The notes under the pieces: generated by a model | Told to the model about the DNA's origin: nothing | The model's input: the letters and a program-made list of their open reading frames with translations, nothing else | Databases searched by the model: none | Program-made: the position numbers and the translations under genes | Shown here: piece after piece, positions 1 through 64,000 of the stretch | How positions within the stretch are numbered: position 1 is the stretch's first letter | Layout of the letters: each line of letters opens with the position of its first letter | Virus record (IMG/VR): IMGVR_UViG_3300020582_000008 | Location: 287-64,286 of that record | Source: a virus | Taxonomy: Duplodnaviria > Caudoviricetes | Strand: one strand, 5' to 3' | Length of the DNA: 64,000 bases

Positions 1-10
1 TGGCCCCGAT

Positions 11-220
11 TTGGCCGTTGGCGACCTTGTGATGCACAAAAACGAGGCATCCGCCGACCGAATCGCGGAAGTGACGGGCTTTGGCCCGGCCCCCGATAAA
101 TGGGTCTGCGTGCGGACTTGGAAGGGCAAATACCGCACCTGGGCGCGGCAAAACCTGATTCGTTTGGACAGTGAATCGGTGACCGAGTCCGGTCTATCCG
201 CTGGGAACAAATCCTCGTGA
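11..220 (+). CDS. hypothetical phage protein (may be 5' incomplete)
   Basis: ORF overlapping the next gene by GTGA at 217-220. Confidence 0.45.
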   Translation: MAVGDLVMHKNEASADRIAEVTGFGPAPDKWVCVRTWKGKYRTWARQNLIRLDSESVTESGLSAGNKSS

Positions 221-462
221 CCCAGCATCTTCAAACCTTCTCGCCTGTCTCCTTGCTGGTCCGTAAGCGCGCCAATGCCTTGCGCAGAGTGGAGACCGTA
301 GAAAAAGCCTTGGAGAGATTGGTGGCAACGAGGGAATATCCGAACGTGTTTCGAAGGCATAAGATGCTGTTACAGTCTGTTGCAAATCTGACGCTGGCGA
401 TTGAGGCGGTTAGGGCGGTGGAAGGCAAGGAAGTGAAGGTGCTGGGTAGACTGGCTACCTAG
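217..462 (+). CDS. hypothetical protein
   Basis: Coupled ORF; its stop TAG (460-462) lies inside 59-bp element copy 1. Confidence 0.55.
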   Translation: MTQHLQTFSPVSLLVRKRANALRRVETVEKALERLVATREYPNVFRRHKMLLQSVANLTLAIEAVRAVEGKEVKVLGRLAT

Positions 463-500
463 TCGCTCGATTGTTCTGTGAGATTCATACGGCCATAGAG
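442..500 (+). repeat. 59-bp element copy 1 (left end of cassette A)
   Basis: ctgggtagactggctacctagtcgctcgattgttctgtgagattcatacggccatagag, followed by ggtcgagaaaa-ATG. Confidence 0.95.
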
Positions 501-511
501 GGTCGAGAAAA

Positions 512-895
512 ATGGGCTGGGCTGTTGGGGAAGGTAAGGACGGCCGCGACATTGGCTATGGAGTGCCGGCGCTGTGCGATCATCCCGATTGCAACGAGCG
601 CATTGATCGCGGCCTGTCGTTTGTCTGCGGAATGATAAACACAGATGGAGAGGATCGCGGTTGCGGGTTGCACTTCTGCGAGAACCATCTTCGCTGTTCC
701 GACCGATTCGGCCAACTGTGCTTTCGATGCTGGCCGCGAAAAAAGACACCCTTTGTTCGGAAACCAGATTTGCCAGAATGGAATATGCACAAACTCACAG
801 ATGAGACATGGCAACAATGGCGGGACGAGCACCCGTTCGGCGTGGCGCGCCTGCAGCAAGACTCTATGGCGGTAAAGCCCGCTCAGAACGGTTGA
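512..895 (+). CDS. Cys/His-rich putative zinc-binding protein (cassette A passenger)
   Basis: CDHPDC, CGLHFC and CFRC motifs; ends SMAVKPAQNG inside copy 2. Confidence 0.75.
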   Translation: MGWAVGEGKDGRDIGYGVPALCDHPDCNERIDRGLSFVCGMINTDGEDRGCGLHFCENHLRCSDRFGQLCFRCWPRKKTPFVRKPDLPEWNMHKLTDETWQQWRDEHPFGVARLQQDSMAVKPAQNG

Positions 896-920
896 GAGAC
901 AAGGTAGCCAAGCTAACCAA
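862..920 (-). repeat. 59-bp element copy 2 (right end of cassette A, inverted)
   Basis: Reverse complement ttggttagcttggctaccttgtctctcaaccgttctgagcgggctttaccgccatagag. Confidence 0.95.
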
Positions 921-935
921 ATCAGAGAGGGCACA

Positions 936-1133
936 ATGAATCAGGAAGAAAGAATCGAGATTGCGGCAGAGGCCATGTGGCGGCATCGCGCATCAAATAC
1001 CAACGAAACTGATTGGGGACGAATGACGTGGGATTCGTTCAACACCATCAAGCCGGATATCGCGGCAATTTATCGGGAGAATGCCATGGTCGCCGTCCGC
1101 GCTCTCGATGAGGCAACGTTGGCGGTCGTGTGA
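936..1133 (+). CDS. hypothetical protein
   Basis: GAGG RBS, ATG, typical small phage ORF. Confidence 0.6.
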   Translation: MNQEERIEIAAEAMWRHRASNTNETDWGRMTWDSFNTIKPDIAAIYRENAMVAVRALDEATLAVV

Positions 1134-1167
1134 ATTTCCGTGCCGTCGCCACAACCCGTGATCAGGA

Positions 1168-1398
1168 ATGAGTCAGCTACCTAACAAAGAGATTCAGCAA
1201 ATAGAAGAGGAACAAATAACCTCGATCGTCACCAAGGCAATACGAGACTTCAATTCACTATCGCCTTATCAAAGGCGACACGCGAGACAGATAACAAGGC
1301 GATGGCTTGTTTGCGGTGGGGCGAATGCGGTAAAACCTGCGGGTGATGAAGAAGGTTTTGAAGCATCATACGATAATCTCGACTTTCAAGGGGGATGA
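1168..1398 (+). CDS. hypothetical protein
   Basis: AGGA just upstream; fills the operon gap. Confidence 0.5.
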   Translation: MSQLPNKEIQQIEEEQITSIVTKAIRDFNSLSPYQRRHARQITRRWLVCGGANAVKPAGDEEGFEASYDNLDFQGG

Positions 1399-1402
1399 AA
1401 AA

Positions 1403-1879
1403 GTGGCGAATTCATTGGCATATCTTGCTACGCCCTATTCGAAATGGAAGCTCGGCCCCGAAGCCGCTTTCATCGAAGCATCCAAACTCGCCGCGCGATT
1501 GCTAGTCTCAGGGGTCAAAGTCTATAGCCCAATCGCCCACACTCATCCGCTCGCATATTACGGGGGTTTGGACCTTCTCGACCTAAGTATTTGGTTGCCA
1601 TTTGACGAAGCCATGATGGAACGCTGCGATGTCTTGATCGTCGCTCACATGGACGGATGGCAGGAAAGCAAAGGCATCGCGCATGAGATTGAATTTTTTA
1701 AACGCGCGGAAAAACCGATCTTCGATCTCGATCCCGAAACTTTGGTGATGACCAAGAGAACCAAATCCGGTCATTTCGACAAGCGAATGCACCTGACACT
1801 TAATGACATGAAAGGATTTTCAGGACCGCCGCGAACTGAAATGCCGCCGTTGGCGATGCCCGATCCGAAGGGTCAATGA
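1403..1879 (+). CDS. DUF1937-like protein (nucleoside 2-deoxyribosyltransferase-like fold)
   Basis: YLATPYS, YSPIAHTHP and GWQESKGIAHEI motifs; GTG start after a GGGGA RBS. Confidence 0.75.
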   Translation: MANSLAYLATPYSKWKLGPEAAFIEASKLAARLLVSGVKVYSPIAHTHPLAYYGGLDLLDLSIWLPFDEAMMERCDVLIVAHMDGWQESKGIAHEIEFFKRAEKPIFDLDPETLVMTKRTKSGHFDKRMHLTLNDMKGFSGPPRTEMPPLAMPDPKGQ

Positions 1880-1880
1880 C

Positions 1881-2192
1881 ATGCCGCGAGAATTCGACAC
1901 CGCCGATATGTTTGCGCCCCGTGAACGCGGACGATTCGGAGAGAATGAGGAACAGCATCGGCCAGGTCGCGGGCCGCGTGTCACTGGCGCCTCGGACTTA
2001 ATCGACCTGACCGTCTATTTGATGATGGACAAGCCCGATAAGAAAGCGATTGCGATTCGCGACCCAGCCAAGGGCGCCACAGCGCCGTGGGTTTGGGTGC
2101 CGCGGTCAATGGTCGAGTACGTCAATGCCGAGCCGGGGCTGATTCTGTTGAAGCTGCCACAATGGCTGGCGAAGGATAAGGGCCTGATATGA
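1881..2192 (+). CDS. hypothetical phage protein
   Basis: WVPRSMVE...LPQWLAKDKGLI motif typical of small alphaproteobacterial phage proteins. Confidence 0.65.
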   Translation: MPREFDTADMFAPRERGRFGENEEQHRPGRGPRVTGASDLIDLTVYLMMDKPDKKAIAIRDPAKGATAPWVWVPRSMVEYVNAEPGLILLKLPQWLAKDKGLI

Positions 2193-2211
2193 CAAAGTTT
2201 AACAAAGGAGA

Positions 2212-2316
2212 ATGGGAATGCGTTTGATAACCGATATTCTCCGGGATATCCGCAAGGGGCGCCCGGTAGAGGAAGCGACAATGGCTCTAGCCGTACATCG
2301 CAGGAAATTCACATGA
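2212..2316 (+). pseudogene. internally deleted remnant of the DUF2303-partner gene
   Basis: Strong AAGGAG RBS; MGMRLITDILRDIRKGRPVEEATMALAVHRRKFT*; ATGA overlap with DUF2303; only 34 aa. Confidence 0.5.
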
Positions 2317-3122
2317 CGACAGAAACCGAAAGCATTGCGGCGCTTGCCCGAAAGACTGCCGCGCCTACGACGATCAAGACTGACGACGGCCGCGAATATT
2401 TGATTTTTGCGGAAGGTTCGACTGTCCGCGAAATCTCCGATGAATATTCGCTGAAAGTCACCACGCCGCGGTACATCAACCAATCTGTTACACTGCAAAC
2501 GCAAGACTCCCTGACCAATTACGTCAAGGCATTCAAGAACGAAAATACGCTGCTGTTCGCCGACATCGGCACTAACTCCATCGTGGGCATCATCGATTAT
2601 CACGCGCCGGCCAAGGCCGATCATGTGGCCCACAAAGCCACCCTCACTCTGCCCTTTTCCGAAGAATGGCGTTTGTGGAGCGAAGTATCCAGCAAACTCA
2701 AACCTCAACTAGAATTTGCCCGGTTTTTGGAAGAGAATGCGGCGGACGTGCGGGCACCATCGGCCGGCGATCTGCTTGATGCCTGCCGCGATCTGCAAGT
2801 CCATCGCAAGGTGAATTTCGTCAAGGCCGTTCGCACTGCAAGCGATAACGAGAATTTCGAGTATACTGAGGAAACAAACGCTACAAACAAAAAGAGCGGT
2901 CTCGAAATTCCTACCAAGTTCGTTCTGGGTCTGCCGGTCTATTTCGGCGAGGAAGATACCGAAGTGTCCGCGTTCCTGCGCTGGCGGCTCGATGATGGTT
3001 CTTTGACGCTCGGCATTCAACTGCATCGGGTTGAACATGTGCGCCAGGCGGTGTTCAAGCAAATCGTTACCGCTGTGGCGGAAGCAACTAGCTGTCCGGT
3101 GGTCTTTGGCAAAGCCGTGTGA
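2313..3122 (+). CDS. DUF2303 (YfdQ) family protein
   Basis: IIDYH, SEEWRLW, QLEFARFLEEN and IPTKFVLGLPVY motifs. Confidence 0.85.
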   Translation: MTTETESIAALARKTAAPTTIKTDDGREYLIFAEGSTVREISDEYSLKVTTPRYINQSVTLQTQDSLTNYVKAFKNENTLLFADIGTNSIVGIIDYHAPAKADHVAHKATLTLPFSEEWRLWSEVSSKLKPQLEFARFLEENAADVRAPSAGDLLDACRDLQVHRKVNFVKAVRTASDNENFEYTEETNATNKKSGLEIPTKFVLGLPVYFGEEDTEVSAFLRWRLDDGSLTLGIQLHRVEHVRQAVFKQIVTAVAEATSCPVVFGKAV

Positions 3123-4456
3123 TGCCGTCAGCTTCAAATACAAAGGGGGGCGGCGGGACTGCCCTCCTAAAATACGATGCCGCGCGGCAAGCCGTGGCAG
3201 AGTGTAAGACGTTCGATGAAGTGCGGGATTGGGAGGATAAGGCTGCGGCCGTGCGGGAATACTCTCGGCGAATCGGCGACCGCACGATGGAACTGGATGC
3301 CATCGAAATCCGGGAGCATGCGCGTCTGCGGCGTGGCGAAATGCTCCTTGAATTGGAGGCTACCGGGCAACTAGGCCCTGGCAAAAAGAAAACGGTCCCC
3401 GGCGAAGGACCAATTGCGGTGACATTGGAATCATTGAAGATTTCTAAAAACGAATCAGCCCACGACCAGAAAATAGCGGAACTTGGACTAGCTAAATTTG
3501 AGGAACGAATCGCCCGTTGCCGAGCCTATGCGGAGGCGCATCCCGAAAAACACGCTTTCGACGTTCTGCGCCCGCCAGATACGCCGATTAACGGCGCCCG
3601 TTCCATTATGGGATCGCGGCAGGAACCCGACGATTCACTTGACTTTTTCCCTACGCCGCCGTGGGCAACGCGGGCCTTGATGGAAGTCGTCTTGGGCGGT
3701 CCGTTTAACTCGATCTGGGAACCAGCCTGCGGCTACGGTCATATGTCGGAAGTGCTGCGGGAATACAGCGACGACGTGTTGGCGACCGATATCTTCGATT
3801 ATGGAGGCTACCCGAAAGCCGTAGCCGACTTCCTGAAATGGGAAGGTCCGGGCGCCGACTGGATTATCACCAATCCGCCGTTCGGCGATGAAACCGAGAA
3901 ATTCACGTTGCGGGCAATAGAGTTAGCGCGAATCGGCGTCGCCATGTTCGTCCGCCTCCAATGGCTCGAATCAGTCGGGCGTTACGAAACGATCTTCAAA
4001 GACCACCCTCCAACCTGCATCGCATTCTTCGCCGAGCGCGTTCCCTTGTGCAAAGGCGAATGGAAGCCCGATGGCACGACGGCTACGGCATATATTTGGC
4101 TGGTCTGGATTAAAGGTCAGGAACCGCGTCCGCCGTTCTGGATACCGCCGGGACAACGCGAGCGATTGACAAAACCCGATGATGCCGAACGATTCACAGT
4201 CCATCCGGTGATTCGGAAAGAGGACTATAAACCGCACGACTCAGGAACGAATCACCAACCGAATGGCACTGACGCTCACCTCGCCGTAGCGGCAGTGTCC
4301 GAACCCGCGTCCGCCCAACCCTCAGCCCCTCAGCCTGTGGTGGACGCGGGTTCACCTTTGTTTCCTGAAATAATCCTTCCGGGGAAAGCTCCGACATGGG
4401 AGCATATCGCGGGCTTTATCGATCAAACAAATCCACATGCGAGAGTGGTATCTTAG
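3119..4456 (+). CDS. amino-DNA methyltransferase (probably N6-adenine) with N-terminal helical domain
   Basis: DFFPTPPW, motif I WEPACGYG, motif IV TNPPF. Confidence 0.85.
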   Translation: MMPSASNTKGGGGTALLKYDAARQAVAECKTFDEVRDWEDKAAAVREYSRRIGDRTMELDAIEIREHARLRRGEMLLELEATGQLGPGKKKTVPGEGPIAVTLESLKISKNESAHDQKIAELGLAKFEERIARCRAYAEAHPEKHAFDVLRPPDTPINGARSIMGSRQEPDDSLDFFPTPPWATRALMEVVLGGPFNSIWEPACGYGHMSEVLREYSDDVLATDIFDYGGYPKAVADFLKWEGPGADWIITNPPFGDETEKFTLRAIELARIGVAMFVRLQWLESVGRYETIFKDHPPTCIAFFAERVPLCKGEWKPDGTTATAYIWLVWIKGQEPRPPFWIPPGQRERLTKPDDAERFTVHPVIRKEDYKPHDSGTNHQPNGTDAHLAVAAVSEPASAQPSAPQPVVDAGSPLFPEIILPGKAPTWEHIAGFIDQTNPHARVVS

Positions 4457-4464
4457 TTGTTTGT

Positions 4465-4523
4465 TTGGTTAGACTGGCTACCTTGGCGTGCGATTGTTCT
4501 GAGAGATTCATACGACCATAGTG
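4465..4523 (+). repeat. 59-bp element copy 3 (left end of cassette B)
   Basis: ttggttagactggctaccttggcgtgcgattgttctgagagattcatacgaccatagtg, followed by ggtggagaaagc-GTG. Confidence 0.95.
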
Positions 4524-4535
4524 GGTGGAGAAAGC

Positions 4536-5618
4536 GTGGCGGCAAATAGCAAGATCGAATGGACTGAGGCGACATGGAATCCGATTGTCGGTTGCTCCAT
4601 AGTCTCGCCCGGCTGCACGAATTGTTACGCTATGAAGATGGCGGCGCGACTTGAGGCGATGTTCGCCGGCACCAGCGGTGCGACGCATTATCGCGGCACC
4701 ACCAAAAAAGTGAACGGCAATGCCGTGTGGACAGGCCAGCTCGCGCTGGCGCCGGAAACCATCCTCACCGAGCCGCTGCGGCGCAAGAAGCCGACGACGT
4801 ATTTCGTCAATTCCATGGGCGATCTGTTTCATGAAGCCGTTGCCAAGGGCGATATCGATCGCGTATTCGCCGTCATGGCGCTGTGCCCGCAGCATACGTT
4901 CCAGGTGCTGACCAAGCGCGCGGCGCGGATGCGGGATTATATGACCAGCGTCACGTTCGGTCGGATCGACGCGGCGTGTCTTTCCCTTAAAACCGATAAA
5001 CCGGCCGTTGCTGCGCATACGCTTTTCAAGAACGTCTGGCTCGGCGTCTCCTGCGAGCGCCAACAGGAAGCCGACGAGCGCATTCCGCTGTTGTTGCAGA
5101 CGCCGGCGGCGATCCGGTTCATTTCGGCAGAGCCTTTGTTGGGACCGATCAACCTCACGCGGATAAACACTCCCGGTAACGGTCTCGGCTGGTTTGACGC
5201 GTTTGCGAGTCCAGATCATTGCCTCGATTGGGTGATCGTTGGTGGCGAATCCGGTCGAAGCGCACGGCCGATGCACCCGCAATGGGCGCGAGATATTTGC
5301 GACCAATGCGAAGCGGCCGGCGTTCCGTTCTTTTTCAAACAATGGGGCGAGTGGGCGCCAGGTCTTTGGTCAGGCGCGGGTGATCCTGCACATTTCAATC
5401 CATTCGATACATCCATCGATATTCCCGATCTCAGTCGTCATGATGCATGGGCAAATCGCGTGCATTGGTTTGATCCCGATAGCGCACCCGATGGCCTCGG
5501 CGCTTTGAAGCTTGGAAAAAAGATTGCCGGGCGGCGGCTTGGGGGTGTTGAGCACAACGGATTTCCACAAGCCTCTATGGCCGTAAAGCCCAAGCAGGAC
5601 AATCGACAGCCAAGGTAG
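4536..5618 (+). CDS. phage Gp37/Gp68 (DUF5131) radical-SAM-like protein (cassette B passenger)
   Basis: SKIEWTEATWNP, GCSIVSPGCTNCYA, FVNSMGDLFH, DWVIVGGESG, PFFFKQWG; ends SMAVKPKQDNRQPR inside copy 4. Confidence 0.92.
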   Translation: MAANSKIEWTEATWNPIVGCSIVSPGCTNCYAMKMAARLEAMFAGTSGATHYRGTTKKVNGNAVWTGQLALAPETILTEPLRRKKPTTYFVNSMGDLFHEAVAKGDIDRVFAVMALCPQHTFQVLTKRAARMRDYMTSVTFGRIDAACLSLKTDKPAVAAHTLFKNVWLGVSCERQQEADERIPLLLQTPAAIRFISAEPLLGPINLTRINTPGNGLGWFDAFASPDHCLDWVIVGGESGRSARPMHPQWARDICDQCEAAGVPFFFKQWGEWAPGLWSGAGDPAHFNPFDTSIDIPDLSRHDAWANRVHWFDPDSAPDGLGALKLGKKIAGRRLGGVEHNGFPQASMAVKPKQDNRQPR

Positions 5619-5631
5619 CCAGTCTAACCAA
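5573..5631 (-). repeat. 59-bp element copy 4 (right end of cassette B, inverted)
   Basis: Reverse complement ttggttagactggctaccttggctgtcgattgtcctgcttgggctttacggccatagag. Confidence 0.95.
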
Positions 5632-5643
5632 AAGGTACTTCAC

Positions 5644-6411
5644 ATGACTCACTACCCGTTATTTGATCCTGACCAACCAATAGACTCATCGTTGGGTTTC
5701 TTTGATCGCAAAGAATGTATTTGGATGAATCTCAAATTTGCAAAAGCCATGCTTGCAGCAAGAGAACGCGGCGAAGAACACTTCACCATCGGCCCGAAGA
5801 TCGACCACACGCCCTTGGTGGGCGCATATTTCGACAGACAACTGCGCCACTCCCCGATGGGTGGGCGTTCAGACCGTACAATTGTTGGCGATGATAAGCC
5901 GTTCGATCCTACCCCATGGCTCGAATTTAAGGATGTAATTTTGTGGGGCAGTAATCACTATGGACGGCGCCTGCCAATAGGTTCGACGCTCGTTTGGCTA
6001 AAGCGGCATATGACCAATTATGGGTATTTCCTGTCAGACGCGGAGATTGCATGGCAACGCGGTGGCGTTGGAGTCTATGTACTTTGCGCTCCCGACAGCG
6101 CGGGGCGGCGGCAAAAGGAATTTACAGGCTCTCCATTCGGCGGTGAGACTGCACACCCATTTCAAAAACCCGTCGCTTTAATGCAATGGTGTGTGGAACG
6201 GATGCCTGCAGCCAAGATTATTGCGGACCCGTTCATGGGATCGGGCACGACCGGAATCGCTGCTTTGAAGCTGGGCCGCAACTTCATTGGCGTCGAAATA
6301 GATGAGGTATATTTTGACATTGCGTGCAGGCGTATCGAGGAAGCCGCGCGACAACCGGACATACTTGTCGAATCGCCCAAGCCCGCAAAGCAGGAAGCAT
6401 TTGAGCTATGA
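5644..6411 (+). CDS. chimeric beta-class DNA methyltransferase lacking catalytic motif IV
   Basis: HPFQKPVALM and DPFMGSGTTG present; no DPPY; unrelated ~73-aa N-terminus. Confidence 0.7.
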   Translation: MTHYPLFDPDQPIDSSLGFFDRKECIWMNLKFAKAMLAARERGEEHFTIGPKIDHTPLVGAYFDRQLRHSPMGGRSDRTIVGDDKPFDPTPWLEFKDVILWGSNHYGRRLPIGSTLVWLKRHMTNYGYFLSDAEIAWQRGGVGVYVLCAPDSAGRRQKEFTGSPFGGETAHPFQKPVALMQWCVERMPAAKIIADPFMGSGTTGIAALKLGRNFIGVEIDEVYFDIACRRIEEAARQPDILVESPKPAKQEAFEL

Positions 6412-7172
6412 GCACCACGCGGCAGCTAGGTTACATCGCTGTATCGCGTAGCATCTTCGACCATCCGCTATTTAAGAATCGTCCCGATTGGCATGTGGCA
6501 TGGGAAAAACTTACGGCGGCCGCCGCCTGGAAGGCGCAAGCCCATGCGGGACGCTGGGGCTCGGCTCATGTCGAGCGCGGGCAACTGGCCAATACGGTGC
6601 GCGGCATTGGGTCGCTGCTGGGCTGGCCATCATCGACCGTTGTTTATTTTTTGCGGCGCCTGTGTGGTGCCAAAATGATTGGCCTACAGGTGATTCGCAC
6701 GAGAATTAATACAAATGACACCATTAAAAACTCTCAGAGGATCACAATCATAACTATTTGCAATTACGACGAAACTCAGATGAGGCCGCGCCTGAAACAC
6801 TCAGGAGTCGCACAAGGAATCGCACAAGGAGTCGCACAAGAAATGCCGAATCTGCCCGGAATTATTGCGGAAGTTGACGCTAACCAGACCAATACACCAA
6901 TATTAAAGAGTAAAGAGGCCACACAAATTCGGCGGGAATATCTGCCGAATCACGGCGCGCGGAGCAAATGCAAAAAATACGTCTGGTGGGAGTACGGATC
7001 GTGGGAATGGACGCAATTCTCTGGGGACTACCGCGAGGTACGGGGCAGTGATATATTCCCTGAGACCCGAAGGATTCGAGACAGCGAAATGACAGGACGC
7101 GGCAATTGGTTTGTTTATCTTGGCGAAGCCGCAAGGCCCAAAAGGGCTGTCCGGCGAAGAAAAACCGCATGA
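6408..7172 (+). CDS. phage replication initiator/organiser
   Basis: GYIAVSRSIFDHPLF, ERGQL and TIITICNYD motifs, followed by in-gene direct repeats. Confidence 0.7.
   Translation: MSTTRQLGYIAVSRSIFDHPLFKNRPDWHVAWEKLTAAAAWKAQAHAGRWGSAHVERGQLANTVRGIGSLLGWPSSTVVYFLRRLCGAKMIGLQVIRTRINTNDTIKNSQRITIITICNYDETQMRPRLKHSGVAQGIAQGVAQEMPNLPGIIAEVDANQTNTPILKSKEATQIRREYLPNHGARSKCKKYVWWEYGSWEWTQFSGDYREVRGSDIFPETRRIRDSEMTGRGNWFVYLGEAARPKRAVRRRKTA
6804..6839 (+). repeat. three tandem 12-bp repeats (putative origin iterons)
   Basis: ggagtcgcacaa ggaatcgcacaa ggagtcgcacaa inside the initiator gene. Confidence 0.7.
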
Positions 7173-7351
7173 AATACGCCTCAGCCCAACCCTACACAGA
7201 AGCGGAACGCGAGCGCGACGATCAAGCGCGTCATCGGCATTTGGAAACTATCCACAACCGCCGCAAAGCCACGCCAAGCGGCCAAAACTACAATGTTCCC
7301 GGCGATAAAGCGTCGAAGGCGAAGGATTTGAGGGTATTGGGGGAGCGGTAG
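7169..7351 (+). CDS. hypothetical basic protein
   Basis: ATGA overlap with the initiator stop codon. Confidence 0.5.
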   Translation: MKYASAQPYTEAERERDDQARHRHLETIHNRRKATPSGQNYNVPGDKASKAKDLRVLGER

Positions 7352-7355
7352 CGGC

Positions 7356-7486
7356 TTGACTCTCGTCGATTGAATCGCAAGGATGGGAGCGCGTTGGCAG
7401 TTCTATTCCCGGACAGCCAAACGTGGTTGTGGTGATAAGCCCCCAGCTTGCAGGACGGTCGTTTGGGAGACTGAGCGACCGTCCTG
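7356..7486 (+). promoter_or_regulatory. putative promoter and structured leader before the packaging operon
   Basis: TTGACT-N17-AAGGAT (7356-7384); 16-bp stem with GAGA tetraloop (7451-7486). Confidence 0.5.
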
Positions 7487-7502
7487 ATTCCCCAAAGGCC
7501 CA

Positions 7503-7907
7503 ATGAGTGCCGACTTAACCAAACGAATCATGGTCCGCGTCACGGACGAGCAACTCGCCTGGATCGGCGAAATGGCGGCCGATGAAGGCATGGATAACGC
7601 GACATTCGTGCGCGTGGTGCTCGATAGATTGAGTAAGGGCAGGGCGCCGTTGATCGGGATGATGCAACAAGCGACTCAAGCACTCAGCCTGCCAGTAGGC
7701 TTTGACCACCGGGCAGGAGCCACAAACTATACCGGAAGCCTGGATGGCGCTGTGCCTCAGACCCACGACATCCTCGCCCAACGCGCCGCCGAGGCCGAAG
7801 CCAACCTGCCGCCGCCCTCAGACCCCGAATCAGACCATCCCGAAGAATCTGCCGCCATCCCCTTGCGCCGTGTAGGCCGAGAACGATATAATCCGGGGCG
7901 ACAATGA
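7503..7907 (+). CDS. ribbon-helix-helix-like DNA-binding protein
   Basis: KRIMVRVTDEQLAWIGEMAADEGMDNATFVRVVL beta-alpha-alpha pattern. Confidence 0.55.
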   Translation: MSADLTKRIMVRVTDEQLAWIGEMAADEGMDNATFVRVVLDRLSKGRAPLIGMMQQATQALSLPVGFDHRAGATNYTGSLDGAVPQTHDILAQRAAEAEANLPPPSDPESDHPEESAAIPLRRVGRERYNPGRQ

Positions 7908-7937
7908 GGCATATCGGACTCGAAACGAATCAGCGTC

Positions 7938-8561
7938 ATGGGTGCACTGCACAATCCAGCGCATGAAATCTTCGCCCGCGAGGTTGTTGAAGCTCTCCTG
8001 AGTTCCGACCCGAATGTGCGCCGTAATGCCCGAAAAGTAGGCTACGAGCGTGCCGGTTATCCCGGCAACAAGCACAATGCACGCCGGCTGGCAAATTCTC
8101 CGGTCGTCAAAAAGCGAATCAAGCATCTGTTCGAGGAAGCAATTGCGTTCCGCGACGTGCGCTTGGCAACGGTCGTCATGCGGATCGATCGCGTCGGCAA
8201 GGCCAATATCCGGGACTTTTACGGCGACGATGGCAAGCTGAAAGATATTTGTGCGCTGCCCCTCGAATTGAGCGAAGCCGTCCGAAGTGTGATTCGCAAT
8301 GCGGAAGGTGAGGTTTTGGCCTACGAATTCTGGGACAAAAACCAGGCCAATTTCACCCTCTTGAAAAACCTTGGCGGATTGCCCGATACTGACCCTGACA
8401 AGCCGCAGCCCGCGGGTAACACGACGTACAACTTCTTCGCAGGTCTCAGTGTCGAAGATCAATGCGCTCTTGCCGATGCTCTCGACGCTCTCTCCGGAGG
8501 GCCGGAAACTATTGAGCACGAGGCTGCGCGAGAACCTAGCGAAGCAGGCGCCGTTCCGTAA
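7938..8561 (+). CDS. terS: terminase small subunit
   Basis: LHNPAHEIFAREV, YERAGY, NARRLANSPVVKKRI; lies directly before TerL. Confidence 0.8.
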   Translation: MGALHNPAHEIFAREVVEALLSSDPNVRRNARKVGYERAGYPGNKHNARRLANSPVVKKRIKHLFEEAIAFRDVRLATVVMRIDRVGKANIRDFYGDDGKLKDICALPLELSEAVRSVIRNAEGEVLAYEFWDKNQANFTLLKNLGGLPDTDPDKPQPAGNTTYNFFAGLSVEDQCALADALDALSGGPETIEHEAAREPSEAGAVP

Positions 8562-9276
8562 GCTGTATTCGCTCTATCCCGATGAAGGAATGTTGCGACG
8601 TGAACTCTATCCTCGGCATATGGCTTTTTTCGCTGCTGGGGGATTTCATGATCCGATTGAAACGTGGTGCCCAGAAGGCTGCGATGGTTCTCCGCATCGT
8701 GAGCGACTGGCACTGTGTGCAAACCGCGTCGGAAAAACCTTGGGCATGGGCGGTTATGAACTCGCGTTGCATTTGACCGGTCGCTATCCGGATTGGTGGC
8801 CAGGTTATCGTTTCGACCGCCCGATTGAAGCGTGGGCCGCCGGCAAGACAAACGAAACGACGCGCGATATTATCCAGCGCGAAACTTTATTTGGCCCGAT
8901 CAAATGGTTCGGGCGCAAGAAAGGTGTTTCAGGCACGGGGCTGATTCCCGCAGAGGATGTTGATCAAGAGACGATCACTTGGAAACGCGGCATCGCCGAC
9001 TTTATCGATACTATCCAAATCAAGTCGCAGTTTGGCGGCTGGTCATCGCTCGGAATCAAATCGTATGAACAGGGCCGCGGGGCGTTTGAAGGGACGGCCA
9101 AGGATTTCATCTGGGACGATGAAGAACCTCCATTGCCGATCTACACCGAACAATCGATCCGATTGATGACCAAAGCCGGCCTGTCGGTTTTGACCTTTAC
9201 CCCTTTGGAAGGCATGTCGGATGTGGTACAAGCGTTCTTGCCTGGCGGGAGATTGCCAGGGGAATCGGAGTTTTAG
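8476..9276 (+). CDS. terL: terminase large subunit, ATPase part (split gene, P22-like)
   Basis: Walker A ANRVGKT, Walker B FIWDDEEPP, motif III LTFTPLEG. Confidence 0.9.
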   Translation: MLSTLSPEGRKLLSTRLRENLAKQAPFRKLYSLYPDEGMLRRELYPRHMAFFAAGGFHDPIETWCPEGCDGSPHRERLALCANRVGKTLGMGGYELALHLTGRYPDWWPGYRFDRPIEAWAAGKTNETTRDIIQRETLFGPIKWFGRKKGVSGTGLIPAEDVDQETITWKRGIADFIDTIQIKSQFGGWSSLGIKSYEQGRGAFEGTAKDFIWDDEEPPLPIYTEQSIRLMTKAGLSVLTFTPLEGMSDVVQAFLPGGRLPGESEF

Positions 9277-9278
9277 AT

Positions 9279-9494
9279 ATGGCTGCGACAGCAAAGCCTA
9301 TTACATTTGAGGAATGGGGACGTAGCCAATTGCAGCCTGCCGCTTTGGCGTGCAGATGTGATGAGCAAGCGGATATTCTCAAGGAATATCTTACTGGCGA
9401 ATTTAAGGATTTTATCGACATCAAGGAGCGCGCTGGGTTGGTCGAGTTACAAGCACGGCTGCGCTTGCGGGCGGTTGAACTGCGTGCAGTATGA
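9279..9494 (+). CDS. hypothetical protein between the two terminase halves
   Basis: GGAG RBS; ATGA overlap with the nuclease half. Confidence 0.6.
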   Translation: MAATAKPITFEEWGRSQLQPAALACRCDEQADILKEYLTGEFKDFIDIKERAGLVELQARLRLRAVELRAV

Positions 9495-10300
9495 CCGACG
9501 CCCCAAGCCTCTCTGCCGGCCCAGCCGAAGAAGTCATAGCGAAGCGATCACGCTTTGTCGTGATGGCCGGCTGGAATGACGTTCCGCATCTTACCCCCGA
9601 AATGATTGCGGAAGAAAAATCCCGCATCCCACCCCACGAATTCGAAGCACGCTCACTCGGCAAACCATCCCTCGGCCAAGGCGCGGTCTACCCTGTTCCT
9701 GAATCCGAAATCCTTTGCGATCCGTTCATCGTCCCCGATTGGATGCCGCAGTGCTATGCGCTCGACGTGGGCTGGAAACGAACCGCCGCGCTGTGGGGAG
9801 CCTGGGACCGCGACAACGACGTGGTGTATCTGTACGGCGAACACTATCGCGGGCAGGCCGAACCTCCAATTCATGCCGCTGCGATCCGCGCTCGGGGCTT
9901 ATGGATTCCCGGAGTCATCGATCCCGCCGCGCAAGGCCGAGGCCAGAAAGACGGTGCACAACTGCTCACCATCTACCAGAATGATCTTGGCCTTAATCTC
10001 ACCCAAGCCGATAATGCGCTCGAAGCTGGGATCGTCGCGGTGTGGCAGAGACTCACAACGGGGCGGCTCAAAGTGTTTCGGACGCTGGTTAATTGGATCA
10101 AGGAATATAGGTTTTATCAGCGCGACGAACACGGGCGAATCAAAGACGGACAAGCCGATCACTTGATGGACGACACGCGCTATCTTATCATGTCCGGGTT
10201 AAGCGTTGCGTGCGTGCGGCCGGCCGATCAGTGGACTACGGGTAAATCACAAGTCGCATGGCAAGCGGAATATGACCCCCTCGCCTACCAAACCCGATGA
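9491..10300 (+). CDS. terL: terminase large subunit, lid + RNase H-like nuclease part
   Basis: WNDVPHL, EARSLGKPSLGQGAVYP, ALDVGW, DHLMDDTRY. Confidence 0.9.
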   Translation: MTDAPSLSAGPAEEVIAKRSRFVVMAGWNDVPHLTPEMIAEEKSRIPPHEFEARSLGKPSLGQGAVYPVPESEILCDPFIVPDWMPQCYALDVGWKRTAALWGAWDRDNDVVYLYGEHYRGQAEPPIHAAAIRARGLWIPGVIDPAAQGRGQKDGAQLLTIYQNDLGLNLTQADNALEAGIVAVWQRLTTGRLKVFRTLVNWIKEYRFYQRDEHGRIKDGQADHLMDDTRYLIMSGLSVACVRPADQWTTGKSQVAWQAEYDPLAYQTR

Positions 10301-10481
10301 AGAACAGGAACGGCGCGAGCGCGTGATTGCGTATATCATGCGGCGCGATCACGTGAGTCGCGAGACAGCAATCGAGGCGTTCAAGCGACTGCGCGGGCAT
10401 GAATTGTGGATGCTCGAACAGGCATTGAAACCGAAACAGCCGATGTTCACGGCTGAGTATGATCCGCTTGGGAGAAATTGA
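10272..10481 (+). CDS. small protein ending in the terminase C-terminal motif AEYDPL
   Basis: ORF fills the TerL-portal gap; shared hexapeptide. Confidence 0.6.
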   Translation: MTPSPTKPDEEQERRERVIAYIMRRDHVSRETAIEAFKRLRGHELWMLEQALKPKQPMFTAEYDPLGRN

Positions 10482-10696
10482 TGGGCTCGCTGCTTTCCCC
10501 TCCACAGATGACTCCACCCCCACCGCCGCCAATCCCGCCTGCGGCTATCCCGCCGACCATGGCCAACCCCGCCGTGCAACAGGCCGGCAAGAATCAGATT
10601 GGTAAGGCCGCGGCACTTGCGGATTCGACGGTCAAGACCAGCGCGGAGGGCGATCTTGTGAAGCCCATGACGACATCCTCGCAATTGCTGGGCTGA
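10481..10696 (+). CDS. small Pro-rich pre-portal protein
   Basis: GGAG RBS; MG...PPPP...LLG pattern typical of the gene before the portal in this phage group. Confidence 0.7.
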   Translation: MGSLLSPPQMTPPPPPPIPPAAIPPTMANPAVQQAGKNQIGKAAALADSTVKTSAEGDLVKPMTTSSQLLG

Positions 10697-10697
10697 C

Positions 10698-12542
10698 ATG
10701 GCCCTGACCGCAGAACGCGCCGAAGTCTATTACGAGAATGCAAGCGCGTCGTTACTTGCTCTCACTCCCGCGATCATCGACGGCAAGACTTGGCAATCGA
10801 ATCAGGATTGGGAGGACTTTCGGAATTATCTGGAACAAGTCCTCTTGGGAATGCGCAATTGGCGCACGCCGTGGTGGATGCATTGGGGCGAGATAGCCGC
10901 TCAGATGCTTCCGCGAAGATATTATTGGGTCATCACTCCCAACAACATGACCCGCGGTCTGCCGATCAATCAGAACGTGGTGGACTCGACAACCACGCAA
11001 GCAATCGGTGTTTGCGCCGCCGGCATGATGGACGGGTTATCTTCTCCTACGAAAATCTGGTTCAAGTTTGAAGCACCCGAAGGCATGGAGTTGGACACGG
11101 CGGGCAAACGCTGGCTTAATGACTTTCAAAAGGACACATACGACGTAATTTCTGGATCGAACTATTATGATCGAAAGCACCAATATTACGAGGATCAGAT
11201 AACATTTGGTACCGCGCCGATGTTGATTTACGAGAACAGAGAGCGGATCATCAATTGCGAAGTGCCGTGCGCGGGGGAGTATTTCGGGGCGTGCGGGTCG
11301 GATAATTCCATCGAGACATTCGACCGCGAATTTGTTCTAACCTGCGGGCAAATCGTGCAGCGGTTCGGACCTAAAGCCGTAGCTGGAACCAACGTCGCGG
11401 AGCTTTGGAATACCAAAGGAGCAAACCTCGAAACCGAATTCATCGTCGCACATTCCATCGAGCCGAACTTTCCGGCGAATCAGTACGGTCAGAAGCCGAG
11501 GCTTGGGGTTGTTCCGGGTGGTTATGCATATCGCGAAACCTACTGGTTGCGCGGTCTCAACACGCCGCAGCCTCTCTCGGTGCGAGGCTATCGCGAAAAG
11601 CCGTTCATGTATGCGCCTTGGACTCAGCGCTCGAACGATGCCTATGGGCGCGGGCTTGGTATGGATGCGCTGCCGGATTGCAGTCAGTTGAATCAGATGA
11701 CGCGGCGAGAAGCCGAGGCCATCGACAAGGGCGTGCGGCCTCCGATGCTTGCCGACGCGACGTTGAAGAACGAGCCGGCTTCGACGCTTCCCGGTAAAGT
11801 CACATACGTTCCGAACCTCGCACAGAACGCCGGCATGAAAGCCGCATACACGGTCGATCCGCGTTTTGTGGAATTCATCGAGCAGAAGATCGTGACGTTG
11901 CAGAAGCGAATCGAGCGATGGTTCGCCAACGATGTGTTCGAAATGATCTCGCAGATGGAGGGAGTTCAACCCCGCAACGAACTGGAATTGCAGGAGCGCC
12001 GCGGTGAGAAACTGTTGCGCCTTGGTCCGGTGATCGAGCGCAATCTTCGCGAGGATGCCGTTGGCTTGAGGCGCATCGTGTCGATCATGAATCGTCGTGG
12101 ATTGATTCCGCCCAAGCCCCAATCGCTCGCGGGCGTGCCGGTCCAACTGAAATTCGTGTCCAAGCTGGCGCTCATTCAACAGGCCGCTAAGACCGCCGGC
12201 ATGGAGCGCACTATCGTCATGGGCGGTCGCATGGAAGCCGTCCGCCCTGGCACGCTCGACGAAATCAACTTCCCGAAATACCTGCGGGATTATGGCGAAG
12301 CGGTCGAGTTTCCTCCCGAGGATTGGAACACCGACGCGGAAAAGAAGGCTTTGCAAACCGCGAGGGCACAGCAGCAACAGCAGGTCGCCCAGATGCACAC
12401 GGCTGAAAAAGTCACGCCGGCTCTTGCATCAGCGGCACAAAACCTGTCACAAACCGATACTGGCGGCGGTATGAATGCGCTGCAAATGCTGTTGGGTGGC
12501 GGCGGTACGGGTGCCCCACCCGCAGTGGAAGGCGGACAATGA
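10698..12542 (+). CDS. portal (head-tail connector) protein, BPP-1/T7-like
   Basis: AAGMMDGLSSPTKIWF, FGTAPM, YGRGLGMDALPD, LGPVIER; 614 aa. Confidence 0.92.
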   Translation: MALTAERAEVYYENASASLLALTPAIIDGKTWQSNQDWEDFRNYLEQVLLGMRNWRTPWWMHWGEIAAQMLPRRYYWVITPNNMTRGLPINQNVVDSTTTQAIGVCAAGMMDGLSSPTKIWFKFEAPEGMELDTAGKRWLNDFQKDTYDVISGSNYYDRKHQYYEDQITFGTAPMLIYENRERIINCEVPCAGEYFGACGSDNSIETFDREFVLTCGQIVQRFGPKAVAGTNVAELWNTKGANLETEFIVAHSIEPNFPANQYGQKPRLGVVPGGYAYRETYWLRGLNTPQPLSVRGYREKPFMYAPWTQRSNDAYGRGLGMDALPDCSQLNQMTRREAEAIDKGVRPPMLADATLKNEPASTLPGKVTYVPNLAQNAGMKAAYTVDPRFVEFIEQKIVTLQKRIERWFANDVFEMISQMEGVQPRNELELQERRGEKLLRLGPVIERNLREDAVGLRRIVSIMNRRGLIPPKPQSLAGVPVQLKFVSKLALIQQAAKTAGMERTIVMGGRMEAVRPGTLDEINFPKYLRDYGEAVEFPPEDWNTDAEKKALQTARAQQQQQVAQMHTAEKVTPALASAAQNLSQTDTGGGMNALQMLLGGGGTGAPPAVEGGQ

Positions 12543-12787
12543 AACAGCAAAATCTCGAAGAGGCTGCGCGGCTTGCTATCTCGATGAAGAAAAGAAATAT
12601 TCTGTTGGAGCAATGCCAAGACACAGGCTCCAATTTGACTATCTCAGGAAGAACCGCCGTCACAATCACCGCGGACGACAAAATGATGCAGCCTCTAAAG
12701 GAACTTTTAGCTCACAGGCTTCGACAGGATATTCAAGAAATCAACGAGAAACTACGCTTACTCGGCGTGACGGAGCAAGCCGCGTGA
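12539..12787 (+). CDS. hypothetical protein
   Basis: ATGA coupling to the portal gene. Confidence 0.6.
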   Translation: MKQQNLEEAARLAISMKKRNILLEQCQDTGSNLTISGRTAVTITADDKMMQPLKELLAHRLRQDIQEINEKLRLLGVTEQAA

Positions 12788-12993
12788 ACACGACAAGTCC
12801 AATCACGGCGCTGTTGCTTGATCGCACGGTTGCGATGCTGATGACCTGTCCGAAAGAGGATAGGCGTCCACACAAGCATTTCGTCGTTATCAGCGGGAAG
12901 ATGATCGGGACCGGCAACCCGAATCTTGAGAAGGTGATGCTCACTCAGGTTGAGTTTTTGGAAATGTTTGGGCCGCAGAGTGCAGTGCAATGA
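12784..12993 (+). CDS. hypothetical protein
   Basis: GTGA and ATGA coupling on both sides. Confidence 0.5.
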   Translation: MNTTSPITALLLDRTVAMLMTCPKEDRRPHKHFVVISGKMIGTGNPNLEKVMLTQVEFLEMFGPQSAVQ

Positions 12994-13232
12994 GCGACGA
13001 TTTGAAGCAACAACCCGCAACGCCGGCAGCCGGCTCTGTCACGTACCTGGGCCGCAGCGAACGCGAGCGCGCGGCAGAAATCCGCGATGGTATCAAACAA
13101 CTCATGTTCGAAGTCGGGCGCTGGATGGATCAAGCGAACGCGCAAGGTATGCGCGTCGAGTTTCAGATGGTTATCGATGGGTTTGGCAAGAACGTCATCG
13201 GCCGATTGGATGTCACGAAGTCGCTTCTATGA
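12990..13232 (+). CDS. hypothetical protein
   Basis: Coupled ORF. Confidence 0.6.
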   Translation: MSDDLKQQPATPAAGSVTYLGRSERERAAEIRDGIKQLMFEVGRWMDQANAQGMRVEFQMVIDGFGKNVIGRLDVTKSLL

Positions 13233-13774
13233 CCGAAGAAGTCAAAACCTACGAACCCGACGATCCGCAGAACCCGAACAATCTGGTTGTTCGTGGGCGC
13301 GACGGCGATCCGGTTCCTCATCCGAATGGCACAGCCATGATCGAGAAGGAATCGTATGAACGCGTAGTGGAAGGCTTGAAGATGGCGAGCGACGCTTGCG
13401 TGCATCTTGCCAAGCGCGAGCCGCTAACCGCCTCCGTGTGGAACGAGATAGCACAGATGCTCGACAAGATACGCCGCGACGCTGTGGCTTTAGGTGGCGT
13501 CGATCTGGTCATGAAGCAACAGGAAACCGAAGCCGTGAGGGGTGAACCTCTGTCCTGGCGCGCGGCGCGGCAAAAGTTTCTCGACGGCATCAAACAAACA
13601 ACCGGCGGAATGCGCCAACTCGCGACGTGCTTTCGCGGCGACTATATGTGGTCGATGATGGCGCAACGGCTTGAGCGGCAGGAAAAGACGTTCCGGGGAT
13701 TGTTGCTCGGGCGCGTGGTGGAAAGTAGGAAGGGGACGCCGCTGATTCTGCCGCCTGGATTTGCGAGGTCGTGA
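13229..13774 (+). CDS. helical protein with an internal two-fold repeat
   Basis: VVEGLKMASDACVHLA / FLDGIKQTTGGMRQLA; ATGA coupling. Confidence 0.65.
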   Translation: MTEEVKTYEPDDPQNPNNLVVRGRDGDPVPHPNGTAMIEKESYERVVEGLKMASDACVHLAKREPLTASVWNEIAQMLDKIRRDAVALGGVDLVMKQQETEAVRGEPLSWRAARQKFLDGIKQTTGGMRQLATCFRGDYMWSMMAQRLERQEKTFRGLLLGRVVESRKGTPLILPPGFARS

Positions 13775-13899
13775 TGCGAATGATCGAAGAGGACGGCAAA
13801 GGACGTTTCTGGATAATCAAAGTAGCCGGCAAGAATTACGTTGCCTGGATAGCGCCGACGCCTCTGTGGTTTTGGATATAAAAACAACAGGAGACTCCT

Positions 13900-14091
13900 A
13901 TGCCTATCGGTCTTTTGTTCTGGATGCTGATGATCCTGTGGCTGATCTTCGGCGGTGTTTGGTGGCGCAACGGCGCCGGCTGGGCATACGGCTGGGGCGG
14001 CAACATGCTGTTGCTGTTCGTGCTCCTGTTCCTGCTCGGCTGGCACGACTTTGGGTTTATCCTGCAAGGTGGAGGCGGTCCCTTTCGATGA
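13900..14091 (+). CDS. small two-TM membrane protein
   Basis: AGGAG RBS; two hydrophobic helices. Confidence 0.75.
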   Translation: MPIGLLFWMLMILWLIFGGVWWRNGAGWAYGWGGNMLLLFVLLFLLGWHDFGFILQGGGGPFR

Positions 14092-14157
14092 GCTGGCAGT
14101 GAGCCGGGTTCCGTCGATTCCGCCCGATCTGAGAGAAACGCCGTCAATCTGCCGGGG

Positions 14158-14586
14158 ATGCTGATGCAGCCGAAGAAAGCCATGACTGATCTGCCGTACG
14201 GGGTGAATATCTCCGCGTTCGTACAGGACGGCAAAAGCCACATCCGCAAGGATGTGGATGACAAATTCCGCAGGATGTTGACCGAGGCCGCGGCGCGGCA
14301 GGCAAATTTCGCCGCTCGGTTCCACATCAGCAATGCGCTGCACAACGGCCCGTCGCGCGGTGGTGCTGCCGAATCGATCAAATTCTTCGGCTCCGAACTC
14401 GACGTAAAACTCCACCTGACCGCAGAAATCGTCGATGCCCTTGAAGTCTCCGCGCCTGGATTCAAAAAGTGGATGGAACTGACGGGTTTTGGCAACGACA
14501 AGACGATGATCCGGGGTTTTGTCGAGTGGGCTGAATTTCGGAACGGGCGCGGGAAGGTTATGACAAACTTAGCGGACATCAACTGA
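14158..14586 (+). CDS. hypothetical protein with a scaffold-like segment
   Basis: FKKWMELTGFGNDKTMIRGF resembles the TG.GN....IR.F segment of podoviral scaffolds. Confidence 0.55.
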   Translation: MLMQPKKAMTDLPYGVNISAFVQDGKSHIRKDVDDKFRRMLTEAAARQANFAARFHISNALHNGPSRGGAAESIKFFGSELDVKLHLTAEIVDALEVSAPGFKKWMELTGFGNDKTMIRGFVEWAEFRNGRGKVMTNLADIN

Positions 14587-14587
14587 C

Positions 14588-14977
14588 GTGGCCGAACGCC
14601 AAGGCATCTACGACTCAACCGACCCTGCCGCCATCGACGCCGCAGCAAGCGCCGCCGCGCGCCGCGACCACGACGACGACGAAACAATCCGGGTATGGAT
14701 GAACCACCCCAAGGGGCGCGATCTTCTGTACCGCCATGTCTACGAAACTTGTCACCTAGGCCGGACCTTTGTTGCGGTCGATGAAAACGGCCATTCCGAC
14801 ACGCACCGGACCTATCTGGACCTCGGCGAAAGAAATATCGGTGCATGGTGGGACGAAAGGCTTCGCAGGCACGCAGAACTCTATATGCTGATGCTCAAGG
14901 AACAGGAAATCGACCGGCAAGCGCGCAACGCGCAGCTTCTAAAGCAGAACGACAAACAAGACAGCGGAAATGGCTGA
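14588..14977 (+). CDS. Bbp19-like head assembly protein
   Basis: WMNHPKGRDLL, GERNIG, ELYMLMLKE; lies between portal and scaffold. Confidence 0.7.
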   Translation: MAERQGIYDSTDPAAIDAAASAAARRDHDDDETIRVWMNHPKGRDLLYRHVYETCHLGRTFVAVDENGHSDTHRTYLDLGERNIGAWWDERLRRHAELYMLMLKEQEIDRQARNAQLLKQNDKQDSGNG

Positions 14978-15890
14978 TAAAGACGCAAAACCCGAGCCTG
15001 TTGCCGCCGTTCCTGCGGAGACGAAAGTTACCGATTCGGTCGCGCTCCCCGCGTCGCCTTTGGCAACTGCCGATTCGGCCAATCACGAAGGCGCAGCACC
15101 CGCTGCGGAAGTCAAACCTGAGACAAAGCCGAACGGCCACGATGTAACTGCCGAAGCGAAGCCGGCCGCTGAGACGAAGCCCGAGACCAAACCAGATTCA
15201 GCGTCGGAGACCAAGCCCGATGCAACAAAGCCCGCCACGGAAAGTGGCGAGACCAAGCCGCCCGCAGAAGTGAAGGCTGAGACCAAGCCCGAAGGTGAGG
15301 TCAAGCCTGAGACGAAGCCGGCGGATACCAAGGAAGCCCCGGAAGCAACGCCGCAGGCCCCTCCTGTTTACGAAGCGTTGAAACTCCCCGACACGGTGAA
15401 GTTGGACAAGGATCGCGTCGCGAAATTCGACGAGATTATCGGCAAAACCGAACTGTCCACCAAAGGCGATCACGCCGCAATGACTGCTATGCGGCAGGAT
15501 TTAGCCAATCTCTATGTCGAGGAAGTCAATCGCATCGGACAACAGGTCGCAAAGCACCAGCATGACGTGTGGAATAGACTTGTCGAGCAGCGGGTCAACG
15601 AACTCAAATCGGACCCACAGCTAGGCGGCAACCGCATCGAAACAACGCTGGGTAACGCTAAGTACGCTCTGGAAACCATGGTGGGATTGTCGAAAGACGA
15701 AGCCACCACTTTGATCGCCGTCATGGACGCAGGTGGGGTTTCTCACCATCGTTTGATGATCAAGGCGCTCAATGGAATCTACGAGCTTTTGCGCGAGCCT
15801 GAACCCGTTCCCGGAACCCTGCCTCTCAACGCAACGACCTCGAAGGAACCCGGCCAGCGTGGCTGGTACGATTCGGTCGCCAAGACGTAG
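14970..15890 (+). CDS. capsid scaffolding protein
   Basis: Low-complexity E-T-K-P repeats, LKSDPQLGG, C-terminal RGWYD; lies before the MCP. Confidence 0.8.
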   Translation: MADKDAKPEPVAAVPAETKVTDSVALPASPLATADSANHEGAAPAAEVKPETKPNGHDVTAEAKPAAETKPETKPDSASETKPDATKPATESGETKPPAEVKAETKPEGEVKPETKPADTKEAPEATPQAPPVYEALKLPDTVKLDKDRVAKFDEIIGKTELSTKGDHAAMTAMRQDLANLYVEEVNRIGQQVAKHQHDVWNRLVEQRVNELKSDPQLGGNRIETTLGNAKYALETMVGLSKDEATTLIAVMDAGGVSHHRLMIKALNGIYELLREPEPVPGTLPLNATTSKEPGQRGWYDSVAKT

Positions 15891-15920
15891 AGAAGGCCAA
15901 GTTTGAAAGGCTTCTAGCCC

Positions 15921-16955
15921 ATGGCTTCCTTGACCCTGGCCGATGTCGGCCGTCGCATGGACCCTGGCGGCAAAATCGCCGACATGGCCGAACTGATGTC
16001 TCAATGCAACGAGATCGACGAGGATGCCCCGCTCGTAAAAGGCAATCTCACAACCGGCCACGTTGCCACGCTCCGAACCGCTCTGCCGAAGGGCACTCTT
16101 CGACGCTTCAATCAAGGCGTCGGCTACACCAAATCCTCGGCTGCGCAGATCACGTTCGGCATGGCGATGCTGGACGCCTATTCGCAGATCGACAAAAGAC
16201 TCGCCGATCTTGGTGGAAACACCAACGCCAACCGCGAGAAAGAGGACGTGGCCCACATGGAGGGCATGTCCCAGCAGTGGACTGGCTTCCTCGTTTATGG
16301 AAATGCTTGGACCACTCCCGAACAGTTCTCCGGTTTTTCAACCTACTTCTCCGCAATCGCCAATACACCGAACGGCGTCAATGTGTTCGACGCTGGGGGA
16401 ACTGGTTCCTCAAATACCTCGATCTGGCTCATCGGCTGGGGCGACCAGACGGTTTACGAGATTTACCCGGATGGTACGAAAGCCGGGCTGATCTTCGAGA
16501 ACAAAGGTGATGTTGTCCCGGCGTTCACATCGAACGGCACGGCCCGGTACGAAGCCTATACGTCCTACTTCTCGCGTAACGGCGGTCTCGCTATCGAGGA
16601 CTGGCGCTATGTGATTCGCATGGCGAACTTCGATACCACGACCGCAGGGCTTGCTGGTCCTACTCCCCCGGACATCTTTGCGATCATGTCGAAGTCGGTT
16701 GTTCGTCTGCCGACGGCAGGGCGGATGGTTTCCGGCATCGTCAAGACCGACGCACCGGATCGCGTCGCTCCTTCGATCCGCCTGAAATTCTACTGCGACC
16801 GTACCGCGCGGGAGTACATGGACATCCAGGCGATCCGGGATAAGAACGTGCTGCTTCGGCCCGAGGATTACGCCGGCCGTCCGATTGTGAATTTCCGCAA
16901 TATCGCAATCGGTGTGGTCGATCAGATTCTCGATACCGAAAGCCGCGTGGTCTAA
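15921..16955 (+). CDS. major capsid protein (BPP-1 Bbp17 / epsilon15 gp7-like, HK97 fold)
   Basis: TLAD, RTALP...RRFNQG, EDWRYVIRMAN, FRNIAI...DQILDTESRVV. Confidence 0.92.
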   Translation: MASLTLADVGRRMDPGGKIADMAELMSQCNEIDEDAPLVKGNLTTGHVATLRTALPKGTLRRFNQGVGYTKSSAAQITFGMAMLDAYSQIDKRLADLGGNTNANREKEDVAHMEGMSQQWTGFLVYGNAWTTPEQFSGFSTYFSAIANTPNGVNVFDAGGTGSSNTSIWLIGWGDQTVYEIYPDGTKAGLIFENKGDVVPAFTSNGTARYEAYTSYFSRNGGLAIEDWRYVIRMANFDTTTAGLAGPTPPDIFAIMSKSVVRLPTAGRMVSGIVKTDAPDRVAPSIRLKFYCDRTAREYMDIQAIRDKNVLLRPEDYAGRPIVNFRNIAIGVVDQILDTESRVV

Positions 16956-16986
16956 GCGCAACCTCAATAGGAAAGGAGAGCACCCG

Positions 16987-17547
16987 ATGGGTATGCTCGA
17001 TCTGGCACTACAGTTCTCCAATGCGCAGGCCATCACGGCTACCGCACAATCGACCAACTTCTACGACCAGTTGACCGGGCAAAGCCTGACGACGACTTAT
17101 ACGCCGTCGCCTTCGGCTATCTTCTCGGTCAACGAAACCTACTTCGGCGAGGACTTGGGCATCGGCAAGGGCGAAGGCACGCCGCGTGTCGTGGTCAATG
17201 TCGGGACTGTTTTCGCAACTCTCACGTCGTTGCAGATTCAGTTCCAAGGCGCCCCGGAAAACGCGACCTCGCACGCCTCGGGTAATCGGTCGGATTTGAC
17301 GTTCGTCACCTATATCCAAACCGACACCATCGCCGCGGCTCTGCTCACGGCAAATACCCGAATCGCCGCTTTCGATTGGCCGATGCGCAAGACCGGCCAG
17401 GCGCTGCCGCGTTTCGTGCAGTTGAACTATGTGGTCGCCGGATCGAACGCAACGACTGGCACGATTACGTCGGATGTGACGCTGGGCGACGACGACGCAC
17501 AAACGACGCTCGCGTTCTACGGCAGTAATTATAAGGTTGCGTCCTAA
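16987..17547 (+). CDS. Bbp16-like capsid cement protein
   Basis: LDLALQFSNAQAITATAQST, PRFVQLNYVV; AGGAG RBS; follows the MCP. Confidence 0.8.
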   Translation: MGMLDLALQFSNAQAITATAQSTNFYDQLTGQSLTTTYTPSPSAIFSVNETYFGEDLGIGKGEGTPRVVVNVGTVFATLTSLQIQFQGAPENATSHASGNRSDLTFVTYIQTDTIAAALLTANTRIAAFDWPMRKTGQALPRFVQLNYVVAGSNATTGTITSDVTLGDDDAQTTLAFYGSNYKVAS

Positions 17548-17651
17548 CGGCACCATCCTCCCGTGTGCCGTAACGCGCCGTGCCCACAAAGCTGCAGAGG
17601 CCAAAGGGCACGGCGCAACCAAGTTTCGATTTTTCAAGATTGGAGTTAGCG

Positions 17652-18257
17652 ATGACCGAACAACTTCCCGAAGCCTTTGTGTCCGATGACGGGCGTAGAG
17701 TGACCGCGCCGACTTACGAGGCACTGGTGCAGGTTCAATTGATTCTCGCTTCCGCTGAGACAGGGCAAGCCGGACCTACATTACTCGAAGTCGGTGAAAT
17801 CTTCACCAGCGAAGCAATCCCCTCTCATGCGTGGCTTCCACTGAATCGCGCAGCCGGTGAGCGTTTCGAGAACTGGGTGAATTCGCTTCCGTTGGACGGC
17901 AAGAATATCCCGCAGGAGCTTATCACCGAGGCCGCGTTCCAGTTGCGCCCGCGCGAGGGCGACCCTGAATTCCCGATGGATCAATGGTGGCCGCATGTGC
18001 TTCGATTGGCCGCGAAGATGGCCGATGAAAAGCGCGGTAAGGTCGCCAAGGTACAACCCGGTTTTCGGCCGATGGCTCCCAACACCCCGCCGATGCCGTT
18101 TGCTTCGACCGGACCTATCGCGCCCGATCCGGGCCGGGCTCCTGCGATGCACCAGCCGCAGGCGCAATCGACTATGGACGCTCGCGCGCAACGCCAGAAT
18201 CGCCGACCACCGATGCCAAATACTGCCCCGGCGGCGCCGGCACAGACCACCACGTAA
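17652..18257 (+). CDS. hypothetical head-associated protein
   Basis: GGAG RBS; Pro-rich tail. Confidence 0.65.
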   Translation: MTEQLPEAFVSDDGRRVTAPTYEALVQVQLILASAETGQAGPTLLEVGEIFTSEAIPSHAWLPLNRAAGERFENWVNSLPLDGKNIPQELITEAAFQLRPREGDPEFPMDQWWPHVLRLAAKMADEKRGKVAKVQPGFRPMAPNTPPMPFASTGPIAPDPGRAPAMHQPQAQSTMDARAQRQNRRPPMPNTAPAAPAQTTT

Positions 18258-18299
18258 TCGCATTCAGACAGGAGCGCCGCAGCAAACGGCGATAGCACG

Positions 18300-19613
18300 A
18301 TGAAATTCCTTTCTCGCTTCCGTGTTGCGGCGCTCTGCGCTTTGGGTTGTGTGTTCCTGGCGATGGTTGGGACTATCGGGCCGGTACAGCGCGCCGTCAG
18401 TCAAGGGATGGCGCAGATCATAAATCTCGCGGGCACTGAGCAAATATCGCTCGGTTATCCTTGCACGGTCTCGTGTTTTGTCACCAGCGCAACACTGGCA
18501 AATTACTCACAGGCGACGCCCGGTGGTAATGCCGAGAATGCTTTGGTCGGTGGGGACGCCACCACAAATTTGTTCCAACGCGGTTCGTCCGTTGTGCTCG
18601 CGACCCCCGCGGCTGTTGCTTACACGGCGGATCGCTGGGTGGCATGGGGTGGCACGAATACGCCAGTGACGGTGGCGAGCGCGACCGATGCGCCCCAGAA
18701 TTACGGCAAGAGTTTCAAGGTCACGAAAGCATCCGGTGCGGGCGTTGTCCAAGTCTGTGTTGGACAGGAGATTACGACCCAGAATAGCTATCGCTTTCAA
18801 GGATTGGCGACTGAATTTGACTTTCACGCGAAAGCGCTTGCGGGGTTTTCGGCGGCTTCCAAGAATCTTGCGGTTTATGTAATCACGGGAACGGGAACCG
18901 ATGAAGGAACTGCCAACGGCGCATTCAGCATCAACGCGGGCGGCGGTTCTTCGACTCCGTGGACAGGTCCGGTCGTGGCCGGGGGCACCACGGGCTATCT
19001 GATTCCGATCACTACGACGTGGGCCAGATATGGCGTCGTCGTGCCGATTCCGGCGACCTCAACCGAAATCATGGTGGCGATCTGCTATACGCCGGTAGGA
19101 ACCGGAGGTTCTACGGACGGCTTTGAATTTACCGGAGCGCAAGTTGTTCCGAATGCGAGCCTTACGTCGGTTGCCGGGACTGCCGGCGCGATCTTGGGAG
19201 TCAACGATACGCGCGCCAAGGCTTTCTTACGCCGGGCAGCGAGCGAAGAGAGGCTGTTGCAGTTAACGTACTATTATCAGTTGAACGATCCGGCGGCGAC
19301 GGCTTCGGTCGGGACGTGCCAGGTTATTACGGCGAATTCCGCTGCCGTGTGCCTCGTGCCGTTGCCGGTTACGATGCGCGCCGCGCCGACGATCACTGCT
19401 CCCGGCTCGAATACGGCCTTTGCGATCACGGCGGCGAACGGTGCTGCGAACGTCTGTACGGCGCTTGCAGTGACAACGAGTTCGACCGTTCCACAGCCGG
19501 GCGGGATGATTTCGGTGACATGCACGCCGACATCGAACATTGCGATTACCGTTCCATCGCAATTGATCGGCGATGCGCAGGCGTTCAATATCAATGCGTC
19601 GGCGGAATTGTGA
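18300..19613 (+). CDS. beta-rich decoration/fibre-like protein with N-terminal signal peptide
   Basis: QRG...YTADRW and YYQL...PVTMRAAPTI motifs seen in phage fibres; hydrophobic leader. Confidence 0.65.
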   Translation: MKFLSRFRVAALCALGCVFLAMVGTIGPVQRAVSQGMAQIINLAGTEQISLGYPCTVSCFVTSATLANYSQATPGGNAENALVGGDATTNLFQRGSSVVLATPAAVAYTADRWVAWGGTNTPVTVASATDAPQNYGKSFKVTKASGAGVVQVCVGQEITTQNSYRFQGLATEFDFHAKALAGFSAASKNLAVYVITGTGTDEGTANGAFSINAGGGSSTPWTGPVVAGGTTGYLIPITTTWARYGVVVPIPATSTEIMVAICYTPVGTGGSTDGFEFTGAQVVPNASLTSVAGTAGAILGVNDTRAKAFLRRAASEERLLQLTYYYQLNDPAATASVGTCQVITANSAAVCLVPLPVTMRAAPTITAPGSNTAFAITAANGAANVCTALAVTTSSTVPQPGGMISVTCTPTSNIAITVPSQLIGDAQAFNINASAEL

Positions 19614-19645
19614 GCGTTAAGCGAAAGCATTGGAGCGATAGCGCC

Positions 19646-20536
19646 ATGCGCAGGATTTTGTTTGCTGGGCTCGGGCTCTTGCTTAGCGTTTTGCCTGTTG
19701 TTGCGCAAAACACTACGGGGCTTGTCGTAACGACCTGCGGCACTGTCCCCACGGCATTTAAAGCCACAAATCCAGGGCCATTCACCGTTGATGTAAATGG
19801 TAACCTGTGTACGGGCGCAACGTTCACACCAAGCGGCACGCAGAACGTCAATCTCACACAAATTCTTGGCGCCGCACCGAGCCTGACAAATCCCCTATGG
19901 GTCTTTCCCGCGACCGGTGCGACGTTTCCGGTAAGCGGGACATTTTGGCCTTACACGCTGGGCCAGCAACTTGCGGCTGCTTCTGTGCCTGTGGTGCTGA
20001 CCGCGGCGCAGCTTTCCACCTTGACACCGCCGCCTGCGATCACCGGCTTTGCACTTGATACCTCAGTCGCCACGACCAACACTGATCTGGGACCTCCCGG
20101 CGCGACGGCGTGCGCGACCGATACCGGATCGTGCTCGCTCAACGCGCTGCTGCAACGCATTGCGCAGCGGATTTCCACCGCGCTCGGTGGCACTACCGTC
20201 AGCGGGACCGTGACCGCCAACGGTGCGGCGAATGTTACCGCGACGGATTGCTCCGGTACAATTACGTCGGGCGGTGGCGCTCAAAATGCCTTCACGGCGC
20301 AGACGACGTTGCATGGCTTTACCATCGCCAACATCGATACGACTGAGCCGCTGTGGATTTCATTCACGACAACGGCTGCGGCGTCCGGCGCGGGCAGCTA
20401 TCCGCTGCCCGCCGCGACCGCGACGACCTTTGCCGGATTTGGCTCGTTCACGGCGCCACCGGGCTTCGGCCTCAATCACGCGCTGTCAGTGATCGCGGCG
20501 ACGACCAGCCATAAGTTTACGTGCACGTGGTGGTAG
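19646..20536 (+). CDS. Ala/Thr/Gly-rich fibre-like protein with signal peptide
   Basis: MRRILFAGLGLLLSVLPVVA-Q leader; VDVNGNL motif. Confidence 0.65.
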   Translation: MRRILFAGLGLLLSVLPVVAQNTTGLVVTTCGTVPTAFKATNPGPFTVDVNGNLCTGATFTPSGTQNVNLTQILGAAPSLTNPLWVFPATGATFPVSGTFWPYTLGQQLAAASVPVVLTAAQLSTLTPPPAITGFALDTSVATTNTDLGPPGATACATDTGSCSLNALLQRIAQRISTALGGTTVSGTVTANGAANVTATDCSGTITSGGGAQNAFTAQTTLHGFTIANIDTTEPLWISFTTTAAASGAGSYPLPAATATTFAGFGSFTAPPGFGLNHALSVIAATTSHKFTCTWW

Positions 20537-20538
20537 CC

Positions 20539-21054
20539 ATGGGCCGCTTCAAAAGAACGCTCGCCGCACTTCTGCTGTCATCGTCGCTTGTTTCGCCGAG
20601 TCAAGCGCAGTTCGGCAGCGGTGGTACGATCTCGCCATGCAACGGCGATCTCAATACGTCGTGTCAGGTCACGAATCTTCATACCGGCGTCAATCGAATT
20701 CTCTGCTCGATCCGCGCCGCGAATTTCAACATCACGACAGATCAATCATGTGCGATCCCGGCCTCAGTTACGGCCTGGGTGCCGACCTCGATCATTGTGA
20801 CGAATTGTTCCGGCACGTTCACTCTAGCGGCTGGCGGCGTCTATCCCGCGACGAGCAAAGCCGGAACGGCGCTGGTCGCTGCGGCGCAGGCTTATACGGC
20901 GCTAACCGGCGCGACTGTCGTTTTAGGACTGACGCTCGCGGCCAACATCGCGACGACGCGACAAACCGTTAACTCGGTTTACCTCTCGCTTACGACCGGA
21001 ACGGGCAGTGCGGCGACGTGCGATTTCTATGTCGTCGGGAACGATCTCACATGA
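20539..21054 (+). CDS. beta-rich structural protein with signal peptide
   Basis: MGRFKRTLAALLLSSSLVSPSQA-Q leader. Confidence 0.65.
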   Translation: MGRFKRTLAALLLSSSLVSPSQAQFGSGGTISPCNGDLNTSCQVTNLHTGVNRILCSIRAANFNITTDQSCAIPASVTAWVPTSIIVTNCSGTFTLAAGGVYPATSKAGTALVAAAQAYTALTGATVVLGLTLAANIATTRQTVNSVYLSLTTGTGSAATCDFYVVGNDLT

Positions 21055-21983
21055 TGTGGCGTGTCGCTCTTGCGGTTTGGCTGACGGCGGCACTCTCGCT
21101 GTTCGCGTTCAACGCGCCGCGGGCGCAGTTCAACGGCTGTCAGGCTGGATTTTGTAGTCCGCCATCCTCTGCGGCAGCCGCATATGTTGGCCCCGGCGAC
21201 ATCACGTCAGGCGCCATCGCATTCTATTCCTGTAGTCGAGCTTACAACGCAGCCTATGCAAGCGGCCTTAATGCCGCTTGCGACGTAGTCGATACCGCTA
21301 CAGGTCTTGTCACGGGAACGATGCACTTTCTCTCTACCGGCTTTGTAAACGTCAACGAACTGACCGGCGTTGGGCAAGCCTGCCACGCCGCGTGCAGCGT
21401 CACGAAGATGTACGACCAGACCGGCACCGGCAATCATGTGGTACAGGCGACGCTCGCCAATATGCCGGCGCTGACGTTCAATGCACAGAATGGATTGCCG
21501 TGCGCGGCGGGTGGAGCGAATAGTCCGCGCTTAGTCACAGCCGGAAATATAACGCAAGCCGCACCATTTACGATGACAGCAGTAACCGAGCGCGGTAGCG
21601 GATTTACGACTCTTCAAAATATACAAAACAATGGAAATCTTAACATCCTTCGGTTTCCGGCGGTGGCAAATCAGGTAAGCGCTGTGTCTGGGACAGCCAG
21701 TACATTAACTGCAACTGATAGTGCTTTTCATGCGTTGCTGGCGGTGGTTAGCGCGACAGCCCCTTTATTTGCTGCCGATAGCAGCGCAAACACAAGCACA
21801 GCAACGTTTGGAACCTCTGCAATGGCCTCTACCGAAGCTATTGTCGGAAGGTCTGGCGGTCAGGGGCCAATACTTGCTGGTGGTTTCGTCTGCGAAGCCG
21901 GTATCTGGCCCGCCGATCTCAACTCATCCTATCAAGCCATGCTCGCCAATATGCGCAGCGCGACCAATGGGTGGAATTTCTAG
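21051..21983 (+). CDS. LamG/arabinofuranosidase-B-like head-fibre or receptor-binding protein with signal peptide
   Basis: AIAFYS..RAY and VTKMYDQTGTGNH motifs; hydrophobic leader ending PRA-Q. Confidence 0.6.
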   Translation: MMWRVALAVWLTAALSLFAFNAPRAQFNGCQAGFCSPPSSAAAAYVGPGDITSGAIAFYSCSRAYNAAYASGLNAACDVVDTATGLVTGTMHFLSTGFVNVNELTGVGQACHAACSVTKMYDQTGTGNHVVQATLANMPALTFNAQNGLPCAAGGANSPRLVTAGNITQAAPFTMTAVTERGSGFTTLQNIQNNGNLNILRFPAVANQVSAVSGTASTLTATDSAFHALLAVVSATAPLFAADSSANTSTATFGTSAMASTEAIVGRSGGQGPILAGGFVCEAGIWPADLNSSYQAMLANMRSATNGWNF

Positions 21984-21985
21984 CA

Positions 21986-22174
21986 ATGCCATGGAAATCC
22001 GGCAAAGCCTTCGCCTCGAAGCACAACAAGAAACTGAAAGGTGAAGCCGCAACCACGGCGAAGAATCAAGCCGAGGCGATGATTAAAAAAGGGATTCCCG
22101 AGGGAGAAGCCATCGCGACAGCGAATAAAACGGGGAATCGAATTGAAGCCCGACAAAAACGCTGGTATGGATAA
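21986..22174 (+). CDS. small basic protein (MPW... family) ending RWYG
   Basis: MPW start, GIPEGEAIATA; TAATG coupling. Confidence 0.65.
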   Translation: MPWKSGKAFASKHNKKLKGEAATTAKNQAEAMIKKGIPEGEAIATANKTGNRIEARQKRWYG

Positions 22175-22440
22175 TGGCCTCGTTAACGCTCGCCGACATG
22201 GCAAGACGGATGGTGCCGGGAGCTAAGGCCGTGGCGAAGAAACACTGGATCAAGGGCGCGATCAAACATCCCGGCAGAGAGACGCGCCGCGCCAAGGAAC
22301 ATGGCGTCTCTACCCACGAGCAGATGGAAAGCGACAGCCACAGCAAGAACAAGTCGCTCGCCGCCGCCGGCCGCCTCGGGCTGGCGTTATCGGCGAAAAG
22401 CAAGAAACCCCGCGGCGAACGCTGGTATGGAAAGGACTGA
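22174..22440 (+). CDS. small basic protein with a capsid-like N-terminus and RWYG tail
   Basis: 14 of the first 18 residues match the MCP; WIKGAIKHPG motif. Confidence 0.7.
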   Translation: MASLTLADMARRMVPGAKAVAKKHWIKGAIKHPGRETRRAKEHGVSTHEQMESDSHSKNKSLAAAGRLGLALSAKSKKPRGERWYGKD

Positions 22441-22442
22441 AA

Positions 22443-22730
22443 ATGGCCGAACGCAAATGGTACGGCAAAGAGGGCGGCGGCGGGGAAGGGACTCACGAAC
22501 GCCATTCCCGCGAGCGCAAGGAAATGCACACGCGGCATTCCAAGATGCGCGATGCGCTCCACAAGCAGCACGAGGACGAGATTGGCCAGATGGCCGAACG
22601 GCAGTCTCAGGAGGCGGCGACCGAGAATCAAGGAGCGCAGGCGCCGGCTGCCGCAGCGGCTCCCGCAGCAGCGGCGCCAGCGGGTCAGGGAGCCGCTGCG
22701 GCAGCAACCGGCGCAGGGGCGCCAGCATGA
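22443..22730 (+). CDS. small His/Ala-rich protein with N-terminal KWYG
   Basis: AAGGA RBS. Confidence 0.65.
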   Translation: MAERKWYGKEGGGGEGTHERHSRERKEMHTRHSKMRDALHKQHEDEIGQMAERQSQEAATENQGAQAPAAAAAPAAAAPAGQGAAAAATGAGAPA

Positions 22731-22737
22731 AATCCAG

Positions 22738-22862
22738 CCTGATTTCAGTTCCTCCCTGTTCGGCCGGCGGCCCGCAGGATACACACGCGCCCGATGCCGG
22801 CGCTGAAATCAGGTGAGGGGCAACCCTCGGTCATGACGAACGCTTAATCGGGCGAAGCCGCC
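22738..22862 (+). ncRNA. candidate structured cis RNA upstream of the staple gene
   Basis: 11-bp perfect stem 22738-48/22803-13, GCAA-loop hairpin, two crossing helices. Confidence 0.5.
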
Positions 22863-22886
22863 ACTTATTCGGAAAGGAAGATCGCG

Positions 22887-23282
22887 ATGGCAAGGTTTTC
22901 GGCGATGATCGACATGGCGAAGGACATCAGCGAAGTCAAAAAGGAAACGGCGCAGATGACCGCGCCGATGCCTGCGGATGCCAAGCCATCGGTCCCGGTC
23001 TATCCCTATGGCCTCTGTATCAGCCTCGAAGATGAGCAGCTTGAAAAGCTCGGCCTCGACGGCGAACTTCCTTCGGTCGGCGACATGCTCCACATCGCGG
23101 GCATGGCCAAGGTCACATCGGCTTCCGAGAACGAGCGCGAAATGAGCGACGGCAGCAAACAGAAATGCCGCCGGATCGAATTGCAATTCACACATCTGGC
23201 AACCGAAAATGAGGACGAAGAAGGCGAACAGGAAGCGCGCCGCTCCCGCTTCTATGGATCGACCGACACCAAGGCCGCGTGA
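22887..23282 (+). CDS. capsid staple protein (epsilon15 gp10-like)
   Basis: YPYGLCISL..EQLEKLGL...LPSVGD...ELQFT motif. Confidence 0.8.
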   Translation: MARFSAMIDMAKDISEVKKETAQMTAPMPADAKPSVPVYPYGLCISLEDEQLEKLGLDGELPSVGDMLHIAGMAKVTSASENEREMSDGSKQKCRRIELQFTHLATENEDEEGEQEARRSRFYGSTDTKAA

Positions 23283-23339
23283 ACCAAAGGTACGACCGCG
23301 CGTTAACCTAAATCCCAATCCGATTCCAGGAGGAATCAA

Positions 23340-23969
23340 ATGCCGCAGAGAATCCGCCTACTCACTTCCGCACAGATCAACGGGCACGTTTACGGTCCCG
23401 GCGAAGTCGTCACGCTGCCCGACGGCGTTCGTGGTCCTCATCGTTCCGTGTCCGTTGCGGGTGTACTCCAAGACGAACCGATGTTCGTTCCGGTCGATGA
23501 AGGATTGGAGAAAGAGCGCGAGGACATGCGCTTGCGGCATCTGGCCGAAGTGGAAGCCCTCGATCATACCGCCGAGCGTCGCGAACTGGCGATCAAACAC
23601 GCCAAGGAATCATCCGATCTTCGTCGCAAGCAATTGGCGAGTGAGACCGAGGCGCGGCACAAGGTCGAAGCTGAGACGTTGCAGCGCCGGCAGGAGGCCG
23701 AAGTCGTCGCCTTCGACAAACGCGCCGAAGTTCTGGCGACCGTCAATCCGCCGTCCGAGACCAACAAGGACGATCTTGCGGCGCGGCACAAGGCGGAAGC
23801 CGAGGCACTGAAAGTCAAGCAGGAGAGTGAGCAGAAGGCGATTGAAGCCGCAAACGCGGAGCCTGTCGAGGATGAGCCGGTAGAGGCGCAGCCGGAAGAT
23901 GATGCCGCGCCTCTGATGCCGCCGCCGGATTATCCGCCGCCGCCAAGTCAACCGAGCAATCCGGCGTAA
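23340..23969 (+). CDS. coiled-coil protein with RH..E repeats
   Basis: AGGAGG RBS; repeated ARHKxEAE. Confidence 0.7.
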   Translation: MPQRIRLLTSAQINGHVYGPGEVVTLPDGVRGPHRSVSVAGVLQDEPMFVPVDEGLEKEREDMRLRHLAEVEALDHTAERRELAIKHAKESSDLRRKQLASETEARHKVEAETLQRRQEAEVVAFDKRAEVLATVNPPSETNKDDLAARHKAEAEALKVKQESEQKAIEAANAEPVEDEPVEAQPEDDAAPLMPPPDYPPPPSQPSNPA

Positions 23970-24005
23970 TGCTCTTGGCGATGACGATGCGGCGGGAGGC
24001 GGCGG

Positions 24006-24797
24006 ATGGACGACGTAACGATTGCGAATATCGCCTTGGACAACATAGGCGCTCGCATGTCCATTACGTCGTTGCAGCCACCACTTCCGCCGCCGAACGC
24101 AATAGTTGTTGCGCGCCAATATCAGATTCGGATTGACGCGCTTCATCGTAGCGCGCATTGGAATTTTGCCCGTTTCCAAAAAAAAGGAATTATCCTAAAA
24201 GCTGCGCAAGGCACACCTGAAAATCCCAACGGCACAACGCTGCCGATTCCTCCGTATCCCTGGCAGTATGCCTACGCTTACCCCCCAGATTGTTTGCTTG
24301 CGCGTTATCTTCTCTGCAATCAACCCCTGACCGGAAGCGGCAACCCTTTTCCTGCGGGAGTCCAAACAACGCCGCTGTGGCCGTTCGGAAATCCCGGTTA
24401 TAAGTTTGTGGTAGCAAACGACACGGATGCGGCCGGCAACCAAATAAAAGTCATCCTGACCGATTTGGAATTTGCGGATATTGTTTATACCGGCCGCGTG
24501 ACAAATCCTGATCTTTGGGATGCTCATTTTCAGAATGGCGCTATTGCAACTCTTGGCGCATGGCTGGTCAATCCGCTCGCTCGCAATGCGATAGTCCTCA
24601 AAGAGCAAATCGAGATTGCAACGTCGGTCGTGCAGTCAGCGCGAATCTCGGATGGCAACGAGGGAATTACTTCCATTGATCACACGCCAGATTGGATGGC
24701 GGTCAGAGGAATAACCGGCTACGGTCTTGCTTGGGATTCGGCGATGACTTACTATGGCTGGTCGAGTTTGGGATTTCCTGGCGGCGGGTTTGTTTGA
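24006..24797 (+). CDS. tail tubular protein A / head-tail adaptor
   Basis: IANIALDNIG, HWNFA, WQYAYAYPPDCL. Confidence 0.85.
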   Translation: MDDVTIANIALDNIGARMSITSLQPPLPPPNAIVVARQYQIRIDALHRSAHWNFARFQKKGIILKAAQGTPENPNGTTLPIPPYPWQYAYAYPPDCLLARYLLCNQPLTGSGNPFPAGVQTTPLWPFGNPGYKFVVANDTDAAGNQIKVILTDLEFADIVYTGRVTNPDLWDAHFQNGAIATLGAWLVNPLARNAIVLKEQIEIATSVVQSARISDGNEGITSIDHTPDWMAVRGITGYGLAWDSAMTYYGWSSLGFPGGGFV

Positions 24798-27700
24798 ATG
24801 ACAACGCCGATCATGCATTCGTCGTTTTCAAGCGGCGAAGTGTCGCCGTCATTATATGGTCGTGTAGATTTAGCCGGGTGGCACAAAGCCTGTTCGGTCG
24901 CGCGGAATTTCTTTGTTTCTTATAAAGGTGGATTGCTGAGCCGCGGTGGTCTCGCCTACGTCGGCATCTGTAAACAATCTGCATCCGCCAATTCCGTTCC
25001 GCCGCGAAATATCCCGTTCACATTCAATATTTTTCAATCGTACATTCTGGAATTTGGCGAACAATATATGCGCGTGGTCGCCAATGGCGGCTATGTCACG
25101 GAGACGGCTTTTGCGGTCACAGGAGCGACCCAGGCCAATCCTTGTATGCTGAATATTCCCGGCAATAATTATGTCGTTGGCGACTGGATTTTTCTTATCA
25201 ATCTCGGCGGCATGATTCAGTTGGATGCGCGCACAGTGATCGTGCGGAATGTCGCAGGTAGCGCCGTCACGATCCAAGACGTGTTCGGCGTGCCAATCAA
25301 TTCTCTGGCCTATGGGGCTTACACGACCGGCGGAACGGCAGCGCGAATCTATACGCTAACAACGCCGTATCACGCTGTCGATTTATCTTATCTGAAATTC
25401 ATTCAAAGCGCCGATACGATGTCGCTGACTTGCGTCAACCAGGCGACGCAAGCCGAATATCCGCCCCAGGAATTGAGCCGTTTAGCAGCTAATAATTGGA
25501 CGATTGGACCGCCGTCCTTTGCTGCTTCGATTGCTGCGCCGGGCAGTTGCGCAGTCGCTGGAACGACCTATGCGACCGGGCCGGGGCCGGCAGCTTACGG
25601 TTATGTGGTTACCTCAATCGACAGCCAGACAGGCGATGAAAGTCAACCGTCCCCTGTCGGCGTGACGACCGGCGTTGTCGATATAGCGGGGCAGTTCGGG
25701 ACTAATACGGTGACTTGGGCGGCGGTGCCAGGCGCTTCAAGTTACAATGTCTATAGGGCCGCTCCGGATTATACGAATGTCGGTAATTTCTCGGGACAGT
25801 TGTTTGGTTATGTCGGGTCGTCGCGGTCAAATTCGTGGCAGGATACCAATGTCATCGCGGACTTTGCGACCACGCCTCCGCTACACACGAATCCGTTTGC
25901 CGCCGGACAGATTCTCGATATTCCGATGACGAACATCGGCGCAAATTATACCGCGGCGACCGCGAGTCTCACGATCAATAGTGCCACGGGTTCGGGATTT
26001 GTGGGTACTCCCATCATCGGTGGGGCTATCACTGGCCAGAGGATTACATTTGCGGCTAATCCGTTTCTGAATGGTGCGAGAGTCAGTCAGCAAGTCGGTG
26101 CTGCTACTGCCCAAGGTCTTGTTGTGGCCGTGAGTGCTACGACAATTGACGTACAATTGCTTGGCAGTCAGCAATTCCAGGGCGGGGGTGGGGGATTTGG
26201 TTCTTCTCCCGTGGTGGATACTTCGGCGAACAGTGCGGTCCCAACCAACACGCAACTGATAACGCTCACGGGAAGCGGCGGTTGGATCGGGACCTTCATC
26301 GAGAATCCAGGCAAGGGTTATTTGCCGACAGATACTCCAATCTTTGCCGATAGTGGAAGCGGAGCGGGTGCGACAGGACAGTTAACAGTCGGGCCGGAAT
26401 CGGGCACATTCCCCGGTGTTGCAGCATATTTCCAACAGCGCCGCGTCTATGCGGATTCGATTGTTGCTCCCGATACCTACGAAATGTCCCAGCCCGGTTC
26501 GTATCTCAATTTCGATTCGGCCGATCCTCCAATCGATTCGGATTCGATCACGGGGACACCTTGGGGAGAACAGATCGACGGCATTCAGTGGATGCGGCCG
26601 ATGCCGGGAGGTCTCGTTACTTTTACGGGCGGAACGACGTGGCAGGTGTCTGGAACGGCCGGTGCGGGGTCTCCGATCACTCCATCACAACAGAATGCGC
26701 AAGCGCAGGAAGGTATCGGGTCCTCTCCCACAATTGCTCCGATCCGAATCCGAAATAATTTGCTCTACGTCGATTCTCTGAATGGTTTTGTGAACGAGAT
26801 AAATTACAATTTTTATTTCAACATCTACACGGGGCAGGATATTACGCTGCTGTCGAGTCAACTTTTTCAGAACAATAATCTTGTGCAATGGGCGCTGTCT
26901 TTCAGTCCATATCGTTTGATCTGGGCCGTTCGTAACGATGGCAAGATGCTCTCTCTAACCTACATCGCCGAACAGGAAATGCGCGGCTGGGCGCGGCACG
27001 ATACGTTGGGTTTGTTTGCTTCCGTCGCGGTTGCTTCCGAACCTCCGGTCAATGCGGCTTATTTTATCGTCAAGCGATATGTGACGGGAAAAGGCCAGTG
27101 GGTTTACATGCAGGAGCGTATGGACAATCGGCTGTGGCAGAATGTCGAGCAGTCGTATTGTCTTGATAGTGCGCTGTCTCTTGCGCAGCCCGCGCCGAAC
27201 GCAAACCTTGTGGCCTCTGCGGCGCGGGGCACAGGTGGTGTGAAGCTTGGGGCGGTCATTCTTGGGGGTAGTGGATATTCAGCGGGGCCTGCCGGACAGA
27301 TTGTAGATGATGCCGGGACCGGAACGGGTGCGGTCGTTACCGGTTTTACTGTTGTCGCGGGCGCGATCACGAATCTAGCGATCACCCCCGGCGTTAATTA
27401 TCAGTTGCCGCGAATCATCATCACGGACGCCACGGGCGCTGGAGCGGATATTTCTTTGGTGGTCGATAATACTGTCACCTTCACGGCGGATGGTGCCGTA
27501 TTCTCGTCGGCCAATAACGGCTCCGTGCTGCGCGTGGGCGGGGGCATCGGAACGAACGTCGCTTATCAGTCTCCGACCCAAATAACCGCACAGGTGGCGC
27601 CGCAGGCGGCGATTGCGGCCACGCTGGCAAACGATCCGCTCAATATGCCGGTTCCGGCTGCGGCAGGGACTTGGACTCTGACGGCTCCAGTGACGGCCAT

Positions 27701-28244
27701 CCTTGGTCTTGAACATTTGGAAGGGATGACGGTCAATGCGCTGTGTGACGGGACGCCGGTCGTGGGGCTTGTGGTGGTGAATGGCTCTGTGATGCTGCCG
27801 AATCCTGCAAGCCAAGTGCTCATCGGCCTGCTTTTCATTGCGCAGGCGCAGTCGATGCACGCCGACATGCCGGGCGAGTTGATCCAAGGCAAACGCAAGA
27901 GGATTCAGGGCGTGACGGTCAGACTGGCAAATACCCGTGGCATCAAGCTCGGGCAGGATCAGCCGATTGCAGCCCAACAGCCGAATCAGATCGAGATTCC
28001 GTGGGATCAAGCGCCGAATCTTATGACGGCACTTACGGAGCCGAATGCTCTGGCGGGCGCAGGAAACGCCGTGCCGTTGTTCTCAGGCGATAAATACGTG
28101 GTGATCGCAGGCGATTACTCGACAACCAATGGTCAAGCCTCTCCGGGCATGGTAGCGGTGGAGCAAGATTTGCCTCTGCCGGCTGAAATCCTTGCCTTCA
28201 TCCCCGAATTGGAAGTCGGCGACACAGGCGACCAACATGCTTAG
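24798..28244 (+). CDS. tail tubular protein B / nozzle with inserted domains
   Basis: SFSSGEVSPSLYGRVDL, FQQRRV, WARHDT, GLEHLEG, QDLPLP. Confidence 0.9.
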   Translation: MTTPIMHSSFSSGEVSPSLYGRVDLAGWHKACSVARNFFVSYKGGLLSRGGLAYVGICKQSASANSVPPRNIPFTFNIFQSYILEFGEQYMRVVANGGYVTETAFAVTGATQANPCMLNIPGNNYVVGDWIFLINLGGMIQLDARTVIVRNVAGSAVTIQDVFGVPINSLAYGAYTTGGTAARIYTLTTPYHAVDLSYLKFIQSADTMSLTCVNQATQAEYPPQELSRLAANNWTIGPPSFAASIAAPGSCAVAGTTYATGPGPAAYGYVVTSIDSQTGDESQPSPVGVTTGVVDIAGQFGTNTVTWAAVPGASSYNVYRAAPDYTNVGNFSGQLFGYVGSSRSNSWQDTNVIADFATTPPLHTNPFAAGQILDIPMTNIGANYTAATASLTINSATGSGFVGTPIIGGAITGQRITFAANPFLNGARVSQQVGAATAQGLVVAVSATTIDVQLLGSQQFQGGGGGFGSSPVVDTSANSAVPTNTQLITLTGSGGWIGTFIENPGKGYLPTDTPIFADSGSGAGATGQLTVGPESGTFPGVAAYFQQRRVYADSIVAPDTYEMSQPGSYLNFDSADPPIDSDSITGTPWGEQIDGIQWMRPMPGGLVTFTGGTTWQVSGTAGAGSPITPSQQNAQAQEGIGSSPTIAPIRIRNNLLYVDSLNGFVNEINYNFYFNIYTGQDITLLSSQLFQNNNLVQWALSFSPYRLIWAVRNDGKMLSLTYIAEQEMRGWARHDTLGLFASVAVASEPPVNAAYFIVKRYVTGKGQWVYMQERMDNRLWQNVEQSYCLDSALSLAQPAPNANLVASAARGTGGVKLGAVILGGSGYSAGPAGQIVDDAGTGTGAVVTGFTVVAGAITNLAITPGVNYQLPRIIITDATGAGADISLVVDNTVTFTADGAVFSSANNGSVLRVGGGIGTNVAYQSPTQITAQVAPQAAIAATLANDPLNMPVPAAAGTWTLTAPVTAILGLEHLEGMTVNALCDGTPVVGLVVVNGSVMLPNPASQVLIGLLFIAQAQSMHADMPGELIQGKRKRIQGVTVRLANTRGIKLGQDQPIAAQQPNQIEIPWDQAPNLMTALTEPNALAGAGNAVPLFSGDKYVVIAGDYSTTNGQASPGMVAVEQDLPLPAEILAFIPELEVGDTGDQHA

Positions 28245-28773
28245 CATGAACGGCCACGGTCTCGCGAAAGTACCGCTCGACTTAGAGCCTATGCTGCGTG
28301 GCTACTCTATCGAGCCAACCGAAGTCGGCCACATCTACAAACTGGCCGATTCTCTCCGCGACCAAGATCGAACGGAGATTCTAAATCTCGGATTTGGCGT
28401 CAAGAAAGCCCTGTGGAGAGCCTATCGTAACTCGATCATGTGCAAGACGGCGTTGGTGGCTGACAAGGTTGCGGCGATTTGGGGGTTGGGAATAGGTTTG
28501 CGTGCGGGTGTGAGTCCTTTGTCCGATCTTGGTGTGCCGTGGTTGCATACGTCGGCTGCTATTGAATCTGTTCCTTTCTCATTTGTGCGAGTAGCGAAAG
28601 CAGAGTTGGCAGCTATGTTGAAGTTAAGGCCACGACTTGAATCGTTTGTGGCTGCTGACTATGCGCAGGCGATCAAGTTTCTTCGGATTTTGGGCTTTGC
28701 TGTGGAAAAACCGGAAGCGGTTGGGTTGAATGGTGCGCTGTATTGTAGGTTTCATATGGGCTTTGACGCTTAA
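28237..28773 (+). CDS. GNAT-like internal virion/tail assembly protein (T7 gp13-like)
   Basis: LRDQDRTEI, GVPWL, AIKFLRILGF; follows the nozzle. Confidence 0.75.
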   Translation: MLSMNGHGLAKVPLDLEPMLRGYSIEPTEVGHIYKLADSLRDQDRTEILNLGFGVKKALWRAYRNSIMCKTALVADKVAAIWGLGIGLRAGVSPLSDLGVPWLHTSAAIESVPFSFVRVAKAELAAMLKLRPRLESFVAADYAQAIKFLRILGFAVEKPEAVGLNGALYCRFHMGFDA

Positions 28774-28777
28774 GCAA

Positions 28778-28836
28778 TTGGTTAGACTGGCTACCTTGGC
28801 GTGCGATTATTCTGTGAGAGTCTTACGGCCATAGAG
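28778..28836 (+). repeat. 59-bp element copy 5 (solo, left-type)
   Basis: ttggttagactggctaccttggcgtgcgattattctgtgagagtcttacggccatagag, followed by gattgagaaaaaagatc-ATG. Confidence 0.95.
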
Positions 28837-28853
28837 GATTGAGAAAAAAGATC

Positions 28854-29378
28854 ATGGGTGCGGCACTTCTTCCGGTTATGTTGGTCGCGGGCGTCGCGGG
28901 CGCCGGATTGTCTGCGGCCGGCACTTACGGATCGATGGAGGCGGCTTCCAAGAATGCGGCCTACCAAGCGCAAGTCGCGGCCAATAATGCAACCATCGCT
29001 ATGAAAAACGCTGCGATGGACACGCAGTCGGGGGAGATCGCGGCGTCGAATCAGGGACTCAAGACACGCGCGGCGGTCGGCAAGACCTTGGCGCAGCAAG
29101 GGGCGTCCGGGGTTGACGTGAATACCGGCTCCGCTCCCAAAGTACGCGCGGCAGAAAGCGAACTCGGCGCGCTTGACGCGATGACGATTCGCTCCAACGC
29201 GGCCAAGAAGGCATATTCCGACACGGTTGCGGCGACGAGCGACACGGCGGAATCCCAATTGCTCACGTCGGAGTCGGATCAGGCCGCGACTGCGGCGCCA
29301 ATCTCCGCACTCGGAAATTTCCTGGGCTCGGCATCGAGCGTTGGCGGCAACTTCGGTAAAGCAATGGCGACGGGTTGA
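28854..29378 (+). CDS. small ejection (internal virion) protein
   Basis: Ala-rich; GASGVDVNTGS and DAMTIRSN motifs. Confidence 0.8.
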   Translation: MGAALLPVMLVAGVAGAGLSAAGTYGSMEAASKNAAYQAQVAANNATIAMKNAAMDTQSGEIAASNQGLKTRAAVGKTLAQQGASGVDVNTGSAPKVRAAESELGALDAMTIRSNAAKKAYSDTVAATSDTAESQLLTSESDQAATAAPISALGNFLGSASSVGGNFGKAMATG

Positions 29379-29380
29379 CC

Positions 29381-29824
29381 ATGAACCTAAATAGGCGCAG
29401 TTTTTTCATCGGCGCGGCGGCAGGTTTGCTTGCTTCATCTGTCGTGTCAGCATCAAGCCTAATGTCGCTACGCCCCGGCTTTTCCGGACATTGGTTGCGA
29501 CAACAAATCTTTTTGAAAGAGAAAGATGGGGATGTATGGCGCACCATAGACCGGATTGATTGTTCTGGTCTTGAAGGCGCTGAGCCGCCAGATGTTTTTG
29601 CGATGATGGCGAGAAGCGTTATTAAATTGCCGCCGCAAAAATTGAGAATTGCCCCGGAACGCTGGGGGCTTGATGTTGTGAAAATGATTAAATTTGAAAC
29701 CACGCTAGAGGTTAGACAACATATGGAAATGCAGGCAATTCGCAGCCGAAATGTTCTAGTGAGAACTATTGGGGATAATACACCTGTCCCTTGTGCGTTC
29801 CGCGGTATAGCAATCGAATCGTGA
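29381..29824 (+). CDS. twin-arginine-signal protein carrying a diverged copy of the MCP C-terminal region
   Basis: NRRSFF + hydrophobic leader; three colinear blocks match the MCP. Confidence 0.75.
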   Translation: MNLNRRSFFIGAAAGLLASSVVSASSLMSLRPGFSGHWLRQQIFLKEKDGDVWRTIDRIDCSGLEGAEPPDVFAMMARSVIKLPPQKLRIAPERWGLDVVKMIKFETTLEVRQHMEMQAIRSRNVLVRTIGDNTPVPCAFRGIAIES

Positions 29825-29827
29825 GTC

Positions 29828-32044
29828 ATGGCCGGTCAAATTCTCAATGTAGACTTTCCTGAAATAAATCCCTCGGGCGCTCCGTCCGACGATTATGAGC
29901 GCATTCCGTCATCGCCCAATATGTTCGGCGCGTATGGCGCGGAAGCCCTGAAACAGACCGGCGAAGGATTGGTCAAGGCGGCGGACACTGGTCTAGCCTA
30001 TGTCACTCAGCAGAACGAATACAACAACCAGATTCACGCCAGCGAATTGCATTCGTGGTTTTCCGATCAAGCTGGCGATCTTGTATCGAAGCATTCCGAG
30101 TTGCAGGGGCGGGCGGCACTCGATGCTCTCCCGGACCTGAAAAAGAAGATAGGCGATCTACAAACGCAAGCTGAATCGCAGGCCGGAAATCTCCCTACAA
30201 AGGCTCTCGTCGCCGGTAACACGCGGCGCACGATGGATTGGCTGGTCGGGGCGGCTACACATCACGCCGATGCGCAGCATACCGCGTGGGCAACAAAGAC
30301 GGCGGCGGATAACGTTACTGCGGCTTCGAACATTGGCGGTCTCGCGATCCAAACGGGTGATTTCAATAAACTCGATGAGCAGATGGATACCATCGGGAAG
30401 GAAGCCCACAATTATTTCGATCCAATGGGCTACGATCCGCAGACATTGGATGTGGAAGTCTCGAAGTATCGCGGAAGTGCGGTTAAGAATTGGGTCGAAA
30501 CCGCAGCAACAAATCAGAACGATCCGGACGCACTCACTCACGCGGTCGCTATTTATCATCGCTATAGCGATGAGATTGATCCTGCCAGTCGTCTGATAAT
30601 TTCCAAAGAATTGAATACGAAAGTTTTCAATCGCACAGTCGATAGACTCTCGAATTATTATATCAGCGGTTCGGTCGCGGGCCTCAATCCAAGTTTTGTT
30701 GCCGGGCTAAAACAATCCGAGGGTTACAAAGACAAGCCGTATTGGGATGTGAATCATTGGAGTGTGGGATATGGCACGCCAGCATCGGGGCCGGATGAAA
30801 AAGCCGACAGGTTCACTCTCGAAGGACGATTTGAAGATAAGGTGACGGAAGCTGCTGCTACAGTGGATTCGGTAAATCCTCACCTTGATCCTGGCACACG
30901 CGCCGCGCTTACGTCACTGACTTTCAATACAGGAACGAAATGGACAACGTCCGGTCTAGGCGATGCGATCCGCGGCGGCGATTTGATGAAGGCGCAGGAG
31001 CTATTCAAGCAATATAATCAGGTCAATGGAAAATTCGATCAGTCGATTGCAGATAGGCGCAATCGCGAAGCCGAGTGGTTTGGCCGGCAGGATGCGCAGG
31101 GTGTTCCAAAACCCGATGTGGCGTCGTTGATTCAGCGCGTGCGAACCGATCCATCTTTTGAGAATCGCCCTGAGCTACAAAAGGCCGTCGAACAAAATAT
31201 CCTCTCAAAGACCGCCATGCAGGAGCGCGCCGACGCTCTACAGGCCAAGCAACAAAAAGAAACATCCGATGCAACCGAATGGGAAGTGTTCAAGAATATC
31301 CACTCCGACAAACCATCGGTGACGATGGATATGATCGATAAGTTGCCGCTCACGGTCGAAGCCAAGAAGAGGATGACGGATCAATTGGAGAAGGCGACGG
31401 GGACGGAGAAGACTGAGCGCACCTATGGCGCTGGTTTCTACGATATGTACCGCCGCATTCATCTGCCCGAAGGCGATCCTAATCGCGTGACGGATGGTTC
31501 GCAGCTTTACGGCCATGTTGGGCCGCAAGGCGATTTGACCGTTGCCGGCGTCGATAAATTGAATACGGAAATCCAGGCGCGCAAATCCCCGGAAGGCGTC
31601 GCCGAATCAGAAATGAAAGCGCAGTTTTTGAAGAATGCGCGAGCGCAGATCACGGGGACTGACGAAGGGCTCCACATCAAAGACCCAAAGGGCGACGAAA
31701 TTTATTTGAAGTTTCTGGCGCAAGTGCTGCCGCAGTATGACGCACAGCGCAAGGCTGGCAAGACGGCGCCGGAACTATTCAATCCTACAAGCAAGGACTA
31801 TCTCGGTAATGCAATCGCGGGTTTTAGGCGACCGCCGGACCAATGGTATGCCGACATCATTACCGATCAAGCATCGCCCGAGACTTTCGACGTGAGCAAA
31901 GTCAAATCGCTTGAGGATTTGGTTGCTGCTTATCGTGCCGGAAATGTCGATAAGGCGACCGCCGATGCGACCGCTATTGCGAAGGGCTGGGCGACACGCA
32001 AGCCGCCCGCGCCTGCGATGCCAACCGTGCCGATGAGCCAGTGA
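29828..32044 (+). CDS. ejection protein with a GH24 lysozyme-like domain
   Basis: SEGY...YWD...SVGYGT, ALTSLTFNTG, RRNREAEWF. Confidence 0.8.
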   Translation: MAGQILNVDFPEINPSGAPSDDYERIPSSPNMFGAYGAEALKQTGEGLVKAADTGLAYVTQQNEYNNQIHASELHSWFSDQAGDLVSKHSELQGRAALDALPDLKKKIGDLQTQAESQAGNLPTKALVAGNTRRTMDWLVGAATHHADAQHTAWATKTAADNVTAASNIGGLAIQTGDFNKLDEQMDTIGKEAHNYFDPMGYDPQTLDVEVSKYRGSAVKNWVETAATNQNDPDALTHAVAIYHRYSDEIDPASRLIISKELNTKVFNRTVDRLSNYYISGSVAGLNPSFVAGLKQSEGYKDKPYWDVNHWSVGYGTPASGPDEKADRFTLEGRFEDKVTEAAATVDSVNPHLDPGTRAALTSLTFNTGTKWTTSGLGDAIRGGDLMKAQELFKQYNQVNGKFDQSIADRRNREAEWFGRQDAQGVPKPDVASLIQRVRTDPSFENRPELQKAVEQNILSKTAMQERADALQAKQQKETSDATEWEVFKNIHSDKPSVTMDMIDKLPLTVEAKKRMTDQLEKATGTEKTERTYGAGFYDMYRRIHLPEGDPNRVTDGSQLYGHVGPQGDLTVAGVDKLNTEIQARKSPEGVAESEMKAQFLKNARAQITGTDEGLHIKDPKGDEIYLKFLAQVLPQYDAQRKAGKTAPELFNPTSKDYLGNAIAGFRRPPDQWYADIITDQASPETFDVSKVKSLEDLVAAYRAGNVDKATADATAIAKGWATRKPPAPAMPTVPMSQ

Positions 32045-35000
32045 TGCAGGATGTTCAACCACAACAGCCTGCCGCCGCGCCTGCCCCGCAGGACGTGGAC
32101 GCGCTGTTCCCGGAGAAGGGTGGGGCGCAGGATGTTGATTCGCTGTTCCCGGCTTCGGTCGAGGCGGACAGGAAGGCAAAGAATTATGGGGTTTCTCACT
32201 CGCCCGTGCAGGATTTAATCTTCGGCGACAAGACGGTAAATCCGGTTGCGCGGATATTGGATTCGTTCGGGCAGGGATTCGAGCAAGGGTGGGGCACTGA
32301 TCGGTTGGGATTGTCCGATGAAAGTACCGATTATCTGAAAAAGATTGGCATCTTCAACGATTATCAAAAGGGCCAATCGAGCCTCGTTAAGACCGCGAAC
32401 GAAGTCCTGTTGCGGCCGGCGGCGGTCGCGCTCGATGCTGTAATCAGGCGCGGCCTGCCAGGAATGTTTCGCGGCGGTCAGGCCGTTGTCCAACAATTAG
32501 GTGAGGAAGTTGGGGCACCAAATATTGCCCGCGAAATTGCCGCTTTGCCGGAAGCCTTCCCTACCGGGTTGCATGGGCCGGTCAGTGGAGTGCCGATACC
32601 TGGCCTTGGTCTTAGCGAAGCCTATCGTAATTCGCCGGGATTGATTGAGACGGCGCGGCAGATGCGCGTGATAGGTGCCGGCGAGCGCGGTTGGGCCGGT
32701 ACGGCGCCAGTCGAAGCGCCAAAGGGCGAACCGGTCAAGATTGAGACCGCGCCGCAGCCGGTAGCGGGAAAATCGGAACAACCGTCACCAATGACGCCGC
32801 CGCCTGCCGCAGTCACGCCGAGTCCTGAGGATATTGCGCCCGACATCCACACGGCAGCGCGCCAAGCCGCGCCCGATGTCTTTGCGCGCTACGACACGTT
32901 GAAGCAGCAACAGGACGGTTTGCAAAAATGGCTTACCGAACGCGAGGCGCAAGGGCAGCCCGAACCTGGTGTGAAGGCTTATCTCGACGGCGTGAACAAG
33001 GAACTCGACGAACTCTCGCCACAGGTCAAGGCGGCGTATCAGCAAGCGGCGGAAACTACGAACGCCGCAACAGTGCCGCCGCCTGTGTCGCAATCGTGGG
33101 GGATGTTTCCGCCGCCGGAAGTGACCGGAGCGCCAGCGAAGATCGACGCAACGCATACCGTTCTCTCGGGCGCAAATTCGACCGCAGACGGAACGGTTGT
33201 CGTCGATCATAACATTCCAGAATTCTCGCCGACACTCAAAGATAAAGACGGCAATCCGGCGAATCTGCACAAGTATCTCGTCGTGCATGAGACCGCGGAA
33301 TCTGAGGCGATGGCGAAGTGGAAAGCGGAGTTTATCGCAAGGGAAGGCCGAGTACCGACGCAGGAGGAAACGACCAAATACTACAACGACGTGGCTCATC
33401 CGAAGATTGCGACGCCAGCGGAACGCGCCGCGGTCGAAGCCGATGGCGTGTCATGGCCGGGCTATACACATGAAATGGACGGATACCTTGATCGGATCGA
33501 GCATGAGCCGAATACGAATCCGCCGCCCGGACAGATGCACATCGACCCGGAGGCTGCGATTGGGCATCACAAATCGGAGAACAAGCCGACCGTTGCACCC
33601 GAACAGGTCATCAAGCCAATCGAGGCGCAGCGCGATTTCATCGTCAACGATGTCAAGCACCAGTTGATCGCGGCGGGGCGGTCAGAGGCAGAAGCGCAGG
33701 CGGCGGGGCAGCTTGTCGCCGCGCGGTACGAGGCAAGAGCCGTAAGGCTTGGTGGGGCGCGCGGCAGCGCGGAGGAACTTTACAAGGCCGAGGGTGCCCA
33801 GATTCGCGGGCCGGGTGGACCGGCAGAGCCGCCGACCGTAGCACCTGCTCCGACCGCCGCGCCGGTTCCGTTGGCGGAACGTGCCCCCGCTGAGCAATGG
33901 AACGCCTTTGTCGCCGCGCGGGCCGAACGAACATCGCGGGCTGTCATAGAGACCGGCTATAACGCACTAACAACCAAACTCGGTGCACCGATCCATTTGC
34001 GACGCTCACAGGAATGGACACCCGGCAATGTCGTGGATGTGGGATTTGTCAAAGACCTGCTCATCACGTCGAAAAACTCCGATGGCACATTCACGCTGAT
34101 TGCCAAGCCGGACGCCAACGGAATCAGCAAGAGTTATAATGCCGAGGCTCACAAGGGGCTGGTCGGCGACAAGCCGGTGAGTTTCAAAGAGGCCACGGCG
34201 CCTCTACTTGAAGCAACAAAACCGGCAGAGGAAATCCCCGAGTCCGAAATTACCACAATCCACGTCGCTCCTAAAGCCGCACGCGGCCCGCGCGCTGTGC
34301 CGCAAGAACACTGGTCGCTCCTGCAATTCATCGCCGACCGCGGCGGAATAAAAGCCGACGACAAAAACATCGGCGACGTGCGAACGATCTTCGGCAAAGA
34401 TCAGAAGTGGATTCCCGGATTTGGCCCACTGATTCGCAAAGACGGCATGGAGTTAGACCGCGCCCGCGAGGCGGCGGTTGAAGCGGGGTATATCCAGGAT
34501 CACGGACAAAGCGGCGTGAGTACAGGCGAGGCCACGTCCAACATCGACACGCTGTTGCAGGCGATGGACCGCGAGGAACGTGGCACCAAAGTTTACCGCC
34601 AAGGTGTTGAGCCACAGGAAGCCCGCGAGCGCGTGCCCGATGCCGCCGAACTGGAACAACACAGAGCGGAACAAGCGGAACTCGATTCCCGCATAGCCGA
34701 TTATCTGCAAGAAGTCGGTATCAAGCGGAACGAAATAGAACCATCCATCGCCGCCAGAATGCGCGAACTGATGGACAGACAAAGACTGGAACCCGACATC
34801 GCCCACGAACGGGCCGTGATGGAGGCAGACGATCATGCCGTCGAAACCGAAAATGCTCCCGAACGCGCCGAGTATATCCCCGGATGGGATGTACCTGATG
34901 ACACCAGAACAGCACAGGGCGCGGGCGAAGCAACTCCTAAAGGCGAAGAAGCCGCACCTGGCGCTGGCCCACGAACAGATCGCGACGGCGATAGAGAAGC

Positions 35001-38000
35001 GTATGCGGATAAAACAAACGTAACTAAAGCCGCTCTCGAAATTGCCGAACCACCCACTCAATCAAAACCGTTTGTATTCGATAATCCAGAACTTGAGGCT
35101 CGGTATCATGCCTGGAAGGCCGCGAGAGAGACTGAGAAAGATGAGGCTTGGAAGGAATTCTACCAGCGGAAAAATCTCATAGAAGAACGCGAGGCCGAAG
35201 GACAGCAGCAGGTTCCCGGTGCCGAGAGAATCGGCGATGCCGAACGAGTGCAGCGCGCGGCTGACCAGCCGTTGAAGCCCAAAGCCGAACAGAAGCCTAT
35301 GGATGAAGGGTTGTTTGGTGACGAAAAAGACCAGCAAGAACTATTCCAACAAGCGCGCGGCGGCATCGTCCTAAACCCCAACGCTGTCCCCGGCCACGAC
35401 TACATCGGCATGGAGAACGTCAGACCTCTAATGAGATTGACCGCAGAGGCCAACGCCTCGACATTCTTTCACGAATCCGGCCACCAATATCTAGCGGAAC
35501 TCGTCCGGGATGCTGCCCACGAAGCCGCACCCGCAGACCTCAAGGCGGACGCGCAGACCGTCATGGATTGGCTCGGACTGAAAGGGCCACAGGACTTAGC
35601 CCTAGGCTCCGATGCCTCACGAGCGGCCAAAATCAAGGCAACCAAGGCCCATGAGAAATTCGCCAGGGGATTCGAGCAATATCTGAGGGAAGGCATCGCC
35701 CCCTCTCAACAGCTTGCCGGGGTGTTTGCCAAGTTCAAGCAGTGGATGCTCAATATCTACCAGACGATCAAAGGCTTAGGCGCCCCGATCAGTGACAATA
35801 TTCGGGGCGTTTTCGACCGGATGTTGGCCGAACAGCCTCAAAGGACGGTGATTGCACCTGAGATTGCCAAAAGGCCGGATTTGCAGGATATTCATGAGTC
35901 GGACGCTGTTCTGACCGAGCCGCATGAAGCGGAGCGGGCGGGAGACCGCGTTCAAGCCGAAGATGCTAGAGCCAGAGCAGAACTGCCCAAGGACATAGCG
36001 GATGAGCATCGAGGAAGTGCAGAGAAAATTGGAACTAGCCCAAGCGAACCAATCCCATTGGGAGAAAATCGCGGCGGACCCGACACTATCGGTCCAGGCG
36101 GCGCTGGCAGCGCGGAACTCGGCACGGAGCCACAAGGCGGCAGTCACATTGTACCGCAAGGCGCTGGGCTACGAACACGAGAAGGCGGCGCCGGCACAAT
36201 AGAGCCGCTTCCTATCGGCCCTCATGTTCCGCTGGATGCTTTGCCAGCAGAGAAGATGGATAAGGTCGGAAATATCCGGCTGGAAAATCTCAATACGCCG
36301 GCCGATGTCAATAATGCCATCCGAGATTTGTATAACTCCAATCGCGAGCAATTAGACACAGCCACTCGCGGCGTTGTCTCAGATCAAACAGTCATGGACT
36401 TGGCCGATGCTATGGGCGCCGATCCGCGCGTCGTTGCCAATAACATGGAGCGCCTTCGCCAAATGTCGGTAGAGGACGGCGTTCCTCTCGCCGCGCGCAT
36501 TTGGTTGATGCGCGATATGTTTACAAAGCTCAGTGCCGAAGTTGCAAACTTGGCGCAGGGCGACGACGTAGCCGCCTTTGCGTCGGCTCGGCAAAGATTT
36601 TTGATGGCCTTCGAAACGTTGTCCGGTGTCACGGCGGAAATGGGCCGCGGAATGCGTGCGTTCCGCAACATGAAAACCCAGATGGCGAGTGCCATCGAAA
36701 TGGCCAACATCTTAAGAGACGATCCAAAAACTCTGTTTCAGCTTAAGCAGCAAATGGCGTTGGCGCGGGCTGCTGAGACGCCTGCGCAAAGCGCGGCTGA
36801 GATACAGCGATCAAATAGAACGCCGTGGCAGAGGATTCGGGCTGGGGTGATTTCCTACGTCATCAATAATCTGATTTCTGGTCCGATCACGCACGTCATG
36901 TACTCGGTCGGCAACGATGTTCTGCAACTCTTTAAGGCGTTGCCGGAAACCGCCGCCGCGAGCTTGGCTGGCCGCGTGTTGGTTGCGACAGGAAAGATCA
37001 GTGAAGAAGATCGTATCCGCATGGGAGAGGCTGGGCCGCGGCTTTACGGCATGGTCTACGGCGCTCGGGATGGTTTGTCGGCGTCCTATAGCGCGCTCAA
37101 AACAGGCGTGTCGGTGATGAAGGGCGATCCTTCCGGTATTGATCTATTCTCGAATGAGATTGCCTATCGGCCGCAGGAAATTCCCGGCACGGTTGGGTAT
37201 GTCCTGGAAACGCCGTCGCGGTCGGTTGCGGCGATTCATACGATGCATTACGGCATGAACTACGAATCTGAGATTGCGGCGCTGGGATACCGCGATGCGA
37301 TAAAACAAGGATTCGATCTCGGAACCGACGAATTCAACAGCCACGTCGCCGACTTTCGTATGAATCCGCCGCGCGACGCGATGGACATTGCCCATCAAAA
37401 TGCCTTGGAAATGGTGCTCATGCGCAGACCTCCTTACGGTGGTCTGCAAAACTGGATTCAGAATCTAACAAACAAGTATGTGCTTGCTAAACTGGTTGCG
37501 CCGTTTGTCCAGATAGGAGGCAACATTCTTCGCGGCGGCTTCATCGAGCGCACGCCGCTTGGCCTCATGGATCAGACGGTAAGGGATAATCTGCTCGGCC
37601 GAAACGGAGCATTCAAACAGCAAGAGCAATATGGACGGATGATGGTCGGAAGCACTCTGGCCGTCTCAACCATCGGACTCGCGGCGCAAGGCATCCTCAC
37701 GGGCGGCGGTCCTTCCGATCCCAAACAGCGCGAAGTCATGGAAATGACGGGTTGGAAGCCCTACAGCATCAAAGTTGAAGGCGAATATATCCCATACCGC
37801 AAATATCTTTCGGTCTATGGGCCGTTAGTTGCCGGCGCGGCGGATATGTACGAAGTCGGGCACGCCATGAGTGAGAAAGGATTGGCGCAAGGCGCCGCTG
37901 CTCTCTCGTTCGGATTTGCGGAAGTGGTTGCCGATGAAACATGGATGCGCGGGATTACATCGTTGATCGATGCCGCGCGGCATTGGGACCGCGACGGCGC

Positions 38001-38544
38001 CAAGTACATTCGCAATCTGTCAACCGAATTTATCCCGTTCTCAATCGGAATGCGCCAGATCGCTTCGTTGGCCGATCCAACGTGGCGCAGCGTACGCTCG
38101 GAAATGGATGCGTTGCGCGCTCACATCCCCGGCCTAAGTCAAAGTCTCTTTCCTGTCCGCGACCTGTGGGGCCAGCCGATGCGCGGCGGCTCCATGATGT
38201 CATGGTCCCCCGCCGTAAACGATCCAGCAACAATCGCGCTACAAAAAGCCGAATACTACCCGGCGCGACCGGAGCGAAAGATTCGCGGCGTCGAATTGAC
38301 CGATCAACAATACGACGATTTCACGCGAATCGCCGGACGCGACGCCAAGATGCGAATTAATGCGATGATCTCAAATCCGGGCTTCGATCTTATCCCCAAG
38401 CAAATCCGCCAGGAACAGTTGAAAAACGCTATGGAGGGTGGGCGAGATATGGCGCGAACGGTGATCTTGATGCAGTATCCCGAAATTATGAAACAGGCGC
38501 TCGCCACCAAGCAACTGCCCTTCCAAAGCACGGTTGCCCACTGA
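32044..38544 (+). CDS. large ejection / polyvalent internal virion protein
   Basis: About 2166 aa; STFFHESGH...HEKFARGFEQYLREG zincin-like module; C-terminal LTGGGPSDP...GWKPYSIK. Confidence 0.85.
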   Translation: MQDVQPQQPAAAPAPQDVDALFPEKGGAQDVDSLFPASVEADRKAKNYGVSHSPVQDLIFGDKTVNPVARILDSFGQGFEQGWGTDRLGLSDESTDYLKKIGIFNDYQKGQSSLVKTANEVLLRPAAVALDAVIRRGLPGMFRGGQAVVQQLGEEVGAPNIAREIAALPEAFPTGLHGPVSGVPIPGLGLSEAYRNSPGLIETARQMRVIGAGERGWAGTAPVEAPKGEPVKIETAPQPVAGKSEQPSPMTPPPAAVTPSPEDIAPDIHTAARQAAPDVFARYDTLKQQQDGLQKWLTEREAQGQPEPGVKAYLDGVNKELDELSPQVKAAYQQAAETTNAATVPPPVSQSWGMFPPPEVTGAPAKIDATHTVLSGANSTADGTVVVDHNIPEFSPTLKDKDGNPANLHKYLVVHETAESEAMAKWKAEFIAREGRVPTQEETTKYYNDVAHPKIATPAERAAVEADGVSWPGYTHEMDGYLDRIEHEPNTNPPPGQMHIDPEAAIGHHKSENKPTVAPEQVIKPIEAQRDFIVNDVKHQLIAAGRSEAEAQAAGQLVAARYEARAVRLGGARGSAEELYKAEGAQIRGPGGPAEPPTVAPAPTAAPVPLAERAPAEQWNAFVAARAERTSRAVIETGYNALTTKLGAPIHLRRSQEWTPGNVVDVGFVKDLLITSKNSDGTFTLIAKPDANGISKSYNAEAHKGLVGDKPVSFKEATAPLLEATKPAEEIPESEITTIHVAPKAARGPRAVPQEHWSLLQFIADRGGIKADDKNIGDVRTIFGKDQKWIPGFGPLIRKDGMELDRAREAAVEAGYIQDHGQSGVSTGEATSNIDTLLQAMDREERGTKVYRQGVEPQEARERVPDAAELEQHRAEQAELDSRIADYLQEVGIKRNEIEPSIAARMRELMDRQRLEPDIAHERAVMEADDHAVETENAPERAEYIPGWDVPDDTRTAQGAGEATPKGEEAAPGAGPRTDRDGDREAYADKTNVTKAALEIAEPPTQSKPFVFDNPELEARYHAWKAARETEKDEAWKEFYQRKNLIEEREAEGQQQVPGAERIGDAERVQRAADQPLKPKAEQKPMDEGLFGDEKDQQELFQQARGGIVLNPNAVPGHDYIGMENVRPLMRLTAEANASTFFHESGHQYLAELVRDAAHEAAPADLKADAQTVMDWLGLKGPQDLALGSDASRAAKIKATKAHEKFARGFEQYLREGIAPSQQLAGVFAKFKQWMLNIYQTIKGLGAPISDNIRGVFDRMLAEQPQRTVIAPEIAKRPDLQDIHESDAVLTEPHEAERAGDRVQAEDARARAELPKDIADEHRGSAEKIGTSPSEPIPLGENRGGPDTIGPGGAGSAELGTEPQGGSHIVPQGAGLRTREGGAGTIEPLPIGPHVPLDALPAEKMDKVGNIRLENLNTPADVNNAIRDLYNSNREQLDTATRGVVSDQTVMDLADAMGADPRVVANNMERLRQMSVEDGVPLAARIWLMRDMFTKLSAEVANLAQGDDVAAFASARQRFLMAFETLSGVTAEMGRGMRAFRNMKTQMASAIEMANILRDDPKTLFQLKQQMALARAAETPAQSAAEIQRSNRTPWQRIRAGVISYVINNLISGPITHVMYSVGNDVLQLFKALPETAAASLAGRVLVATGKISEEDRIRMGEAGPRLYGMVYGARDGLSASYSALKTGVSVMKGDPSGIDLFSNEIAYRPQEIPGTVGYVLETPSRSVAAIHTMHYGMNYESEIAALGYRDAIKQGFDLGTDEFNSHVADFRMNPPRDAMDIAHQNALEMVLMRRPPYGGLQNWIQNLTNKYVLAKLVAPFVQIGGNILRGGFIERTPLGLMDQTVRDNLLGRNGAFKQQEQYGRMMVGSTLAVSTIGLAAQGILTGGGPSDPKQREVMEMTGWKPYSIKVEGEYIPYRKYLSVYGPLVAGAADMYEVGHAMSEKGLAQGAAALSFGFAEVVADETWMRGITSLIDAARHWDRDGAKYIRNLSTEFIPFSIGMRQIASLADPTWRSVRSEMDALRAHIPGLSQSLFPVRDLWGQPMRGGSMMSWSPAVNDPATIALQKAEYYPARPERKIRGVELTDQQYDDFTRIAGRDAKMRINAMISNPGFDLIPKQIRQEQLKNAMEGGRDMARTVILMQYPEIMKQALATKQLPFQSTVAH
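34889..35023 (+). CDS. candidate overprinted small ORF
   Basis: Amphipathic basic peptide in an alternative frame where the host frame is low-complexity. Confidence 0.4.
   Translation: MYLMTPEQHRARAKQLLKAKKPHLALAHEQIATAIEKRMRIKQT
36002..36202 (+). CDS. candidate overprinted small ORF
   Basis: AAGGA RBS; helical 66-aa peptide in an alternative frame. Confidence 0.5.
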   Translation: MSIEEVQRKLELAQANQSHWEKIAADPTLSVQAALAARNSARSHKAAVTLYRKALGYEHEKAAPAQ

Positions 38545-38701
38545 TGGCTGAAATCCGCCCGCCAATCACGCCGAGGAATGCACCAGCGAAGGCGCGGCCG
38601 AGAGTGCGCCCGCTGCGGAAGGTGAAGGCGCCGTTTCTGCCGACTGAGAAACATCCGCATGGTTGGCTTGCTCATCATCGGATGAAGGCTGAGACCACCA
38701 A

Positions 38702-40693
38702 ATGAAAAAAGCCGCACGCCTCCTACTCGCATTCCTCGGCCTTCTCATTTTAGGTGAGGTCGTCGATCTGGCCTGGCTCGGCTACGTGCGTGCAACGGTC
38801 ACGAGCGCGCAATCGTCCGTGGTCATCGGCGGCAACGGCTCGATCACGAATTTCACGTTCCCGTTTATAGGCGTCGCCTCCAACGATATTACGGTGATCT
38901 ATACCGATGCGTCGGGCAATCAAACGACGCTCACGCCGAACACGCAGTACACGCTTACGCTTATTGCTCCGCTCCCAGGAGCAATCTGGGGTCTCGGCGG
39001 CTCGGTCACGTACCCTCTCATTGGTTCTCCCATTGCCTCGGGGACGACGATCACCATCGCGCGGACGCTGCCCTATCTGCAAACCATAAGCTCGAATCAG
39101 GGGCAGGCGTTCCCGACTGCGGTTGAGGCGGCGCTTGATCTTCTGGCGATGCAGATTCAACAGGTAGATGCACTGTTTGGGCGCGGCATTGTGATTCCCG
39201 TGGTCGATAGTTGCGGGACTCTTGCGCCGCTTCCGGCCGCAGCGCAGCGCGCGAACCAAGCATTGGGCTTCGATGCCACCGGCTGCATTCCGGTGGCGAT
39301 TTCGACGCTGCCGGCCGGTACGGTGTCGTCTGCAATGCAGCCGGTGGTCAATGCACCGACGCTTGCGGCAGCGCGAACAGACTTGGGACTCGGCAGCGCG
39401 GCGACCGAAAATATTGGCTCCTATGGTCTAGCCGACGACGGCGGCGGAAATCTGAGACAAACTTTTACAACCGTTTCAGATTCGGGCTCACAAAGCGTCA
39501 CGTCGGCATTCCAACTCAACCAAAGAATCTGCGCGGGGCCGATCACCTATACGCTACCACGAGCAAATACGCTGTGGAACGGTTTCGGATTTTGGATTTA
39601 TGCGGTCTCCGGTATCTGCACGATCACGCCGAATGCAAGCGATAACTTTCCAGGTGTTGCTTCCGGGACATCGATTACGATTGCCGCAGGCTCGTGGATT
39701 TGGATAACCACCAACGCAGCCTCGACCGGAACGTGGTGGTTGGATGCTCATGGGTCGTCGAACGGAACGTTGGCTGCGACTGCGAGCGGTAATGCACTGA
39801 CGATCACCTATTCGGGCGGCCCGGTGCGCTTCCGCGATAACACGTTGGCCAACGGTGATTCGCTGTGGGCTGTTCCGCAAGGTGCCTTGGGCATCACCAT
39901 TCCGCAGGGCGCGACCCTCGGCACGTCAAGCAGCAACGTGCCATTTCGTATCTGGATTTTTGCAGCCTACAATGGTGGAACGCCGATCTTGGGAGTTGCT
40001 ACCTGTTCGTCCTCAACCCAACTTTATCCGTGCAAGGCTTGGACGACGCAGCGCAAGACCGGAGTTGGAATTACGGCTGGGTCAACCGCTCTTGGCACTC
40101 TCTACACATCGGCTGCGGATTCAAACGACAGTATCATCATCTTGGGTTACGCCGACTATGCGTCAGGGCTTGGGACGGCAGGCACTTACGCTTCCGCGCC
40201 CACGACATTGCAGCCGTTCATAGCCGGCGTTCCAGGGCCGGGTGAAATCGTGCAACGTATTGAGCCGGCGCCGATCACTACGACGACATCCTGTCAAACG
40301 ACAAATACACAAAGTACCATCACGGCCGCGATCACGCCAACAAGTTCGCCGAATCTCGTCCGCGCTACTGCAAACATCGCGGGTACGTCGGGCGCAGCAC
40401 AAACAGGTAATGCGAGATTTTCGCGCGGCACCGTTCCTACGTTGATCGGAATGACCGGCGTTACGGGAGGCGGCGGCATTGCTTCGGGTGGTCTCAATAG
40501 CACTGTCCCGGTCAGAGTCTTGGACGCTCCCGGAACAGCGTCGAGTATAAGTTATTACATCTACTGCACAAGCAACGTGAACGGTGGCTATGTGGCCGGC
40601 ACATCGCTGGGCAGTGATATAGTGCTTGAGGAAATCATGGGGTGGCTTGAACCCGCGAACGACAACACCATTCCTCTAACGAAAGTTGGGTGA
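38702..40693 (+). CDS. tail fibre with T7-like attachment domain, preceded by a signal-like leader
   Basis: TVTS...GNGS...FTFPF, VEAALDLLAMQIQQ, AARTDLGLG. Confidence 0.8.
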   Translation: MKKAARLLLAFLGLLILGEVVDLAWLGYVRATVTSAQSSVVIGGNGSITNFTFPFIGVASNDITVIYTDASGNQTTLTPNTQYTLTLIAPLPGAIWGLGGSVTYPLIGSPIASGTTITIARTLPYLQTISSNQGQAFPTAVEAALDLLAMQIQQVDALFGRGIVIPVVDSCGTLAPLPAAAQRANQALGFDATGCIPVAISTLPAGTVSSAMQPVVNAPTLAAARTDLGLGSAATENIGSYGLADDGGGNLRQTFTTVSDSGSQSVTSAFQLNQRICAGPITYTLPRANTLWNGFGFWIYAVSGICTITPNASDNFPGVASGTSITIAAGSWIWITTNAASTGTWWLDAHGSSNGTLAATASGNALTITYSGGPVRFRDNTLANGDSLWAVPQGALGITIPQGATLGTSSSNVPFRIWIFAAYNGGTPILGVATCSSSTQLYPCKAWTTQRKTGVGITAGSTALGTLYTSAADSNDSIIILGYADYASGLGTAGTYASAPTTLQPFIAGVPGPGEIVQRIEPAPITTTTSCQTTNTQSTITAAITPTSSPNLVRATANIAGTSGAAQTGNARFSRGTVPTLIGMTGVTGGGGIASGGLNSTVPVRVLDAPGTASSISYYIYCTSNVNGGYVAGTSLGSDIVLEEIMGWLEPANDNTIPLTKVG

Positions 40694-41016
40694 CGATGCC
40701 CGAACCGCAGATTCAACAAAATCAGATCATCCCGATTCCAAGTCCAGTCTTTACGTCGGTTGCTCTGACGACGGCAAATAATCCGAATGTCATCGGAACA
40801 AACGCAAACCGCCGCGGCATTACGTTTGGAAACCCATCGGCAACGCAGACGATCTATCTGGCACCAGCCGGAAGTGCGATTACCACCAATCAAGGTCTCC
40901 CGCTGTTTCCCGGCGCCACGCTGCCGATCATGGCACAAGGAAATTTTCAGATCAATTGTGGTTGGCAGGCGATCGCTAGCGGCAACTGCAATCTCACTAT
41001 TCTGGAATTCGTGTGA
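40690..41016 (+). CDS. small beta-rich tail-associated protein
   Basis: NANRRGITFGN motif; coupled to both neighbours. Confidence 0.65.
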   Translation: MTMPEPQIQQNQIIPIPSPVFTSVALTTANNPNVIGTNANRRGITFGNPSATQTIYLAPAGSAITTNQGLPLFPGATLPIMAQGNFQINCGWQAIASGNCNLTILEFV

Positions 41017-43256
41017 TGAAGAAGATTTTGCTGGCACTGGCGTTTTTGTTTGCTGCGGCAGTTCCTGCGGCGGCGCAAGGGTGCGGACCACAGAATCCGA
41101 ATTGCATTGTGCCGACTGCTCCCGCTGGTACAAACAATAATCAAGCCGCGTCCACACAATTCGTGCAGCAAGCTATTGGCGGCCCCGGCGCCAATCCTGT
41201 CAGCGGCCCGGCAACATCGACCCTTGGCGATGTACCGGCGTATGGCAATGCCACGGGGTCACAAATCACGGACCCTGCCACAATTTCAAGCAATCAAAAT
41301 TTCTACTTTGGTTCTGGTCGCCCTTGGGTCGATGTGCGCGCATGTGGTGCGGTCGGCGACAATAGCACCGACGACACCGCTGCAATCAATACATGCTACA
41401 ATAAGTTGGTCGCCTTCGGGGGCGGTGACCTGTTTTTTCCTCCGACATCGAACGGCGTCTATTGCACTTTCACCGGCCTGAATTTTATTTCCGGCAATAT
41501 CAGACTGCGCGCGGCTGGTGGTGGCTCGTCGATTGCCGATGCCGGGGTCAGTACATGCGGTCACGATGTTACGGCATTGAAGATAAGTGGCAGCTACACC
41601 GTCATCGAAAATCTCACCATTGTTGGCGGTGGCTATGGTACCACGCATCCGGCGCTTGATTTTGCTCCTGGCTGCAATCAGTGCAAGATAACCGGCGGCT
41701 CCGTTGCCGGCGGGACCAATCCAATTTTGCAGGAAGCTGCCGATGTCGTTATCACGAACGTCAGCGTAAGCCCTGGCTATGGTTCCGCGTCAGTCAAAGT
41801 TGTTAGTGGTGCCACCTATCTGATTAGAGACAGCATCGATCTATCTGCGCCAGTCTATACGCTGACCAATGCGAATTTCAGTGGCGGTGCCGCTGGCTGG
41901 GCATCGACCCATGCCTATTCCGGTTCGGTAACTGTCTCTACGCAGGGTTTCTACATTCAGCTTGTGACGGCTAGCTGTACCAGCGGCGGCAGCGCACCGA
42001 CTCTTAAATCATACGGCGTTGCAATAACGGATGGCACTTGCACTTGGCAGTTGATGTCTCCGGGAACCTATTACGCAGTACAGGCAGATACCGGAGCAAG
42101 CGCGCTCTATATGCTGGACGGCGATAGCAGCGGGCCGATGGTTGCTGGATTGGCCATAACAAATACGGGCGCCGGCACCGCGCCTGGCGGTATTGTCGTT
42201 GAAGGTTGGGACTTCGGCGCAAATCTCCAAGCTGGAATTTACGCCCATGACGGCAACACGCTCAGCGTTTCAAAATCGACGATCAATGGCTGCGTATTCG
42301 GCGGTTGCCCAGGTATTTATACGCTGGGGTCTTGGACTGGCGTAGTCAATGCCAATAATAATCTGCTGGCCGGCAATCAAACCGGCGTCAGTCTGAATGT
42401 TGGTGGCGGCGACAGCATCGTCGGAAACACGATTGTCTCAAACGTCACGGGGGTTTTGGTTGCGAACAACTACGCCAATTTCAACATCAACAGCAATAAC
42501 TTTTACAACGCGGCTTATGGTTCCAATTCGGGGAACGATGTTACTATCGGAACCGGAGCAACGCATTGCAACGTCGTCGGCAATAGCAGCAACGGCGGTA
42601 CTTTCAGTACCGGAGCATGCGTTGCCTCTCTCAACGATGGCGCTGGCATTTCTGTAGCCGGTGGCGGAACTGGCCGGGCTACTCTGACTGTTCACAGTTT
42701 TGTCATTGGCGAAGGAACGAGTCCGGTAAATGCAGTGGGGCCGTGCAATTCAAATGTGCCAATCACTGGCGTAAGTTCTAGCGCCGATCCGCAATGTGGC
42801 GGCACTATTGGCTATGCCAACGGCGGCACCAACGCTACGTCACTCGCGGGTGCGCAGGCAAATTTGTTGATTGGGACATTAATGAGCGTCCCGGTTACTG
42901 TGAATTTTGCGGTGGCTGGCGATTATGCGATTGCAGTTCCACTTCCTACTGGATTTACACAATTAAGAGCTGACAATATTGTAATATCGCAGTGTAATGT
43001 ATCGCTTTCTGGCGCCACATTCGGTCTATTCACGGCAATTGGAGGCGGCGGCGCGGCGATCATCACGGCAGGCGCTACTTCGAATGTAACAAACAATACC
43101 GCTAACACAAATAATAATATGCAATTCGGCGCCGGCTCTATCAACAACATCGGTAGCGAGGCATACACGCCGATTGGCGGAAATATCCAATTTCGTGTTG
43201 GTTCAACGGCTGCAGGAACGTGTTCTGTGGCATTTCAATACAAACCTGTGCCATAA
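41016..43256 (+). CDS. tailspike with pectate-lyase-like beta-helix and signal peptide
   Basis: VDVRACGAVGDNSTDDTAAIN...GGDLFFPP; Asn-rich helix repeats; VAGGGTG fibre repeats. Confidence 0.85.
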   Translation: MKKILLALAFLFAAAVPAAAQGCGPQNPNCIVPTAPAGTNNNQAASTQFVQQAIGGPGANPVSGPATSTLGDVPAYGNATGSQITDPATISSNQNFYFGSGRPWVDVRACGAVGDNSTDDTAAINTCYNKLVAFGGGDLFFPPTSNGVYCTFTGLNFISGNIRLRAAGGGSSIADAGVSTCGHDVTALKISGSYTVIENLTIVGGGYGTTHPALDFAPGCNQCKITGGSVAGGTNPILQEAADVVITNVSVSPGYGSASVKVVSGATYLIRDSIDLSAPVYTLTNANFSGGAAGWASTHAYSGSVTVSTQGFYIQLVTASCTSGGSAPTLKSYGVAITDGTCTWQLMSPGTYYAVQADTGASALYMLDGDSSGPMVAGLAITNTGAGTAPGGIVVEGWDFGANLQAGIYAHDGNTLSVSKSTINGCVFGGCPGIYTLGSWTGVVNANNNLLAGNQTGVSLNVGGGDSIVGNTIVSNVTGVLVANNYANFNINSNNFYNAAYGSNSGNDVTIGTGATHCNVVGNSSNGGTFSTGACVASLNDGAGISVAGGGTGRATLTVHSFVIGEGTSPVNAVGPCNSNVPITGVSSSADPQCGGTIGYANGGTNATSLAGAQANLLIGTLMSVPVTVNFAVAGDYAIAVPLPTGFTQLRADNIVISQCNVSLSGATFGLFTAIGGGGAAIITAGATSNVTNNTANTNNNMQFGAGSINNIGSEAYTPIGGNIQFRVGSTAAGTCSVAFQYKPVP

Positions 43257-43366
43257 GGTTTTATATAACCAAATTTCACAGGCATCAGAATAAATTAACG
43301 AAATACGGTTGACGCAACCTTACATCGGAGTCAGGGTTGCTCACGTCAAAGAATCAGGACCGCGCC

Positions 43367-43594
43367 ATGATCCTCTCCGTCGAAGAAATCTGGATGGGCT
43401 TCATGGAAGGCGTCGAAGGCGTTTGCGTGGTGGTGAACAAGGGGACGGCGACCGAAACCATCATGTCGATTCGGATGTGGACGGCGTTCAACGCTGGGTT
43501 GGAATTGTCGCGGAGAGGGGCTATTCTGATTTCCGATAGTTGTTCGACGGTGCCGAAGGCGACGGCTGAGGAAATTCGGAGAATGGATTCGTGA
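43367..43594 (+). CDS. hypothetical protein
   Basis: AGGA RBS; TTGACG-N17-CAGGGT promoter candidate at 43309. Confidence 0.5.
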   Translation: MILSVEEIWMGFMEGVEGVCVVVNKGTATETIMSIRMWTAFNAGLELSRRGAILISDSCSTVPKATAEEIRRMDS

Positions 43595-43773
43595 GTAGGA
43601 ATTTTGGTCACGCGAGTGCTGCGCGAACTGAAAGACCGGAATCGGTCATCGATTCGACTGAGGAAAAGTTGACGCCGTTTCAGCGGTTTATTCTTGCGGT
43701 TGGGATTGCTGCGGGATTGTTTCTCGGTCTGACGACTGCGCACGGCTATTACATTTGGTTTTTGAAGCCATGA
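43591..43773 (+). CDS. small single-TM protein
   Basis: Hydrophobic C-terminal half; coupled to the lysin gene. Confidence 0.5.
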   Translation: MSRNFGHASAARTERPESVIDSTEEKLTPFQRFILAVGIAAGLFLGLTTAHGYYIWFLKP

Positions 43774-44360
43774 CCAATATCCCCGCGCTCAAAGCCTCCA
43801 ATGCCGCGCGATGGAAGGCGATGCACACGATTGCATCGCTTGGTCCGACGCTTGACGCCGTGGCTCATCGGCTCATTGCTCCAACCGCCAAGGCTCAGTA
43901 TCAAGCTGTGAGCACGGCAACGAAAGTGCCGTGGTTTGTTATTGCTGTTATCCATGAGCGCGAAGCGTCGCAGAGTTGGCTTGCCGGCCTAGCGCAGGGC
44001 GATCCTTGGAACAAAGTTTCCATTCACGTGCCGCGCGGCATCGGGCCGTTTCCGAGTTGGGAAGCTGCGGCCGAATATGCGCTGGAAAAATCCCCGCCGT
44101 TCGCCGCGCGCTGGACGGATTGGACCATCGGGGGCCTGCTCACGCTCTTGGAGGAATACAATGGGCTGGGCTATGCGGCACATGGCGTGCCGTCGCCTTA
44201 TGTGTGGGCGAGTACAGATCAGTATCGTTCCGGCAAGTACATCGCCGATGGTCACTACGATCCGAACGCTATCGATCATCAACTTGGGTGTGCAGCGCTG
44301 CTAAGCCGCATGGCGATGGAGGATACTTCGATCACTTTCGATACGGGGACAGCAGCATGA
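43770..44360 (+). CDS. endolysin (lysozyme-family, COG5526-like)
   Basis: VPWFVIAVIHEREAS, GPFPSWE, LEEYNGLGY, PSPYVW, GKYIADG, QLGCA. Confidence 0.85.
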   Translation: MTNIPALKASNAARWKAMHTIASLGPTLDAVAHRLIAPTAKAQYQAVSTATKVPWFVIAVIHEREASQSWLAGLAQGDPWNKVSIHVPRGIGPFPSWEAAAEYALEKSPPFAARWTDWTIGGLLTLLEEYNGLGYAAHGVPSPYVWASTDQYRSGKYIADGHYDPNAIDHQLGCAALLSRMAMEDTSITFDTGTAA

Positions 44361-44623
44361 CACAATATCCTTACGCAGGCGGAAGCTGGAAGTTCACCGG
44401 CCCGAGCTACAAGGCGATGGCGATCCTCGGTGTGGTGGCGGCCTTACTCATCGGCATTGTGATCGGGCTGTGCGAATACGCGAGCACGTCGGCTCACGCG
44501 CAATGGCCGTTCCGCCGGCAGTCGGCTTGGCAGGTGTGGTCACAGCAATGCGCGCTGCGCACTTGGGGTGGCCGATTGCCGGATTACTGCATCAACGCAT
44601 ATCGGGCGGTTACCGGGCAGTAA
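44357..44623 (+). CDS. small membrane-anchored protein
   Basis: One TM segment; ATGA coupling. Confidence 0.5.
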   Translation: MTQYPYAGGSWKFTGPSYKAMAILGVVAALLIGIVIGLCEYASTSAHAQWPFRRQSAWQVWSQQCALRTWGGRLPDYCINAYRAVTGQ

Positions 44624-44633
44624 GGAGAGAGCG

Positions 44634-44831
44634 ATGGCAACTGCACAAGATTATCAGATCGGACAAACCGCGCTGAAAGTTGTGGTGTCCGCGGCAATTT
44701 CTGCAAACGTTCCGCAGTGGGAGCAATCTGCGATTCCGCAGGCGCTTTTGTTGCAAATCGAAGCGCAGGGTGCGAAGGCGGTTATTGATGCCGTTGATGC
44801 CGAGCGCGCAAAAGTTTCTCAGGACAAATAG
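44634..44831 (+). CDS. hypothetical protein
   Basis: TAAGGAG RBS. Confidence 0.6.
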   Translation: MATAQDYQIGQTALKVVVSAAISANVPQWEQSAIPQALLLQIEAQGAKAVIDAVDAERAKVSQDK

Positions 44832-44839
44832 GGGATCAA

Positions 44840-45145
44840 ATGAGCGTCCGCGCTGTTATCAGCTTAATGCTTACAGCCGCATTTGTTGGTCTGATTTTCT
44901 TTCTCGGATGGCAAGGCAAGACCGAAACGCAGACGTTCAATCTTCTGGTCGGCGCACTGACCGGAGCGGCGCTCGGGCATGTGCTCGGCTACTATTTCAA
45001 CACCACCGAAAGCAGCGGCAAGAAGGACGACACAATCCTGTTGCAAAACAAAATAGCGGCTGGCGAGACACCGCCGCCCGGAAGCGACGCGCCCGCAGCG
45101 TCGGTCCTTGTGCAGGCGCCTGCGGCGACGGCGCAGGGGCCGTAA
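44840..45145 (+). CDS. putative holin
   Basis: Two TM helices, then VLGYYF...SSGKKDDTI. Confidence 0.65.
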   Translation: MSVRAVISLMLTAAFVGLIFFLGWQGKTETQTFNLLVGALTGAALGHVLGYYFNTTESSGKKDDTILLQNKIAAGETPPPGSDAPAASVLVQAPAATAQGP

Positions 45146-45293
45146 TGCGCGCGTGTGAATTTCCGTGCTGCCCTGAGCAACCCGTGATCTGGAATGACAC
45201 AATCCAGACTCAATCTAAAACTGTGATGTGCTAATTTTGTCACGGCCTTATCTGCTAAGCGTATGGCGTAACTTCATCAAAGTGGAGACGATC

Positions 45294-46112
45294 ATGCGCA
45301 AAGTATTTGGAATCCTCGGGGCGCTTGCGCTTCTGAGTTCGACGGCGGCGATGGCGGCGGATCAAAATCCGCCTCTCAAGGCGCCACCCTCCAATGAGTT
45401 CACAAGCTGGAACAATTCAGGATGGTGGTACGGCGTCGGCAGCTACGCTGGCGTTCAACAGGCAAGCGTGAACGGCAATAGCCTGCTTATCCCGTCGCTT
45501 GTCAGCTCCAATATCGACGCTTCGGGCGGCGGCATCGAAGTTCTTTTCGGCCATATCAGTGGCAACACAAATGTGCTCGGCTTCGGCAACTGGACCCTGT
45601 GGGAGTTGAAGGCCGCGTACCAGAATATCCAAGGCGCCAATCAGGTTGCCGGCGGGAGTTCTGGCTTCACTAGCCGATGGTCTTCAACGCAGGACGTTTG
45701 CGTGGGCGCCGATGTTTTCGCGGCGATCACTTCGGTGGTCGGCAACCTCGGCATCGGTACTTGGCCCACGTGGGCGCCGTCGCTTCCGTCAACGGTGCAG
45801 GTGGGTATCCCGAAACAGTGCTTGGGTGTCGCGGTTCGCGAGTTTGGTCTTGGCGGCGAGTTCGGCGGTGCCAACGGCACGTCGTTCGGTATTGCGCCGG
45901 GGCCGATCACGCAGTGGATTTATCCGACGCTCGGCACCAACGGCAAGCCGAACGGCGGTGCCATTAAGGCGTGGGCGTCCCTCGATTGGAACGTGAAGGG
46001 TTTTACGTTCGATAACCTGTTCGGGAAAACAGGTTCGGTGGGCATCACTCCCGGAGTGAGCAAAGGCACCGGCTATTTCGGGGGCATCGATATTCTGTTT
46101 GCTGTCAAGTAA
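45294..46112 (+). CDS. Rhizobiales-type outer-membrane beta-barrel-like protein
   Basis: Signal peptide AMA-AD..P.KAP, WSGWY-like start, alternating C-terminal strand ending LFAVK. Confidence 0.65.
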   Translation: MRKVFGILGALALLSSTAAMAADQNPPLKAPPSNEFTSWNNSGWWYGVGSYAGVQQASVNGNSLLIPSLVSSNIDASGGGIEVLFGHISGNTNVLGFGNWTLWELKAAYQNIQGANQVAGGSSGFTSRWSSTQDVCVGADVFAAITSVVGNLGIGTWPTWAPSLPSTVQVGIPKQCLGVAVREFGLGGEFGGANGTSFGIAPGPITQWIYPTLGTNGKPNGGAIKAWASLDWNVKGFTFDNLFGKTGSVGITPGVSKGTGYFGGIDILFAVK

Positions 46113-46125
46113 CCGTGCGTTTGAA

Positions 46126-46168
46126 CTTCCTCCCAGACTTATGGGGCGAGCGCCAATGCTCCCCCATA
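46126..46168 (+). terminator. CCTCCC element plus hairpin after the outer-membrane protein gene
   Basis: cttcctcccagact, then tatgggg-c-gagc...gctc-cccccata stem. Confidence 0.5.
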
Positions 46169-46274
46169 CCTTTGTACTGTGTAAGACCTTCACGCCGGTA
46201 CTTCTGGATAAGCGGAGCAATCCTTTAGTCATGGTACTTTCACCTGTGCTATAATCGAAAGTCGGGGGAATCCC

Positions 46275-46517
46275 GTGGTGGAAGATGACCAGGACCATGT
46301 ATTCTCCGACGCTTTCGAAACCGGGGACATGGCAAGGCTTCATAAACTTTGGTGGGAGCGCGGTCAGCGTATAGAAGCAGCCAATAAGCGGGAGAAGAAA
46401 CGACAGGGCCGATGGGTGATCTATGCCGCTTACGGAAGTGTACTGACGGCGGCAATCACGGTGATAACATGGTTGTCGAAATGGCTCACGTCACCTTTCC
46501 CGAAGGGGCCGCAATGA
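46275..46517 (+). CDS. small single-TM protein
   Basis: GGGGGA RBS; TGCTATAAT extended -10 at ~46247. Confidence 0.55.
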   Translation: MVEDDQDHVFSDAFETGDMARLHKLWWERGQRIEAANKREKKRQGRWVIYAAYGSVLTAAITVITWLSKWLTSPFPKGPQ

Positions 46518-47031
46518 ATGTTTGGGCTGAGGTTAAATCCCGACGATGGCTTCACGTCTGCCTCGCAATTGCCGTTGTGGCTGGCGTCTTTTTTTATTTT
46601 CTGATTTGGGACCGCAATCCGCCGTTCAAATATCTTGGCGGTAACATCGTCCCGGAAGTCGCCAAGGAAGGCTCAATCGTCACCCGCTACCGCCTGACGA
46701 TATGGTATCGCTCCGTTGCGATGTCGAGATCACCGGCCACGTTATCGATGTTGCCAACAATCGACTGGACACCGACAATTTCATGGTGCCGACAAGCCCG
46801 ATGCCGGATTGGGTTGTCGAGACGAAAGCCGGACACCCGCACCAATTTCACAAGGACATGCTGGTGCAACTGCCTATCGACAAAGCCGGCAACAAGCATT
46901 ACGGCCAAGTCGGATATTTCAGTCTTGATCACGCTTGGTGCAATCTATTCCAGCGCATGTGGCCATTCAACAAATGGCCGATTCAGATTGATGGGCCGAT
47001 GATGTATTTCAAGGTCGAGCCAGGGCAGTGA
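46514..47031 (+). pseudogene. membrane-anchored protein with a 1-nt frameshift near 46712
   Basis: N-half MNVW...WYRS and C-half RCDVEITG...PGQ lie in adjacent frames. Confidence 0.55.
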
Positions 47032-47032
47032 C

Positions 47033-47500
47033 GTGCCTGACACGAACGGAAAAGACTGGCTCAGAACCGGACTAGGATCGATTTCATCCATAGCCGTCAT
47101 ATCGGCGTTCGGCTATTCGCTGGCCATCGCGCCCATGCAGGTGCAGATTGCCAAGCTTCAAGATTTCCGGGAGACGGACAGAACAAAAATCTCCGATGCC
47201 TACACGCTCATCAACACCAATGATCAGTATAAGTTGTTGGTCAAAGAATGGGCCGACGCCCTGCGACGCGACCTTGCTCGCGTTGAGGCCGACCTGAAAG
47301 ACGTGTCGGCCGAGCAAAGAAGGCGCACTAGCGGCGTAGCTTCAATTTCATCGATTGAAAAAGAAGTAGACAATCTTCGCCATCGCGTTGACGATCTACA
47401 GCACGGCTCATCGCCAACCCTTGTTGATGAAATTAAAACCCTCCGTACAGAATTGGAAAGCCTGCGGCAGCGCATCATGGTTCCGATCACGAGCAAGTAG
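47033..47500 (+). CDS. N-terminal TM + coiled-coil protein (lysis region)
   Basis: Hydrophobic helix followed by heptad repeats. Confidence 0.6.
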   Translation: MPDTNGKDWLRTGLGSISSIAVISAFGYSLAIAPMQVQIAKLQDFRETDRTKISDAYTLINTNDQYKLLVKEWADALRRDLARVEADLKDVSAEQRRRTSGVASISSIEKEVDNLRHRVDDLQHGSSPTLVDEIKTLRTELESLRQRIMVPITSK

Positions 47501-47506
47501 ATTCCT

Positions 47507-47650
47507 AAAGTAAGAGCGCCGTTCCTTCCTAGAAACGACGCCCCTTCGTATCGAAACAGTCTTCTCACAAGTTCGGGATTGCTATGGAGTGATCCTCTAC
47601 ATGCAGAGTCTCCGCGTGGGTTGTGTGATAGCTGCTTGACTTCACCCGCC
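47507..47650 (-). ncRNA. candidate small RNA with its own promoter and terminator
   Basis: TTGACA at 47680-47675, rod-like fold, 15-bp GU-rich terminal stem. Confidence 0.5.
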
Positions 47651-47749
47651 AACTCTGAATCTATATGCACAGCTTGTCAACAGGTTGTTTCACGATAGGT
47701 CCTTCGGGCTGAGGGACCGGATTCGGTCAACTTTCCATGGGAGGATTAC

Positions 47750-47908
47750 ATGGAGAAAATCGTTACCGAAAACGTCTACCCGCCAATCCCGATACGGCAG
47801 TTCGATTGGGCCGCGCACTACGATGACCCAGAGGGTCCTGTGGGCTGGGGTGCCACAAGAGAGGCGGCAATTGCTGACTTGATCAACAATTACCCGAGGG
47901 AATCATGA
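47750..47908 (+). CDS. small PPIP..FDW family protein, copy 1
   Basis: GGAGG RBS; MEKIVTENVYPPIPIRQFDWAAHYDD...; ATGA coupling; below the ORF-track cutoff. Confidence 0.75.
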   Translation: MEKIVTENVYPPIPIRQFDWAAHYDDPEGPVGWGATREAAIADLINNYPRES

Positions 47909-48768
47909 AACCGCTTTGCATTTATCATGGTGCATGTGACGACGGATTCGCAGCGGCTTGGTGTGTCCGCAAACGCTTTCGTGATGAGGTCGAATTCTAT
48001 CCCGGCGTTTATCAGAAAGAGCCGCCGCCGCATGAGGGACGCGACGTTGTGTTTGTCGATTTCAGCTATAAGCGGCCGGTCCTTGACGCGATGGCGAAGA
48101 TTGCAAATTCAGTTTTGATCCTCGATCATCACAAGACGGCGGCCGAAGATTTGGCGGATATTGCGCCAGCGCCGGATTTCATCGACTGGCGTGGCGCGGC
48201 GGCAATTGACGGCTCTGGCAACAATATGTTCGCGCTGTTCGATATGAATCGAAGCGGCGCAGCAATGGCTTGGGATTATTTTATCGGCGGTCCGCGCCCC
48301 GACTTTATTGAGTATGTGCAAGACCGCGATCTCTGGCGCAAGGCGCTCCCATGCGGCGACGAATTCACGATTGCGCTGCGCTCCTATCCGCAAGATTTTT
48401 TGATTTGGGATAAGTTCGTTGACGCTGGCGCTCAGTCTTTGATCGCCGAAGGCGGTGCAATACAGCGCTACTATCGTTTACGCGTTGAGGAACTGAAAAA
48501 GAGTGCATACGCTGCAACGCTCGACGGACAAAATATCTGGATCGCGAACGCTCCGTATTTCGCCGCGAGCGAAGTTGCCGGCGAACTAACAGAACGCGAT
48601 GGTGCCTATGGCGCGTGCTACTTCGAGGCCGAAGGCGGCCGATACCAATATTCGCTACGCTCGCGCGGCGACTTCGATGTAAGCGCCGTGGCGCGGAAAT
48701 TTGGTGGCGGCGGCCACAAGGCCGCTGCCGGCTTTTCTGTCGATCAGCCCGCGCATACGAAACGGTGA
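47905..48768 (+). CDS. DHH/DHHA1 phosphoesterase (NrnB-like)
   Basis: YHGACDDG, VDFS, LDHHKT, SLRS, GGGGHKAAAGF. Confidence 0.9.
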   Translation: MKPLCIYHGACDDGFAAAWCVRKRFRDEVEFYPGVYQKEPPPHEGRDVVFVDFSYKRPVLDAMAKIANSVLILDHHKTAAEDLADIAPAPDFIDWRGAAAIDGSGNNMFALFDMNRSGAAMAWDYFIGGPRPDFIEYVQDRDLWRKALPCGDEFTIALRSYPQDFLIWDKFVDAGAQSLIAEGGAIQRYYRLRVEELKKSAYAATLDGQNIWIANAPYFAASEVAGELTERDGAYGACYFEAEGGRYQYSLRSRGDFDVSAVARKFGGGGHKAAAGFSVDQPAHTKR

Positions 48769-48872
48769 CCGATATCCGGTCCCTCAACCGGCACCTAGGA
48801 ACCGTGACCCAGAATACCTTGTTTGTTTTCTTTCCTTCACCTACAATTCCAACTCAACAGGAGGGTAACATA

Positions 48873-49274
48873 ATGTCCGAACAAGTCATGTCCGAAGAGG
48901 AACAACAGGCTTTCATCACCCAGGGCGGCGAGTTCGGCAAGCTTGTGGCAAAACTTACGACAAGGGCAATCGATGCGGAAACGCTATCCGAATCCCTCCA
49001 AACAACTGTCCATCTGCAAGAGGCGCAAATCCTATCTCTCCAGCGCCGACTGACCAACGCCGAAACCCAGCGCGACGACGCCTTGCGCGATGTGGGTTCG
49101 ATGAATGACGCGATGACCAAGATGGGGGCGATCCTTCGCGAGTCGCGCGCACAGCGCGTTGCAACGCCTCCGCAGCGGCAGGATTTGAGCGGGGCGCCGC
49201 AGATGCCAGCGCGCGATCTACGGGTGGTCCGGGAAACCGCGATTGCGAATGCTCAGCGCGAAGTGGCCGGCTAA
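48873..49274 (+). CDS. coiled-coil protein
   Basis: AGGAGG RBS; heptad pattern. Confidence 0.65.
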   Translation: MSEQVMSEEEQQAFITQGGEFGKLVAKLTTRAIDAETLSESLQTTVHLQEAQILSLQRRLTNAETQRDDALRDVGSMNDAMTKMGAILRESRAQRVATPPQRQDLSGAPQMPARDLRVVRETAIANAQREVAG

Positions 49275-49290
49275 CTTGTCTACTGTCGGC

Positions 49291-49488
49291 TCATTTAGGC
49301 GCGTGCGAAAAATCAATTTCCACGCCGGATGCTCCGCGCGGATTTATCTCTTTGATCTTCACAGGGCCGTCTTGTCGGTAAACCATGGCGTAGTGCATAG
49401 CCTCCGCGTAGGCCGCATTGCGCTTTGTGCTGATCGCCTTCGCAACCATCATGCCGCCCTGATAGACTTCGAAAACATGATCTCGCAT
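49291..49488 (-). CDS. small hypothetical protein
   Basis: EAMHYAMVYRQDGPVKI motif; AGGGA RBS; divergent from 49617. Confidence 0.6.
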   Translation of the reverse strand: MRDHVFEVYQGGMMVAKAISTKRNAAYAEAMHYAMVYRQDGPVKIKEINPRGASGVEIDFSHAPK

Positions 49489-49514
49489 GACTTCCCTGCT
49501 AGCTCTTGTTATGT

Positions 49515-49595
49515 CGGATTAGCGTATCCGCAAACCATTGAAATTGCTTGTCTTAAAATGTGATTAGACTTATTCGCTGATAAGCGTATTCTATA
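49515..49595. promoter_or_regulatory. divergent promoter/operator region
   Basis: Repeated GATTAGCGTATCC / GATAAGCGTATTC and an imperfect CTTAT..ATAAG inverted repeat. Confidence 0.4.
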
Positions 49596-49616
49596 GCTGC
49601 GATTTTGGAGGGAGCC

Positions 49617-50135
49617 ATGCAGTTTATCTACGATGACGGCGGCCGGTCAGCCGCAGGTTTCAAAGGCAATGCCGGCGATTGCGTATGCCGCGCCATCGCG
49701 ATTGCAACTCAGCAGCCATACCGTAAGGTGTTTGATGATCTGTCTGGCTTTGGGTGGTTTCCAGGCAATCGGATGAAGCGCGACCCCGATGGACTTTTTC
49801 GTTCGCGTCCCGACAACGAAAAGGCGCTCACCCGTGAATATCTCGCCACGCTCGGTTGGAAATGGACACCAACCACGCATATCGGTTCCGGCTGTAAAGT
49901 GCATCTTGCCGATGGCGAGCTACCGATGGGGCGATTGATCGTCAGAGTTAGCAAGCATCTTACCACCGTTATCGATGGTGTGATCCGCGACACCTTCAAC
50001 CCGGAGCGCGAGAAGTCCTATATATTTGAGCCGGACCACGGCCAAGAACTAAAGCCAAATCAGGGCCGCAATCAAAACGGCGTATGGACAGAGATCGGCG
50101 GGCGTTGTGTGTACGGCTATTGGAGCGTCGCATGA
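49617..50135 (+). CDS. conserved phage protein (DCVCRAIAIA family)
   Basis: YDDGGR..AG.KG..GDCVCRAIAIA, HLTTVIDG, RCVYGYW. Confidence 0.75.
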   Translation: MQFIYDDGGRSAAGFKGNAGDCVCRAIAIATQQPYRKVFDDLSGFGWFPGNRMKRDPDGLFRSRPDNEKALTREYLATLGWKWTPTTHIGSGCKVHLADGELPMGRLIVRVSKHLTTVIDGVIRDTFNPEREKSYIFEPDHGQELKPNQGRNQNGVWTEIGGRCVYGYWSVA

Positions 50136-50329
50136 CCGCCGACGACGTGCGCGCCATGCTACGCCGCGCCTGCAAGGATGCAGGAAGTCAATCGGCTTGG
50201 GCTGACCTGCACAATCTGTCGGCCGCTTACGTGAGCGACGTAATCAATGGTCGGCGTGATCCTGGCGATGCCATTTGCTCGGCGCTCGAAATCAAAGCCG
50301 AATTGAGTTTCCGTAAGGTGAAGCCATGA
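50132..50329 (+). CDS. XRE/Cro-like helix-turn-helix protein
   Basis: SQSAWA...LSAAYVSDVINGRRDP. Confidence 0.75.
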   Translation: MTADDVRAMLRRACKDAGSQSAWADLHNLSAAYVSDVINGRRDPGDAICSALEIKAELSFRKVKP

Positions 50330-50532
50330 AACGCGAACGCCGTACCTGGACGATGCCCGATTGGATGGAGCGTTTCCGTACCAAGATCATCAACACAGGC
50401 GGCAATGCCGTGGAAGAAATGATGGTCGATGACTCCGATCCGCAAATTAACTTGCCCCGCGCCGTTCTTGCGGCTTGCGTTAAATCGCAAGTTGGTTTGC
50501 TGGAAATTCTTCATAAGGATGGTGTGCTGTGA
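50326..50532 (+). CDS. hypothetical protein
   Basis: Coupled ORF. Confidence 0.6.
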   Translation: MKRERRTWTMPDWMERFRTKIINTGGNAVEEMMVDDSDPQINLPRAVLAACVKSQVGLLEILHKDGVL

Positions 50533-51530
50533 ATTTATCCGCTCTCATGTCCGCTTACCGCACCGACCCGGTGTCGAACTTCGCCAAGCTCGAATACTGC
50601 ACGCGGCGGTACTACGTCCGGCTCATGACACAGATCGAGCGCGACCACGGCGACGTGGACGTGGCGACCATCAAAGGCCGCACGATCTACGAATGGCACC
50701 AAGCCTGGACAGACGGCGGCCGGAAGGTCTCTATGGGCCACGCGCTTGTCGGGATGCTGCGCACGCTCGCCAACTTCGGTTTCTTCGCGCTCGATGACGA
50801 AGCCTGCCAGCGGCTTGGGCTGCTGTTGAGCAAAGGCCGCTTCGCCAATGGCAAGCCGCGGACGGTCCATATCACGCGCGAGCAAGCGACCGCGATTTGC
50901 AACGCCGCGCGCCCGCGCCTTCCGATGGTCGGGCTCGCTCAAGCCCTGCAATTTGAATGCACTTGGCGGCAGAAGGATGTGCTTGGCGAATGGCTGCCGA
51001 TTGGCGAGCCGGGTCTGTCGGACGTTTGCTCAATGCACCCGAGAAAAGGCCCGATGAAGTGGCTCAAGGGTTTGCGCTGGGAAGAAATCGACGCAAGCTT
51101 TGTCGTCCATCACGTCACCAGCAAGCGCAAGAAGCTATCCGAGCCGGACTTGACGCTGGCACCGCTGGTCATGGCCGAGCTTGAGCATATGTGGCCCGGT
51201 TGCTCTGCCGATCGATCATTGCTGCCGGCGAGCGGTCCGGTCATCATCGATGAATATACCGGCTTCCCCTACAAGGCCGATGACTTCCGCGAGGAATGGC
51301 GAATCATCGCGACCGAGTGCGGCGTGCCGTTGAACGTGCAGAACCGCGACGCGCGGGCCGGCGCTATCAGCGAAGCCATCGCCATGGGCGCACAAGCGGC
51401 GCACGTTCGCGATGCCGCGACGCATTCCGATGTTTCACAGACGATGGACTACAGCCGCGCCAGCCGGGAGAACACCCATACCGTGCAGCGGATGCGGATG
51501 GAGCAATCAGCAAAAGACAGAGTGGCCTAA
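50529..51530 (+). CDS. tyrosine recombinase/integrase without an obvious arm-binding domain
   Basis: WRQKDV (Arg), TSK (Lys), RDARAGAISEA, ATHS...TMDY (Tyr). Confidence 0.85.
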   Translation: MNLSALMSAYRTDPVSNFAKLEYCTRRYYVRLMTQIERDHGDVDVATIKGRTIYEWHQAWTDGGRKVSMGHALVGMLRTLANFGFFALDDEACQRLGLLLSKGRFANGKPRTVHITREQATAICNAARPRLPMVGLAQALQFECTWRQKDVLGEWLPIGEPGLSDVCSMHPRKGPMKWLKGLRWEEIDASFVVHHVTSKRKKLSEPDLTLAPLVMAELEHMWPGCSADRSLLPASGPVIIDEYTGFPYKADDFREEWRIIATECGVPLNVQNRDARAGAISEAIAMGAQAAHVRDAATHSDVSQTMDYSRASRENTHTVQRMRMEQSAKDRVA

Positions 51531-51531
51531 C

Positions 51532-51750
51532 ATGGCACGAAAAGAAGAAATTCCAATCATCCACCCGCGCAAGGTTCGGATGGCGTTGGAGGGCTTCAAT
51601 AACGATGTGATGTATTTGCTCACCATCGCGCGAAGCGCCCATAGCTTTATGACGGATGAAACGCTGGATGCTGAGAAAGTACGGCACGCGATCACCCCTC
51701 AAATGAAAGAGGGGATTGACCGAGTGGCCAAGTGGTACAATGCCGAGTGA
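51532..51750 (+). CDS. hypothetical protein
   Basis: Operon-filling ORF. Confidence 0.55.
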   Translation: MARKEEIPIIHPRKVRMALEGFNNDVMYLLTIARSAHSFMTDETLDAEKVRHAITPQMKEGIDRVAKWYNAE

Positions 51751-51784
51751 TGCGGATGGAAAAGAGCAGCGAGAAGGTGGCGTG

Positions 51785-51994
51785 ATGGACCTGACTAGAC
51801 ACGAAAAAGACCAGCTATGGCAAATCGGCAACGGAGTCTATGGTAACGGACGAAATCCATATTGGTGGGGCGAAAAGACGATGCCCAAACTTGCAGCCAA
51901 AGGACTCGTCGAGCCGCATCCAGGTGATCCAAGAGGATGGCGCATCACGGATGCCGGACGGCAAGAACGCGAACGCCAATTTCCAGGACGCTGA
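51785..51994 (+). CDS. small winged-helix-like protein
   Basis: LAAKGLVE...WRITDAGR. Confidence 0.55.
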   Translation: MDLTRHEKDQLWQIGNGVYGNGRNPYWWGEKTMPKLAAKGLVEPHPGDPRGWRITDAGRQERERQFPGR

Positions 51995-52019
51995 TGCGTC
52001 GGATGTCGGGAGAAACCTA

Positions 52020-52250
52020 ATGACGGTCCCATACCTTTCGATCAACGAGCGCCGAACAGTCTGCCTCGATCACGGCCGAAGCGTGAGGACCGTGGCTGTG
52101 AATTGCATGAATTGCGGTCTTTTCGTCCGCAAGCCCTACAAGCACGAAGCATCAGACGTTGAGATTGCCAATCGTTGCTTTCCTGGCTGGCAGGTCAAAA
52201 ATGTCCGCGGCGCAAAACGGACGCTGTGTCCAAAATGCAAAGCCGAATAA
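52020..52250 (+). CDS. zinc-ribbon-like protein
   Basis: CMNCG...CPKC; GGAG RBS. Confidence 0.55.
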   Translation: MTVPYLSINERRTVCLDHGRSVRTVAVNCMNCGLFVRKPYKHEASDVEIANRCFPGWQVKNVRGAKRTLCPKCKAE

Positions 52251-52266
52251 CACGGGGTTAACTGCC

Positions 52267-52926
52267 ATGAGCATAGACCGCACTATTGTAGCGGAGTTTC
52301 AAAAGGAAGCGTCGGGGCGCCTGGTCCTGTTTGCGCTCACGGTTTTTGAGAAGGACGAGACCCATTTTTCGCGCACGCTTTACGACGTCGATTGGTCTAA
52401 AAGATACGGCTACCTGTTCGATCAGTCCGGCTTCGGTGGCGGCTCCGAAGTGGAGGTCGCGGGCGTTTACTTTTTGGCCGGGCCAATCGACGTGAAAATA
52501 ACGGAGAAGCCGACGGCGTTGGTTAGCAGCGTTGATCAGCCGCCTTGGCGATCTCCCGCGACGAAGAAAATCCGCGAGCGCAACCGAACGCGCCGCCTGA
52601 AGAAGCTACCCAAAGAATTTCAGCTTGAGGACGGCGCAGACTTGCTGGATTGGCTCAGGTGCAATGGGATAGAGCAGGATGGCGTCTGGTGTTCGGCATG
52701 TCGAGATTGGGTGCCGGGCGAGGAGCTTTGCCGTCATACGTGGTGGTGCGACGACAGCTATTGGTACTCAACGCCAGATGATCGTCCGTGTGCGCATTGC
52801 ATCAATGGCCGCTGTCGAAACTTTTTCGAGATAACCCCCTGCGTTAATTCTTTCGACAATGGGTCTCTCTGGTTTTGGGCGGGACAGCCTGAACTTACAT
52901 GGCACGCTCGCCTCAACAGTAGATGA
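52267..52926 (+). CDS. Cys-rich hypothetical protein
   Basis: CSAC, CRH..WCD and CAHC motifs. Confidence 0.6.
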   Translation: MSIDRTIVAEFQKEASGRLVLFALTVFEKDETHFSRTLYDVDWSKRYGYLFDQSGFGGGSEVEVAGVYFLAGPIDVKITEKPTALVSSVDQPPWRSPATKKIRERNRTRRLKKLPKEFQLEDGADLLDWLRCNGIEQDGVWCSACRDWVPGEELCRHTWWCDDSYWYSTPDDRPCAHCINGRCRNFFEITPCVNSFDNGSLWFWAGQPELTWHARLNSR

Positions 52927-52948
52927 GTAACAGGACGGCTGTCGCCAG

Positions 52949-53185
52949 ATGTCCGAACCGAAATACATGCTTGTGGTTGATGCGACGGCAGGACAGGTCG
53001 AAAGAGCGATCGGCGTTCGAGCCATCGACACACCGTTCGGTGCGCTTGCGCCGCAGCCCCGTCCTTTCAATACGCAACGGGAGCTGGTTGAGATCGAGCG
53101 CGCCCTAAATCCAAGCCGCTGCACTTGCGGAAAGTGGTCGGTCATCCATTCGCCGAACTGCCCAATGGCGCTCGTGACAACTTAG
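52949..53185 (+). CDS. hypothetical protein
   Basis: CTCG...HSPNCP motif. Confidence 0.5.
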   Translation: MSEPKYMLVVDATAGQVERAIGVRAIDTPFGALAPQPRPFNTQRELVEIERALNPSRCTCGKWSVIHSPNCPMALVTT

Positions 53186-53216
53186 GCACACACATCACAG
53201 ATGTCGGGAGAATGAA

Positions 53217-53420
53217 ATGACGCGATGGCTTTTGCTTTATTGGATTGTCACCGGAAGCAGCGGCAGCTTTGGTGGTCTGCACAATTCAACCGCTGTGGCC
53301 GAGTTCGACAGTGAAGCCGCCTGCAAGGCGGCCTATGCGGCGATGCGAGCCGTCACCAAAGACCGGGACCAAATGGGCGTCTTTGGTGTCTGTGTATCCC
53401 AAGCGGCAGATGCCCGCTAA
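53217..53420 (+). CDS. small possibly exported protein
   Basis: EFDSEAACKAA...CV pattern; GGAG RBS. Confidence 0.6.
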   Translation: MTRWLLLYWIVTGSSGSFGGLHNSTAVAEFDSEAACKAAYAAMRAVTKDRDQMGVFGVCVSQAADAR

Positions 53421-53596
53421 ACCCCCATGAGCAGCCAGATGGACAAGCCATACAAAACCTTCAAATTCGAGATGGGCGGCATGTATATGTTCTATCGCGG
53501 TCGCAATCTCGGTGAAGCTCTGCAACAGTTCATCAAAGATCGACCGAACTACATCGACATGCTTGAGAGCATCACTGAACAAAATGGCGGTTGTCG

Positions 53597-53806
53597 ATGA
53601 CAATGTCGGCGAGGGATTGGTTGCCAATTGAGACTGCACCCGATGAGCAAGATATTCTCATTTGGGATGGCCGCCCTCTCGTGGCAATGAAGCTGGCCGG
53701 GATGTGGCATGTTGCGCGATCTGGTTTCGCGAAAAACCCTACACTTTGGCAACCGATTGAGCCGCCAACTAGCGCCGAGATAGTTGGGAACGACAAATGC
53801 CGCTGA
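53597..53806 (+). CDS. DUF551-like protein
   Basis: WLPIETAP...PTLWQPIEPP. Confidence 0.65.
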   Translation: MTMSARDWLPIETAPDEQDILIWDGRPLVAMKLAGMWHVARSGFAKNPTLWQPIEPPTSAEIVGNDKCR

Positions 53807-53918
53807 GAGATTGGCTTTGGGTTGCAGGGTATCTGACGCTCATTTGCGGGAGCATCACGCTCGGCTATTGGCTCGCGCTGCATATCCACACATTTGCCTG
53901 ACAAGCAGGAAGAATGAC

Positions 53919-54314
53919 ATGGTTCAAATAAACGGCGATGCCCTTAATATTTTGAATGCTAAGATTGCAGCCGCAGTTGCAATCCAGCGCGAATCCGACG
54001 CAAAGGTGATCGCGGAGAAGGATGCCCAGATCGTTGAGCTAGAAGCCGGCTACGAAATCCAAATGCGCAATCTCGACGCCGCTGAGAAGGTGATCGCAGA
54101 CCTCCGAACGCGGCTTGAGGATACCGGCTATCCGCTGGGCGAGATTGAGGGGCTGATGAAGGTGATCGCGGCGTTGAGGGAGGTGCTTCAAATGGGTGTG
54201 CAGCTTTGTGAAAGCGGCGGCCACGGTAGGGGCGACAAGTGCCCGACTTGCCACTTCATGCGCGAGGCACAAAAGGCATTGGGCACATCTGAGCAGACAG
54301 CGGGAGACAAATAA
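53919..54314 (+). CDS. coiled-coil protein with a C-terminal CxxC
   Basis: AGGAAG RBS; heptads; CPTC. Confidence 0.6.
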   Translation: MVQINGDALNILNAKIAAAVAIQRESDAKVIAEKDAQIVELEAGYEIQMRNLDAAEKVIADLRTRLEDTGYPLGEIEGLMKVIAALREVLQMGVQLCESGGHGRGDKCPTCHFMREAQKALGTSEQTAGDK

Positions 54315-54484
54315 TGTGGACATGGCTGGCTGAATCGGTCTGCTCGCCATATGATGTGGCGCGCGGCACCTTTTACTTTGCGATGATGGTCACGCTCATT
54401 ACCGGCATTTGGTTTGGGTGGCTTATAACCTACAGCTATTTCAAGCCGTATCTAAAGCCGCACAGTTAAGCGATTAGCCGCCAG

Positions 54485-54790
54485 ATGAACAAATGGCTCA
54501 AAGGAAATGGCTACTGGTGCCCGACCTGCCAAGGATCAGGGCGCGGGGAGCCGCGCGATTGGATAGAGTACGAGAGAGGCGGCTACTGCCAGTTCTACGA
54601 ACTCTGCGCCACCTGTAAGGGCGAGAAGAGGCTTCCAGCAACGGTCGATCAAATCGTGAGCAAAGCTGTACCGGCTACGTCATCGCCGGCAGATCAATCC
54701 TGCTTCCTGTCCATCATCAAATACGGTCGGCTTACACCGACTAGAAAACTTGGTACTGGCCCCTTTAGCCCCAAAAGGGACCAGCCCTGA
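54485..54790 (+). CDS. zinc-finger protein whose 3' end runs into the IS end
   Basis: CPTCQGSG...CATCKG; last codons come from the IS terminal repeat. Confidence 0.5.
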   Translation: MNKWLKGNGYWCPTCQGSGRGEPRDWIEYERGGYCQFYELCATCKGEKRLPATVDQIVSKAVPATSSPADQSCFLSIIKYGRLTPTRKLGTGPFSPKRDQP

Positions 54791-54818
54791 TTTGAAAAGG
54801 GGCCACGCGCGTCCGGTG

Positions 54819-55160
54819 CTATTTGAAGAGGGCAGGGATCGATGCCCTAGTAGCCCAAACGTACATTCCAAATCCGATTATTAGGACAGCGATCACCAGC
54901 CATTCGATCCAAGGGGTTCGGCCCGGTGCCTTTTTACGCGCCTTCGTGATCCCCGCTATGGCTGCGCCGCTGCCAGCAAAACTAATGAGCCCAACGGTGT
55001 ATTCATTGATGGGGATCGAGCTGTTGACCATTGCTATTGTGAGGATGATCGCAACAATTCCTGACGCGACCGCAATGGCGTCCTCGGGATCAATTTGGAT
55101 GCTCGTCCGTCGTCCCTCGGGTTTCACGTCGGAGATAATTTTGAAATGAAGGTTGCGCAT
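54819..55160 (-). CDS. three-TM membrane protein (IS passenger)
   Basis: GAGG RBS; hydrophobic helices. Confidence 0.6.
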   Translation of the reverse strand: MRNLHFKIISDVKPEGRRTSIQIDPEDAIAVASGIVAIILTIAMVNSSIPINEYTVGLISFAGSGAAIAGITKARKKAPGRTPWIEWLVIAVLIIGFGMYVWATRASIPALFK

Positions 55161-55212
55161 GGCCTCTCTCCTAAACGCAGAGTAGAGACCCATCAAGCTG
55201 CCCGCAAGAGGA

Positions 55213-56124
55213 TCAATCAAACAGGTCCCCTTGGATTACCCGGAACTGACGACGGCGTTGCGTGGGGGTAGGCATCGGCTTTGTCGGGACCGCCTTAAGC
55301 GCCGCGTCGATTAACTCGCCAATCGACCACACATGATCGGTGATGCCGAGCGCCATTGCTGGCGTCATCCGCAACGCTTCATGCGTCCGGCACAGATTGT
55401 AGAACGCGACGTAGAGGCCAACGGCCGCAAGGTGGCAATCGATCTTTTTAGAAAACCCGTTGCTCAATCGGGCAAACCGTTTTGAGCCCATGCGCAATGT
55501 CAGATTTTGCCGCTCCACATAGCTTGTCGAAATCTGTTCGGGTTCGCCTGCTTGTGCGATCCGCTCTACGGCTACTACTTGGGCCGGGGAATAGCGTCGC
55601 GAGGCTTCGGTTACGTTCAGGTGCGTTACGCTGTAGGTCTTTTGAATGACGCCATGCGTGGCCCGCTTGCCGAAAGCATCGCGGATCGAGCTTTTGTAGT
55701 AGTGCAGCCCATCGGTCGAAATCTCAGGCGACCCGATCACGCGACCGCGCAAGTCCTGAATAAAATCATCCGTGGTCGCGCCGTCGCGCTTGCCAGTGCG
55801 ATAGCCGATGATGGCACGGGTGGATGAGGCCAGCGCAACGTAAGTGTACTGGTCGCCAAATACGGGCGATTTGCGCGGCTTGCTTTTCTGAGGATTCCGC
55901 TTGTGGCCGACGTAGGCCCATAATTCGTCGCACTCGATCCGGTGGACGTGAAGGCCAACCATCAAGCGGTCGTGCATTTCTGCGCAACCACGGCCGATGG
56001 CGAGTGCCAGCCGGGCGACTGTCTTGCGGTCGGTGTCGGTCAGGCGACTGACGGCGCGCTGGCCGACTCCCTCGCAAAGGGCGGCGATAATTTCAATTTG
56101 CTTGTCGTGAGGAAGGTTGTTCAT
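55213..56124 (-). CDS. IS1-family DDE transposase, single ORF
   Basis: N-terminal HTH, ECDELWAYVG, STDG, TSYVERQNLTLR..KRFARLSNGFSKK. Confidence 0.92.
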   Translation of the reverse strand: MNNLPHDKQIEIIAALCEGVGQRAVSRLTDTDRKTVARLALAIGRGCAEMHDRLMVGLHVHRIECDELWAYVGHKRNPQKSKPRKSPVFGDQYTYVALASSTRAIIGYRTGKRDGATTDDFIQDLRGRVIGSPEISTDGLHYYKSSIRDAFGKRATHGVIQKTYSVTHLNVTEASRRYSPAQVVAVERIAQAGEPEQISTSYVERQNLTLRMGSKRFARLSNGFSKKIDCHLAAVGLYVAFYNLCRTHEALRMTPAMALGITDHVWSIGELIDAALKAVPTKPMPTPTQRRRQFRVIQGDLFD

Positions 56125-56286
56125 GGCGGGCCAAATCCGACATTTGGGGATAGTGGGCCGCCGTGTGGAAAATCGACCTGTTTTGCGCTATACTGCGCGA
56201 AGCGGTCATTTTCTTCGGGGCCAAATCCCGGGGTTGATGATCCGGGGCCGTCGCTGCTTCAACAGTGACGGTCCCACTTACTACGA

Positions 56287-56361
56287 TGGTGCGGAGAGCC
56301 AGGTTCGAACTGACGTTTCGGTGATGTAACCACCGCGTCCTTACCGCTAGACGATCCCCGC
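56287..56361 (-). tRNA. tRNA-Val(TAC)-like gene with encoded CCA
   Basis: Acceptor GCGGGGA/TCTCCGC+ACCA, D arm GTCTAGCGGTAAGGAC, anticodon stem CGGTG/CACCG with loop GTTACAT, T arm GTCAG-TTCGAAC-CTGGC. Confidence 0.8.
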
Positions 56362-56450
56362 GCACAGCGAAAAGCGCCCCATCCGCCGGAAAGCGGGTGG
56401 GGCGTTCGGTTTTGGTCAGTTCGTTGTGCATGGGGATAATAATACGGATT

Positions 56451-56515
56451 TTCTTGTCAACGTCAATACGTATGACAAGAAAAAGTTTGACACATAACAG
56501 GGGCCGTGCCATATA
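56451..56515. promoter_or_regulatory. divergent promoters with an inverted-repeat operator
   Basis: TTCTTGTCA..TGACAAGAA inverted repeat; TTGACA-N17-CATATA on the + strand. Confidence 0.5.
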
Positions 56516-56551
56516 TAACGCCTGCCGACTTGTAACGGACAGGAGATACCA

Positions 56552-57346
56552 ATGGCGGACAACGACAATACCGGCTCTGCGACGGGGCAGGCCGCCGATG
56601 AAAAGAAGCGATTTCGGTCAGAAATCGAGTTTCCTTATGCCGATCTGCAAAGCGCCGTGGAACTCGCCCAAACCATTCATTCCAAAGCCGGATCGTCCTG
56701 CTCTGTGGACGAATTGGCGGTTTGGATGGGCCAAACCGCCAGCGGCGGTACATTCCGAACGCGTTTAGGGGCAGCCCGCCTATTCGGCTTGATCGATACC
56801 GGCCAGGGGCGAGCAACCCTGACTCAGGCGGGTCGCGATGCGCTTGACAGTTCCGGGAAGGAAGGGGCCGCGCGCGTGGCGGCCTTCCTCAACGTCGAAC
56901 TGTTCCGCGTCCTATATGATCAGTTCAAAGGCAATCTGTTGCCACCGTCGCCCGCGATTGAACGCCAAATTGAGCAACTGGGTGTCTCGCCAAAGCAGAA
57001 AGAGCGGGCGCGGCAAACCTTCATGAAATCGGCGACCTATGCGGGCTTTATCGACCAAGCCACCGGCCGGTTTGTGAAGCCCGGAATCCCTCAACGGGAA
57101 GAAAGTACGACACATCACGAAAGGACCGAAAAGGGTAACGGCGGGGGCGGTGACGGCACTGGCGAGCTAGAGCTAGACCCGTTGCTCATCGCGCTTCTGA
57201 AAAAAATTCCTAGCACGGATAAAGGTTGGCCCGCCGCGCAACGTGTTCGCTGGTTCCGTACTTTCGCGATGAACGTGTCGCAAATCTATGACGGCGATGG
57301 CGAGCCGGTTGAATTGGACATCGAGCTAGAGAGTACACCCAAGTAA
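56552..57346 (+). CDS. winged-helix-like protein (IS passenger)
   Basis: AGGAG RBS; SVDELAVWMG...FGLID...LTQAGR. Confidence 0.7.
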   Translation: MADNDNTGSATGQAADEKKRFRSEIEFPYADLQSAVELAQTIHSKAGSSCSVDELAVWMGQTASGGTFRTRLGAARLFGLIDTGQGRATLTQAGRDALDSSGKEGAARVAAFLNVELFRVLYDQFKGNLLPPSPAIERQIEQLGVSPKQKERARQTFMKSATYAGFIDQATGRFVKPGIPQREESTTHHERTEKGNGGGGDGTGELELDPLLIALLKKIPSTDKGWPAAQRVRWFRTFAMNVSQIYDGDGEPVELDIELESTPK

Positions 57347-57370
57347 AAGCGGCTGTTAGTTGGTAGAGCC

Positions 57371-58225
57371 ATGAACCGGATAGATGTACTCAGGGCATTG
57401 CACGTTCCAAATTCCTTTATCGGAGATGATCGTACATCTCGCGATAAAGGGCGCCACGGTGCCATTTACTACCCCCGAAGACTGAGTAGCCAAATTCTCA
57501 TTGCTGTTGGTCTGTTGCTTGGAGGGTTCAACGGAGCCGTTGTCGCTCAAAGCGATCCGTTCATTGAAACTATCGACCAAGCGAAAAAGGCCGTCGGCCC
57601 CATTGTTTGTTTGAAAGAAAATCCCCCTGGCACTATCAATATCACGTTGATTGACGGAACTGCCTTCTTTATCGACGAGCGCGGCGTATTTCTCACCGCC
57701 TCTCATGTAGTTAAAGATTTTCTCCCAGGAGGAAATGTCGCTAGCTGCGACGCGGCCGCCATCTACGTCCCCATGGATAAATGGGGAACCAACAACGTCA
57801 GATGGTTCAAATTCATTCCCGGAAAATGCATTCTGGGCGGCGATGTTGATATTGCCAAATGCAAGACCGTTGATGACATCACGGCTGCGGTCGATATTGT
57901 CGCTAAACCCAAGCACTTTGTCCTGGACGACGAAACTAAACCCGACGGAACCGCTGTTGCCTTCACCGGCTTTCCGTTGAACGCGATTGTCCCATACACG
58001 TCCCGGGCAAATATTCTCGCCTACCCGCCGAATAAGCCCGGGAATGACACCGTCCTGCTCGATAAAACCGCGTGGCCCGGCGCAAGCGGGAGTCCGCTCT
58101 ATGACGTTAATCGCGAAATTGTGGGATTGATAATTCAGCGAGGCGATGGCGTCGCCGCCGGTCTGGCTGTAGCCGTCAATGCGCGCGCTATAAGCAGGTT
58201 TCTCAGCGAGTATCCCGAAAAATAG
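57371..58225 (+). CDS. trypsin-like (S1) serine protease, possibly exported (IS passenger)
   Basis: LTASHV, VDIA, GASGSPL catalytic motifs; hydrophobic leader; true start may be downstream. Confidence 0.85.
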   Translation: MNRIDVLRALHVPNSFIGDDRTSRDKGRHGAIYYPRRLSSQILIAVGLLLGGFNGAVVAQSDPFIETIDQAKKAVGPIVCLKENPPGTINITLIDGTAFFIDERGVFLTASHVVKDFLPGGNVASCDAAAIYVPMDKWGTNNVRWFKFIPGKCILGGDVDIAKCKTVDDITAAVDIVAKPKHFVLDDETKPDGTAVAFTGFPLNAIVPYTSRANILAYPPNKPGNDTVLLDKTAWPGASGSPLYDVNREIVGLIIQRGDGVAAGLAVAVNARAISRFLSEYPEK

Positions 58226-58387
58226 CAGCGTTGCGATTGTCAGGGCGCAAGATCGATACATAGCGGTCCTCCAATCTGGTTATACGGTATCACGGTTTTG
58301 GGGTGGGTTAACGGGGGGTAGGGCGCCCCAAAAGGGGCCACCCGCAATTTCAAAAGGGACCAGTCGGGATGGAAAGGGGCCAGTACC

Positions 58388-58501
58388 CGTTGCCGGCAGA
58401 TCGGTGCGATGGATAAAAACGTCGCCGGTCCCATCGTCGCGGGTGATGAAGCCGTAGCCTTTCGTGTCGTTGAAAAACTTGACCTTGCCTGTGATTGCCA
58501 T
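58388..58501 (-). pseudogene. csp: cold-shock protein truncated by the IS
   Basis: [19 protein letters not shown]...DVFIH (RNP1/RNP2), cut after codon 38 at the IS end. Confidence 0.9.
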
Positions 58502-58530
58502 GATTGGCTCCTGTTTAAGCTACGAAAGTT

Positions 58531-58740
58531 TTAGTCTATTGCAACCGCGCGGTCGTAGTTGTCATCGGTGAGTTTCTTTACCACGAATGCGCCTTTGCCG
58601 CCGCATATATCGCACCGAGCCGGCGCACAACAAAAGTCTGGATCATCATCACAGCCACATGCGCACGAATCTTCGAAACACCCGGCGATGGTTCCGTAGC
58701 CATCGCATTTCCAGCATTCAACCGACCATTTTGTCGTCAT
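58531..58740 (-). CDS. Cys-rich zinc-finger protein
   Basis: CWKCDGYG...CDICGGKG. Confidence 0.65.
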   Translation of the reverse strand: MTTKWSVECWKCDGYGTIAGCFEDSCACGCDDDPDFCCAPARCDICGGKGAFVVKKLTDDNYDRAVAID

Positions 58741-59171
58741 GACAACATCCCCGCCCGCGCCACAAACACGATGCTTCTCATCTTAACCAAATCCCCGCGC
58801 GCTGCATAGAGTCTTGTGCATACGTGCGGTGCGGAAATTCCGATGTCGTAGTAGAATTGCAACTCTCCGATTTTGTGTTGCTCGTTATGGTGTTCGAAAC
58901 ATCCGGGGAGAGTCCATCGATCGGCAGGTTTCTTTTGCATCCCGCCGCGCTTGCCGTGGGCTGCGCTCTGTTGCCGAACGTGCATGGCGAATCCGCAGGG
59001 CTCCATCGTGCACTTGATGCAGGGGAGTTGTCTTATCATGCCCAGATAAACCGGGTCGCGTTCTCCTACCTCTTTCAGTTTTATTTTCTTTGTCGTGTCG
59101 AAGGCGCGTTTGAGTAATTCGCCGGGGTGCGAGTCTTTGGGAGGGATACGTTGGGCTCGGTGGAGTGTCAT
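58737..59171 (-). CDS. DUF968/Ref-like HNH-type nuclease
   Basis: YLGMIRQLPCIKC, KPADRWTLPGCFEHHNEQH. Confidence 0.75.
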   Translation of the reverse strand: MTLHRAQRIPPKDSHPGELLKRAFDTTKKIKLKEVGERDPVYLGMIRQLPCIKCTMEPCGFAMHVRQQSAAHGKRGGMQKKPADRWTLPGCFEHHNEQHKIGELQFYYDIGISAPHVCTRLYAARGDLVKMRSIVFVARAGMLS

Positions 59172-59180
59172 GATGTTTGT

Positions 59181-59238
59181 TTGGTTAGACTGGCTACCTT
59201 GGCTGTCGCACTACTGAGAGGGTTTTACGGCCATAGAG
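59181..59238 (+). repeat. 59-bp element copy 6 (right end of cassette C; 58 bp)
   Basis: ttggttagactggctaccttggctgtcgcactactgagagggttttacggccatagag. Confidence 0.95.
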
Positions 59239-59501
59239 GTTTGTTCTGGGGCCACCTTCGCAATCGCCGCCTCTAACCGATTGTGGGAGTCCAAATACCG
59301 AGCATACGAAACGGTCCCGGCGCTTGCGATCATGAACTGCGCAGCCGCAAGCATTTCGGTAAGGTCGCGGGTATTGCGCAGCCCGATTGAAAGGATAGAC
59401 CGCGCCGCCGCTTCGCCAAGCGGTCCTTCGTCAGCGTGAGCATCGGCCTGTTCCAGATAATTCAGGTCCGCCTCTAGTCTCGTGATAAGCTCCGCGCTCA
59501 T
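59211..59501 (-). CDS. hypothetical helical protein (cassette C passenger)
   Basis: Starts 10 nt after copy 7; ends SMAVKPSQ inside copy 6. Confidence 0.7.
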   Translation of the reverse strand: MSAELITRLEADLNYLEQADAHADEGPLGEAAARSILSIGLRNTRDLTEMLAAAQFMIASAGTVSYARYLDSHNRLEAAIAKVAPEQTSMAVKPSQ

Positions 59502-59511
59502 TTTCTCTATC

Positions 59512-59570
59512 CTCTATGGCCGTAAAATCTAGGCAGAATTATCGAGGGCCAAAGTAGCCAAGCTAAGCAA
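59512..59570 (-). repeat. 59-bp element copy 7 (left end of cassette C)
   Basis: Reverse complement ttgcttagcttggctactttggccctcgataattctgcctagattttacggccatagag, followed by gatagagaaa-ATG. Confidence 0.95.
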
Positions 59571-60168
59571 CACGTTCCTTCGCGAAGTTCACAGCCGGCT
59601 CCGGGCAACGCCCGAGTTCTTTCAGCTTGCGGAAAAGTTCAAGTGCGGAGCGTGCGTCGCCACCGGCAGAGTGGGCGCCGTGTTGCTCGATCTTGAAATG
59701 CGCCATGGCCTCAGAGAGTTTCGGAAACTTAAAGCCTTTGCCATTGGCTTTTGGAATCTGGCAGATGTCCGTAAGCGCTCGCATGACACAGATATTCGGC
59801 GTCCGCTCGAAACGATCATCCATGCCAGCGCGGCGCAGTTCTCCGCGCATGATTTTTGTGTCGTACTGACTGTTATGGCAGACGATGATCCGGCCGCGAT
59901 CAACGGCGTCGGTATAGGCTTGTAAGACGTGTGCGACCGGCAATCCTTTCTCCAACAAAAGCTCGTTCGGAAGGTGATTGATCGCGGCGACCTCGGGCGG
60001 CATCGTCCAGCCTTCGGGTTTGACCAACAAATCGACCACGCTTTCCTCTTCCAGATTTTCATCCACAAAGATCATCGCCAAGTGTGCGAGACGCGGTTGG
60101 CCTTCGGCGTCGGCGGGTTTTGAGAAATCGAACAACCCCGATGTTTCTGTGTCCAGGCAAACGTACAT
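59563..60168 (-). CDS. DEDDh 3'-5' exonuclease (DnaQ-like)
   Basis: LDTETSG, HNSQYD, HSAGGDA; stop codon inside copy 7. Confidence 0.9.
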   Translation of the reverse strand: MYVCLDTETSGLFDFSKPADAEGQPRLAHLAMIFVDENLEEESVVDLLVKPEGWTMPPEVAAINHLPNELLLEKGLPVAHVLQAYTDAVDRGRIIVCHNSQYDTKIMRGELRRAGMDDRFERTPNICVMRALTDICQIPKANGKGFKFPKLSEAMAHFKIEQHGAHSAGGDARSALELFRKLKELGRCPEPAVNFAKERVA

Positions 60169-60182
60169 GACCGTTGCTCCCG

Positions 60183-60353
60183 TTAAACCATTCCCTGTGT
60201 CGCCAGATATTCTCCCAACGCGCGTCGTGCTGCGCCGAGATACGTGGCTTGTTCGTCGGCGCCGAGCGCATTCCAGTCTTGTCCGGCTTTCCGCGCCAGT
60301 TCGATGGCGTCTTCAAGTACGGCTTCCTGAAAAATGGACTGAGCCAAGTTCAT
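60183..60353 (-). CDS. small hypothetical protein
   Basis: MNLAQSIFQEAVLEDAIELARKAG..., 56 aa, fills the operon gap. Confidence 0.55.
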   Translation of the reverse strand: MNLAQSIFQEAVLEDAIELARKAGQDWNALGADEQATYLGAARRALGEYLATQGMV

Positions 60354-60355
60354 TG

Positions 60356-60520
60356 TCACACCTTCTCAGGTATCGGATGATTGAGTACAAGATCGTCAAT
60401 CGCCGCTTGCTCAGTGGGGCCGTAGCCGGCGGCATCTTCGATGCCGTCGTAATAAGCGCACCAATCAAACGCCCGTGACGGGATAGGCGGGAAGATATTT
60501 TCCGTCATGATCTTACGCAT
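60356..60520 (-). CDS. small PPIP..FDW family protein, copy 2
   Basis: MRKIMTENIFPPIPSRAFDWCAYYDG...; paralog of 47750-47908. Confidence 0.75.
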   Translation of the reverse strand: MRKIMTENIFPPIPSRAFDWCAYYDGIEDAAGYGPTEQAAIDDLVLNHPIPEKV

Positions 60521-61031
60521 CGTCCTGTCCGAAGGTGGCCGCGTAAACGTTGCGGAGAGATTTTATCAGCGCCGTCATGCCTTCCTCAGTCATTTCGACG
60601 CGGCCGGTATCGATCCAGTGCCCGGCAATTGCGCAGCAAAACATGCGTTCGCTATCGCGCGGCGCCGTGGGGCGATAGTAGCCGTTCTGCGGAACTTGTG
60701 GCGTCGTTTGCATGGGTGCCGCCGTCGTCAATGTAGCGCCGTTGCGCTGCGGCTCGCGGAATTCGGCGCCGTTGCGCATGGTGTCTGGCCGCTGGGTATA
60801 ATTCACCTGCTCGGTTTGCGGCACGATACGCTTGACGCCGATGATATTCTTGAAGCCGTTCGGCGCCTCGGTGTACGCGACCTCATAGGTATTGTCCGCC
60901 TGGAATTCCTTGATCCGATCCGCCTTGACCGGAAAGGTGGAATTGTCGGCGCCCTTGATGAAGCCGTATTGCTTGCCCTCTTTCGGCGGTCCAACGTAGG
61001 TGACTTCGATGGTTGCGGTTTGTGCGCTCAT
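60513..61031 (-). CDS. putative ssDNA-binding / recombination protein
   Basis: OB-like beta-rich N-terminus, low-complexity linker; AGGAG RBS. Confidence 0.5.
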   Translation of the reverse strand: MSAQTATIEVTYVGPPKEGKQYGFIKGADNSTFPVKADRIKEFQADNTYEVAYTEAPNGFKNIIGVKRIVPQTEQVNYTQRPDTMRNGAEFREPQRNGATLTTAAPMQTTPQVPQNGYYRPTAPRDSERMFCCAIAGHWIDTGRVEMTEEGMTALIKSLRNVYAATFGQDDA

Positions 61032-61035
61032 GGTC

Positions 61036-61842
61036 TCACAGGCTCCTTTGATATTCTGATTTGACACCATCTGGCAGTTCGCCAGTAGCTTCGCGGAATC
61101 GCTTTGCATCCTTAATAATCTGTTTCTTGAGATCATCCGAGCATCCCATGATGGTGATGGCTGCACAGGCGTCCTCCACGGTAAAGACCTCGGTGGTCCT
61201 CATGCTCAGGGCTTTGTTGCCCATAACCGAAGCGATGCGAACCGGGACGTTGCGCTCTGCGGTAGCTGCGGCGCGGTCGGTTTTCTGGAAGGCTTTGAAC
61301 GCTTGGTCCGCATTAACAATGGCACCGCCCACGTCAGTCAGTTCGCCTTGCTCGGCGTTGTGGATGGCCTCTTGCTCGCGCGCCTCCGCTTCGCGGGCCT
61401 CGCGCTCAGTACGTTCGGCTTCCTCGCGCAACCGCTGCGCTTCCTTAAGCCGCGCGGCTTCGACGGCGTTGTTGTAGGCACTGAGCCGCGCCTTCACGGT
61501 CTCGTAAAGTCTGGTAAGAGCCCCGCCCGGATTTTTGTCGGTTTTCTCGCGGACAATTTCGTACTCGGCACGAATGGTTTTTAATTGTTCGTTGAGCGGC
61601 GCGGTTTTCGTGTCGCGTTCATCGCGGGCGGAAACTAGAGAGATTCTGGTGCGTTCCACCCACGCGGCTGCTACCTTGGCATCGTCAAAGCTCTCAACAA
61701 CTGGATTATCCTGCACATAGTCTGAAAGTTCGGCGATGGCTTCCTTGGCCAAGTCAAGCGGCCCAGGCGGATTGTTACCGCCCATTGCGAGGCGCGCGTT
61801 GGTTTGCTCGGCAAGGCGTTGGTGGTCGGTTCGGTCAAGCAT
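61036..61842 (-). CDS. long coiled-coil early protein (GGNNPP family)
   Basis: MGGNNPP motif, coiled coil, C-terminal LPDGV. Confidence 0.65.
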   Translation of the reverse strand: MLDRTDHQRLAEQTNARLAMGGNNPPGPLDLAKEAIAELSDYVQDNPVVESFDDAKVAAAWVERTRISLVSARDERDTKTAPLNEQLKTIRAEYEIVREKTDKNPGGALTRLYETVKARLSAYNNAVEAARLKEAQRLREEAERTEREAREAEAREQEAIHNAEQGELTDVGGAIVNADQAFKAFQKTDRAAATAERNVPVRIASVMGNKALSMRTTEVFTVEDACAAITIMGCSDDLKKQIIKDAKRFREATGELPDGVKSEYQRSL

Positions 61843-62284
61843 GGTGTTCCTCGTACTCGTCATCTGCAGCATAGGCTTCGTACTCTTGCTCGGCTTCAAC
61901 CGCCGCCGCGCAACGCTCAAGCTCGAACGTGGCATCTCCCTCGATACCGCCGAAGAACCGACCCTCAAACACGCTGCGGTCGATAGTCTCCGACGTATTC
62001 GAAGCCGCTTCCTCCCCGACGATCTTCAAAACCCGATCCGCAATCCGCGCCCAATGGGTGAGAAAGTCCGCCAGGTCGCGGAATTGATCCGGCGCTGGTG
62101 AAACATCAAGCCTCGGCACGTACAGCCTCGCCAAAGCCTGCACGGCCTCCCGATGCACCGTGGCAATCGCGTTGTGTCTGGCGCCCGATGCCCTACGTAG
62201 CGTGGCGATAAGCTGTTGCGTGGCGTCGGTACGCTGCGGCTCGGTGAAAACCTCGAACTCGCCTCGGATGATATCGTCGCTCAT
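61835..62284 (-). CDS. hypothetical acidic protein
   Basis: AGGGG RBS; operon context. Confidence 0.6.
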   Translation of the reverse strand: MSDDIIRGEFEVFTEPQRTDATQQLIATLRRASGARHNAIATVHREAVQALARLYVPRLDVSPAPDQFRDLADFLTHWARIADRVLKIVGEEAASNTSETIDRSVFEGRFFGGIEGDATFELERCAAAVEAEQEYEAYAADDEYEEHHA

Positions 62285-62340
62285 GGTCAGCCCCTATAGG
62301 TTGGTTGGAAAGGTCGATTTGGGTCACGGGTACGCTGTGG

Positions 62341-62721
62341 TTACGGTGCGGTCACCTTTTCATTTTCGGCTGCGGCCCGCGCTTTGATGGCTGCGATGCA
62401 CAGTGCAATGGCGGCTGGTTTTTGTCGTCCGTCGAAGCCCGGCAGATTGGATTTTGGCGCGACCTCGGCGTACCAGCCGTCGCTAAAGCGTTCGACGCTT
62501 ACGTAATAGCCTTCCGGGACTAACCTCATCGCTGCATCGATAGAACCTGTGTAAAGCGGCGGGGTCCAATGAAACGCTCCCTCGGGGTCTTTGAGGCCAG
62601 CGCGATATATATTCTCCGGCATTTTCGTCCAGCCAATCGACAACGCAATATCAAGATCAATCTGTCTGTCCCATTCAGTCGCTCGGCACAGAGCAACTAG
62701 GACTGAATTGTTCTTTTCCAT
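62341..62721 (-). CDS. conserved phage protein (YTGSIDAA family)
   Basis: DRQIDLDIA, YTGSIDAAMRLVPEG, PAAIALCIAAIKAR. Confidence 0.7.
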   Translation of the reverse strand: MEKNNSVLVALCRATEWDRQIDLDIALSIGWTKMPENIYRAGLKDPEGAFHWTPPLYTGSIDAAMRLVPEGYYVSVERFSDGWYAEVAPKSNLPGFDGRQKPAAIALCIAAIKARAAAENEKVTAP

Positions 62722-62758
62722 TTCACTCTCCCAAACCCCGTGTGACTTTCCGTGTCGT

Positions 62759-63013
62759 CTAGGCCAGTCCGTGATCAAGAATGAGGCACACGCCTTCCTG
62801 ACTGAGCAAATACCAAACTAAAACCCCGACATTGATCGCCAACAGAACGGCTAGCGCCAATGCTGTGTGTTCGTATTTCCTCTCCAACTCTTCCCGCTTA
62901 AGCTCCGCTCCCAACAGCCGGGCATGGTTTTGCATCGGGTCGGAGTGCTGCGCTATGGCGAGTGCGTTGATTGCGGGGCGGTTGTCGCGTGGTCGAAGAG
63001 AAGAAAGGAACAT
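62759..63013 (-). CDS. small membrane-anchored protein
   Basis: C-terminal TM helix. Confidence 0.5.
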   Translation of the reverse strand: MFLSSLRPRDNRPAINALAIAQHSDPMQNHARLLGAELKREELERKYEHTALALAVLLAINVGVLVWYLLSQEGVCLILDHGLA

Positions 63014-63062
63014 GGCTGTCTCACGGAACTTTGTTAGTTTGCGATACCGGACTCGGTCAACG

Positions 63063-63293
63063 TTACTCCAACGATTGTTCGATGTTGGAAACGGCCTCGT
63101 CCAGACTATCGACGGCGCTTTGCAGCGCGTCGGCGGCAGCCTCGGCACGCTGGCCTTTGTCGCCGCTTTGCATATTCTCGGGCATGTTGTCGAAATACTC
63201 TTGCTCTTCGGACTGAGCTTGTTCCAGGATGCCCTTGGCTTCCTCGATCAAAGCCGTGGCCTTTTCGATGTCCTTGCGCCTCGCGTCGTTCAT
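63063..63293 (-). CDS. conserved small acidic phage protein
   Basis: MNDARRK...EEQEYFDNMPENMQ..DKG; AAGGGGA RBS. Confidence 0.75.
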   Translation of the reverse strand: MNDARRKDIEKATALIEEAKGILEQAQSEEQEYFDNMPENMQSGDKGQRAEAAADALQSAVDSLDEAVSNIEQSLE

Positions 63294-63319
63294 GGCTCAG
63301 TCCCCTTGTTCGATAATTG

Positions 63320-63348
63320 AACCTAGCAAGGGCAATCTACCCCGTCAA
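63320..63348 (-). promoter_or_regulatory. leftward early promoter
   Basis: TTGACG-N17-TAGGTT. Confidence 0.7.
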
Positions 63349-63396
63349 GGCGAGTAAGCCTCGTTATGTGTGGCAGAGTGTCGCACCTAATCGGAA

Positions 63397-63425
63397 TTGA
63401 CCGCAAGGTAAAAGCCCCTCATACT
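63397..63425 (+). promoter_or_regulatory. rightward promoter (probably leaderless cro mRNA)
   Basis: TTGACC-N17-CATACT with ATG 6 nt downstream. Confidence 0.7.
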
Positions 63426-63431
63426 CCGACC

Positions 63432-63677
63432 ATGGGAACAATCGCCCAACTCCTTGAATTGGCGCGGCTTTACGGCGCCGCAAAGGGCATAAGCCATTGG
63501 CGCGTAAGCCTTTTCGTCTTTAATGACGGGAAAAAGCTCGCCGCGCTCGAAAGGGGCAAGCGAATCACAACGGAACGGCTCGACGTGGCAATGCAGTGGT
63601 TTTCCGACAATTGGCCCGCTGGCGTGCCTTGGCCGGAAGGAATAGGGCGCCCCGCCGCACAAGAGGCCGCGGAATGA
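63432..63677 (+). CDS. Cro-like regulator of alphaproteobacterial phages
   Basis: VSLFVFNDGKKL...WFSDNWPAGVPWPEGIGRP. Confidence 0.75.
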   Translation: MGTIAQLLELARLYGAAKGISHWRVSLFVFNDGKKLAALERGKRITTERLDVAMQWFSDNWPAGVPWPEGIGRPAAQEAAE

Positions 63678-64000
63678 AAGTCCGCAACGTCGCCACCCCC
63701 GAAGGCCGCGAACTTGGCGCCCACTTGGCGCGCTTCTGCGACGATGCCGAGCCGAAAGCCCGGCTCCGGTTCCCGGAACTGCCACCACGCTGCAATTCCT
63801 GCGCTTTTCGCGCTGGCCCCCACGTCGCCAACGGATCGCCTGAAACCCAGATGGACGCCCTGAAATGCCTCATGGAGGGCGTCGAATTTCACTGCCATCA
63901 ACCCGACCGCGCCGGGCATCTGTGCAGCGGTTGGGCTATGATGATGCTGGCAAAGGATAATCCCGACTTTCGGAAGGTCGATTGGCCGTTTTCCGATGAG
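63674..64000 (+). CDS. Cys-rich protein, 3' incomplete
   Basis: CNSCAFR...FHCH...CSGW; runs off the window. Confidence 0.6.
   Translation, partial: MKVRNVATPEGRELGAHLARFCDDAEPKARLRFPELPPRCNSCAFRAGPHVANGSPETQMDALKCLMEGVEFHCHQPDRAGHLCSGWAMMMLAKDNPDFRKVDWPFSDE

Follow-up and report, generated by a model that had tools for sequence, protein, structure and literature searches.

Promoter-early stem-loop (PeSL) cassettes of T4-type phages, which are reportedly the subject of work by Comeau et al (2014; PMC4122927), bear a resemblance to the repeats analyzed here. A PeSL combines a sigma-70-like promoter with a terminator hairpin, and recombination between PeSLs gives rise to mini-circles, as set out by Arbiol et al (2010; PMC2839356). 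PeSLs resemble our ~60-base repeats, here called arms, in that small accessory genes of variable regions are flanked by short conserved modules that are non-coding, and genes are gained, lost, and replaced between these modules without a transposase. Hot-spot turnover between modules is also shared, and is seen for the arms at the methyltransferase and exonuclease sites described below. The arms differ in being inverted, in lacking a sigma-70 match or a hairpin of their own, and in having a translated 3′ copy.

Cluster K mycobacteriophages contain the 13-bp SAS motif and the ESAS, a 17-bp inverted repeat with a 4–13-bp spacer that lies wholly upstream of the start codon; Pope et al (2011; PMC3203893) suggested that these repeats act in the initiation of translation. 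As in the 5′ copies of our arms, a conserved repeat thus precedes a subset of start codons in one orientation. However, SAS and ESAS do not wrap a gene and no copy provides a 3′ end, whereas the arms have a second, 3′ copy and differ in sequence and size. Miniature inverted-repeat elements (MITEs, following the definition given by Nadal-Molero et al, 2024; PMC11602168) and mobile insertion cassettes (MICs) have terminal inverted repeats without an internal transposase, and occur in empty and passenger forms with several per genome, all of which is reminiscent of the arms. Unlike these elements, the arms have no target-site duplication, cognate transposase, or cellular counterpart, the 5′ and 3′ copies are asymmetric, and the 3′ copy is read in a fixed frame.

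Distant complementary stretches also enclose a unit in the leader–trailer helices around 16S and 23S rRNA and at the RNase III sites of phage T7. There, as proposed below for the arms, a helix interrupted by an internal loop encloses a unit on one transcript, but each helix is unique to its unit and lies around RNA genes or between genes, whereas the arms are reused around many protein genes. In integrons, each cassette carries one attC, a self-folding site that is arranged in direct arrays and recognized by the IntI integrase. Integron cassettes are likewise promoter-less, exchangeable single genes whose ORF may end in the recombination site; the arms differ in being inverted rather than direct, in not folding on themselves (4–5 pairs), and in having no IntI integrase among the ORFs.

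Arms and single-gene cassettes in the window

The analyzed window, a stretch of 64,000 nucleotides, comes from a complete IMG/VR phage record of 64,286 bp. A search profile (nhmmer) made from the window's own seven arm copies found exactly these seven (E 1e-22 to 1e-18), with the next-best match at E 0.9. The 23-nt left block alone, with up to 3 mismatches allowed, matched five window copies, while 0/100 shuffles gave any match. All coordinates and strands listed in the initial annotation were confirmed by the profile search, as were its three head-to-head pairs with one gene each: six of the seven arms form convergent pairs (+ then −), and each pair contains one ORF. Two arm types can be distinguished: U arms, which are 5′, in sense orientation and just ahead of the ribosome site and start codon, and D arms, which are 3′ and inverted. 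The GAGAAA motif and start codon that had been described after the upstream copies are seen directly in the sequence. The features are as follows:

442-500, + strand: U arm of cassette 1 (nhmmer E 5e-21)
512-895, + strand: cargo 1, 127 aa, Cys-rich, PHROG 18518/9476, no Pfam family; ends in ..LQQDSMAVKPAQNG and stop
862-920, − strand: D arm of cassette 1, inverted (nhmmer E 1e-18); the next gene starts at 936
4465-4523, + strand: U arm of cassette 2 (nhmmer E 8e-21)
4521/4536-5618, + strand: cargo 2, DUF5131 (Gp37/Gp68 family; Pfam PF07505, E 1e-91); ends in ..FPQASMAVKPKQDNRQPR and stop
5573-5631, − strand: D arm of cassette 2 (nhmmer E 2e-21); followed by a DNA methylase gene beginning at 5644
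28778-28836, + strand: solo U arm (nhmmer E 1e-22)
59181-59238, + strand: D arm of cassette 3, 58 nt (nhmmer E 6e-19)
59211-59501, − strand: cargo 3, 96 aa, no known family; ends in ..APEQTSMAVKPSQ and stop
59512-59570, − strand: U arm of cassette 3, which serves minus-strand genes (nhmmer E 9e-20)

In cassette 1, the TAG stop of the upstream ORF 217-462 lies inside the U arm, at arm position 19, and the D arm encodes the final residues and stop of cargo 1. A Zn-binding role of this protein is plausible because it is Cys-rich, though it matches no Pfam family. The U arm of cassette 2 lies ~8 nt past the stop of a methyltransferase-like gene (3119-4456), and the TAG stop of cargo 2 sits inside the D arm. 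In cassette 3, the TAG stop of the upstream RNase_T-type exonuclease gene (59563-60168) forms positions 6–8 of the U arm, and the tail and stop of cargo 3 come from the D arm; a minus-strand gene (58737-59171), which has weak DUF968/HNH-like matches under the Pfam cut-offs, starts 10 nt past the outer end of this arm. All three cargo ORFs of the window enter their D arm in one frame and terminate within it. The solo U arm is located between a tail-region gene and an internal-virion-protein gene (28854-29378); it is present in the relative G001 and cleanly missing from the relative G002, as an indel of ~70 nt.

Alignment of the arms retained the two conserved blocks and variable middle of the fixed-length element first proposed, and added that conservation often runs on, outward into GTTTGT and inward into G-N-TTG, and that U and D arms differ. 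Across all arm copies, block positions are mostly 80–99% conserved, and the outer block contains three TTGG words with a spacing of 9 bp. U arms have a conserved middle of their own, with GANTC at a fixed place in 20/28 U arms vs 0/29 D arms. The single-arm consensus folds into only 4–5 pairs (−2 to −3 kcal/mol) and forms no local hairpin. Within positions 1-7000 of the window, no sigma-70-type promoter or terminator-like match lies inside the arms. A canonical-looking promoter is present elsewhere in arm-bearing phages. The suggestion that the element belongs to no known family was borne out by an Rfam search of the whole window (0 matches at the gathering score), by the absence of an arm match in GenBank phages, and by a literature search, in which we found no description of the arm element or of such gene packaging, that is, of arm-wrapped single genes whose far arm gives the last residues and stop.

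Distribution, reading frame, and cargo turnover

Another 14 IMG/VR contigs contain the arm family, as do contigs from soil metagenomes, and its carriers are one clade of uncultured soil podovirus-like phages. A search of one genome for each of 185,579 species of bacteria and archaea yielded no genuine arm; five pattern matches there scored 5–14 bits vs 44–75 bits for real arms. After de-duplication, the family comprised 42 convergent pairs and 18 solo copies (~8 of them near a locus edge), with no divergent or tandem arm neighbors nearer than ~2 kb. The interiors of the convergent pairs range from 3 to 1154 nt, and the same arm end always faces outward.

Placement and frame were counted in a curated set of 24 cassettes. 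The U arm is 5′ of the cargo in all 24, with the cargo start 7–30 nt past the arm; in three solo U arms examined, a start follows after 2–10 nt. A same-strand upstream ORF end adjoins the U arm in 24/24 cassettes, with the nearest upstream same-strand stop at −10 to +19 of arm base 1 in 21/24 and at −21 to −54 in the other 3. Past the D arm, 18/24 cassettes have the next start at +1 to +33, usually at a distance of 10–33 nt, and 20/24 have a same-strand start within 64 nt. The cargo stop falls within the D arm in a frame that reads S-M-A-V-K in 14/24 cassettes, before the D arm (−4 to −28) in 9/24, and in another frame in 1/24. Cargos read through the arm share the C-terminus ..Q-x-S-M-A-V-K-(P/S).., and in three solo D arms the gene ahead of the arm is fused to it in this frame too. 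With five homologous DUF5131 cargos counted as one, this frame is used by 13/14 independent genes that end in a D arm (P = 6e-6 against 1/3). No stop occurs within the inner D-arm block, and where stops lie at +19 to +31, the outer block beyond them is still conserved. Ala codons (GCC/GCG/GCA) and Lys codons (AAG/AAA) in the D arm vary synonymously, and tail length and the residues past K(P/S) vary among cargos. A constraint on reading frame can be understood only if it acts on the mRNA or the protein, and the fixed frame is a testable oddity that is predicted by none of the standard models.

At the methyltransferase site, the cargo is DUF5131 in five genomes, always in one orientation, and a different gene in G004, G005, and probably L026, where the call is made from the start context only because the locus ends before the pair is complete. 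Five genomes have differing cargo at the exonuclease site. The DUF5131 cargos at the methyltransferase site are only 30–58% identical in protein; their divergence, set against arm blocks that are mostly 80–99% conserved over all copies, suggests that the arms either function where they are or are steadily refreshed. Where whole cassettes were compared between genomes at one site, the differences found were an exchanged cargo, a D arm on its own, or a D arm that had decayed. A single empty cassette (n=1) of ~136 bp was found in L010 (2137-2272), and identical arm subtypes occur at different sites and in different genomes. Comparison with armless homologues suggests that arms were added to already existing genes: an armless DUF5131 homologue in G003 ends in ..RQFPNHAL and stop, where cassette versions end in ..RQFPQ(T/D/A)SMAVK.., and armless homologues of an 83-aa cargo of G003 have a different C-terminus. 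G002 contains a second, unrelated repeat family, a 49-nt inverted pair (98% identical) around one 87-aa ORF, located at a hot spot where relatives carry the arm element.

Possible roles of the arm pairs

We tentatively favor a reading in which each cistron is enclosed by a long RNA helix between its standardized arms, which would double as recombination arms. Both arms would lie on one transcript, because the cassettes are co-oriented with their neighbors and tightly packed. The transcript could then form an interrupted long-range helix that seals the cistron, with outer and inner parts of 23–29 bp and 16–21 bp separated by a loop of ~20 × 20 nt. Such a geometry would suit an RNase III-type enzyme, and translating ribosomes would have to open the helix. 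The helix may insulate, process, or stabilize the inserted cistron and tie its fate to its own translation. The shared arm sequence would also provide homology by which cargo is swapped between cassettes or phages, with no need for a dedicated transposase. What we infer is that the two arms are co-transcribed, that the helix forms in vivo and is cleaved, and that recombination proceeds via the arms.

Long-range RNA stems, one of the options considered initially, are to be expected on physical grounds provided that both arms are transcribed together. The arm–arm helix is present in the minimum-energy and the centroid folds of cassettes 1 and 3 (z −4.0 and −3.3), and 0/100 shuffles folded as well. 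The covariation between left and right arms that might accompany such stems did not emerge. Partner arms are slightly less alike than non-partner arms: 4968/5000 partner shuffles had as few or fewer mismatches in the blocks, and 4600/5000 were at least as similar in the middles. There is no bias toward G-U-compatible differences between partners (53 vs 56) and no compensatory change was seen. Several observations stand against the helix. Conservation of the arm sequence goes far past what pairing would require; some arms are solo, among them the top-scoring copy of the window, the U arm at 28778; the ribosome never enters the D arm in 9/24 cassettes; and the U-specific middle with GANTC calls for a further role. 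The helix also leaves the fixed frame unexplained; a stop in the third frame would likewise fall within the arm.

A non-autonomous transposable cassette of the MITE or MIC type, with a passenger gene and arms moved in trans by some transposase, is unlikely but has several points in its favor: inverted arms with the same end outward, the empty form in L010, interiors of 3 to 1154 nt, arm subtypes common to several sites and genomes, different cargo at one site, and a solo arm that appears as a clean ~70 nt indel. In addition, a published survey of MITEs in IMG/VR counted 99 viral MITEs among the phages of a single soil lineage, with which the arm family may overlap (PMC11602168). However, comparison of outer ends in the 24 cassettes revealed no target-site duplication of 2–10 bp, as the initial annotation had stated; the longest direct repeat had a mean of 2.33 nt vs 2.28 nt (sd 0.17) with shuffled partners. 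As also annotated, no transposase lies inside the pairs. The sole one in the window is an IS1-like DDE transposase elsewhere (55213-56124, − strand), which is present in only 1/6 complete genomes, this one. The profile search found no eighth window copy of the arm, and therefore no arm-like sequence beside this gene. A Pfam search of 91 ORFs revealed no other transposase and no serine recombinase, resolvase, invertase, or integron integrase family. The bacterial and archaeal species genomes contain no genuine arm, an old fixed site keeps its arms around cargos of 30–58% identity, and transposition would not predict a fixed frame. The original proposal of mobile one-gene cassettes is partly supported: cargo exchange, the empty cassette, shared subtypes, and the clean indel speak for it, and the lack of a target-site duplication, a conserved transposase, or a bacterial copy speaks against it.

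Somewhat less probable, in our view, is an expression-ready frame for gene capture, a transposase-free landing pad where coding sequences would be taken up or swapped. The empty form, which encodes only MQASMAVQTPR, has a ribosome site and start followed by an in-frame tail and stop, and captured genes would be joined in one frame, gain a common C-terminal tail, and become a self-contained RNA unit.

Regulatory sites at the DNA level, which correspond to the paired protein-binding sites of the initial annotation, are similarly improbable. Here, each arm would be a bipartite binding site or unusual promoter for a factor of the phage or host, and inverted pairs would allow this factor to loop out the gene or to drive convergent transcription across it. 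Two conserved blocks at fixed distance around a variable spacer, the spaced TTGG words, solo U arms upstream of genes, and conservation of sequence besides complementarity are all compatible with this, as is GANTC in 20/28 U arms; GA-N-TC is likewise retained in another repeat family that these phages carry at gene starts. Yet the arms lack a sigma-70-type match, whereas a canonical-looking promoter occurs elsewhere in these phages, and at 59–65 bp they are long for one site. DNA binding does not explain why D arms in coding sequence obey a frame, and no conserved candidate arm-binding protein was found; by motif search, a cold-shock-domain ORF is restricted to this genome.

It is distinctly improbable that the D arm is primarily a portable C-terminal tag (..QxSMAVK(P/S)..) that gives cargos a shared fate, such as turnover, localization, or virion loading. 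The single frame in 13/14 independent genes, synonymous Ala and Lys codon variation, and replacement of native C-termini by the tail would fit a tag, but U arms keep the same nucleotides untranslated in the S-M-A-V-K frame, the outer D block is conserved past the stops, length and residues after K(P/S) vary, and 9/24 cargos have no tail. Finally, an invertible switch of the Hin/Gin or shufflon type, with on and off states of the gene set by site-specific inversion of the DNA that the arms enclose, is very improbable: short segments flanked by inverted repeats would suit it, but 0/24 cassettes are opposed in orientation to their neighbors, the DUF5131 cassette has one orientation across five genomes, no invertase family or serine recombinase was found among the 91 ORFs, and the tyrosine-recombinase/integrase-like ORF (50529-51530) is a weak match (E 0.007) with only short terminal matches in 3/5 complete relatives. 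Gene flipping, as raised in the initial annotation, is disfavored by these observations; no inverted allele of a cassette was found, and contigs of one sequencing run break at the arm repeat.

Accessory genes in packed phage operons

Small accessory genes come and go rapidly in phage genomes, and it is poorly understood how a tightly packed operon can accommodate a newcomer without harm to the neighboring genes. The clade described here seems to use one reusable wrapper that sets the start context, the C-terminal residues, and the stop codon. Were the arms to act at the RNA level, they would offer a general means of insulating or timing a cistron after its insertion; were they to recombine, they would allow transposase-free gene exchange between phages; and were they to capture genes, they would parallel in nature the vectors used for cloning or cassette exchange. 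The similar use of a second, unrelated repeat in a relative suggests that genes wrapped by inverted repeats may be common and may have escaped notice.

The arm family and the phages that carry it

A profile built from the seven copies of a ~59-nt repeat, here called arms, returned the same seven matches in the window (E 1e-22 to 1e-18; next match E 0.9), exactly those counted in the initial annotation, and the left block was absent from 100 of 100 shuffles. In the alignment, an outer block, TTGGTTAG-AC/CT-TGGCTACCTTGGC, is followed by a variable middle of ~20 nt and an inner block, TTTTACGGCCATAGAG. Six copies form three convergent pairs (cassettes), each enclosing one gene (the cargo), as had been described, and the seventh is a solo copy:

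512-895, ORF enclosed by the pair of cassette 1
4536-5618, ORF (DUF5131) enclosed by the pair of cassette 2
59211-59501, ORF enclosed by the pair of cassette 3
28778, solo copy, 5' of the internal-virion-protein gene 28854-29378

A search beyond the window had been proposed in the initial annotation; here an exact-pattern scan followed by profile scoring recovered relatives in IMG/VR and in soil metagenome contigs and none that was genuine in bacterial genomes. The IMG/VR scan gave 29 loci on 15 contigs, of which the profile upheld 28 on 14, with locus L025 rejected as a chance match. The same pattern found 43 loci in metagenome contigs, 33 genuine and 10 due to chance (at most 14 bits, or undetected by the profile); one set of chance loci belongs to a conserved gene in an organism of low GC content. 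Several genuine metagenome loci agree with IMG/VR contigs in length and internal positions and look like the same assemblies. Among bacterial and archaeal genomes (one each of 185,579 species), all five pattern loci were chance matches; these bacterial loci, scoring 5-14 bits versus 44-75 for real copies, were rejected as host copies. An 80-nt arm query, with E allowed up to 1, matched nothing among GenBank phages, and no Rfam family reached its gathering score in the window.

The source record, of which the window covers bases 287-64286, is rated 100% complete (IMG/VR; 64,286 bp) and, judged from its genes, is that of a podovirus-like phage. It encodes a T7-type head-tail connector, a GP7-type major capsid protein, tail proteins, internal virion proteins, a lysozyme-bearing 738-aa protein, a two-part large terminase, two DNA methyltransferase-like proteins and two exonucleases. 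Gene calls came from a home-made ORF scorer and are rough; ORF 512-895 was missed by it and restored through a PHROG match. The terminase N-terminal and nuclease families each have exactly one match among 91 ORFs (8512-9276 and 9491-10300 (+) were scanned separately), which would fit the split terminase with an intervening 71-aa ORF suggested earlier. Portal identity to the nearest cultured phages is at most 32%, and a single sequencing run, labelled soil metagenome, contains the stretch; for 300-6300, a search of sequencing runs turned up none of RNA. The complete relatives G001-G005 measure 61-67 kb; G001 and G002 align with about half of the window genome at ~81% identity, and G003 with only 449 bases. 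The single tRNA gene in the window, for tRNA-Val, lies at 56287-56361 (-), beside an IS1-like DDE transposase gene at 55213-56124 (-) (Pfam 31.9 bits; cut-off 24.1). The latter is missing from every other genome and locus compared and is probably a recent insertion sequence.

Several candidate identities for the arms, or for proteins acting on them, were discarded. A tRNA-like origin was rejected because the sole window tRNA is unrelated to the arms, and neither a sigma-70 promoter nor an intrinsic terminator matched within them in window 1-7000. A virion RNA polymerase with hairpin promoters was dismissed, since families of internal virion proteins are all that the 2166-aa protein matches. 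A small cold-shock-domain ORF lies near cassette 3 (58280-58501 (-)); as an arm binder it was set aside, since a simple motif search, which could miss variants, detected it in the window genome only and in none of the five relatives. Elsewhere, a motif with a canonical-looking extended -10 at 45221-45245, upstream of gene 45228/45294-46112, is kept upstream of homologues and reads CTGTCA-N17-TAAAAT in relatives, an indication that the phages rely on ordinary promoters of host type at places other than the arms.

Arm types, gene boundaries and the C-terminal tail

De-duplication leaves 42 convergent pairs, whose interiors span 3 to 1154 nt, and 18 solo copies, some 8 of them no more than a few hundred bases from the edge of a locus. 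The set contains no divergent or tandem neighbours closer than ~2 kb; copies in the order minus then plus at 2.0-2.5 kb belong to adjoining cassettes. The arm 5' of the cargo (U) shows conservation in its middle, ..TTCTGTGAGATTCTT.., with G-R-T-N-GAGAAA and the start coming next, bearing out the G(A/G)T-N-GAGAAA and start codon noted after upstream copies. The inverted arm 3' of the cargo (D) keeps both blocks; its middles are different ones, of a few subtypes common to several sites and genomes. Conservation often extends beyond the arm, outward as GTTTGT and inward as G-N-TTG. The sequence GANTC occurs at a fixed place, arm positions about 41-45 (window 482-486, 4505-4509 and 28818-28822, for example), in 20 of 28 U arms versus none of 29 D arms, with a variable middle base (GATTC, GAGTC). 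We would guess at a tie to methylation, given the two methyltransferase-like genes. At positions 9-10, every copy has AC or CT, apart from the sole other form, TT. The dinucleotide differs between partners in 18 of 24 cassettes (P = 0.011, uncorrected, with same-site cassettes not independent and many features inspected); we leave this dimorphism unexplained and do not count it as a finding. Within a modelled RNA helix, the difference would put a 2 x 2 mismatch at one constant position.

Placement relative to genes was tabulated for 24 curated, non-redundant cassettes, leaving out the L023 pair (no ORF after U), the L028 pair (arm truncated at the edge of the locus), loci duplicating G001-G005, and the exact duplicate copies L009 (equal to G005 45212) and L020 (equal to G005 24237). 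The cargo starts 7-30 nt 3' of U in all 24. The nearest upstream same-strand stop falls at -10 to +19 of arm base 1 in 21, sometimes as the TAG inside TTGGTTAG, and 21-54 nt before the arm in the other three. The next same-strand gene starts 1-33 nt past D in 18 cassettes, at +61 and +64 in two, and not within 80 nt in four; three of these last six occupy a site followed by a promoter-like motif.

The cargo ORF enters the inverted D arm in the S-M-A-V-K frame in 14 of 24 cassettes, with stops at arm positions +19, +25, +31 or +43; in nine, the stop precedes D by 4-28 nt, and a single cassette (L031) enters in another frame. No stop falls within the inner block. With five homologous DUF5131 cargos counted once, 13 of 14 genes ending inside the arm use the S-M-A-V-K frame (P = 6e-6 versus one in three). 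In three of the five solo D arms inspected, the preceding gene is fused to the arm in this frame, and the other two follow an ORF that stops just before the arm; the exonuclease with a solo D arm in locus L084 ends ..FAKERPASMAVKSEQNG*. All that an empty cassette (L010, 2137-2272) encodes is MQASMAVQTPR*, in the same frame. Homologues outside cassettes end differently: the armless DUF5131 protein of G003 reads ..RQFPNHAL* versus ..RQFPQ(T/D/A)SMAVK.. in cassettes, and armless homologues of an 83-aa cargo of G003 have another C-terminus. By these comparisons, the predicted arm-encoded tail takes the place of native ends.

Turnover of cargo and arms

Sites are occupied differently from genome to genome. 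After the methyltransferase-like gene, five genomes carry DUF5131 (30-58% protein identity), G004 and G005 carry unrelated cargo, and in L026 a U arm is followed by another start, in a pair that extends past the edge of the locus. Between the exonuclease and the next gene, cargo differs among the window genome, G004, L018, L031 and G001, with a solo D arm in L084 and a decayed D-like tail in G002. There (G002 43880-44040), the exonuclease gene ends in the decayed stretch ..YAKKRPVSAMMTESGSAN*, and the others carry either a cassette or a solo D arm that is intact; it looks, from sequence, like the relic of an element absorbed into the gene. G001 shares the solo U arm at 28778 and G002 lacks it cleanly. 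At a third hot spot, cassettes of relatives hold 11 to 226 codons.

A second repeat family has the form GGTCACGAGAG, ~17 variable nt, GACCGGA-N-TCGGTCAAC, and also keeps GA-N-TC:

43601-43675 (+), window, second repeat
47685-47743 (+), window, second repeat
27613-27688, G002, second repeat
28897-28984, G002, second repeat
29225-29308, G002, second repeat

Its members (2-7 copies in relatives) are mostly solo, sense and just 5' of gene starts. One G002 copy, at the third hot spot, has an inverted partner (49 nt, 98% identical) round an 87-aa ORF, a pair unrelated to the arms.

Proposed RNA closure, mobility and alternative readings

When cassettes 1 and 3 were folded as RNA, an arm-arm helix closed the cassette in both minimum-energy and centroid structures (z-scores -4.0 and -3.3, respectively). 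A structured RNA within one copy was rejected, as RNAalifold (U, D and both strands) gave only one invariant 4-5-pair helix. Covariation between left and right copies, a check put forward in the initial annotation, did not emerge: partners were no more alike than non-partners in blocks or middles (slightly less so), and their differences showed no G-U bias. The helix is thus physically expected in the folding model, and a signature of selection on each pair was not seen. Frequent reshuffling of arms between cassettes would select for one standard and leave no pairwise covariation.

The arm subtypes common to several sites and the cargo turnover would also suit a transposon-like cassette, a reading we consider somewhat unlikely. 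Against enzyme-driven DNA mobility, no target-site duplication was found, in keeping with the original observation. The sole transposase (55213-56124) is unique to the window genome and lacks convincing inverted ends (at best 27 nt at 70%), for which it was rejected as the arms' partner, and the integrase-like ORF is a weak, non-conserved match. MITEs by definition need target-site duplications and a transposase (PMC11602168), whereas the cassettes show neither duplication nor a conserved transposase. That study describes an IMG/VR screen for MITEs, with 99 "vMITEs" in Acidobacteriae UBA7540 phages; the arm pairs may be among its listed elements. PeSL cassettes share turnover with the arm cassettes and, as PMC2839356 presents them, differ in being promoter-terminator modules rather than inverted arms round a gene. 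With SAS/ESAS (PMC3203893), start association is the only feature in common. Our literature search turned up no account of single phage genes wrapped by inverted arms from which they take their 3' ends.

That the arms are paired DNA sites is unlikely. The frame constraint on D arms can act only via translation, so at least some of their function lies with the mRNA or the protein. It is quite improbable that the main product is a peptide tag: the outer block is conserved past the stops and so are untranslated U arms, so the peptide is not the whole story. The gene-flipping switch offered in the initial annotation is very unlikely indeed, with no inverted allele (0 of 24 cassettes opposed to their neighbours) and no invertase or resolvase among 91 ORFs. 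Logan contigs of the one DNA run, which may stem from the source sample, break at the repeat; their sole long "joint" (511 to 5567) comes from cross-matching of repeats and is no sign of inversion or excision.

We tentatively favor a joint account, in which the arms would be a standard RNA-closing wrapper round the cargo and would double as recombination arms. Conservation of arms at an old site points to function in place or constant refreshment. Together, the common arm subtypes and the cargo turnover show that, over time, both arms and cargos change sites.

Follow-up and report, generated by a model that had tools for sequence, protein, structure and literature searches.

Why would a phage carry, on separate small genes, pieces of the proteins from which it builds its own head? 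The question is raised by the window analysed here (the whole stretch of DNA, 64,000 nucleotides), which holds a complete epsilon15/BPP-1-like phage of 64 kb from soil. An earlier note had singled out four of its small genes as mimics of the phage's terminase, scaffold and capsid proteins, and had read them as a deliberate repertoire of assembly-protein pieces. Three of the four cases (the TerL tail and the genes at 22174 and 29381) are borne out, with pieces that are selected and not accidental; the fourth, at 14158, is not. The pattern is also broader than the note proposed. Judging from the sequences, the phage keeps small genes on which short stretches of its terminase, scaffold-position protein and capsid protein are reproduced; these copies are old, are held by selection and, for the most part, vary together with their core-protein originals among related phages.

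Materials and Methods

The window was compared with itself by all-against-all BLASTP of its 274 plus-strand ORFs of at least 40 aa, and pairs were scored by Smith-Waterman alignment, each against 300 shuffles. Orthologue checks used 10 fetched relatives, and 45 sources were scanned for tails. IMG/VR classes the relatives G005, G009 and G017 as proviruses.

Results

Self-Matches in the Window

Two self-match pairs stand out in the window BLASTP, the next best E-value being 0.005, which is noise. When scored against shuffled controls, as the earlier note had suggested, the two pairs involving the major capsid protein (MCP) are clearly separated from chance (z 22.1 and z 9.4), whereas the TerL tail (z 1.8) and the gene at 14158 (z -1.0) are not. 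The latter, described as a scaffold-like segment, copies nothing in the window: in its comparison with the scaffold-position protein (14970-15890), 269 of 300 shuffles reach its score, and it is an ordinary gene. The repeated WYG motifs are genuine and can be read at the ends of several ORFs. The expectation that mimics would also be found in relatives, following their cognate core proteins, holds for the TerL tail, the scaffold-position tail and 22174, which co-vary or recur there. The genes concerned are listed in Table 1.

Table 1. Genes of the window considered in this work, with their positions and the matches or motifs that identify them.
Feature	Position	Strand	Identification
TerL C-terminal (nuclease) ORF	9491..10300	+	Pfam Terminase_6C, PHROG 5653
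69-aa gene between TerL and portal, ending AEYDPLGRN	10272..10481	+	TerL-tail copy, AEYDPL at 10452-10469
Portal protein	10698..12542	+	Pfam Head-tail_con, 322 bits; in 10/10 fetched relatives at 40-98% identity
Gene claimed as "scaffold-like", an ordinary conserved gene	14158..14586	+	Orthologues in 9/10 fetched relatives
Scaffold-position protein, directly upstream of MCP	14970..15890	+	PHROG 458
MCP, GP7/Bbp17 type	15921..16955	+	Pfam GP7, 306 bits; PDB 3j4u, E 2e-59; 3j40, E 9e-54
Bbp16-like cement protein	16987..17547	+	Pfam Bbp16; start chosen by comparison with orthologues
Small basic protein ending RQKRWYG	21971..22174	+	Orthologues in G001, G002
88-aa basic protein	22174..22440	+	N-terminus MASLTLADMARRMVPG copies first 16 MCP residues; C-terminus RGERWYGKD
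95-aa protein starting MAERKWYGK (motif N-terminal)	22443..22730	+	Motif read in sequence
epsilon15 gp10-like protein ending RRSRFYGSTDTKAA	22887..23282	+	Pfam PF21628, 43.3 bits (threshold 27)
147-aa protein, Tat-signal-like leader (MNLNRRSFFIG...VVSASSLMSLRP) and diverged copy of MCP 228-330	29381..29824	+	

A TerL Tail on a Small Gene

The last 11 residues of the TerL ORF read AEYDPLAYQTR, and the hexapeptide AEYDPL (in TerL at 10265-10282) is common to the C-termini of TerL and of the small gene that lies between TerL and the portal gene, with five of its six codons differing synonymously. No Pfam or PHROG family matched this small gene. Within the window alone the pair (9491-10300 against 10272-10481) is not significant, its score being reached by 16 of 300 shuffles, and the significance of the copy proposed at 10272 comes instead from relatives. 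A tail pair of the form [E/D]YDP[L/C/F/Y], on TerL and on a small ORF, is present in 14 of the 45 scanned sources, or 13 distinct pairs (L011 duplicates G004), and three further sources carry the tail on TerL alone. The residue that follows YDP is identical in 11 of the 13 pairs (L/L in eight, and C/C, F/F and Y/Y) and mismatched in two (Y/F and I/L); permutation of the labels gives p 0.0004, in a test that ignores the relatedness of the records. On TerL the tail forms the very C-terminal end and is found with two kinds of TerL body that give no alignment with each other; an [E/D]YDP tail is also carried by the TerL of epsilon15, phiV10 and BPP-1. All these tail-bearing phages have a portal family in common.

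The Capsid N-Terminus in Gene 22174

Two pieces of the MCP are copied elsewhere in the window: residues 1-18 (15921-15974) and residues 228-330 (16602-16910). The first recurs as residues 1-18 of ORF 22174-22440 at 78% identity (E 3e-4), with a pair score (z 9.4) that none of 300 shuffles reaches, which confirms the capsid N-terminal copy proposed there. Only three of the 14 identical residues use the same codon in both genes, and comparison of 22174 with its homologue in G002 yields 16 synonymous and two non-synonymous codon differences; on these sequences, gene 22174 is under purifying selection. A capsid N-terminal copy gene was found in five of the 45 sources, and in the homologues of 22174 both ends are invariant, the middle varying in sequence and length. 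These genomes are mosaic: the capsid protein of G001 is identical to that of the window, and its 22174 homologue is only 52% identical.

The Scaffold-Position Tail and RWYG Proteins

The scaffold-position protein, relatives of which bear the annotation 'protease', has the tail QRGWYDSVAKT (15855-15887), and related motifs end or begin several small proteins encoded between 21971 and 23282. The first of these probably starts at an ATG near 21986. Nine of the fetched relatives have a capsid protein with 65% or more identity to that of the window, and all nine have the 95-aa protein. The gp10-like gene passes the gathering score of its family, and its tail, RRSRFYGSTDTKAA, is a variant with F replacing W.

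Among sources with an MCP at least 65% identical, WY is present in the scaffold-position tail of 28 out of 29. Among 13 more distant sources, 11 have one and the same residue (L, M, R or F) ahead of Y in the scaffold-position protein and in the small-protein tails; of the remaining two, one shows a mismatch and one is without such a small ORF. Across clades this residue hence changes in step, through W, L, M, R and F. Named phages show the same pairing: EVLYGK and ETLYGNGGE in phiV10, gp6 ending SAFYPKK and gp10 ending DAFYPDGEDD in epsilon15, and RRLYAAS (Bbp18) and QRLYGAS (Bbp20) in BPP-1. As in known cargo tags, a short terminal peptide is common to the scaffold-position protein and to several unrelated small proteins. 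In G000, however, the gp10-like tail has F whereas the scaffold-position protein has W, which counts against a tag.

A Leader Family Joined to Capsid Pieces

The MCP C-terminal region with a Tat leader, as described for 29381, was recovered. Residues 228-330 of the MCP match residues 55-147 of ORF 29375-29824 at 34% identity (E 7e-12), with a score (z 22.1) that 0 of 300 shuffles reach. The gene was also considered as a GP7/Bbp17-type MCP (PF20911, full HK97 fold), and this was rejected: it aligns only to MCP residues 228-330 and has no Pfam match. By sequence it is the copy of a fragment and not itself a capsid protein. It sits within the internal-virion-protein (ejection) operon, and no such gene is present at the same site in any of the 10 fetched relatives.

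Its leader, MNLNRRSFFIGAAAGLLASSVVSASS, follows the N-terminal Tat pattern of an S/T-R-R-x-F-L-K-like motif, 13-20 weakly hydrophobic residues and a small-x-small site: it has the twin-arginine motif NRRSFFIG, a segment of weak hydrophobicity and the sequence VSASS; leader homologues in G002 and G010 have SRRGF/SRRGI. Curated models score it low. The 29381 protein has no Pfam match at E up to 5; its only NCBIfam match is to TIGR02811, where its 13 bits fall short of the 48.45-bit threshold. Relatives reach 14.7-15.5 bits with PF10518 (22.7 needed) and 12.7-13.2 with TIGR01409 (16.7 needed).

From its sequence, 29381 is a divergent member of a large leader family that has the consensus xRRxFLxGL..AAPAIVRASS and comprises 8,483 cluster representatives when E is limited to 0.001, or 1,366 when it is limited to 1e-10. 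Ten other complete phages contain 11 leader genes; in five of these the variable part is a copy of the major head protein of the same phage, across three unrelated capsid families, and no capsid copy is detectable in the other six. The capsid pieces used differ by phage (N-terminal, internal or C-terminal), and in G002 and G010 the copy tracks residues of the cognate capsid protein that are particular to the lineage. Conservation of the leader is confined to the protein level, and the variable part is hypervariable. The genes belong to late operons for head and packaging proteins; the gene is patchy and changes place among close relatives. The nearest named protein-atlas clusters are Tat-signal proteins (scores 0.85-0.89). 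The family is absent from PHROGs for the 10 members scanned, one member used as query gave no leader match in 50,697 GenBank phage records, and literature text searches found no description of it.

Discussion

That the pieces carried by these small genes are selected is indicated by synonymous divergence with residues kept, by co-variation with the cognate proteins and by the 16 versus 2 codon differences in 22174. The possibility that they are functionless, either recombination leftovers of mosaic phages or chance matches of short motifs, is already disfavoured and appears very improbable. The case at 14158 is indeed a chance one, the TerL hexapeptide is not significant in a single genome, and the genomes are mosaic, as G001 shows. 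Yet residues are kept while synonymous sites are scrambled, non-synonymous changes are few in 22174, pieces co-vary with their cognates in many records, and one architecture is found again and again with capsid proteins of three unrelated families.

The explanation that we favour, with a probability of about one half, is that the small genes carry docking peptides of core assembly proteins and, because they carry the same peptides, would use or compete for the same docking sites. Since the tails are short, the case for docking rests on position and on co-variation among related records, which share ancestry. Of the three functions put forward earlier (decoys, interference with competitors and address tags), address tags fit the two tail classes best: these tails stand at the extreme ends of proteins that have to dock on the portal or to enter the procapsid, they persist even where the remainder of the protein has been replaced, and one tail-bearing small protein, epsilon15 gp10, is a virion protein.

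At the portal, [E/D]YDP[L/C/F/Y] would be the portal-docking tail of TerL. In P22 (PMC5290284), the C-terminal tail of TerL is required for binding the procapsid portal, and the adaptor gp4 also puts a C-terminal tail into the portal. By analogy with P22, T3 and lambda (PMC5290284), we infer that TerL binds the procapsid portal through its tail, the window's portal protein being the docking partner of the [E/D]YDP tails. The small protein whose gene lies between those for TerL and portal has the same tail and may bind the same portal site, occupying it before packaging or succeeding TerL once TerL leaves. As in P22, T3 and lambda, an extreme C-terminal TerL tail is kept together with the portal family and, as with P22 gp4, a second protein would use a C-terminal tail on the portal. 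In P22, however, the two tails differ in sequence, whereas here TerL and the small protein have the same, co-varying motif, and the small protein, unlike gp4, belongs to no known family.

Inside the head, the tail formed by a basic residue, x, [W/L/M/R/F], Y and G may be the hold of the scaffold-position protein on the procapsid interior, and the small basic proteins that bear it, the gp10-like one included, would then enter the head as cargo. Short targeting or loading peptides are known from T4 internal proteins (the capsid targeting sequence), the HK97 prohead protease (its C-terminal targeting part), the P22 scaffold C-terminus and encapsulin cargo. The likeness lies in a short terminal peptide found on a scaffold or core protein and on unrelated small proteins, and in the presumed role of bringing proteins into an HK97-fold shell. 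The putative loading tag described here differs in being C-terminal, a basic stretch followed by [W/L/M/R/F]-Y-G, in co-varying with the scaffold-position tail across a supergroup that includes epsilon15 and BPP-1, and in that one tagged protein also bears a copy of the capsid N-terminus. In epsilon15, gp10 is detected in virions by proteomics, and the 'staple' density fits a protein other than gp10 (PMC9207676). According to the BPP-1 structure (PMC3863775), the capsid protein keeps its N-terminus, which lies on the outer side of the shell, and the N-terminal peptide has the cement protein as partner. Gene 22174 adds a copy of the corresponding peptide, with no sign of cleavage or of a protease; its two ends point to different places, because the capsid N-terminus is external in BPP-1 and a scaffold-like tail is expected to be internal.

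Docking tags account neither for a putative export of a capsid piece nor for the six of 11 leader genes without a capsid copy, and it is mainly for the leader-plus-capsid-piece gene that decoy and interference remain live. A decoy, in which the copied epitope soaks up a host defence that senses capsid, terminase or portal, and in which the leader could in addition pull that sensor towards the membrane or into the Tat pathway, would account for a hypervariable part behind a leader conserved only as protein, for capsid pieces that differ among phages, for patchy and shifting gene positions and for the tracking of cognate residues in G002 and G010; from its late operon, the copy would be made together with the capsid protein. 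A plain epitope copy, however, is expected to trigger an abortive-infection sensor rather than block it, and the genes with TerL and RWYG tails are conserved, core-like and fixed in position, unlike typical arms-race genes; we regard a decoy as unlikely. Still less probable is a weapon against superinfecting relatives or satellites, whose fragments would poison a rival's capsid assembly or packaging and whose exported pieces would bind the rival's ejected internal proteins in the periplasm. The provirus class of some relatives, the export-like leader and the location of 29381 among ejection protein genes agree with it, but copies that follow the phage's own protein would hit its own assembly too, the genes lie within late operons with overlapping stop and start codons and without promoters of their own, and different capsid pieces in each phage fit a single periplasmic target poorly.

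What the leader does may be approached through Tat signal peptides, with which it shares an N-terminal RR-x-F, a segment of weak hydrophobicity with many G, A and P residues and a small-x-small site, and export is predicted. It differs from them in being far more conserved than a signal needs (AAPAIVRASSLMPV), with conservation running past the putative cleavage site, in scoring below curated HMM thresholds, and in heading phage proteins of very small size that often carry, as their variable part, a segment of the capsid protein of the same phage. Partner proteins can be carried along by Tat 'hitchhiker' export; the leader might likewise send the capsid piece, possibly with its binder, to the membrane or periplasm. 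We tentatively suggest, as a possibility well short of an even chance, that the interfaces used in their own assembly are turned by phages, in a systematic way, into portable peptides, and that the leader family is a widespread bait-plus-leader device that relocates or removes the binder of the bait, be it a host capsid sensor or free capsid subunits.

Novelty lies in the leader-plus-capsid-piece family and in the capsid N-terminal copy, the two tail classes being variants of targeting tags and portal-docking tails. The TerL tail on a small protein hints that this protein either regulates the terminase at the portal or follows it there. The scaffold-position tail on gp10 and Bbp20 is testable in the culturable phages epsilon15, phiV10 and BPP-1; if it is a loading tag, it would explain the location of the 'orphan' virion protein gp10 and provide a natural cargo-loading peptide for HK97-fold capsids. 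Lastly, the leader-plus-capsid-piece family is a common, unstudied part of phage biology and, should the bait-plus-leader suggestion be true, it would represent a new kind of counter-defence or an assembly-sensing checkpoint.

Results

Genome context and relatives

The window covers almost fully an IMG/VR virus record of 64,286 bases that CheckV rates as complete, and all of its long open reading frames (ORFs) lie on the plus strand. Its capsid protein matches the solved structures of BPP-1 (3j4u, E 2e-59) and epsilon15 (3j40), and with this protein as query 44 related viral loci were found, with capsid identities ranging from 100% down to 46%. The relatives analysed in full were ten near-complete records (G001-G010). 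A search of genome contigs for a host gave a sole match, to one Pseudomonadota MAG contig, which is too thin to name the host. Contigs from two soil RNA libraries, a source that can also contain DNA, match the head genes of the window (14700-20000 and 23000-25300) at a level of at least 99% and leave the small genes uncovered, and diverged relatives are present in DNA runs from two other soil studies.

Features of the window discussed in the text
Feature	Position	Strand	Remarks
TerS	7938-8561	+	
TerL ATPase ORF	8371-9276	+	split TerL
71-aa ORF	9279-9494	+	tightly packed between TerL ATPase and nuclease ORFs
TerL nuclease ORF (TerL-C)	9491-10300	+	split TerL
Small tail gene (gene 10272)	10272-10481		69 aa
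Portal	10698-12542	+	Head-tail_con family
Scaffold-position protein	14970-15890		
Major capsid protein	15921-16955	+	GP7/Bbp17 family, Pfam 306 bits
Bbp16-like cement protein	16987-17547	+	after capsid gene
Gene 22174	22174-22440	+	capsid residues 1-18
epsilon15 gp10-like protein	22887-23282	+	
Internal virion protein genes	28192-38544	+	one with lysozyme domain
Gene 29381	29375-29824 (ORF)	+	capsid residues 228-330

An intergenic repeat about 69 nt long, whose copies are 86-100% alike, occurs at 442-510, 4465-4533, 28778-28846 and 59174-59243, with inverted copies at 850-925, 5561-5636 and 59500-59575; one copy lies just upstream of the internal virion protein genes that hold gene 29381, and the repeat may be a promoter or terminator. 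Three ORFs of the structural region (18300-19613, 20521-21054 and 21018-21983) have signal-peptide-like N-termini, two of them with AQF right behind the hydrophobic stretch; they gave no Pfam or PHROG family and are variable among relatives.

Capsid segments in small genes

An earlier note had proposed that small genes at 10272, 14158, 22174 and 29381 carry fragments of the phage's own assembly proteins, and had pointed to repeated WYG motifs, which were found where it placed them. All-against-all BLASTP of the 274 plus-strand ORFs of the window gave two pairs clear of noise, the capsid protein with the ORF of gene 29381 (E 7e-12) and with gene 22174 (E 3e-4), the third-ranked pair having an E value of 0.005. 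Against 300 shuffles these two pairs reached z scores of 22.1 and 9.4, and both capsid pieces are significant within the genome. The TerL-tail case at 10272 reached z 1.8 and was judged only through relatives, and the scaffold-like identity of gene 14158 (z -1.0) was rejected.

In 5 of the 45 sources, all with capsid identity of at least 82%, there is a small protein whose N-terminus has the pattern MASLTLADxARRxxPG. The capsid-like start and an R.ERWYG segment are invariant in these five proteins (51-90 aa), the middle varies in sequence and length, and more distant relatives have a homologous 22174 body without the capsid-like start. A comparison of gene 22174 between the window and the relative G002 gave 16 synonymous codon differences and 2 non-synonymous ones. 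An origin by recent DNA duplication, or by capture of the capsid translation start, was rejected because the DNA upstream of gene 22174 and of the capsid gene is unrelated and nearly all third codon positions differ, the same codon being used at only 3 of 14 identical residues. The available text on BPP-1 describes pairing, on the capsid exterior, of the capsid N-terminal peptide with cement-protein strand C (PMC3863775), and that on a Xanthomonas relative describes an N-arm touching the cement protein at its base (bioRxiv 10.64898/2026.02.16.706137); by analogy with these contacts, the copy in gene 22174 may therefore bind the cement protein. A complex prediction for the two proteins, made without controls, gave scores of 0.00 and 0.00 and is neutral as evidence.

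In gene 29381 a twin-arginine leader precedes a diverged version of capsid residues 228-330. An orthologue at this site is absent in all ten relatives, and a homologue search among proteins of 80-258 aa recovered the 29381 protein itself only. Leader genes of SRRG type are found in two of these relatives: that of G002, located between two TerL ORFs, is 61% identical to residues 282-330 of its own capsid protein, and that of G010, directly behind TerL, is 72% identical to its own capsid residues 295-333. Each copy holds residues specific to the capsid lineage of its own phage, and differs in codon from its own capsid gene at about half of the identical residues. The best conserved copied part corresponds to the loop at the capsomer centre in the available descriptions of BPP-1 and the Xanthomonas phage. 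Close homologues of the G002 leader gene came up in a search limited to small proteins, as did two proteins that have the same leader and other capsid pieces, resembling residues around 50-70 and around 300-320; DNA orthologues of the G002 gene sought for dN/dS were identical copies only. Leaderless small ORFs with capsid pieces were seen at two related loci (L009:12928-13161 and L013:5247-5684), one piece resembling capsid residues around 226-243 and the other residues around 240-335, the latter similar to the C-terminal part of 29381.

The leader family at large

Searches with the leader gave 222 confirmed stretches from 561 pattern matches in metagenomes, 81 from 134 in viral contigs and, among 1.84 billion cluster representatives, 8,483 at E ≤0.001 and 1,366 at E ≤1e-10. 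The best 150 of the 8,483 representatives are all 50-193 aa long, and the leader match begins at one of residues 1-8 in 143 cases and no later than residue 32 in the other 7. The consensus is xRRxFLxGL..AAPAIVRASSLMPV(K/R), with a core whose invariance is partly ascertainment, since the search pattern fixed part of it. Across 74 distinct leader copies the codon is shared at only 33% of identical residues, and serines are encoded by both AGC and TCG. Tat HMMs matched leader proteins below their thresholds, the protein-atlas clusters nearest to them that carry a name are those of Tat-signal proteins, and none of the 10 leader proteins scanned gave a PHROG match. The usual location of leader genes is in head and packaging operons.

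Ten further complete phage records hold 11 leader genes, and 5 of these (in 4 records) have a variable part that matches a protein from their own record, with E values from 8e-5 to 4e-19. All four matched target proteins are major head proteins, three of PHROG 283 and one of PHROG 371. The remaining 6 leader genes had no significant same-record match, including both from capsid relatives of the window (G017; G019, E 0.27). In G011 the leader genes are a tandem pair that draws on one capsid protein, with an N-terminal piece in one gene and a C-terminal plus an internal piece in the other. At the locus L180 the leader gene, which sits between those for scaffold and capsid, contains a copy of capsid residues 24-81 (z 29); when its product was compared with 50,697 GenBank phage records, the variable part alone gave matches, all to coat proteins. 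A scan of the flanks (3-4 kb around 132 distinct leader genes) added 4 capsid-copy cases, and one leader protein gives an above-threshold Pfam GP7 match to model positions 7-55. Some phages have two leader genes, arranged in tandem in L099, G011/L184, L214 and L219 and separated by about 0.9 kb in L211; the paired genes of L099, like those of G011, hold different pieces of one capsid protein.

Tails shared with TerL and the scaffold-position protein

TerL-C ends in AEYDPLAYQTR and the product of gene 10272 in AEYDPLGRN, with a synonymous difference in 5 of the 6 common tail codons. A scan of 45 sources for YDP at most 10 residues from the stop found 14 records (13 distinct pairs, one record being a duplicate) in which both TerL and a small ORF located between TerL and portal have the tail, 3 more with the tail on TerL alone, and one unrelated alternative-frame match in the window, which is noise. 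The residue after YDP is identical in 11 of the 13 pairs (L/L in eight, and C/C, F/F and Y/Y), the mismatched pairs being Y/F and I/L; label permutation of this agreement, which ignores the relatedness of the records, gave p 0.0004. The tail is retained on both TerL body types of the family, which show no alignment to one another, and characterised TerL proteins end in TEYDPWK (epsilon15), TDYDPYA (phiV10) and LDYDPYARM (BPP-1); these three phages have no small gene with TerL's YDP tail. A single portal family is common to all phages with a YDP-tailed TerL, epsilon15, phiV10 and BPP-1 included. In P22, according to the available text of PMC5290284, TerL lacking its C-terminal tail no longer binds procapsid portal, an effect that had been reported for T3 and lambda before. 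The same text describes the adaptor gp4 of P22 as having a C-terminal tail of its own that is inserted into the portal. By analogy with P22, we infer that the YDP tail is the portal-docking peptide of TerL, and that the small YDP-tailed protein would dock at the same portal site.

In 9 records TerL-C is an ORF of its own, 248-291 aa long, and Rfam at gathering thresholds over the whole window gave no family that would indicate an intron in the split gene. In G003 (record of L010), two consecutive small ORFs behind TerL (oriented 44830-45147 and 45175-45375) each end in DYDPCRSK, TerL itself ending in EYDPCQTK, and the tail-bearing small gene appears to be duplicated. Another small ORF of G003 (oriented 16191-16412) resembles residues 519-544 of its own portal over residues 1-26 (46% identity, E 3e-4) and looks non-coding beyond them; it may be a copied portal piece. 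In epsilon15 (gp3, L093 3037-3243) and BPP-1 (Bbp22, L095 bbp22), the small proteins whose genes separate TerL from portal have a common C-terminal tail, ...TLLGQ, whereas the family of the window carries the TerL tail at the same gene position.

The scaffold-position protein, so named because its gene directly precedes that of the capsid protein, matches PHROG 458 and is called 'protease' in annotations of relatives. It ends in ...RGWY... in 28 of 29 sources with capsid identity of at least 65%, the one exception having a different ORF at this position. Small basic proteins of several unrelated body types, encoded in a cluster downstream of the capsid gene in the same clade, end in basic-x-(R/K)WYG, and the gp10-like protein of the window ends in RRSRFYG. 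In more distant relatives the residue before Y in the scaffold-position tail is L, M, R or F, and small-protein tails match it in 11 of the 13 sources scanned, the exceptions being one mismatch (M vs L) and one source without such an ORF. Characterised phages follow this agreement as well: the scaffold-position protein of phiV10 ends in EVLYGK and its gp10-like protein in ETLYGNGGE; the corresponding tails are SAFYPKK (gp6) and DAFYPDGEDD (gp10) in epsilon15, and RRLYAASNMNP (Bbp18) and QRLYGASSMSA (Bbp20) in BPP-1. The available text of PMC9207676 reports that epsilon15 gp10 was detected in virions by proteomics, and that the outer 'staple' density is better accounted for by a 130-aa Bbp16-like protein. 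With no ordered place in the shell, gp10 would then look as expected for an internally loaded virion protein. A putative gene of the window at 51334-51750, far from the head genes, ends in ...VAKWYNAE, with WY 5 residues from the stop.

Discussion

The peptides copied into these small genes are real, old and selected, and most of them track their cognates, in co-variation counts that are uncorrected for shared ancestry. We infer that they are docking peptides, in which case pieces of capsid protein should bind the partners of that capsid segment. For the N-terminal piece this partner would be the cement protein, and the central-loop and other pieces would bind a sensor or adjacent subunits. 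Leader-family proteins would additionally direct the capsid piece to the Tat pathway or the membrane.

Several functions can be considered for the leader family. Its proteins could serve as bait against defences that sense capsid, as a checkpoint in assembly or lysis, or as a means of excluding rival phages. Bait is ranked first, above both the checkpoint and rival exclusion, because of the hypervariable part of these proteins, their patchy distribution and the late co-expression expected of them. In PMC13581612 the term 'decoy' refers to mass-spectrometry databases. Searches of open-access text gave no account of terminase or scaffold tails common to small proteins, of a copy of the capsid N-terminus on a tagged protein, or of a family combining a Tat leader with a fragment of the phage's own capsid protein.

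Both tail classes are best read as address tags. The YDP tail would address its carrier to the TerL site on the portal, and the WYG-type tail to the binding site of the scaffold-position protein inside the procapsid. Peptides of both kinds, terminal targeting tags and portal-docking tails, are already known, and the two tail classes of this phage family would be variations on them.

Follow-up and report, generated by a model that had tools for sequence, protein, structure and literature searches.

Tailed-phage particles are, in the textbook view, wholly assembled in the cytoplasm. Among the systems closest to the locus described here, the leaderless fibres of two cultured podoviruses, the putative tail fibre of Pelagibacter phage HTVC010P and gp18 of Burkholderia phage BcepC6B, show 33–35% identity (tblastn) to the docking domain of our fibre (S5), and the same domain has been solved on the tail for the fibres of Carin-1 (8ck1) and T7 (7ey9). 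In all of them, as here, the fibre gene follows those for the internal virion proteins; however, their fibres begin with the docking domain, whereas S5 and 77 of its 120 homologs put an apparent Sec leader first and add Cys pairs. In Klebsiella podoviruses of the KP32 type, the first receptor-binding protein (RBP) has a T7-like anchor and the second docks by a short conserved N-terminal peptide. Our locus likewise has an anchor-bearing fibre followed by a spike (S6), whose sole conserved part is a short N-module preceding swappable enzymatic bodies, but here both partners carry predicted signal peptides, and it is only a hypothesis that the module docks on the fibre.

Export of phage proteins is known in other settings. 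The inovirus proteins pIII and pVIII are virion proteins with Sec signal peptides, and pIII forms its disulfides while folding in the periplasm and joins the particle afterwards; inoviruses, however, assemble at and through the membrane, whereas the present phage is tailed, with a cytoplasmic capsid and tail core. Exported endolysins, such as the signal-peptide endolysin of Pseudomonas phage UFJF_PfDIW6 (PMC8951688) and the SAR endolysins of the P1 Lyz type (PMC3556154), are also late proteins of tailed phages that use the host Sec pathway before lysis, but they are lysis enzymes, neither structural nor receptor-binding. The bacterium Pantoea stewartii has a trimeric tailspike-like glycanase, WceF, that carries an export signal (PMC7949094) and places a beta-helix tailspike fold outside the cytoplasm, as is inferred for the beta-helix-like S6; WceF, however, is encoded by a cellular gene, has a Tat (folded-export) signal and lacks a virion-docking part. 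Our search of the literature found no description of Sec leaders on tail fibre or spike parts as seen here.

The phage genome and its putative host

The window, the whole 64,000 nt stretch analysed (positions 287–64,286 of IMG/VR record IMGVR_UViG_3300020582_000008), represents the complete 64-kb genome of an uncultured short-tailed soil phage (podovirus), assembled as a single 64,286-bp contig. Its structural module is T7/HTVC010P-like, and genes for the portal, protease, capsid, tail A/B and internal virion proteins were identified; profile-based annotation of this genome identified no holin, endolysin or spanin. The core particle proteins (portal, protease, capsid, a Bbp16-like protein, tail tube A and B and internal virion proteins) lack leaders and contain few Cys, and we therefore infer that they are made in the cytoplasm. 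The features of interest are listed in Table 1.

Table 1. Leader-bearing proteins and associated features, in window coordinates; arrows mark predicted cleavage sites.
Feature	Coordinates	Strand	Size	Leader	Predicted cut	Remarks
S1	18300..19613	+	437 aa (preprotein)	18300-18401 (34 aa)	AVS↓Q
S2	19646..20536	+	296 aa (preprotein)	19646-19705 (20 aa)	VVA↓Q
S3	20539..21054	+	171 aa (preprotein)	20539-20607 (23 aa)	SQA↓Q
S4	21051..21983	+	310 aa (preprotein)	21051-21125 (25 aa)	PRA↓Q
S5, tail fibre	38702..40693	+	663 aa	38702-38794 (31 aa)	VRA↓T
S5 tail-docking domain	38795-39196	+	~residues 32-165			PHROG, PDB-profile and fold matches
S5, remainder						Conserved stem to ~residue 350, then variable C-terminal part
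Leaderless protein	40690..41016	+	108 aa	none		Between fibre and spike; phrog_30212 (unknown function)
S6, spike	41016..43256	+	746 aa	41016-41075 (20 aa)	AAA↓Q
S6 N-module	41076-41171	+	32 aa			Invariant, with C-x6-C loop; right-handed beta-helix-like body follows
S7	45294..46112	+	272 aa	present		Not among the original six

The host appears to belong to Pseudomonadota, although we found no direct host link: sequences of relatives are deposited under Pseudomonadota, a proteobacterium and Pseudolabrys, and Shine-Dalgarno-like motifs precede 36–53% of the crude gene starts versus 13–17% of random windows, low use of such motifs being a trait of Bacteroidota. Gln occupies position +1 of the predicted signal peptidase I (SPase I) site in five of the six leader proteins, and most relatives keep it, with exceptions in the relative G002 (Gly in S3 and Asn in S2). 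By sequence, these five proteins fit the Q-rule of Bacteroidota, in which Gln directly follows the SPase I site (PMC5837995).

Six proteins carry conserved leaders of probable Sec type

The earlier note had claimed apparent Sec signal peptides on S1 to S6, and this held. All six start at ATG, and each leader shows a basic n-region, with Lys or Arg within the first eight residues, a hydrophobic core and a small-residue site of the AxA type. A leader test demanding K/R first, then 10 uncharged residues with mean hydropathy ≥2.0 and then small residues at −3 and −1 was positive for 6/6 of these proteins, but only for 1/184 internal-Met pseudo-starts and 49/2500 shuffled N-termini, a chance rate of 0.5–2%; among N-termini of crude gene calls of at least 100 aa, 6 of 50 were positive. 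Homologs, which the earlier note had proposed as a check, also bear leaders: 77/120 for the fibre, 95/97 for proteins sharing the spike module, 72/88 for S1 family members having an N-part and 106 of 120 among the 213 S4 homologs, where the leader was scored as hydrophobic.

Features of the leaders make it likely that they are of the Sec/SPase I type rather than lipoprotein or Tat signals, export and cleavage themselves being inferred. Against a lipoprotein (SPase II) leader, the Cys residues in the h-region of S1 are not conserved among relatives, and the AxA frame of the spike module is fixed on Gln, not on the Cys two residues downstream. Against Tat, the RR pair in S2 and in some fibre leaders is not conserved and those leaders are short.

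The earlier note had also allowed that the true starts might lie downstream, in which case the leaders would be untranslated or mere chance extensions of the reading frames. Some of the genes do have alternative in-frame starts; nevertheless, this artefact is all but excluded by the comparative data. Leaders are kept in kind across hundreds of homologs, and codon differences within them are mainly synonymous (9–11 synonymous versus 2–5 non-synonymous for S5 against close relatives). The ATG of S4 (21051) lies across the stop codon of S3 (20539), as does the ATG of S6 (41016) across that of 40690, so that translational coupling fixes both starts, and the chance rate of the test is low. The comparison thus shows that the leaders are real, translated and selected, and that they are conserved in function, not in sequence.

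The fibre leader ends at the canonical fibre N-terminus

Residues 33–183 of S5 match eight PHROG families of tail, fibre or spike proteins (best E 3.5e-18), and position 1 falls on residue 31 of S5 in four of five PHROG tail-fibre profiles; no Pfam-A family matched the docking domain at E ≤ 0.1. Position 20 of the S5-family profile aligns with residue 1 of the Carin-1/Dpo31 fibre chain (PDB chain 28lx/8ck1, E 3e-29). Fold searches with Foldseek retrieved 8ck1_B (E 7e-9, TMt 0.88, 34% identity), as well as T7 7ey9_a (TMt 0.62) and LME-1 9efk (TMt 0.55). The 77 leader-bearing homologs have leaders of 19–58 aa that all end exactly before the canonical N-terminus T-[VI]-x-[ST], with Thr as its first residue in 73 and Val in 4, whereas 42 leaderless homologs start M-T-[VI] at the very point where the others would be cut. 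The claim that the attachment domain begins exactly after the leader therefore held, on PHROG and PDB-profile alignments as well as on the leaderless homologs. Position −1 is Ala in 73/77 leaders and position −3 is Ala or Val in 68/77, and in 73 of the 74 leaders of up to 36 aa the first eight residues have a net charge of +1 to +3. The precise placement of the cut site at the canonical N-terminus is shown by comparison; cleavage itself is inferred. By the same token, the docking domain is the very N-terminus of finished S5 only if S5 is cut at VRA↓T, where its leaderless relatives start.

Leader state changed at least nine times in the tree of the fibre family, and fibre leaders occur in 8 of the 11 clade genomes, where they fall into at least six sequence types. 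The docking domain has a mean identity of 57% among leader-bearing fibres, 55% among leaderless ones and 53% between classes; this equal conservation with or without a leader favours attachment of the fibre to the virion, although there is no direct evidence. The fibre fold does not depend on export, since 42/120 homologs function with no leader. The S5 leader is itself atypical, since it is 31 aa long and two acidic residues separate its hydrophobic core from the site, and it could possibly be a signal anchor.

An invariant module links the spike leader to unrelated bodies

In 95 of the 97 proteins sharing the S6 N-module, leader and module precede unrelated C-terminal parts (PF12708, PF13884, PF03629 and others). 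The 95 module leaders have Ala at −1 in 89 cases and at −3 in 77. S6 itself matched Pfam NosD only below the cut-off (E 0.0027; 17.6 bits versus 23.6) and had no match among PDB sequences, while its Atlas model (pLDDT 0.70) aligns with PF12708 and Beta_helix clusters (TM 0.44–0.58).

Probable fibre- or lectin-like proteins encoded after the capsid gene

The earlier note had described the six proteins as fibre/decoration-like, and likeness to capsid decoration failed for the four genes following the capsid gene: evidence from folds, profiles and gene order indicates that S1 to S4 are probably fibre- or lectin-like instead. S1 consists of the leader, a short conserved N-module (QGM..L.GTEQI..) and two jelly-roll domains resembling carbohydrate-binding modules (CBM), with a leader kept in 5/5 genome relatives while its h-region diverges. 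Its AF2 model (pLDDT 85) matches CBA120 TSP4 and CBM16/4/22 by Foldseek. S1 itself matches no PHROG family, but 27 of 69 aligned relatives match phrog_4492, 'tail fiber protein' (best E 4.6e-42).

S2 has a conserved N-module (QNTTGLVV..C), a variable middle and a conserved C-terminal domain of ~100 aa, residues 199–294 matching phrog_22789; leader and N-module are kept in G001, G004 (two copies), G006, G007 and G009, and Atlas returned only viral hypothetical clusters. S3, with leader-bearing homologs in G001, G002 and G007 (60–89% identity), always adjoins the C-terminal domain of S2 in relatives. In S4 the leader is followed by QFNGC..GFC and a core starting Y.GPGDI.SGA, and some of its homologs carry PF09206 (arabinofuranosidase B catalytic domain). 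The position of S1 to S4 varies among relatives, and in one of them three lie directly 3′ of the fibre gene.

Cysteine pairs accompany the leaders

That all six proteins contain multiple Cys, as had been noticed, held and can be sharpened. Mature S1 to S6 contain 8, 6, 6, 8, 8 and 18 Cys, all even numbers, with a density of 2.19 per 100 aa versus 0.36 in 15 leaderless virion proteins of the same phage (Fisher p 4e-15). Disulfide-bonded exported proteins reportedly show an even-cysteine bias (Dutton et al., 2008). The count is even in 92 of 95 spike-module proteins (p 7e-24). Leader-bearing fibres average 7.3 Cys, with even counts in 63/77 and none devoid of Cys, whereas the leaderless ones average 2.7 (Mann-Whitney p 5e-10); among the latter the count is even in 19, odd in 17 and zero in 6. 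Six covarying pairs of Cys columns are almost confined to leader-bearing rows (e.g., 30/77 versus 0/42). There are exceptions, as 14/77 leader-bearing fibres have an odd count and 10/77 lack Cys in the conserved region, and a phylogeny-aware test of the association was underpowered (six independent pairs, ~3.6 in the same direction and none opposite, p ~0.125). The association of Cys pairs with leaders is thus shown by comparison, while the disulfides themselves are inferred.

A model of export, and its rivals

We consider Sec export and oxidative folding of S1 to S6, as the earlier note had proposed, to be likely and well supported by comparison, although export and cleavage are inferred from sequence, without any cultured member or proteomics. 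Three lines of comparison support this: leaders of differing sequence recur in four large families of homologs, the predicted fibre cut always falls at the canonical N-terminus, and the number, parity and covarying pairs of Cys track the presence of the leader. In the proposed model, the core particle would be built in the cytoplasm and the peripheral, glycan-directed S1 to S6 would be made as Sec preproteins, passed unfolded across the inner membrane by SecYEG and cut at the AxA site by SPase I, which in the fibre would recreate exactly the N-terminus left in leaderless relatives once Met is removed. The exported proteins would then fold, probably as oligomers, with intramolecular disulfides in the oxidising periplasm, and before lysis they might also act on the surface glycans of the infected cell. 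They would meet the fibreless, cytoplasm-built particles only once holin lesions or lysis merge the compartments, and then dock, the spike and S1 to S4 by their short conserved N-modules. We infer docking at lysis from the full conservation of the tail-docking domain in the fibre; it remains pure inference, and free action is not excluded. For the explanation as a whole, with export, periplasmic folding and docking at lysis, we estimate a probability of ~0.55.

Of the two fates that the earlier note had offered, joining particles at lysis or acting as free adhesins or depolymerases, neither is settled, although conservation of the fibre docking domain favours the former. The main rival, which remains possible, is that the proteins are exported but not part of the virion, being free or envelope-bound lectins and depolymerases that trim or mask the surface glycans of the infected cell, perhaps excluding superinfection or keeping progeny from being trapped on debris, or that loosen the surrounding matrix. 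It is supported by the glycan-directed folds (CBM-like in S1; beta-helix-like in S6, with PF12708, PF03629 and PF13884 among its module-mates; PF09206 in S4 relatives), by bacterial export of tailspike-like enzymes such as WceF and by the variable gene position of S1 to S4. However, a free fibre would need neither a conserved docking domain nor a cut at the exact native N-terminus, and 8 of the 11 genomes have no leaderless fibre gene with which to arm the particle. Short invariant N-modules also precede swapped C-terminal parts, an arrangement that is the mark of parts docking on a conserved partner.

Two pools, with most molecules exported for an envelope role and a cytoplasmic share, from inefficient export or an internal start, arming the particles, seem unlikely. 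An in-frame GTG at 38786 (codon 29 of S5), exactly at the canonical N-terminus, could possibly yield a cytoplasmic form, and a GTG also occurs at the Val after the cut site in G003 and G009; but no Shine-Dalgarno-like motif lies within 20 nt 5′ of 38786, G002 and G004 lack such an internal start, the Cys pairs under selection in lineages with a leader would not be oxidised in the cytoplasm, and clear leaderless spike-module proteins number 0/97. We regard it as very improbable that the leaders are uncleaved signal anchors holding the appendages at the inner membrane, whether to provide an assembly platform or to retain them, SAR-like, until lysis. The fibre leader of the window type does model as one helix (residues 2–25), with a long segment of ~23 residues before the site, and ~15/77 fibre leaders are of this type. 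Nevertheless, most leaders have classic AxA sites and measure only 19–26 aa, which is not long enough to form a stable anchor; Leu, Ile and Phe are abundant in their cores, whereas SAR domains are rich in Gly and Ala; and an uncleaved leader would block the tail-docking N-terminus.

Should RBPs of tailed phages be routinely exported first, there would be an undescribed step of morphogenesis, at or after lysis, involving an oxidising compartment. Host Sec, signal peptidase and Dsb would become phage-dependency factors and possible points of resistance, and such fibres and depolymerases would misfold upon cytoplasmic expression, a concern for enzyme discovery and phage engineering. RBPs would be missed by annotation pipelines that drop signal-peptide proteins as 'not structural'. 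A bolder reading, which could as easily prove wrong as right, is that soil podoviruses of a large and widespread group divide virion construction between two compartments: the DNA-filled particle, still without fibres, would arise in the cytoplasm, while all host-recognition parts would be secreted by Sec, locked by disulfides in the periplasm and snapped on only when lysis unites the two. On this reading, gain or loss of the leader, at least nine times in the one fibre family and always at the same residue, would be a simple evolutionary switch between cytoplasmic and periplasmic fibre maturation. The fibre family, with both states represented, is a natural experiment that makes the question directly testable.

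Other genes near the spike

The leaderless 108-aa protein encoded between fibre and spike is kept in G006, G007 and G009, whereas its counterparts in G001 and G002 are C-terminal domains of larger ORFs. S7, which also bears a leader, had no match in Pfam or PHROG; its leader and the A↓AD start are kept in G002, G006 and G007.

Sec-type leaders on six proteins

The earlier note had reported N-terminal Sec leaders on six proteins of this phage (S1 to S4, the tail fibre S5 and the spike S6; see the table), and this observation held. All six genes have an ATG at the tabulated start, which in two of them is translationally coupled to the stop codon of the gene before, and each product begins with K/R, continues into a hydrophobic core and then reaches a site of small residues. 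A simple leader criterion was positive in all six, but in only 1 of 184 pseudo-starts at internal Met residues and 49 of 2500 N-termini obtained by shuffling those of the phage's own proteins; the leaders are real and far above chance. Initial heuristic signal-peptide scans were noisy, flagging spurious frames and misplacing cut sites, and served for orientation only. The refuting case, that the true starts lie downstream of the leaders, was checked against these starts and against the codons of the fibre leader, which differ from those of close relatives in the window's subclade by 9–11 synonymous and 2–5 non-synonymous changes; this pattern implies that the fibre leader is translated and selected. 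There is an in-frame GTG at codon 29 of the fibre, with no Shine-Dalgarno motif nearby.

Other leader types were considered and rejected. A lipoprotein leader was discarded for the spike (..AQG-C) since its AxA frame is aligned on the Q and not on the Cys two positions further, and for S1, where the Cys within the core is not conserved. A Tat type was rejected for the S2 leader (MRR..) and for some fibre leaders, in which the RR lacks conservation and the leader is short. Nor are the leaders SAR-like, their cores being rich in Leu, Ile and Phe.

Genome context and relatives

The assembly is a single contig of 64,286 bp, of which only the first 286 bases lie outside the window, and a podovirus structural module was recognised in it by PHROG, Pfam and tblastn searches. 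The closest deposited phages are remote (HTVC010P-like, Pseudomonas and Burkholderia podoviruses, with less than 40% identity). IMG/VR relatives were found at 44 loci via the capsid protein and at five via the fibre, several of them being complete genomes of 62–64 kb; ten records (G001–G010) were taken whole for comparison. They share the same architecture, with capsid proteins 54–99% identical and a G+C content of 43–65%, a spread that suggests a broad spectrum of hosts for the clade. S1 and the N-terminal module of the spike had no match by tblastn in 50,697 deposited phage records; the fibre matched 27 records, with all alignments starting at the mature N-terminus (query residue 32 or 43). 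No lysis gene was recognised when the small ORFs downstream of the spike were compared with Pfam and PHROG.

Among the internal-virion genes there is an ORF of 147 aa whose N-terminus is Tat-signal-like (RRSFF, hydrophobic core, VSA) and whose residues 53–145 share 36% identity (E 2e-14) with residues 228–330 of the major capsid protein of the same phage. It seems unique to this genome, since tblastn on the ten relatives matched their capsid genes alone.

Features of the window (positions in nt; modules recognised by PHROG, Pfam and tblastn searches are marked P)
Feature	Position	Strand	Remarks
Portal	10698		P
Protease or scaffold	14970		P
Major capsid protein	15921		P
Bbp16-like protein	16912		P
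S1	18300–19613	+	First mature Gln, codon 18402
S2	19646–20536	+	First mature Gln, codon 19706
S3	20539–21054	+	First mature Gln, codon 20608
S4	21051–21983	+	First mature Gln, codon 21126
S2-S3-S4 cassette	19646–21983	+	
Tail tubular A and B	24006, 24798		P
Internal virion proteins	28237, 28854, 29828, 32041		P; 29828, lysozyme domain; 32041, 2167 aa
ORF, 147 aa	29381–29824	+	
Tail fibre (S5)	38702–40693	+	P
Fibre leader	38702–38794	+	
Small ORF	40690		P
Spike-like protein (S6)	41016–43256	+	P; first mature Gln, codon 41076
S7	45294–46112	+	
IS1-like transposase fragment	55213–56361	-	
ORF, 301 aa	57356–58261	-	

The fibre leader precedes a tail-attachment domain

The claim that a T7-like attachment domain begins exactly after the fibre leader was borne out. 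Position 1 of the PHROG tail-fibre profiles falls on fibre residue 31 in four out of five, and the family profile matches the Carin-1/Dpo31 fibre chain from chain residue 1 (E 3e-29). The AlphaFold model predicts a leader helix (residues 2–25), a low-confidence linker (25–33) and then a beta-sandwich, which superposes on N-domains solved in situ on podovirus tails (8ck1_B, TMt 0.88; T7 7ey9_a, TMt 0.62). Lastly, we retrieved 205 fibre homologs at E ≤ 1e-10 and scored leader state in 120: 77 have a leader of 19–58 residues, 42 start with M-T-[VI] and one is ambiguous. The leaders are alike in form and wholly different in sequence, with A at -1 in 73 of the 77 and A or V at -3 in 68, and the predicted cut always lies immediately N-terminal to T (73) or V (4), which is residue 2 of the leaderless homologs.

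Leader state has changed at least nine times in a FastTree phylogeny of the conserved fibre region. Within the eleven genomes compared, eight fibres have a leader, of at least six sequence types; those of G005 and G008 lack one, and no fibre gene was seen in the 48-kb record of G010.

Leaders are coupled to paired cysteines

As the earlier note had stated, all six proteins contain multiple Cys; the counts in the mature parts (8, 6, 6, 8, 8, and 18) are moreover all even, amounting to 2.19 per 100 residues, compared with 0.36 in fifteen leaderless virion proteins of the phage. The same pattern is seen across the fibre family: leader-bearing mature fibres have a mean of 7.3 Cys, with an even count in 63 of 77 and none without Cys, whereas leaderless fibres have a mean of 2.7 (19 even, 17 odd, 6 without Cys; Mann-Whitney p 5e-10, without phylogenetic correction). 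Six pairs of alignment columns within the conserved N-terminal 320 residues have Cys in both or in neither, and these pairs are almost confined to leader-bearing rows (e.g., 30/77 versus 0/42 and 27/77 versus 1/42). Those used differ between subclades, suggesting that disulfides were repeatedly invented after export. A leaderless row with four Cys, P0015, comes from a 2.6-kb contig and its product begins one residue inside the family, so it is probably truncated. A phylogeny-aware test gave only weak support, as it rested on just six independent pairs (about 3.6 in the same direction and 0 in the opposite; p about 0.125). Comparison shows that leaders are coupled to paired Cys on receptor-binding proteins.

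Spike and fibre-associated proteins

The first 52 residues of the spike are a module present in 97 proteins, of which 95 have a leader of 18–47 residues followed by an almost invariant stretch of 32 residues with a C-x6-C loop; the Cys count is even in 92 of these 95. The C-terminal bodies behind the module are unrelated and include pectate-lyase-like, Peptidase_S74 and SASA domains. The body of the window's spike is predicted to be beta-helix-like (Atlas model, TM 0.44–0.58), with a sub-threshold match to NosD. A complex prediction with three copies each of fibre residues 150–352 and spike residues 21–72 (score 0.00, mark 0.32) gave evidence neither way.

The S1 family comprises 1734 cluster representatives at E ≤ 0.001, and of the 69 members aligned, 27 match phrog_4492, annotated as 'tail fiber protein'. 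The S1 model (pLDDT 85) predicts CBM-like jelly rolls, with CBA120 TSP4, CBM16, CBM4 and CBM22 as best matches. The N-terminal part was present in 88 of 150 members examined; 72 of these 88 have leaders, with even Cys counts in 62, and about 14 clearly lack them. For S4 there are 213 homologs, with a hydrophobic leader in 106 of the 120 examined and an arabinofuranosidase-B catalytic domain in some, and S2 and S3 carry a leader in every relative possessing them. The S2-S3-S4 cassette follows the capsid gene in the window and in G002, G006 and G007; in G001 (38666–44622) the cassette instead comes immediately behind the fibre gene. Its conserved block runs from the C-terminal domain of S2 through S3 to the N-terminus of S4; therefore, the swapped parts are the middle of S2 and the body of S4. 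On the folds and the position of the cassette in G001, S1 to S4 are fibre-associated rather than capsid decoration, and the 'decoration-like' label of the earlier note failed.

A further leader-bearing protein is S7 (272 aa; cut ..A|AD). G006 and G007 retain it downstream of the spike, and leader-bearing proteins similar to it occur in G002 and G008. S7 matched no Pfam or PHROG family; an OmpA/Omp25-like barrel was considered and dropped for want of a Pfam match. Separately, an ORF of 301 aa on the minus strand, also without Pfam or PHROG family, has a signal-peptide-like leader.

Probable export and oxidative folding, and inferred attachment at lysis

The comparisons show that the leaders are real, selected, of the Sec type and borne by receptor-binding proteins. 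The subsequent steps are inferred from established knowledge: the proteins would be translocated by SecYEG and their leaders cleaved by SPase I, a cut that in the fibre would restore the native N-terminus, and a DsbA-type system would oxidize them in the periplasm. Although export, cleavage and disulfides are themselves inferred, the comparative evidence supports well the export and oxidative folding of these host-recognition proteins, as the note had proposed, and we consider them likely. In the open-access literature searched (supplements and subscription journals were outside its scope), we found no account of tailed phages with Sec leaders on their tail fibres or tailspikes.

The fate of the exported proteins is less clear, the note having offered either joining to particles at lysis or a free secreted role. 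We lean toward attachment at lysis, which is unproven and inferred: the fibre would dock on the tail only after holin lesions or lysis had brought the two compartments together. An exported fibre should still dock, since the cut would restore its native N-terminus and the docking domain is equally conserved with and without leader (mean identity 57% among leader-bearing fibres, 55% among leaderless ones and 53% across classes). In T7, T4 and P22, finished particles accept fibres or tailspikes in vitro. No direct test excludes that the leader proteins are instead free secreted enzymes or adhesins, or that they are split between cytoplasmic and periplasmic pools.

It is also not directly excluded that the leaders are uncleaved anchors. 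The leader of the window's fibre is atypical, with 31 residues in all and two acidic ones between core and site, a type shared by about 15 of the 77 fibre leaders (30–32 aa, with a conserved acidic amphipathic stretch, LGE..DLAWL....RA, before the cut). This type might act as a signal anchor or be cleaved in a regulated manner, and, judging from sequence alone, its cleavage is less assured than that of the canonical leaders of 19–26 residues of its relatives.

Host and the residue after the cut

Two scans of genome contigs each yielded one locus: the first on a Pseudomonadota MAG contig, the second a leaderless fibre, 33% identical, on a 1.4-Mb MAG contig of an uncultured proteobacterium. A cluster look-up with nine proteins gave two sources, a Pseudolabrys MAG and a Bathyarchaeia MAG, membership of the latter being probably a binning artefact. 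Neither search provided a direct host link. Shine-Dalgarno-like motifs precede 36–53% of crude gene starts versus 13–17% of random windows and, together with the MAG sources, point to a host in Pseudomonadota rather than Bacteroidota.

Gln occupies the first mature position in five of the six leader proteins and is kept in most relatives; the N-modules of these proteins show no mutual homology. Gln after the cut is the rule in Bacteroidota (mean Q-value 71%), with Q-values typically below 20% in the analysed species of Chlamydiae and Spirochaetes and below 9% in most Chlorobi (PMC5837995); these figures do not include Pseudomonadota. Because the host looks unlike Bacteroidota, the Gln seems to be a trait of the proteins themselves, and an N-terminal pyroglutamate at their docking end is conceivable.

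Elsewhere in the genome, the IS1-like transposase fragment (PF03400, E 2e-7) adjoins the sole phage tRNA gene, tRNA-Val(TAC).
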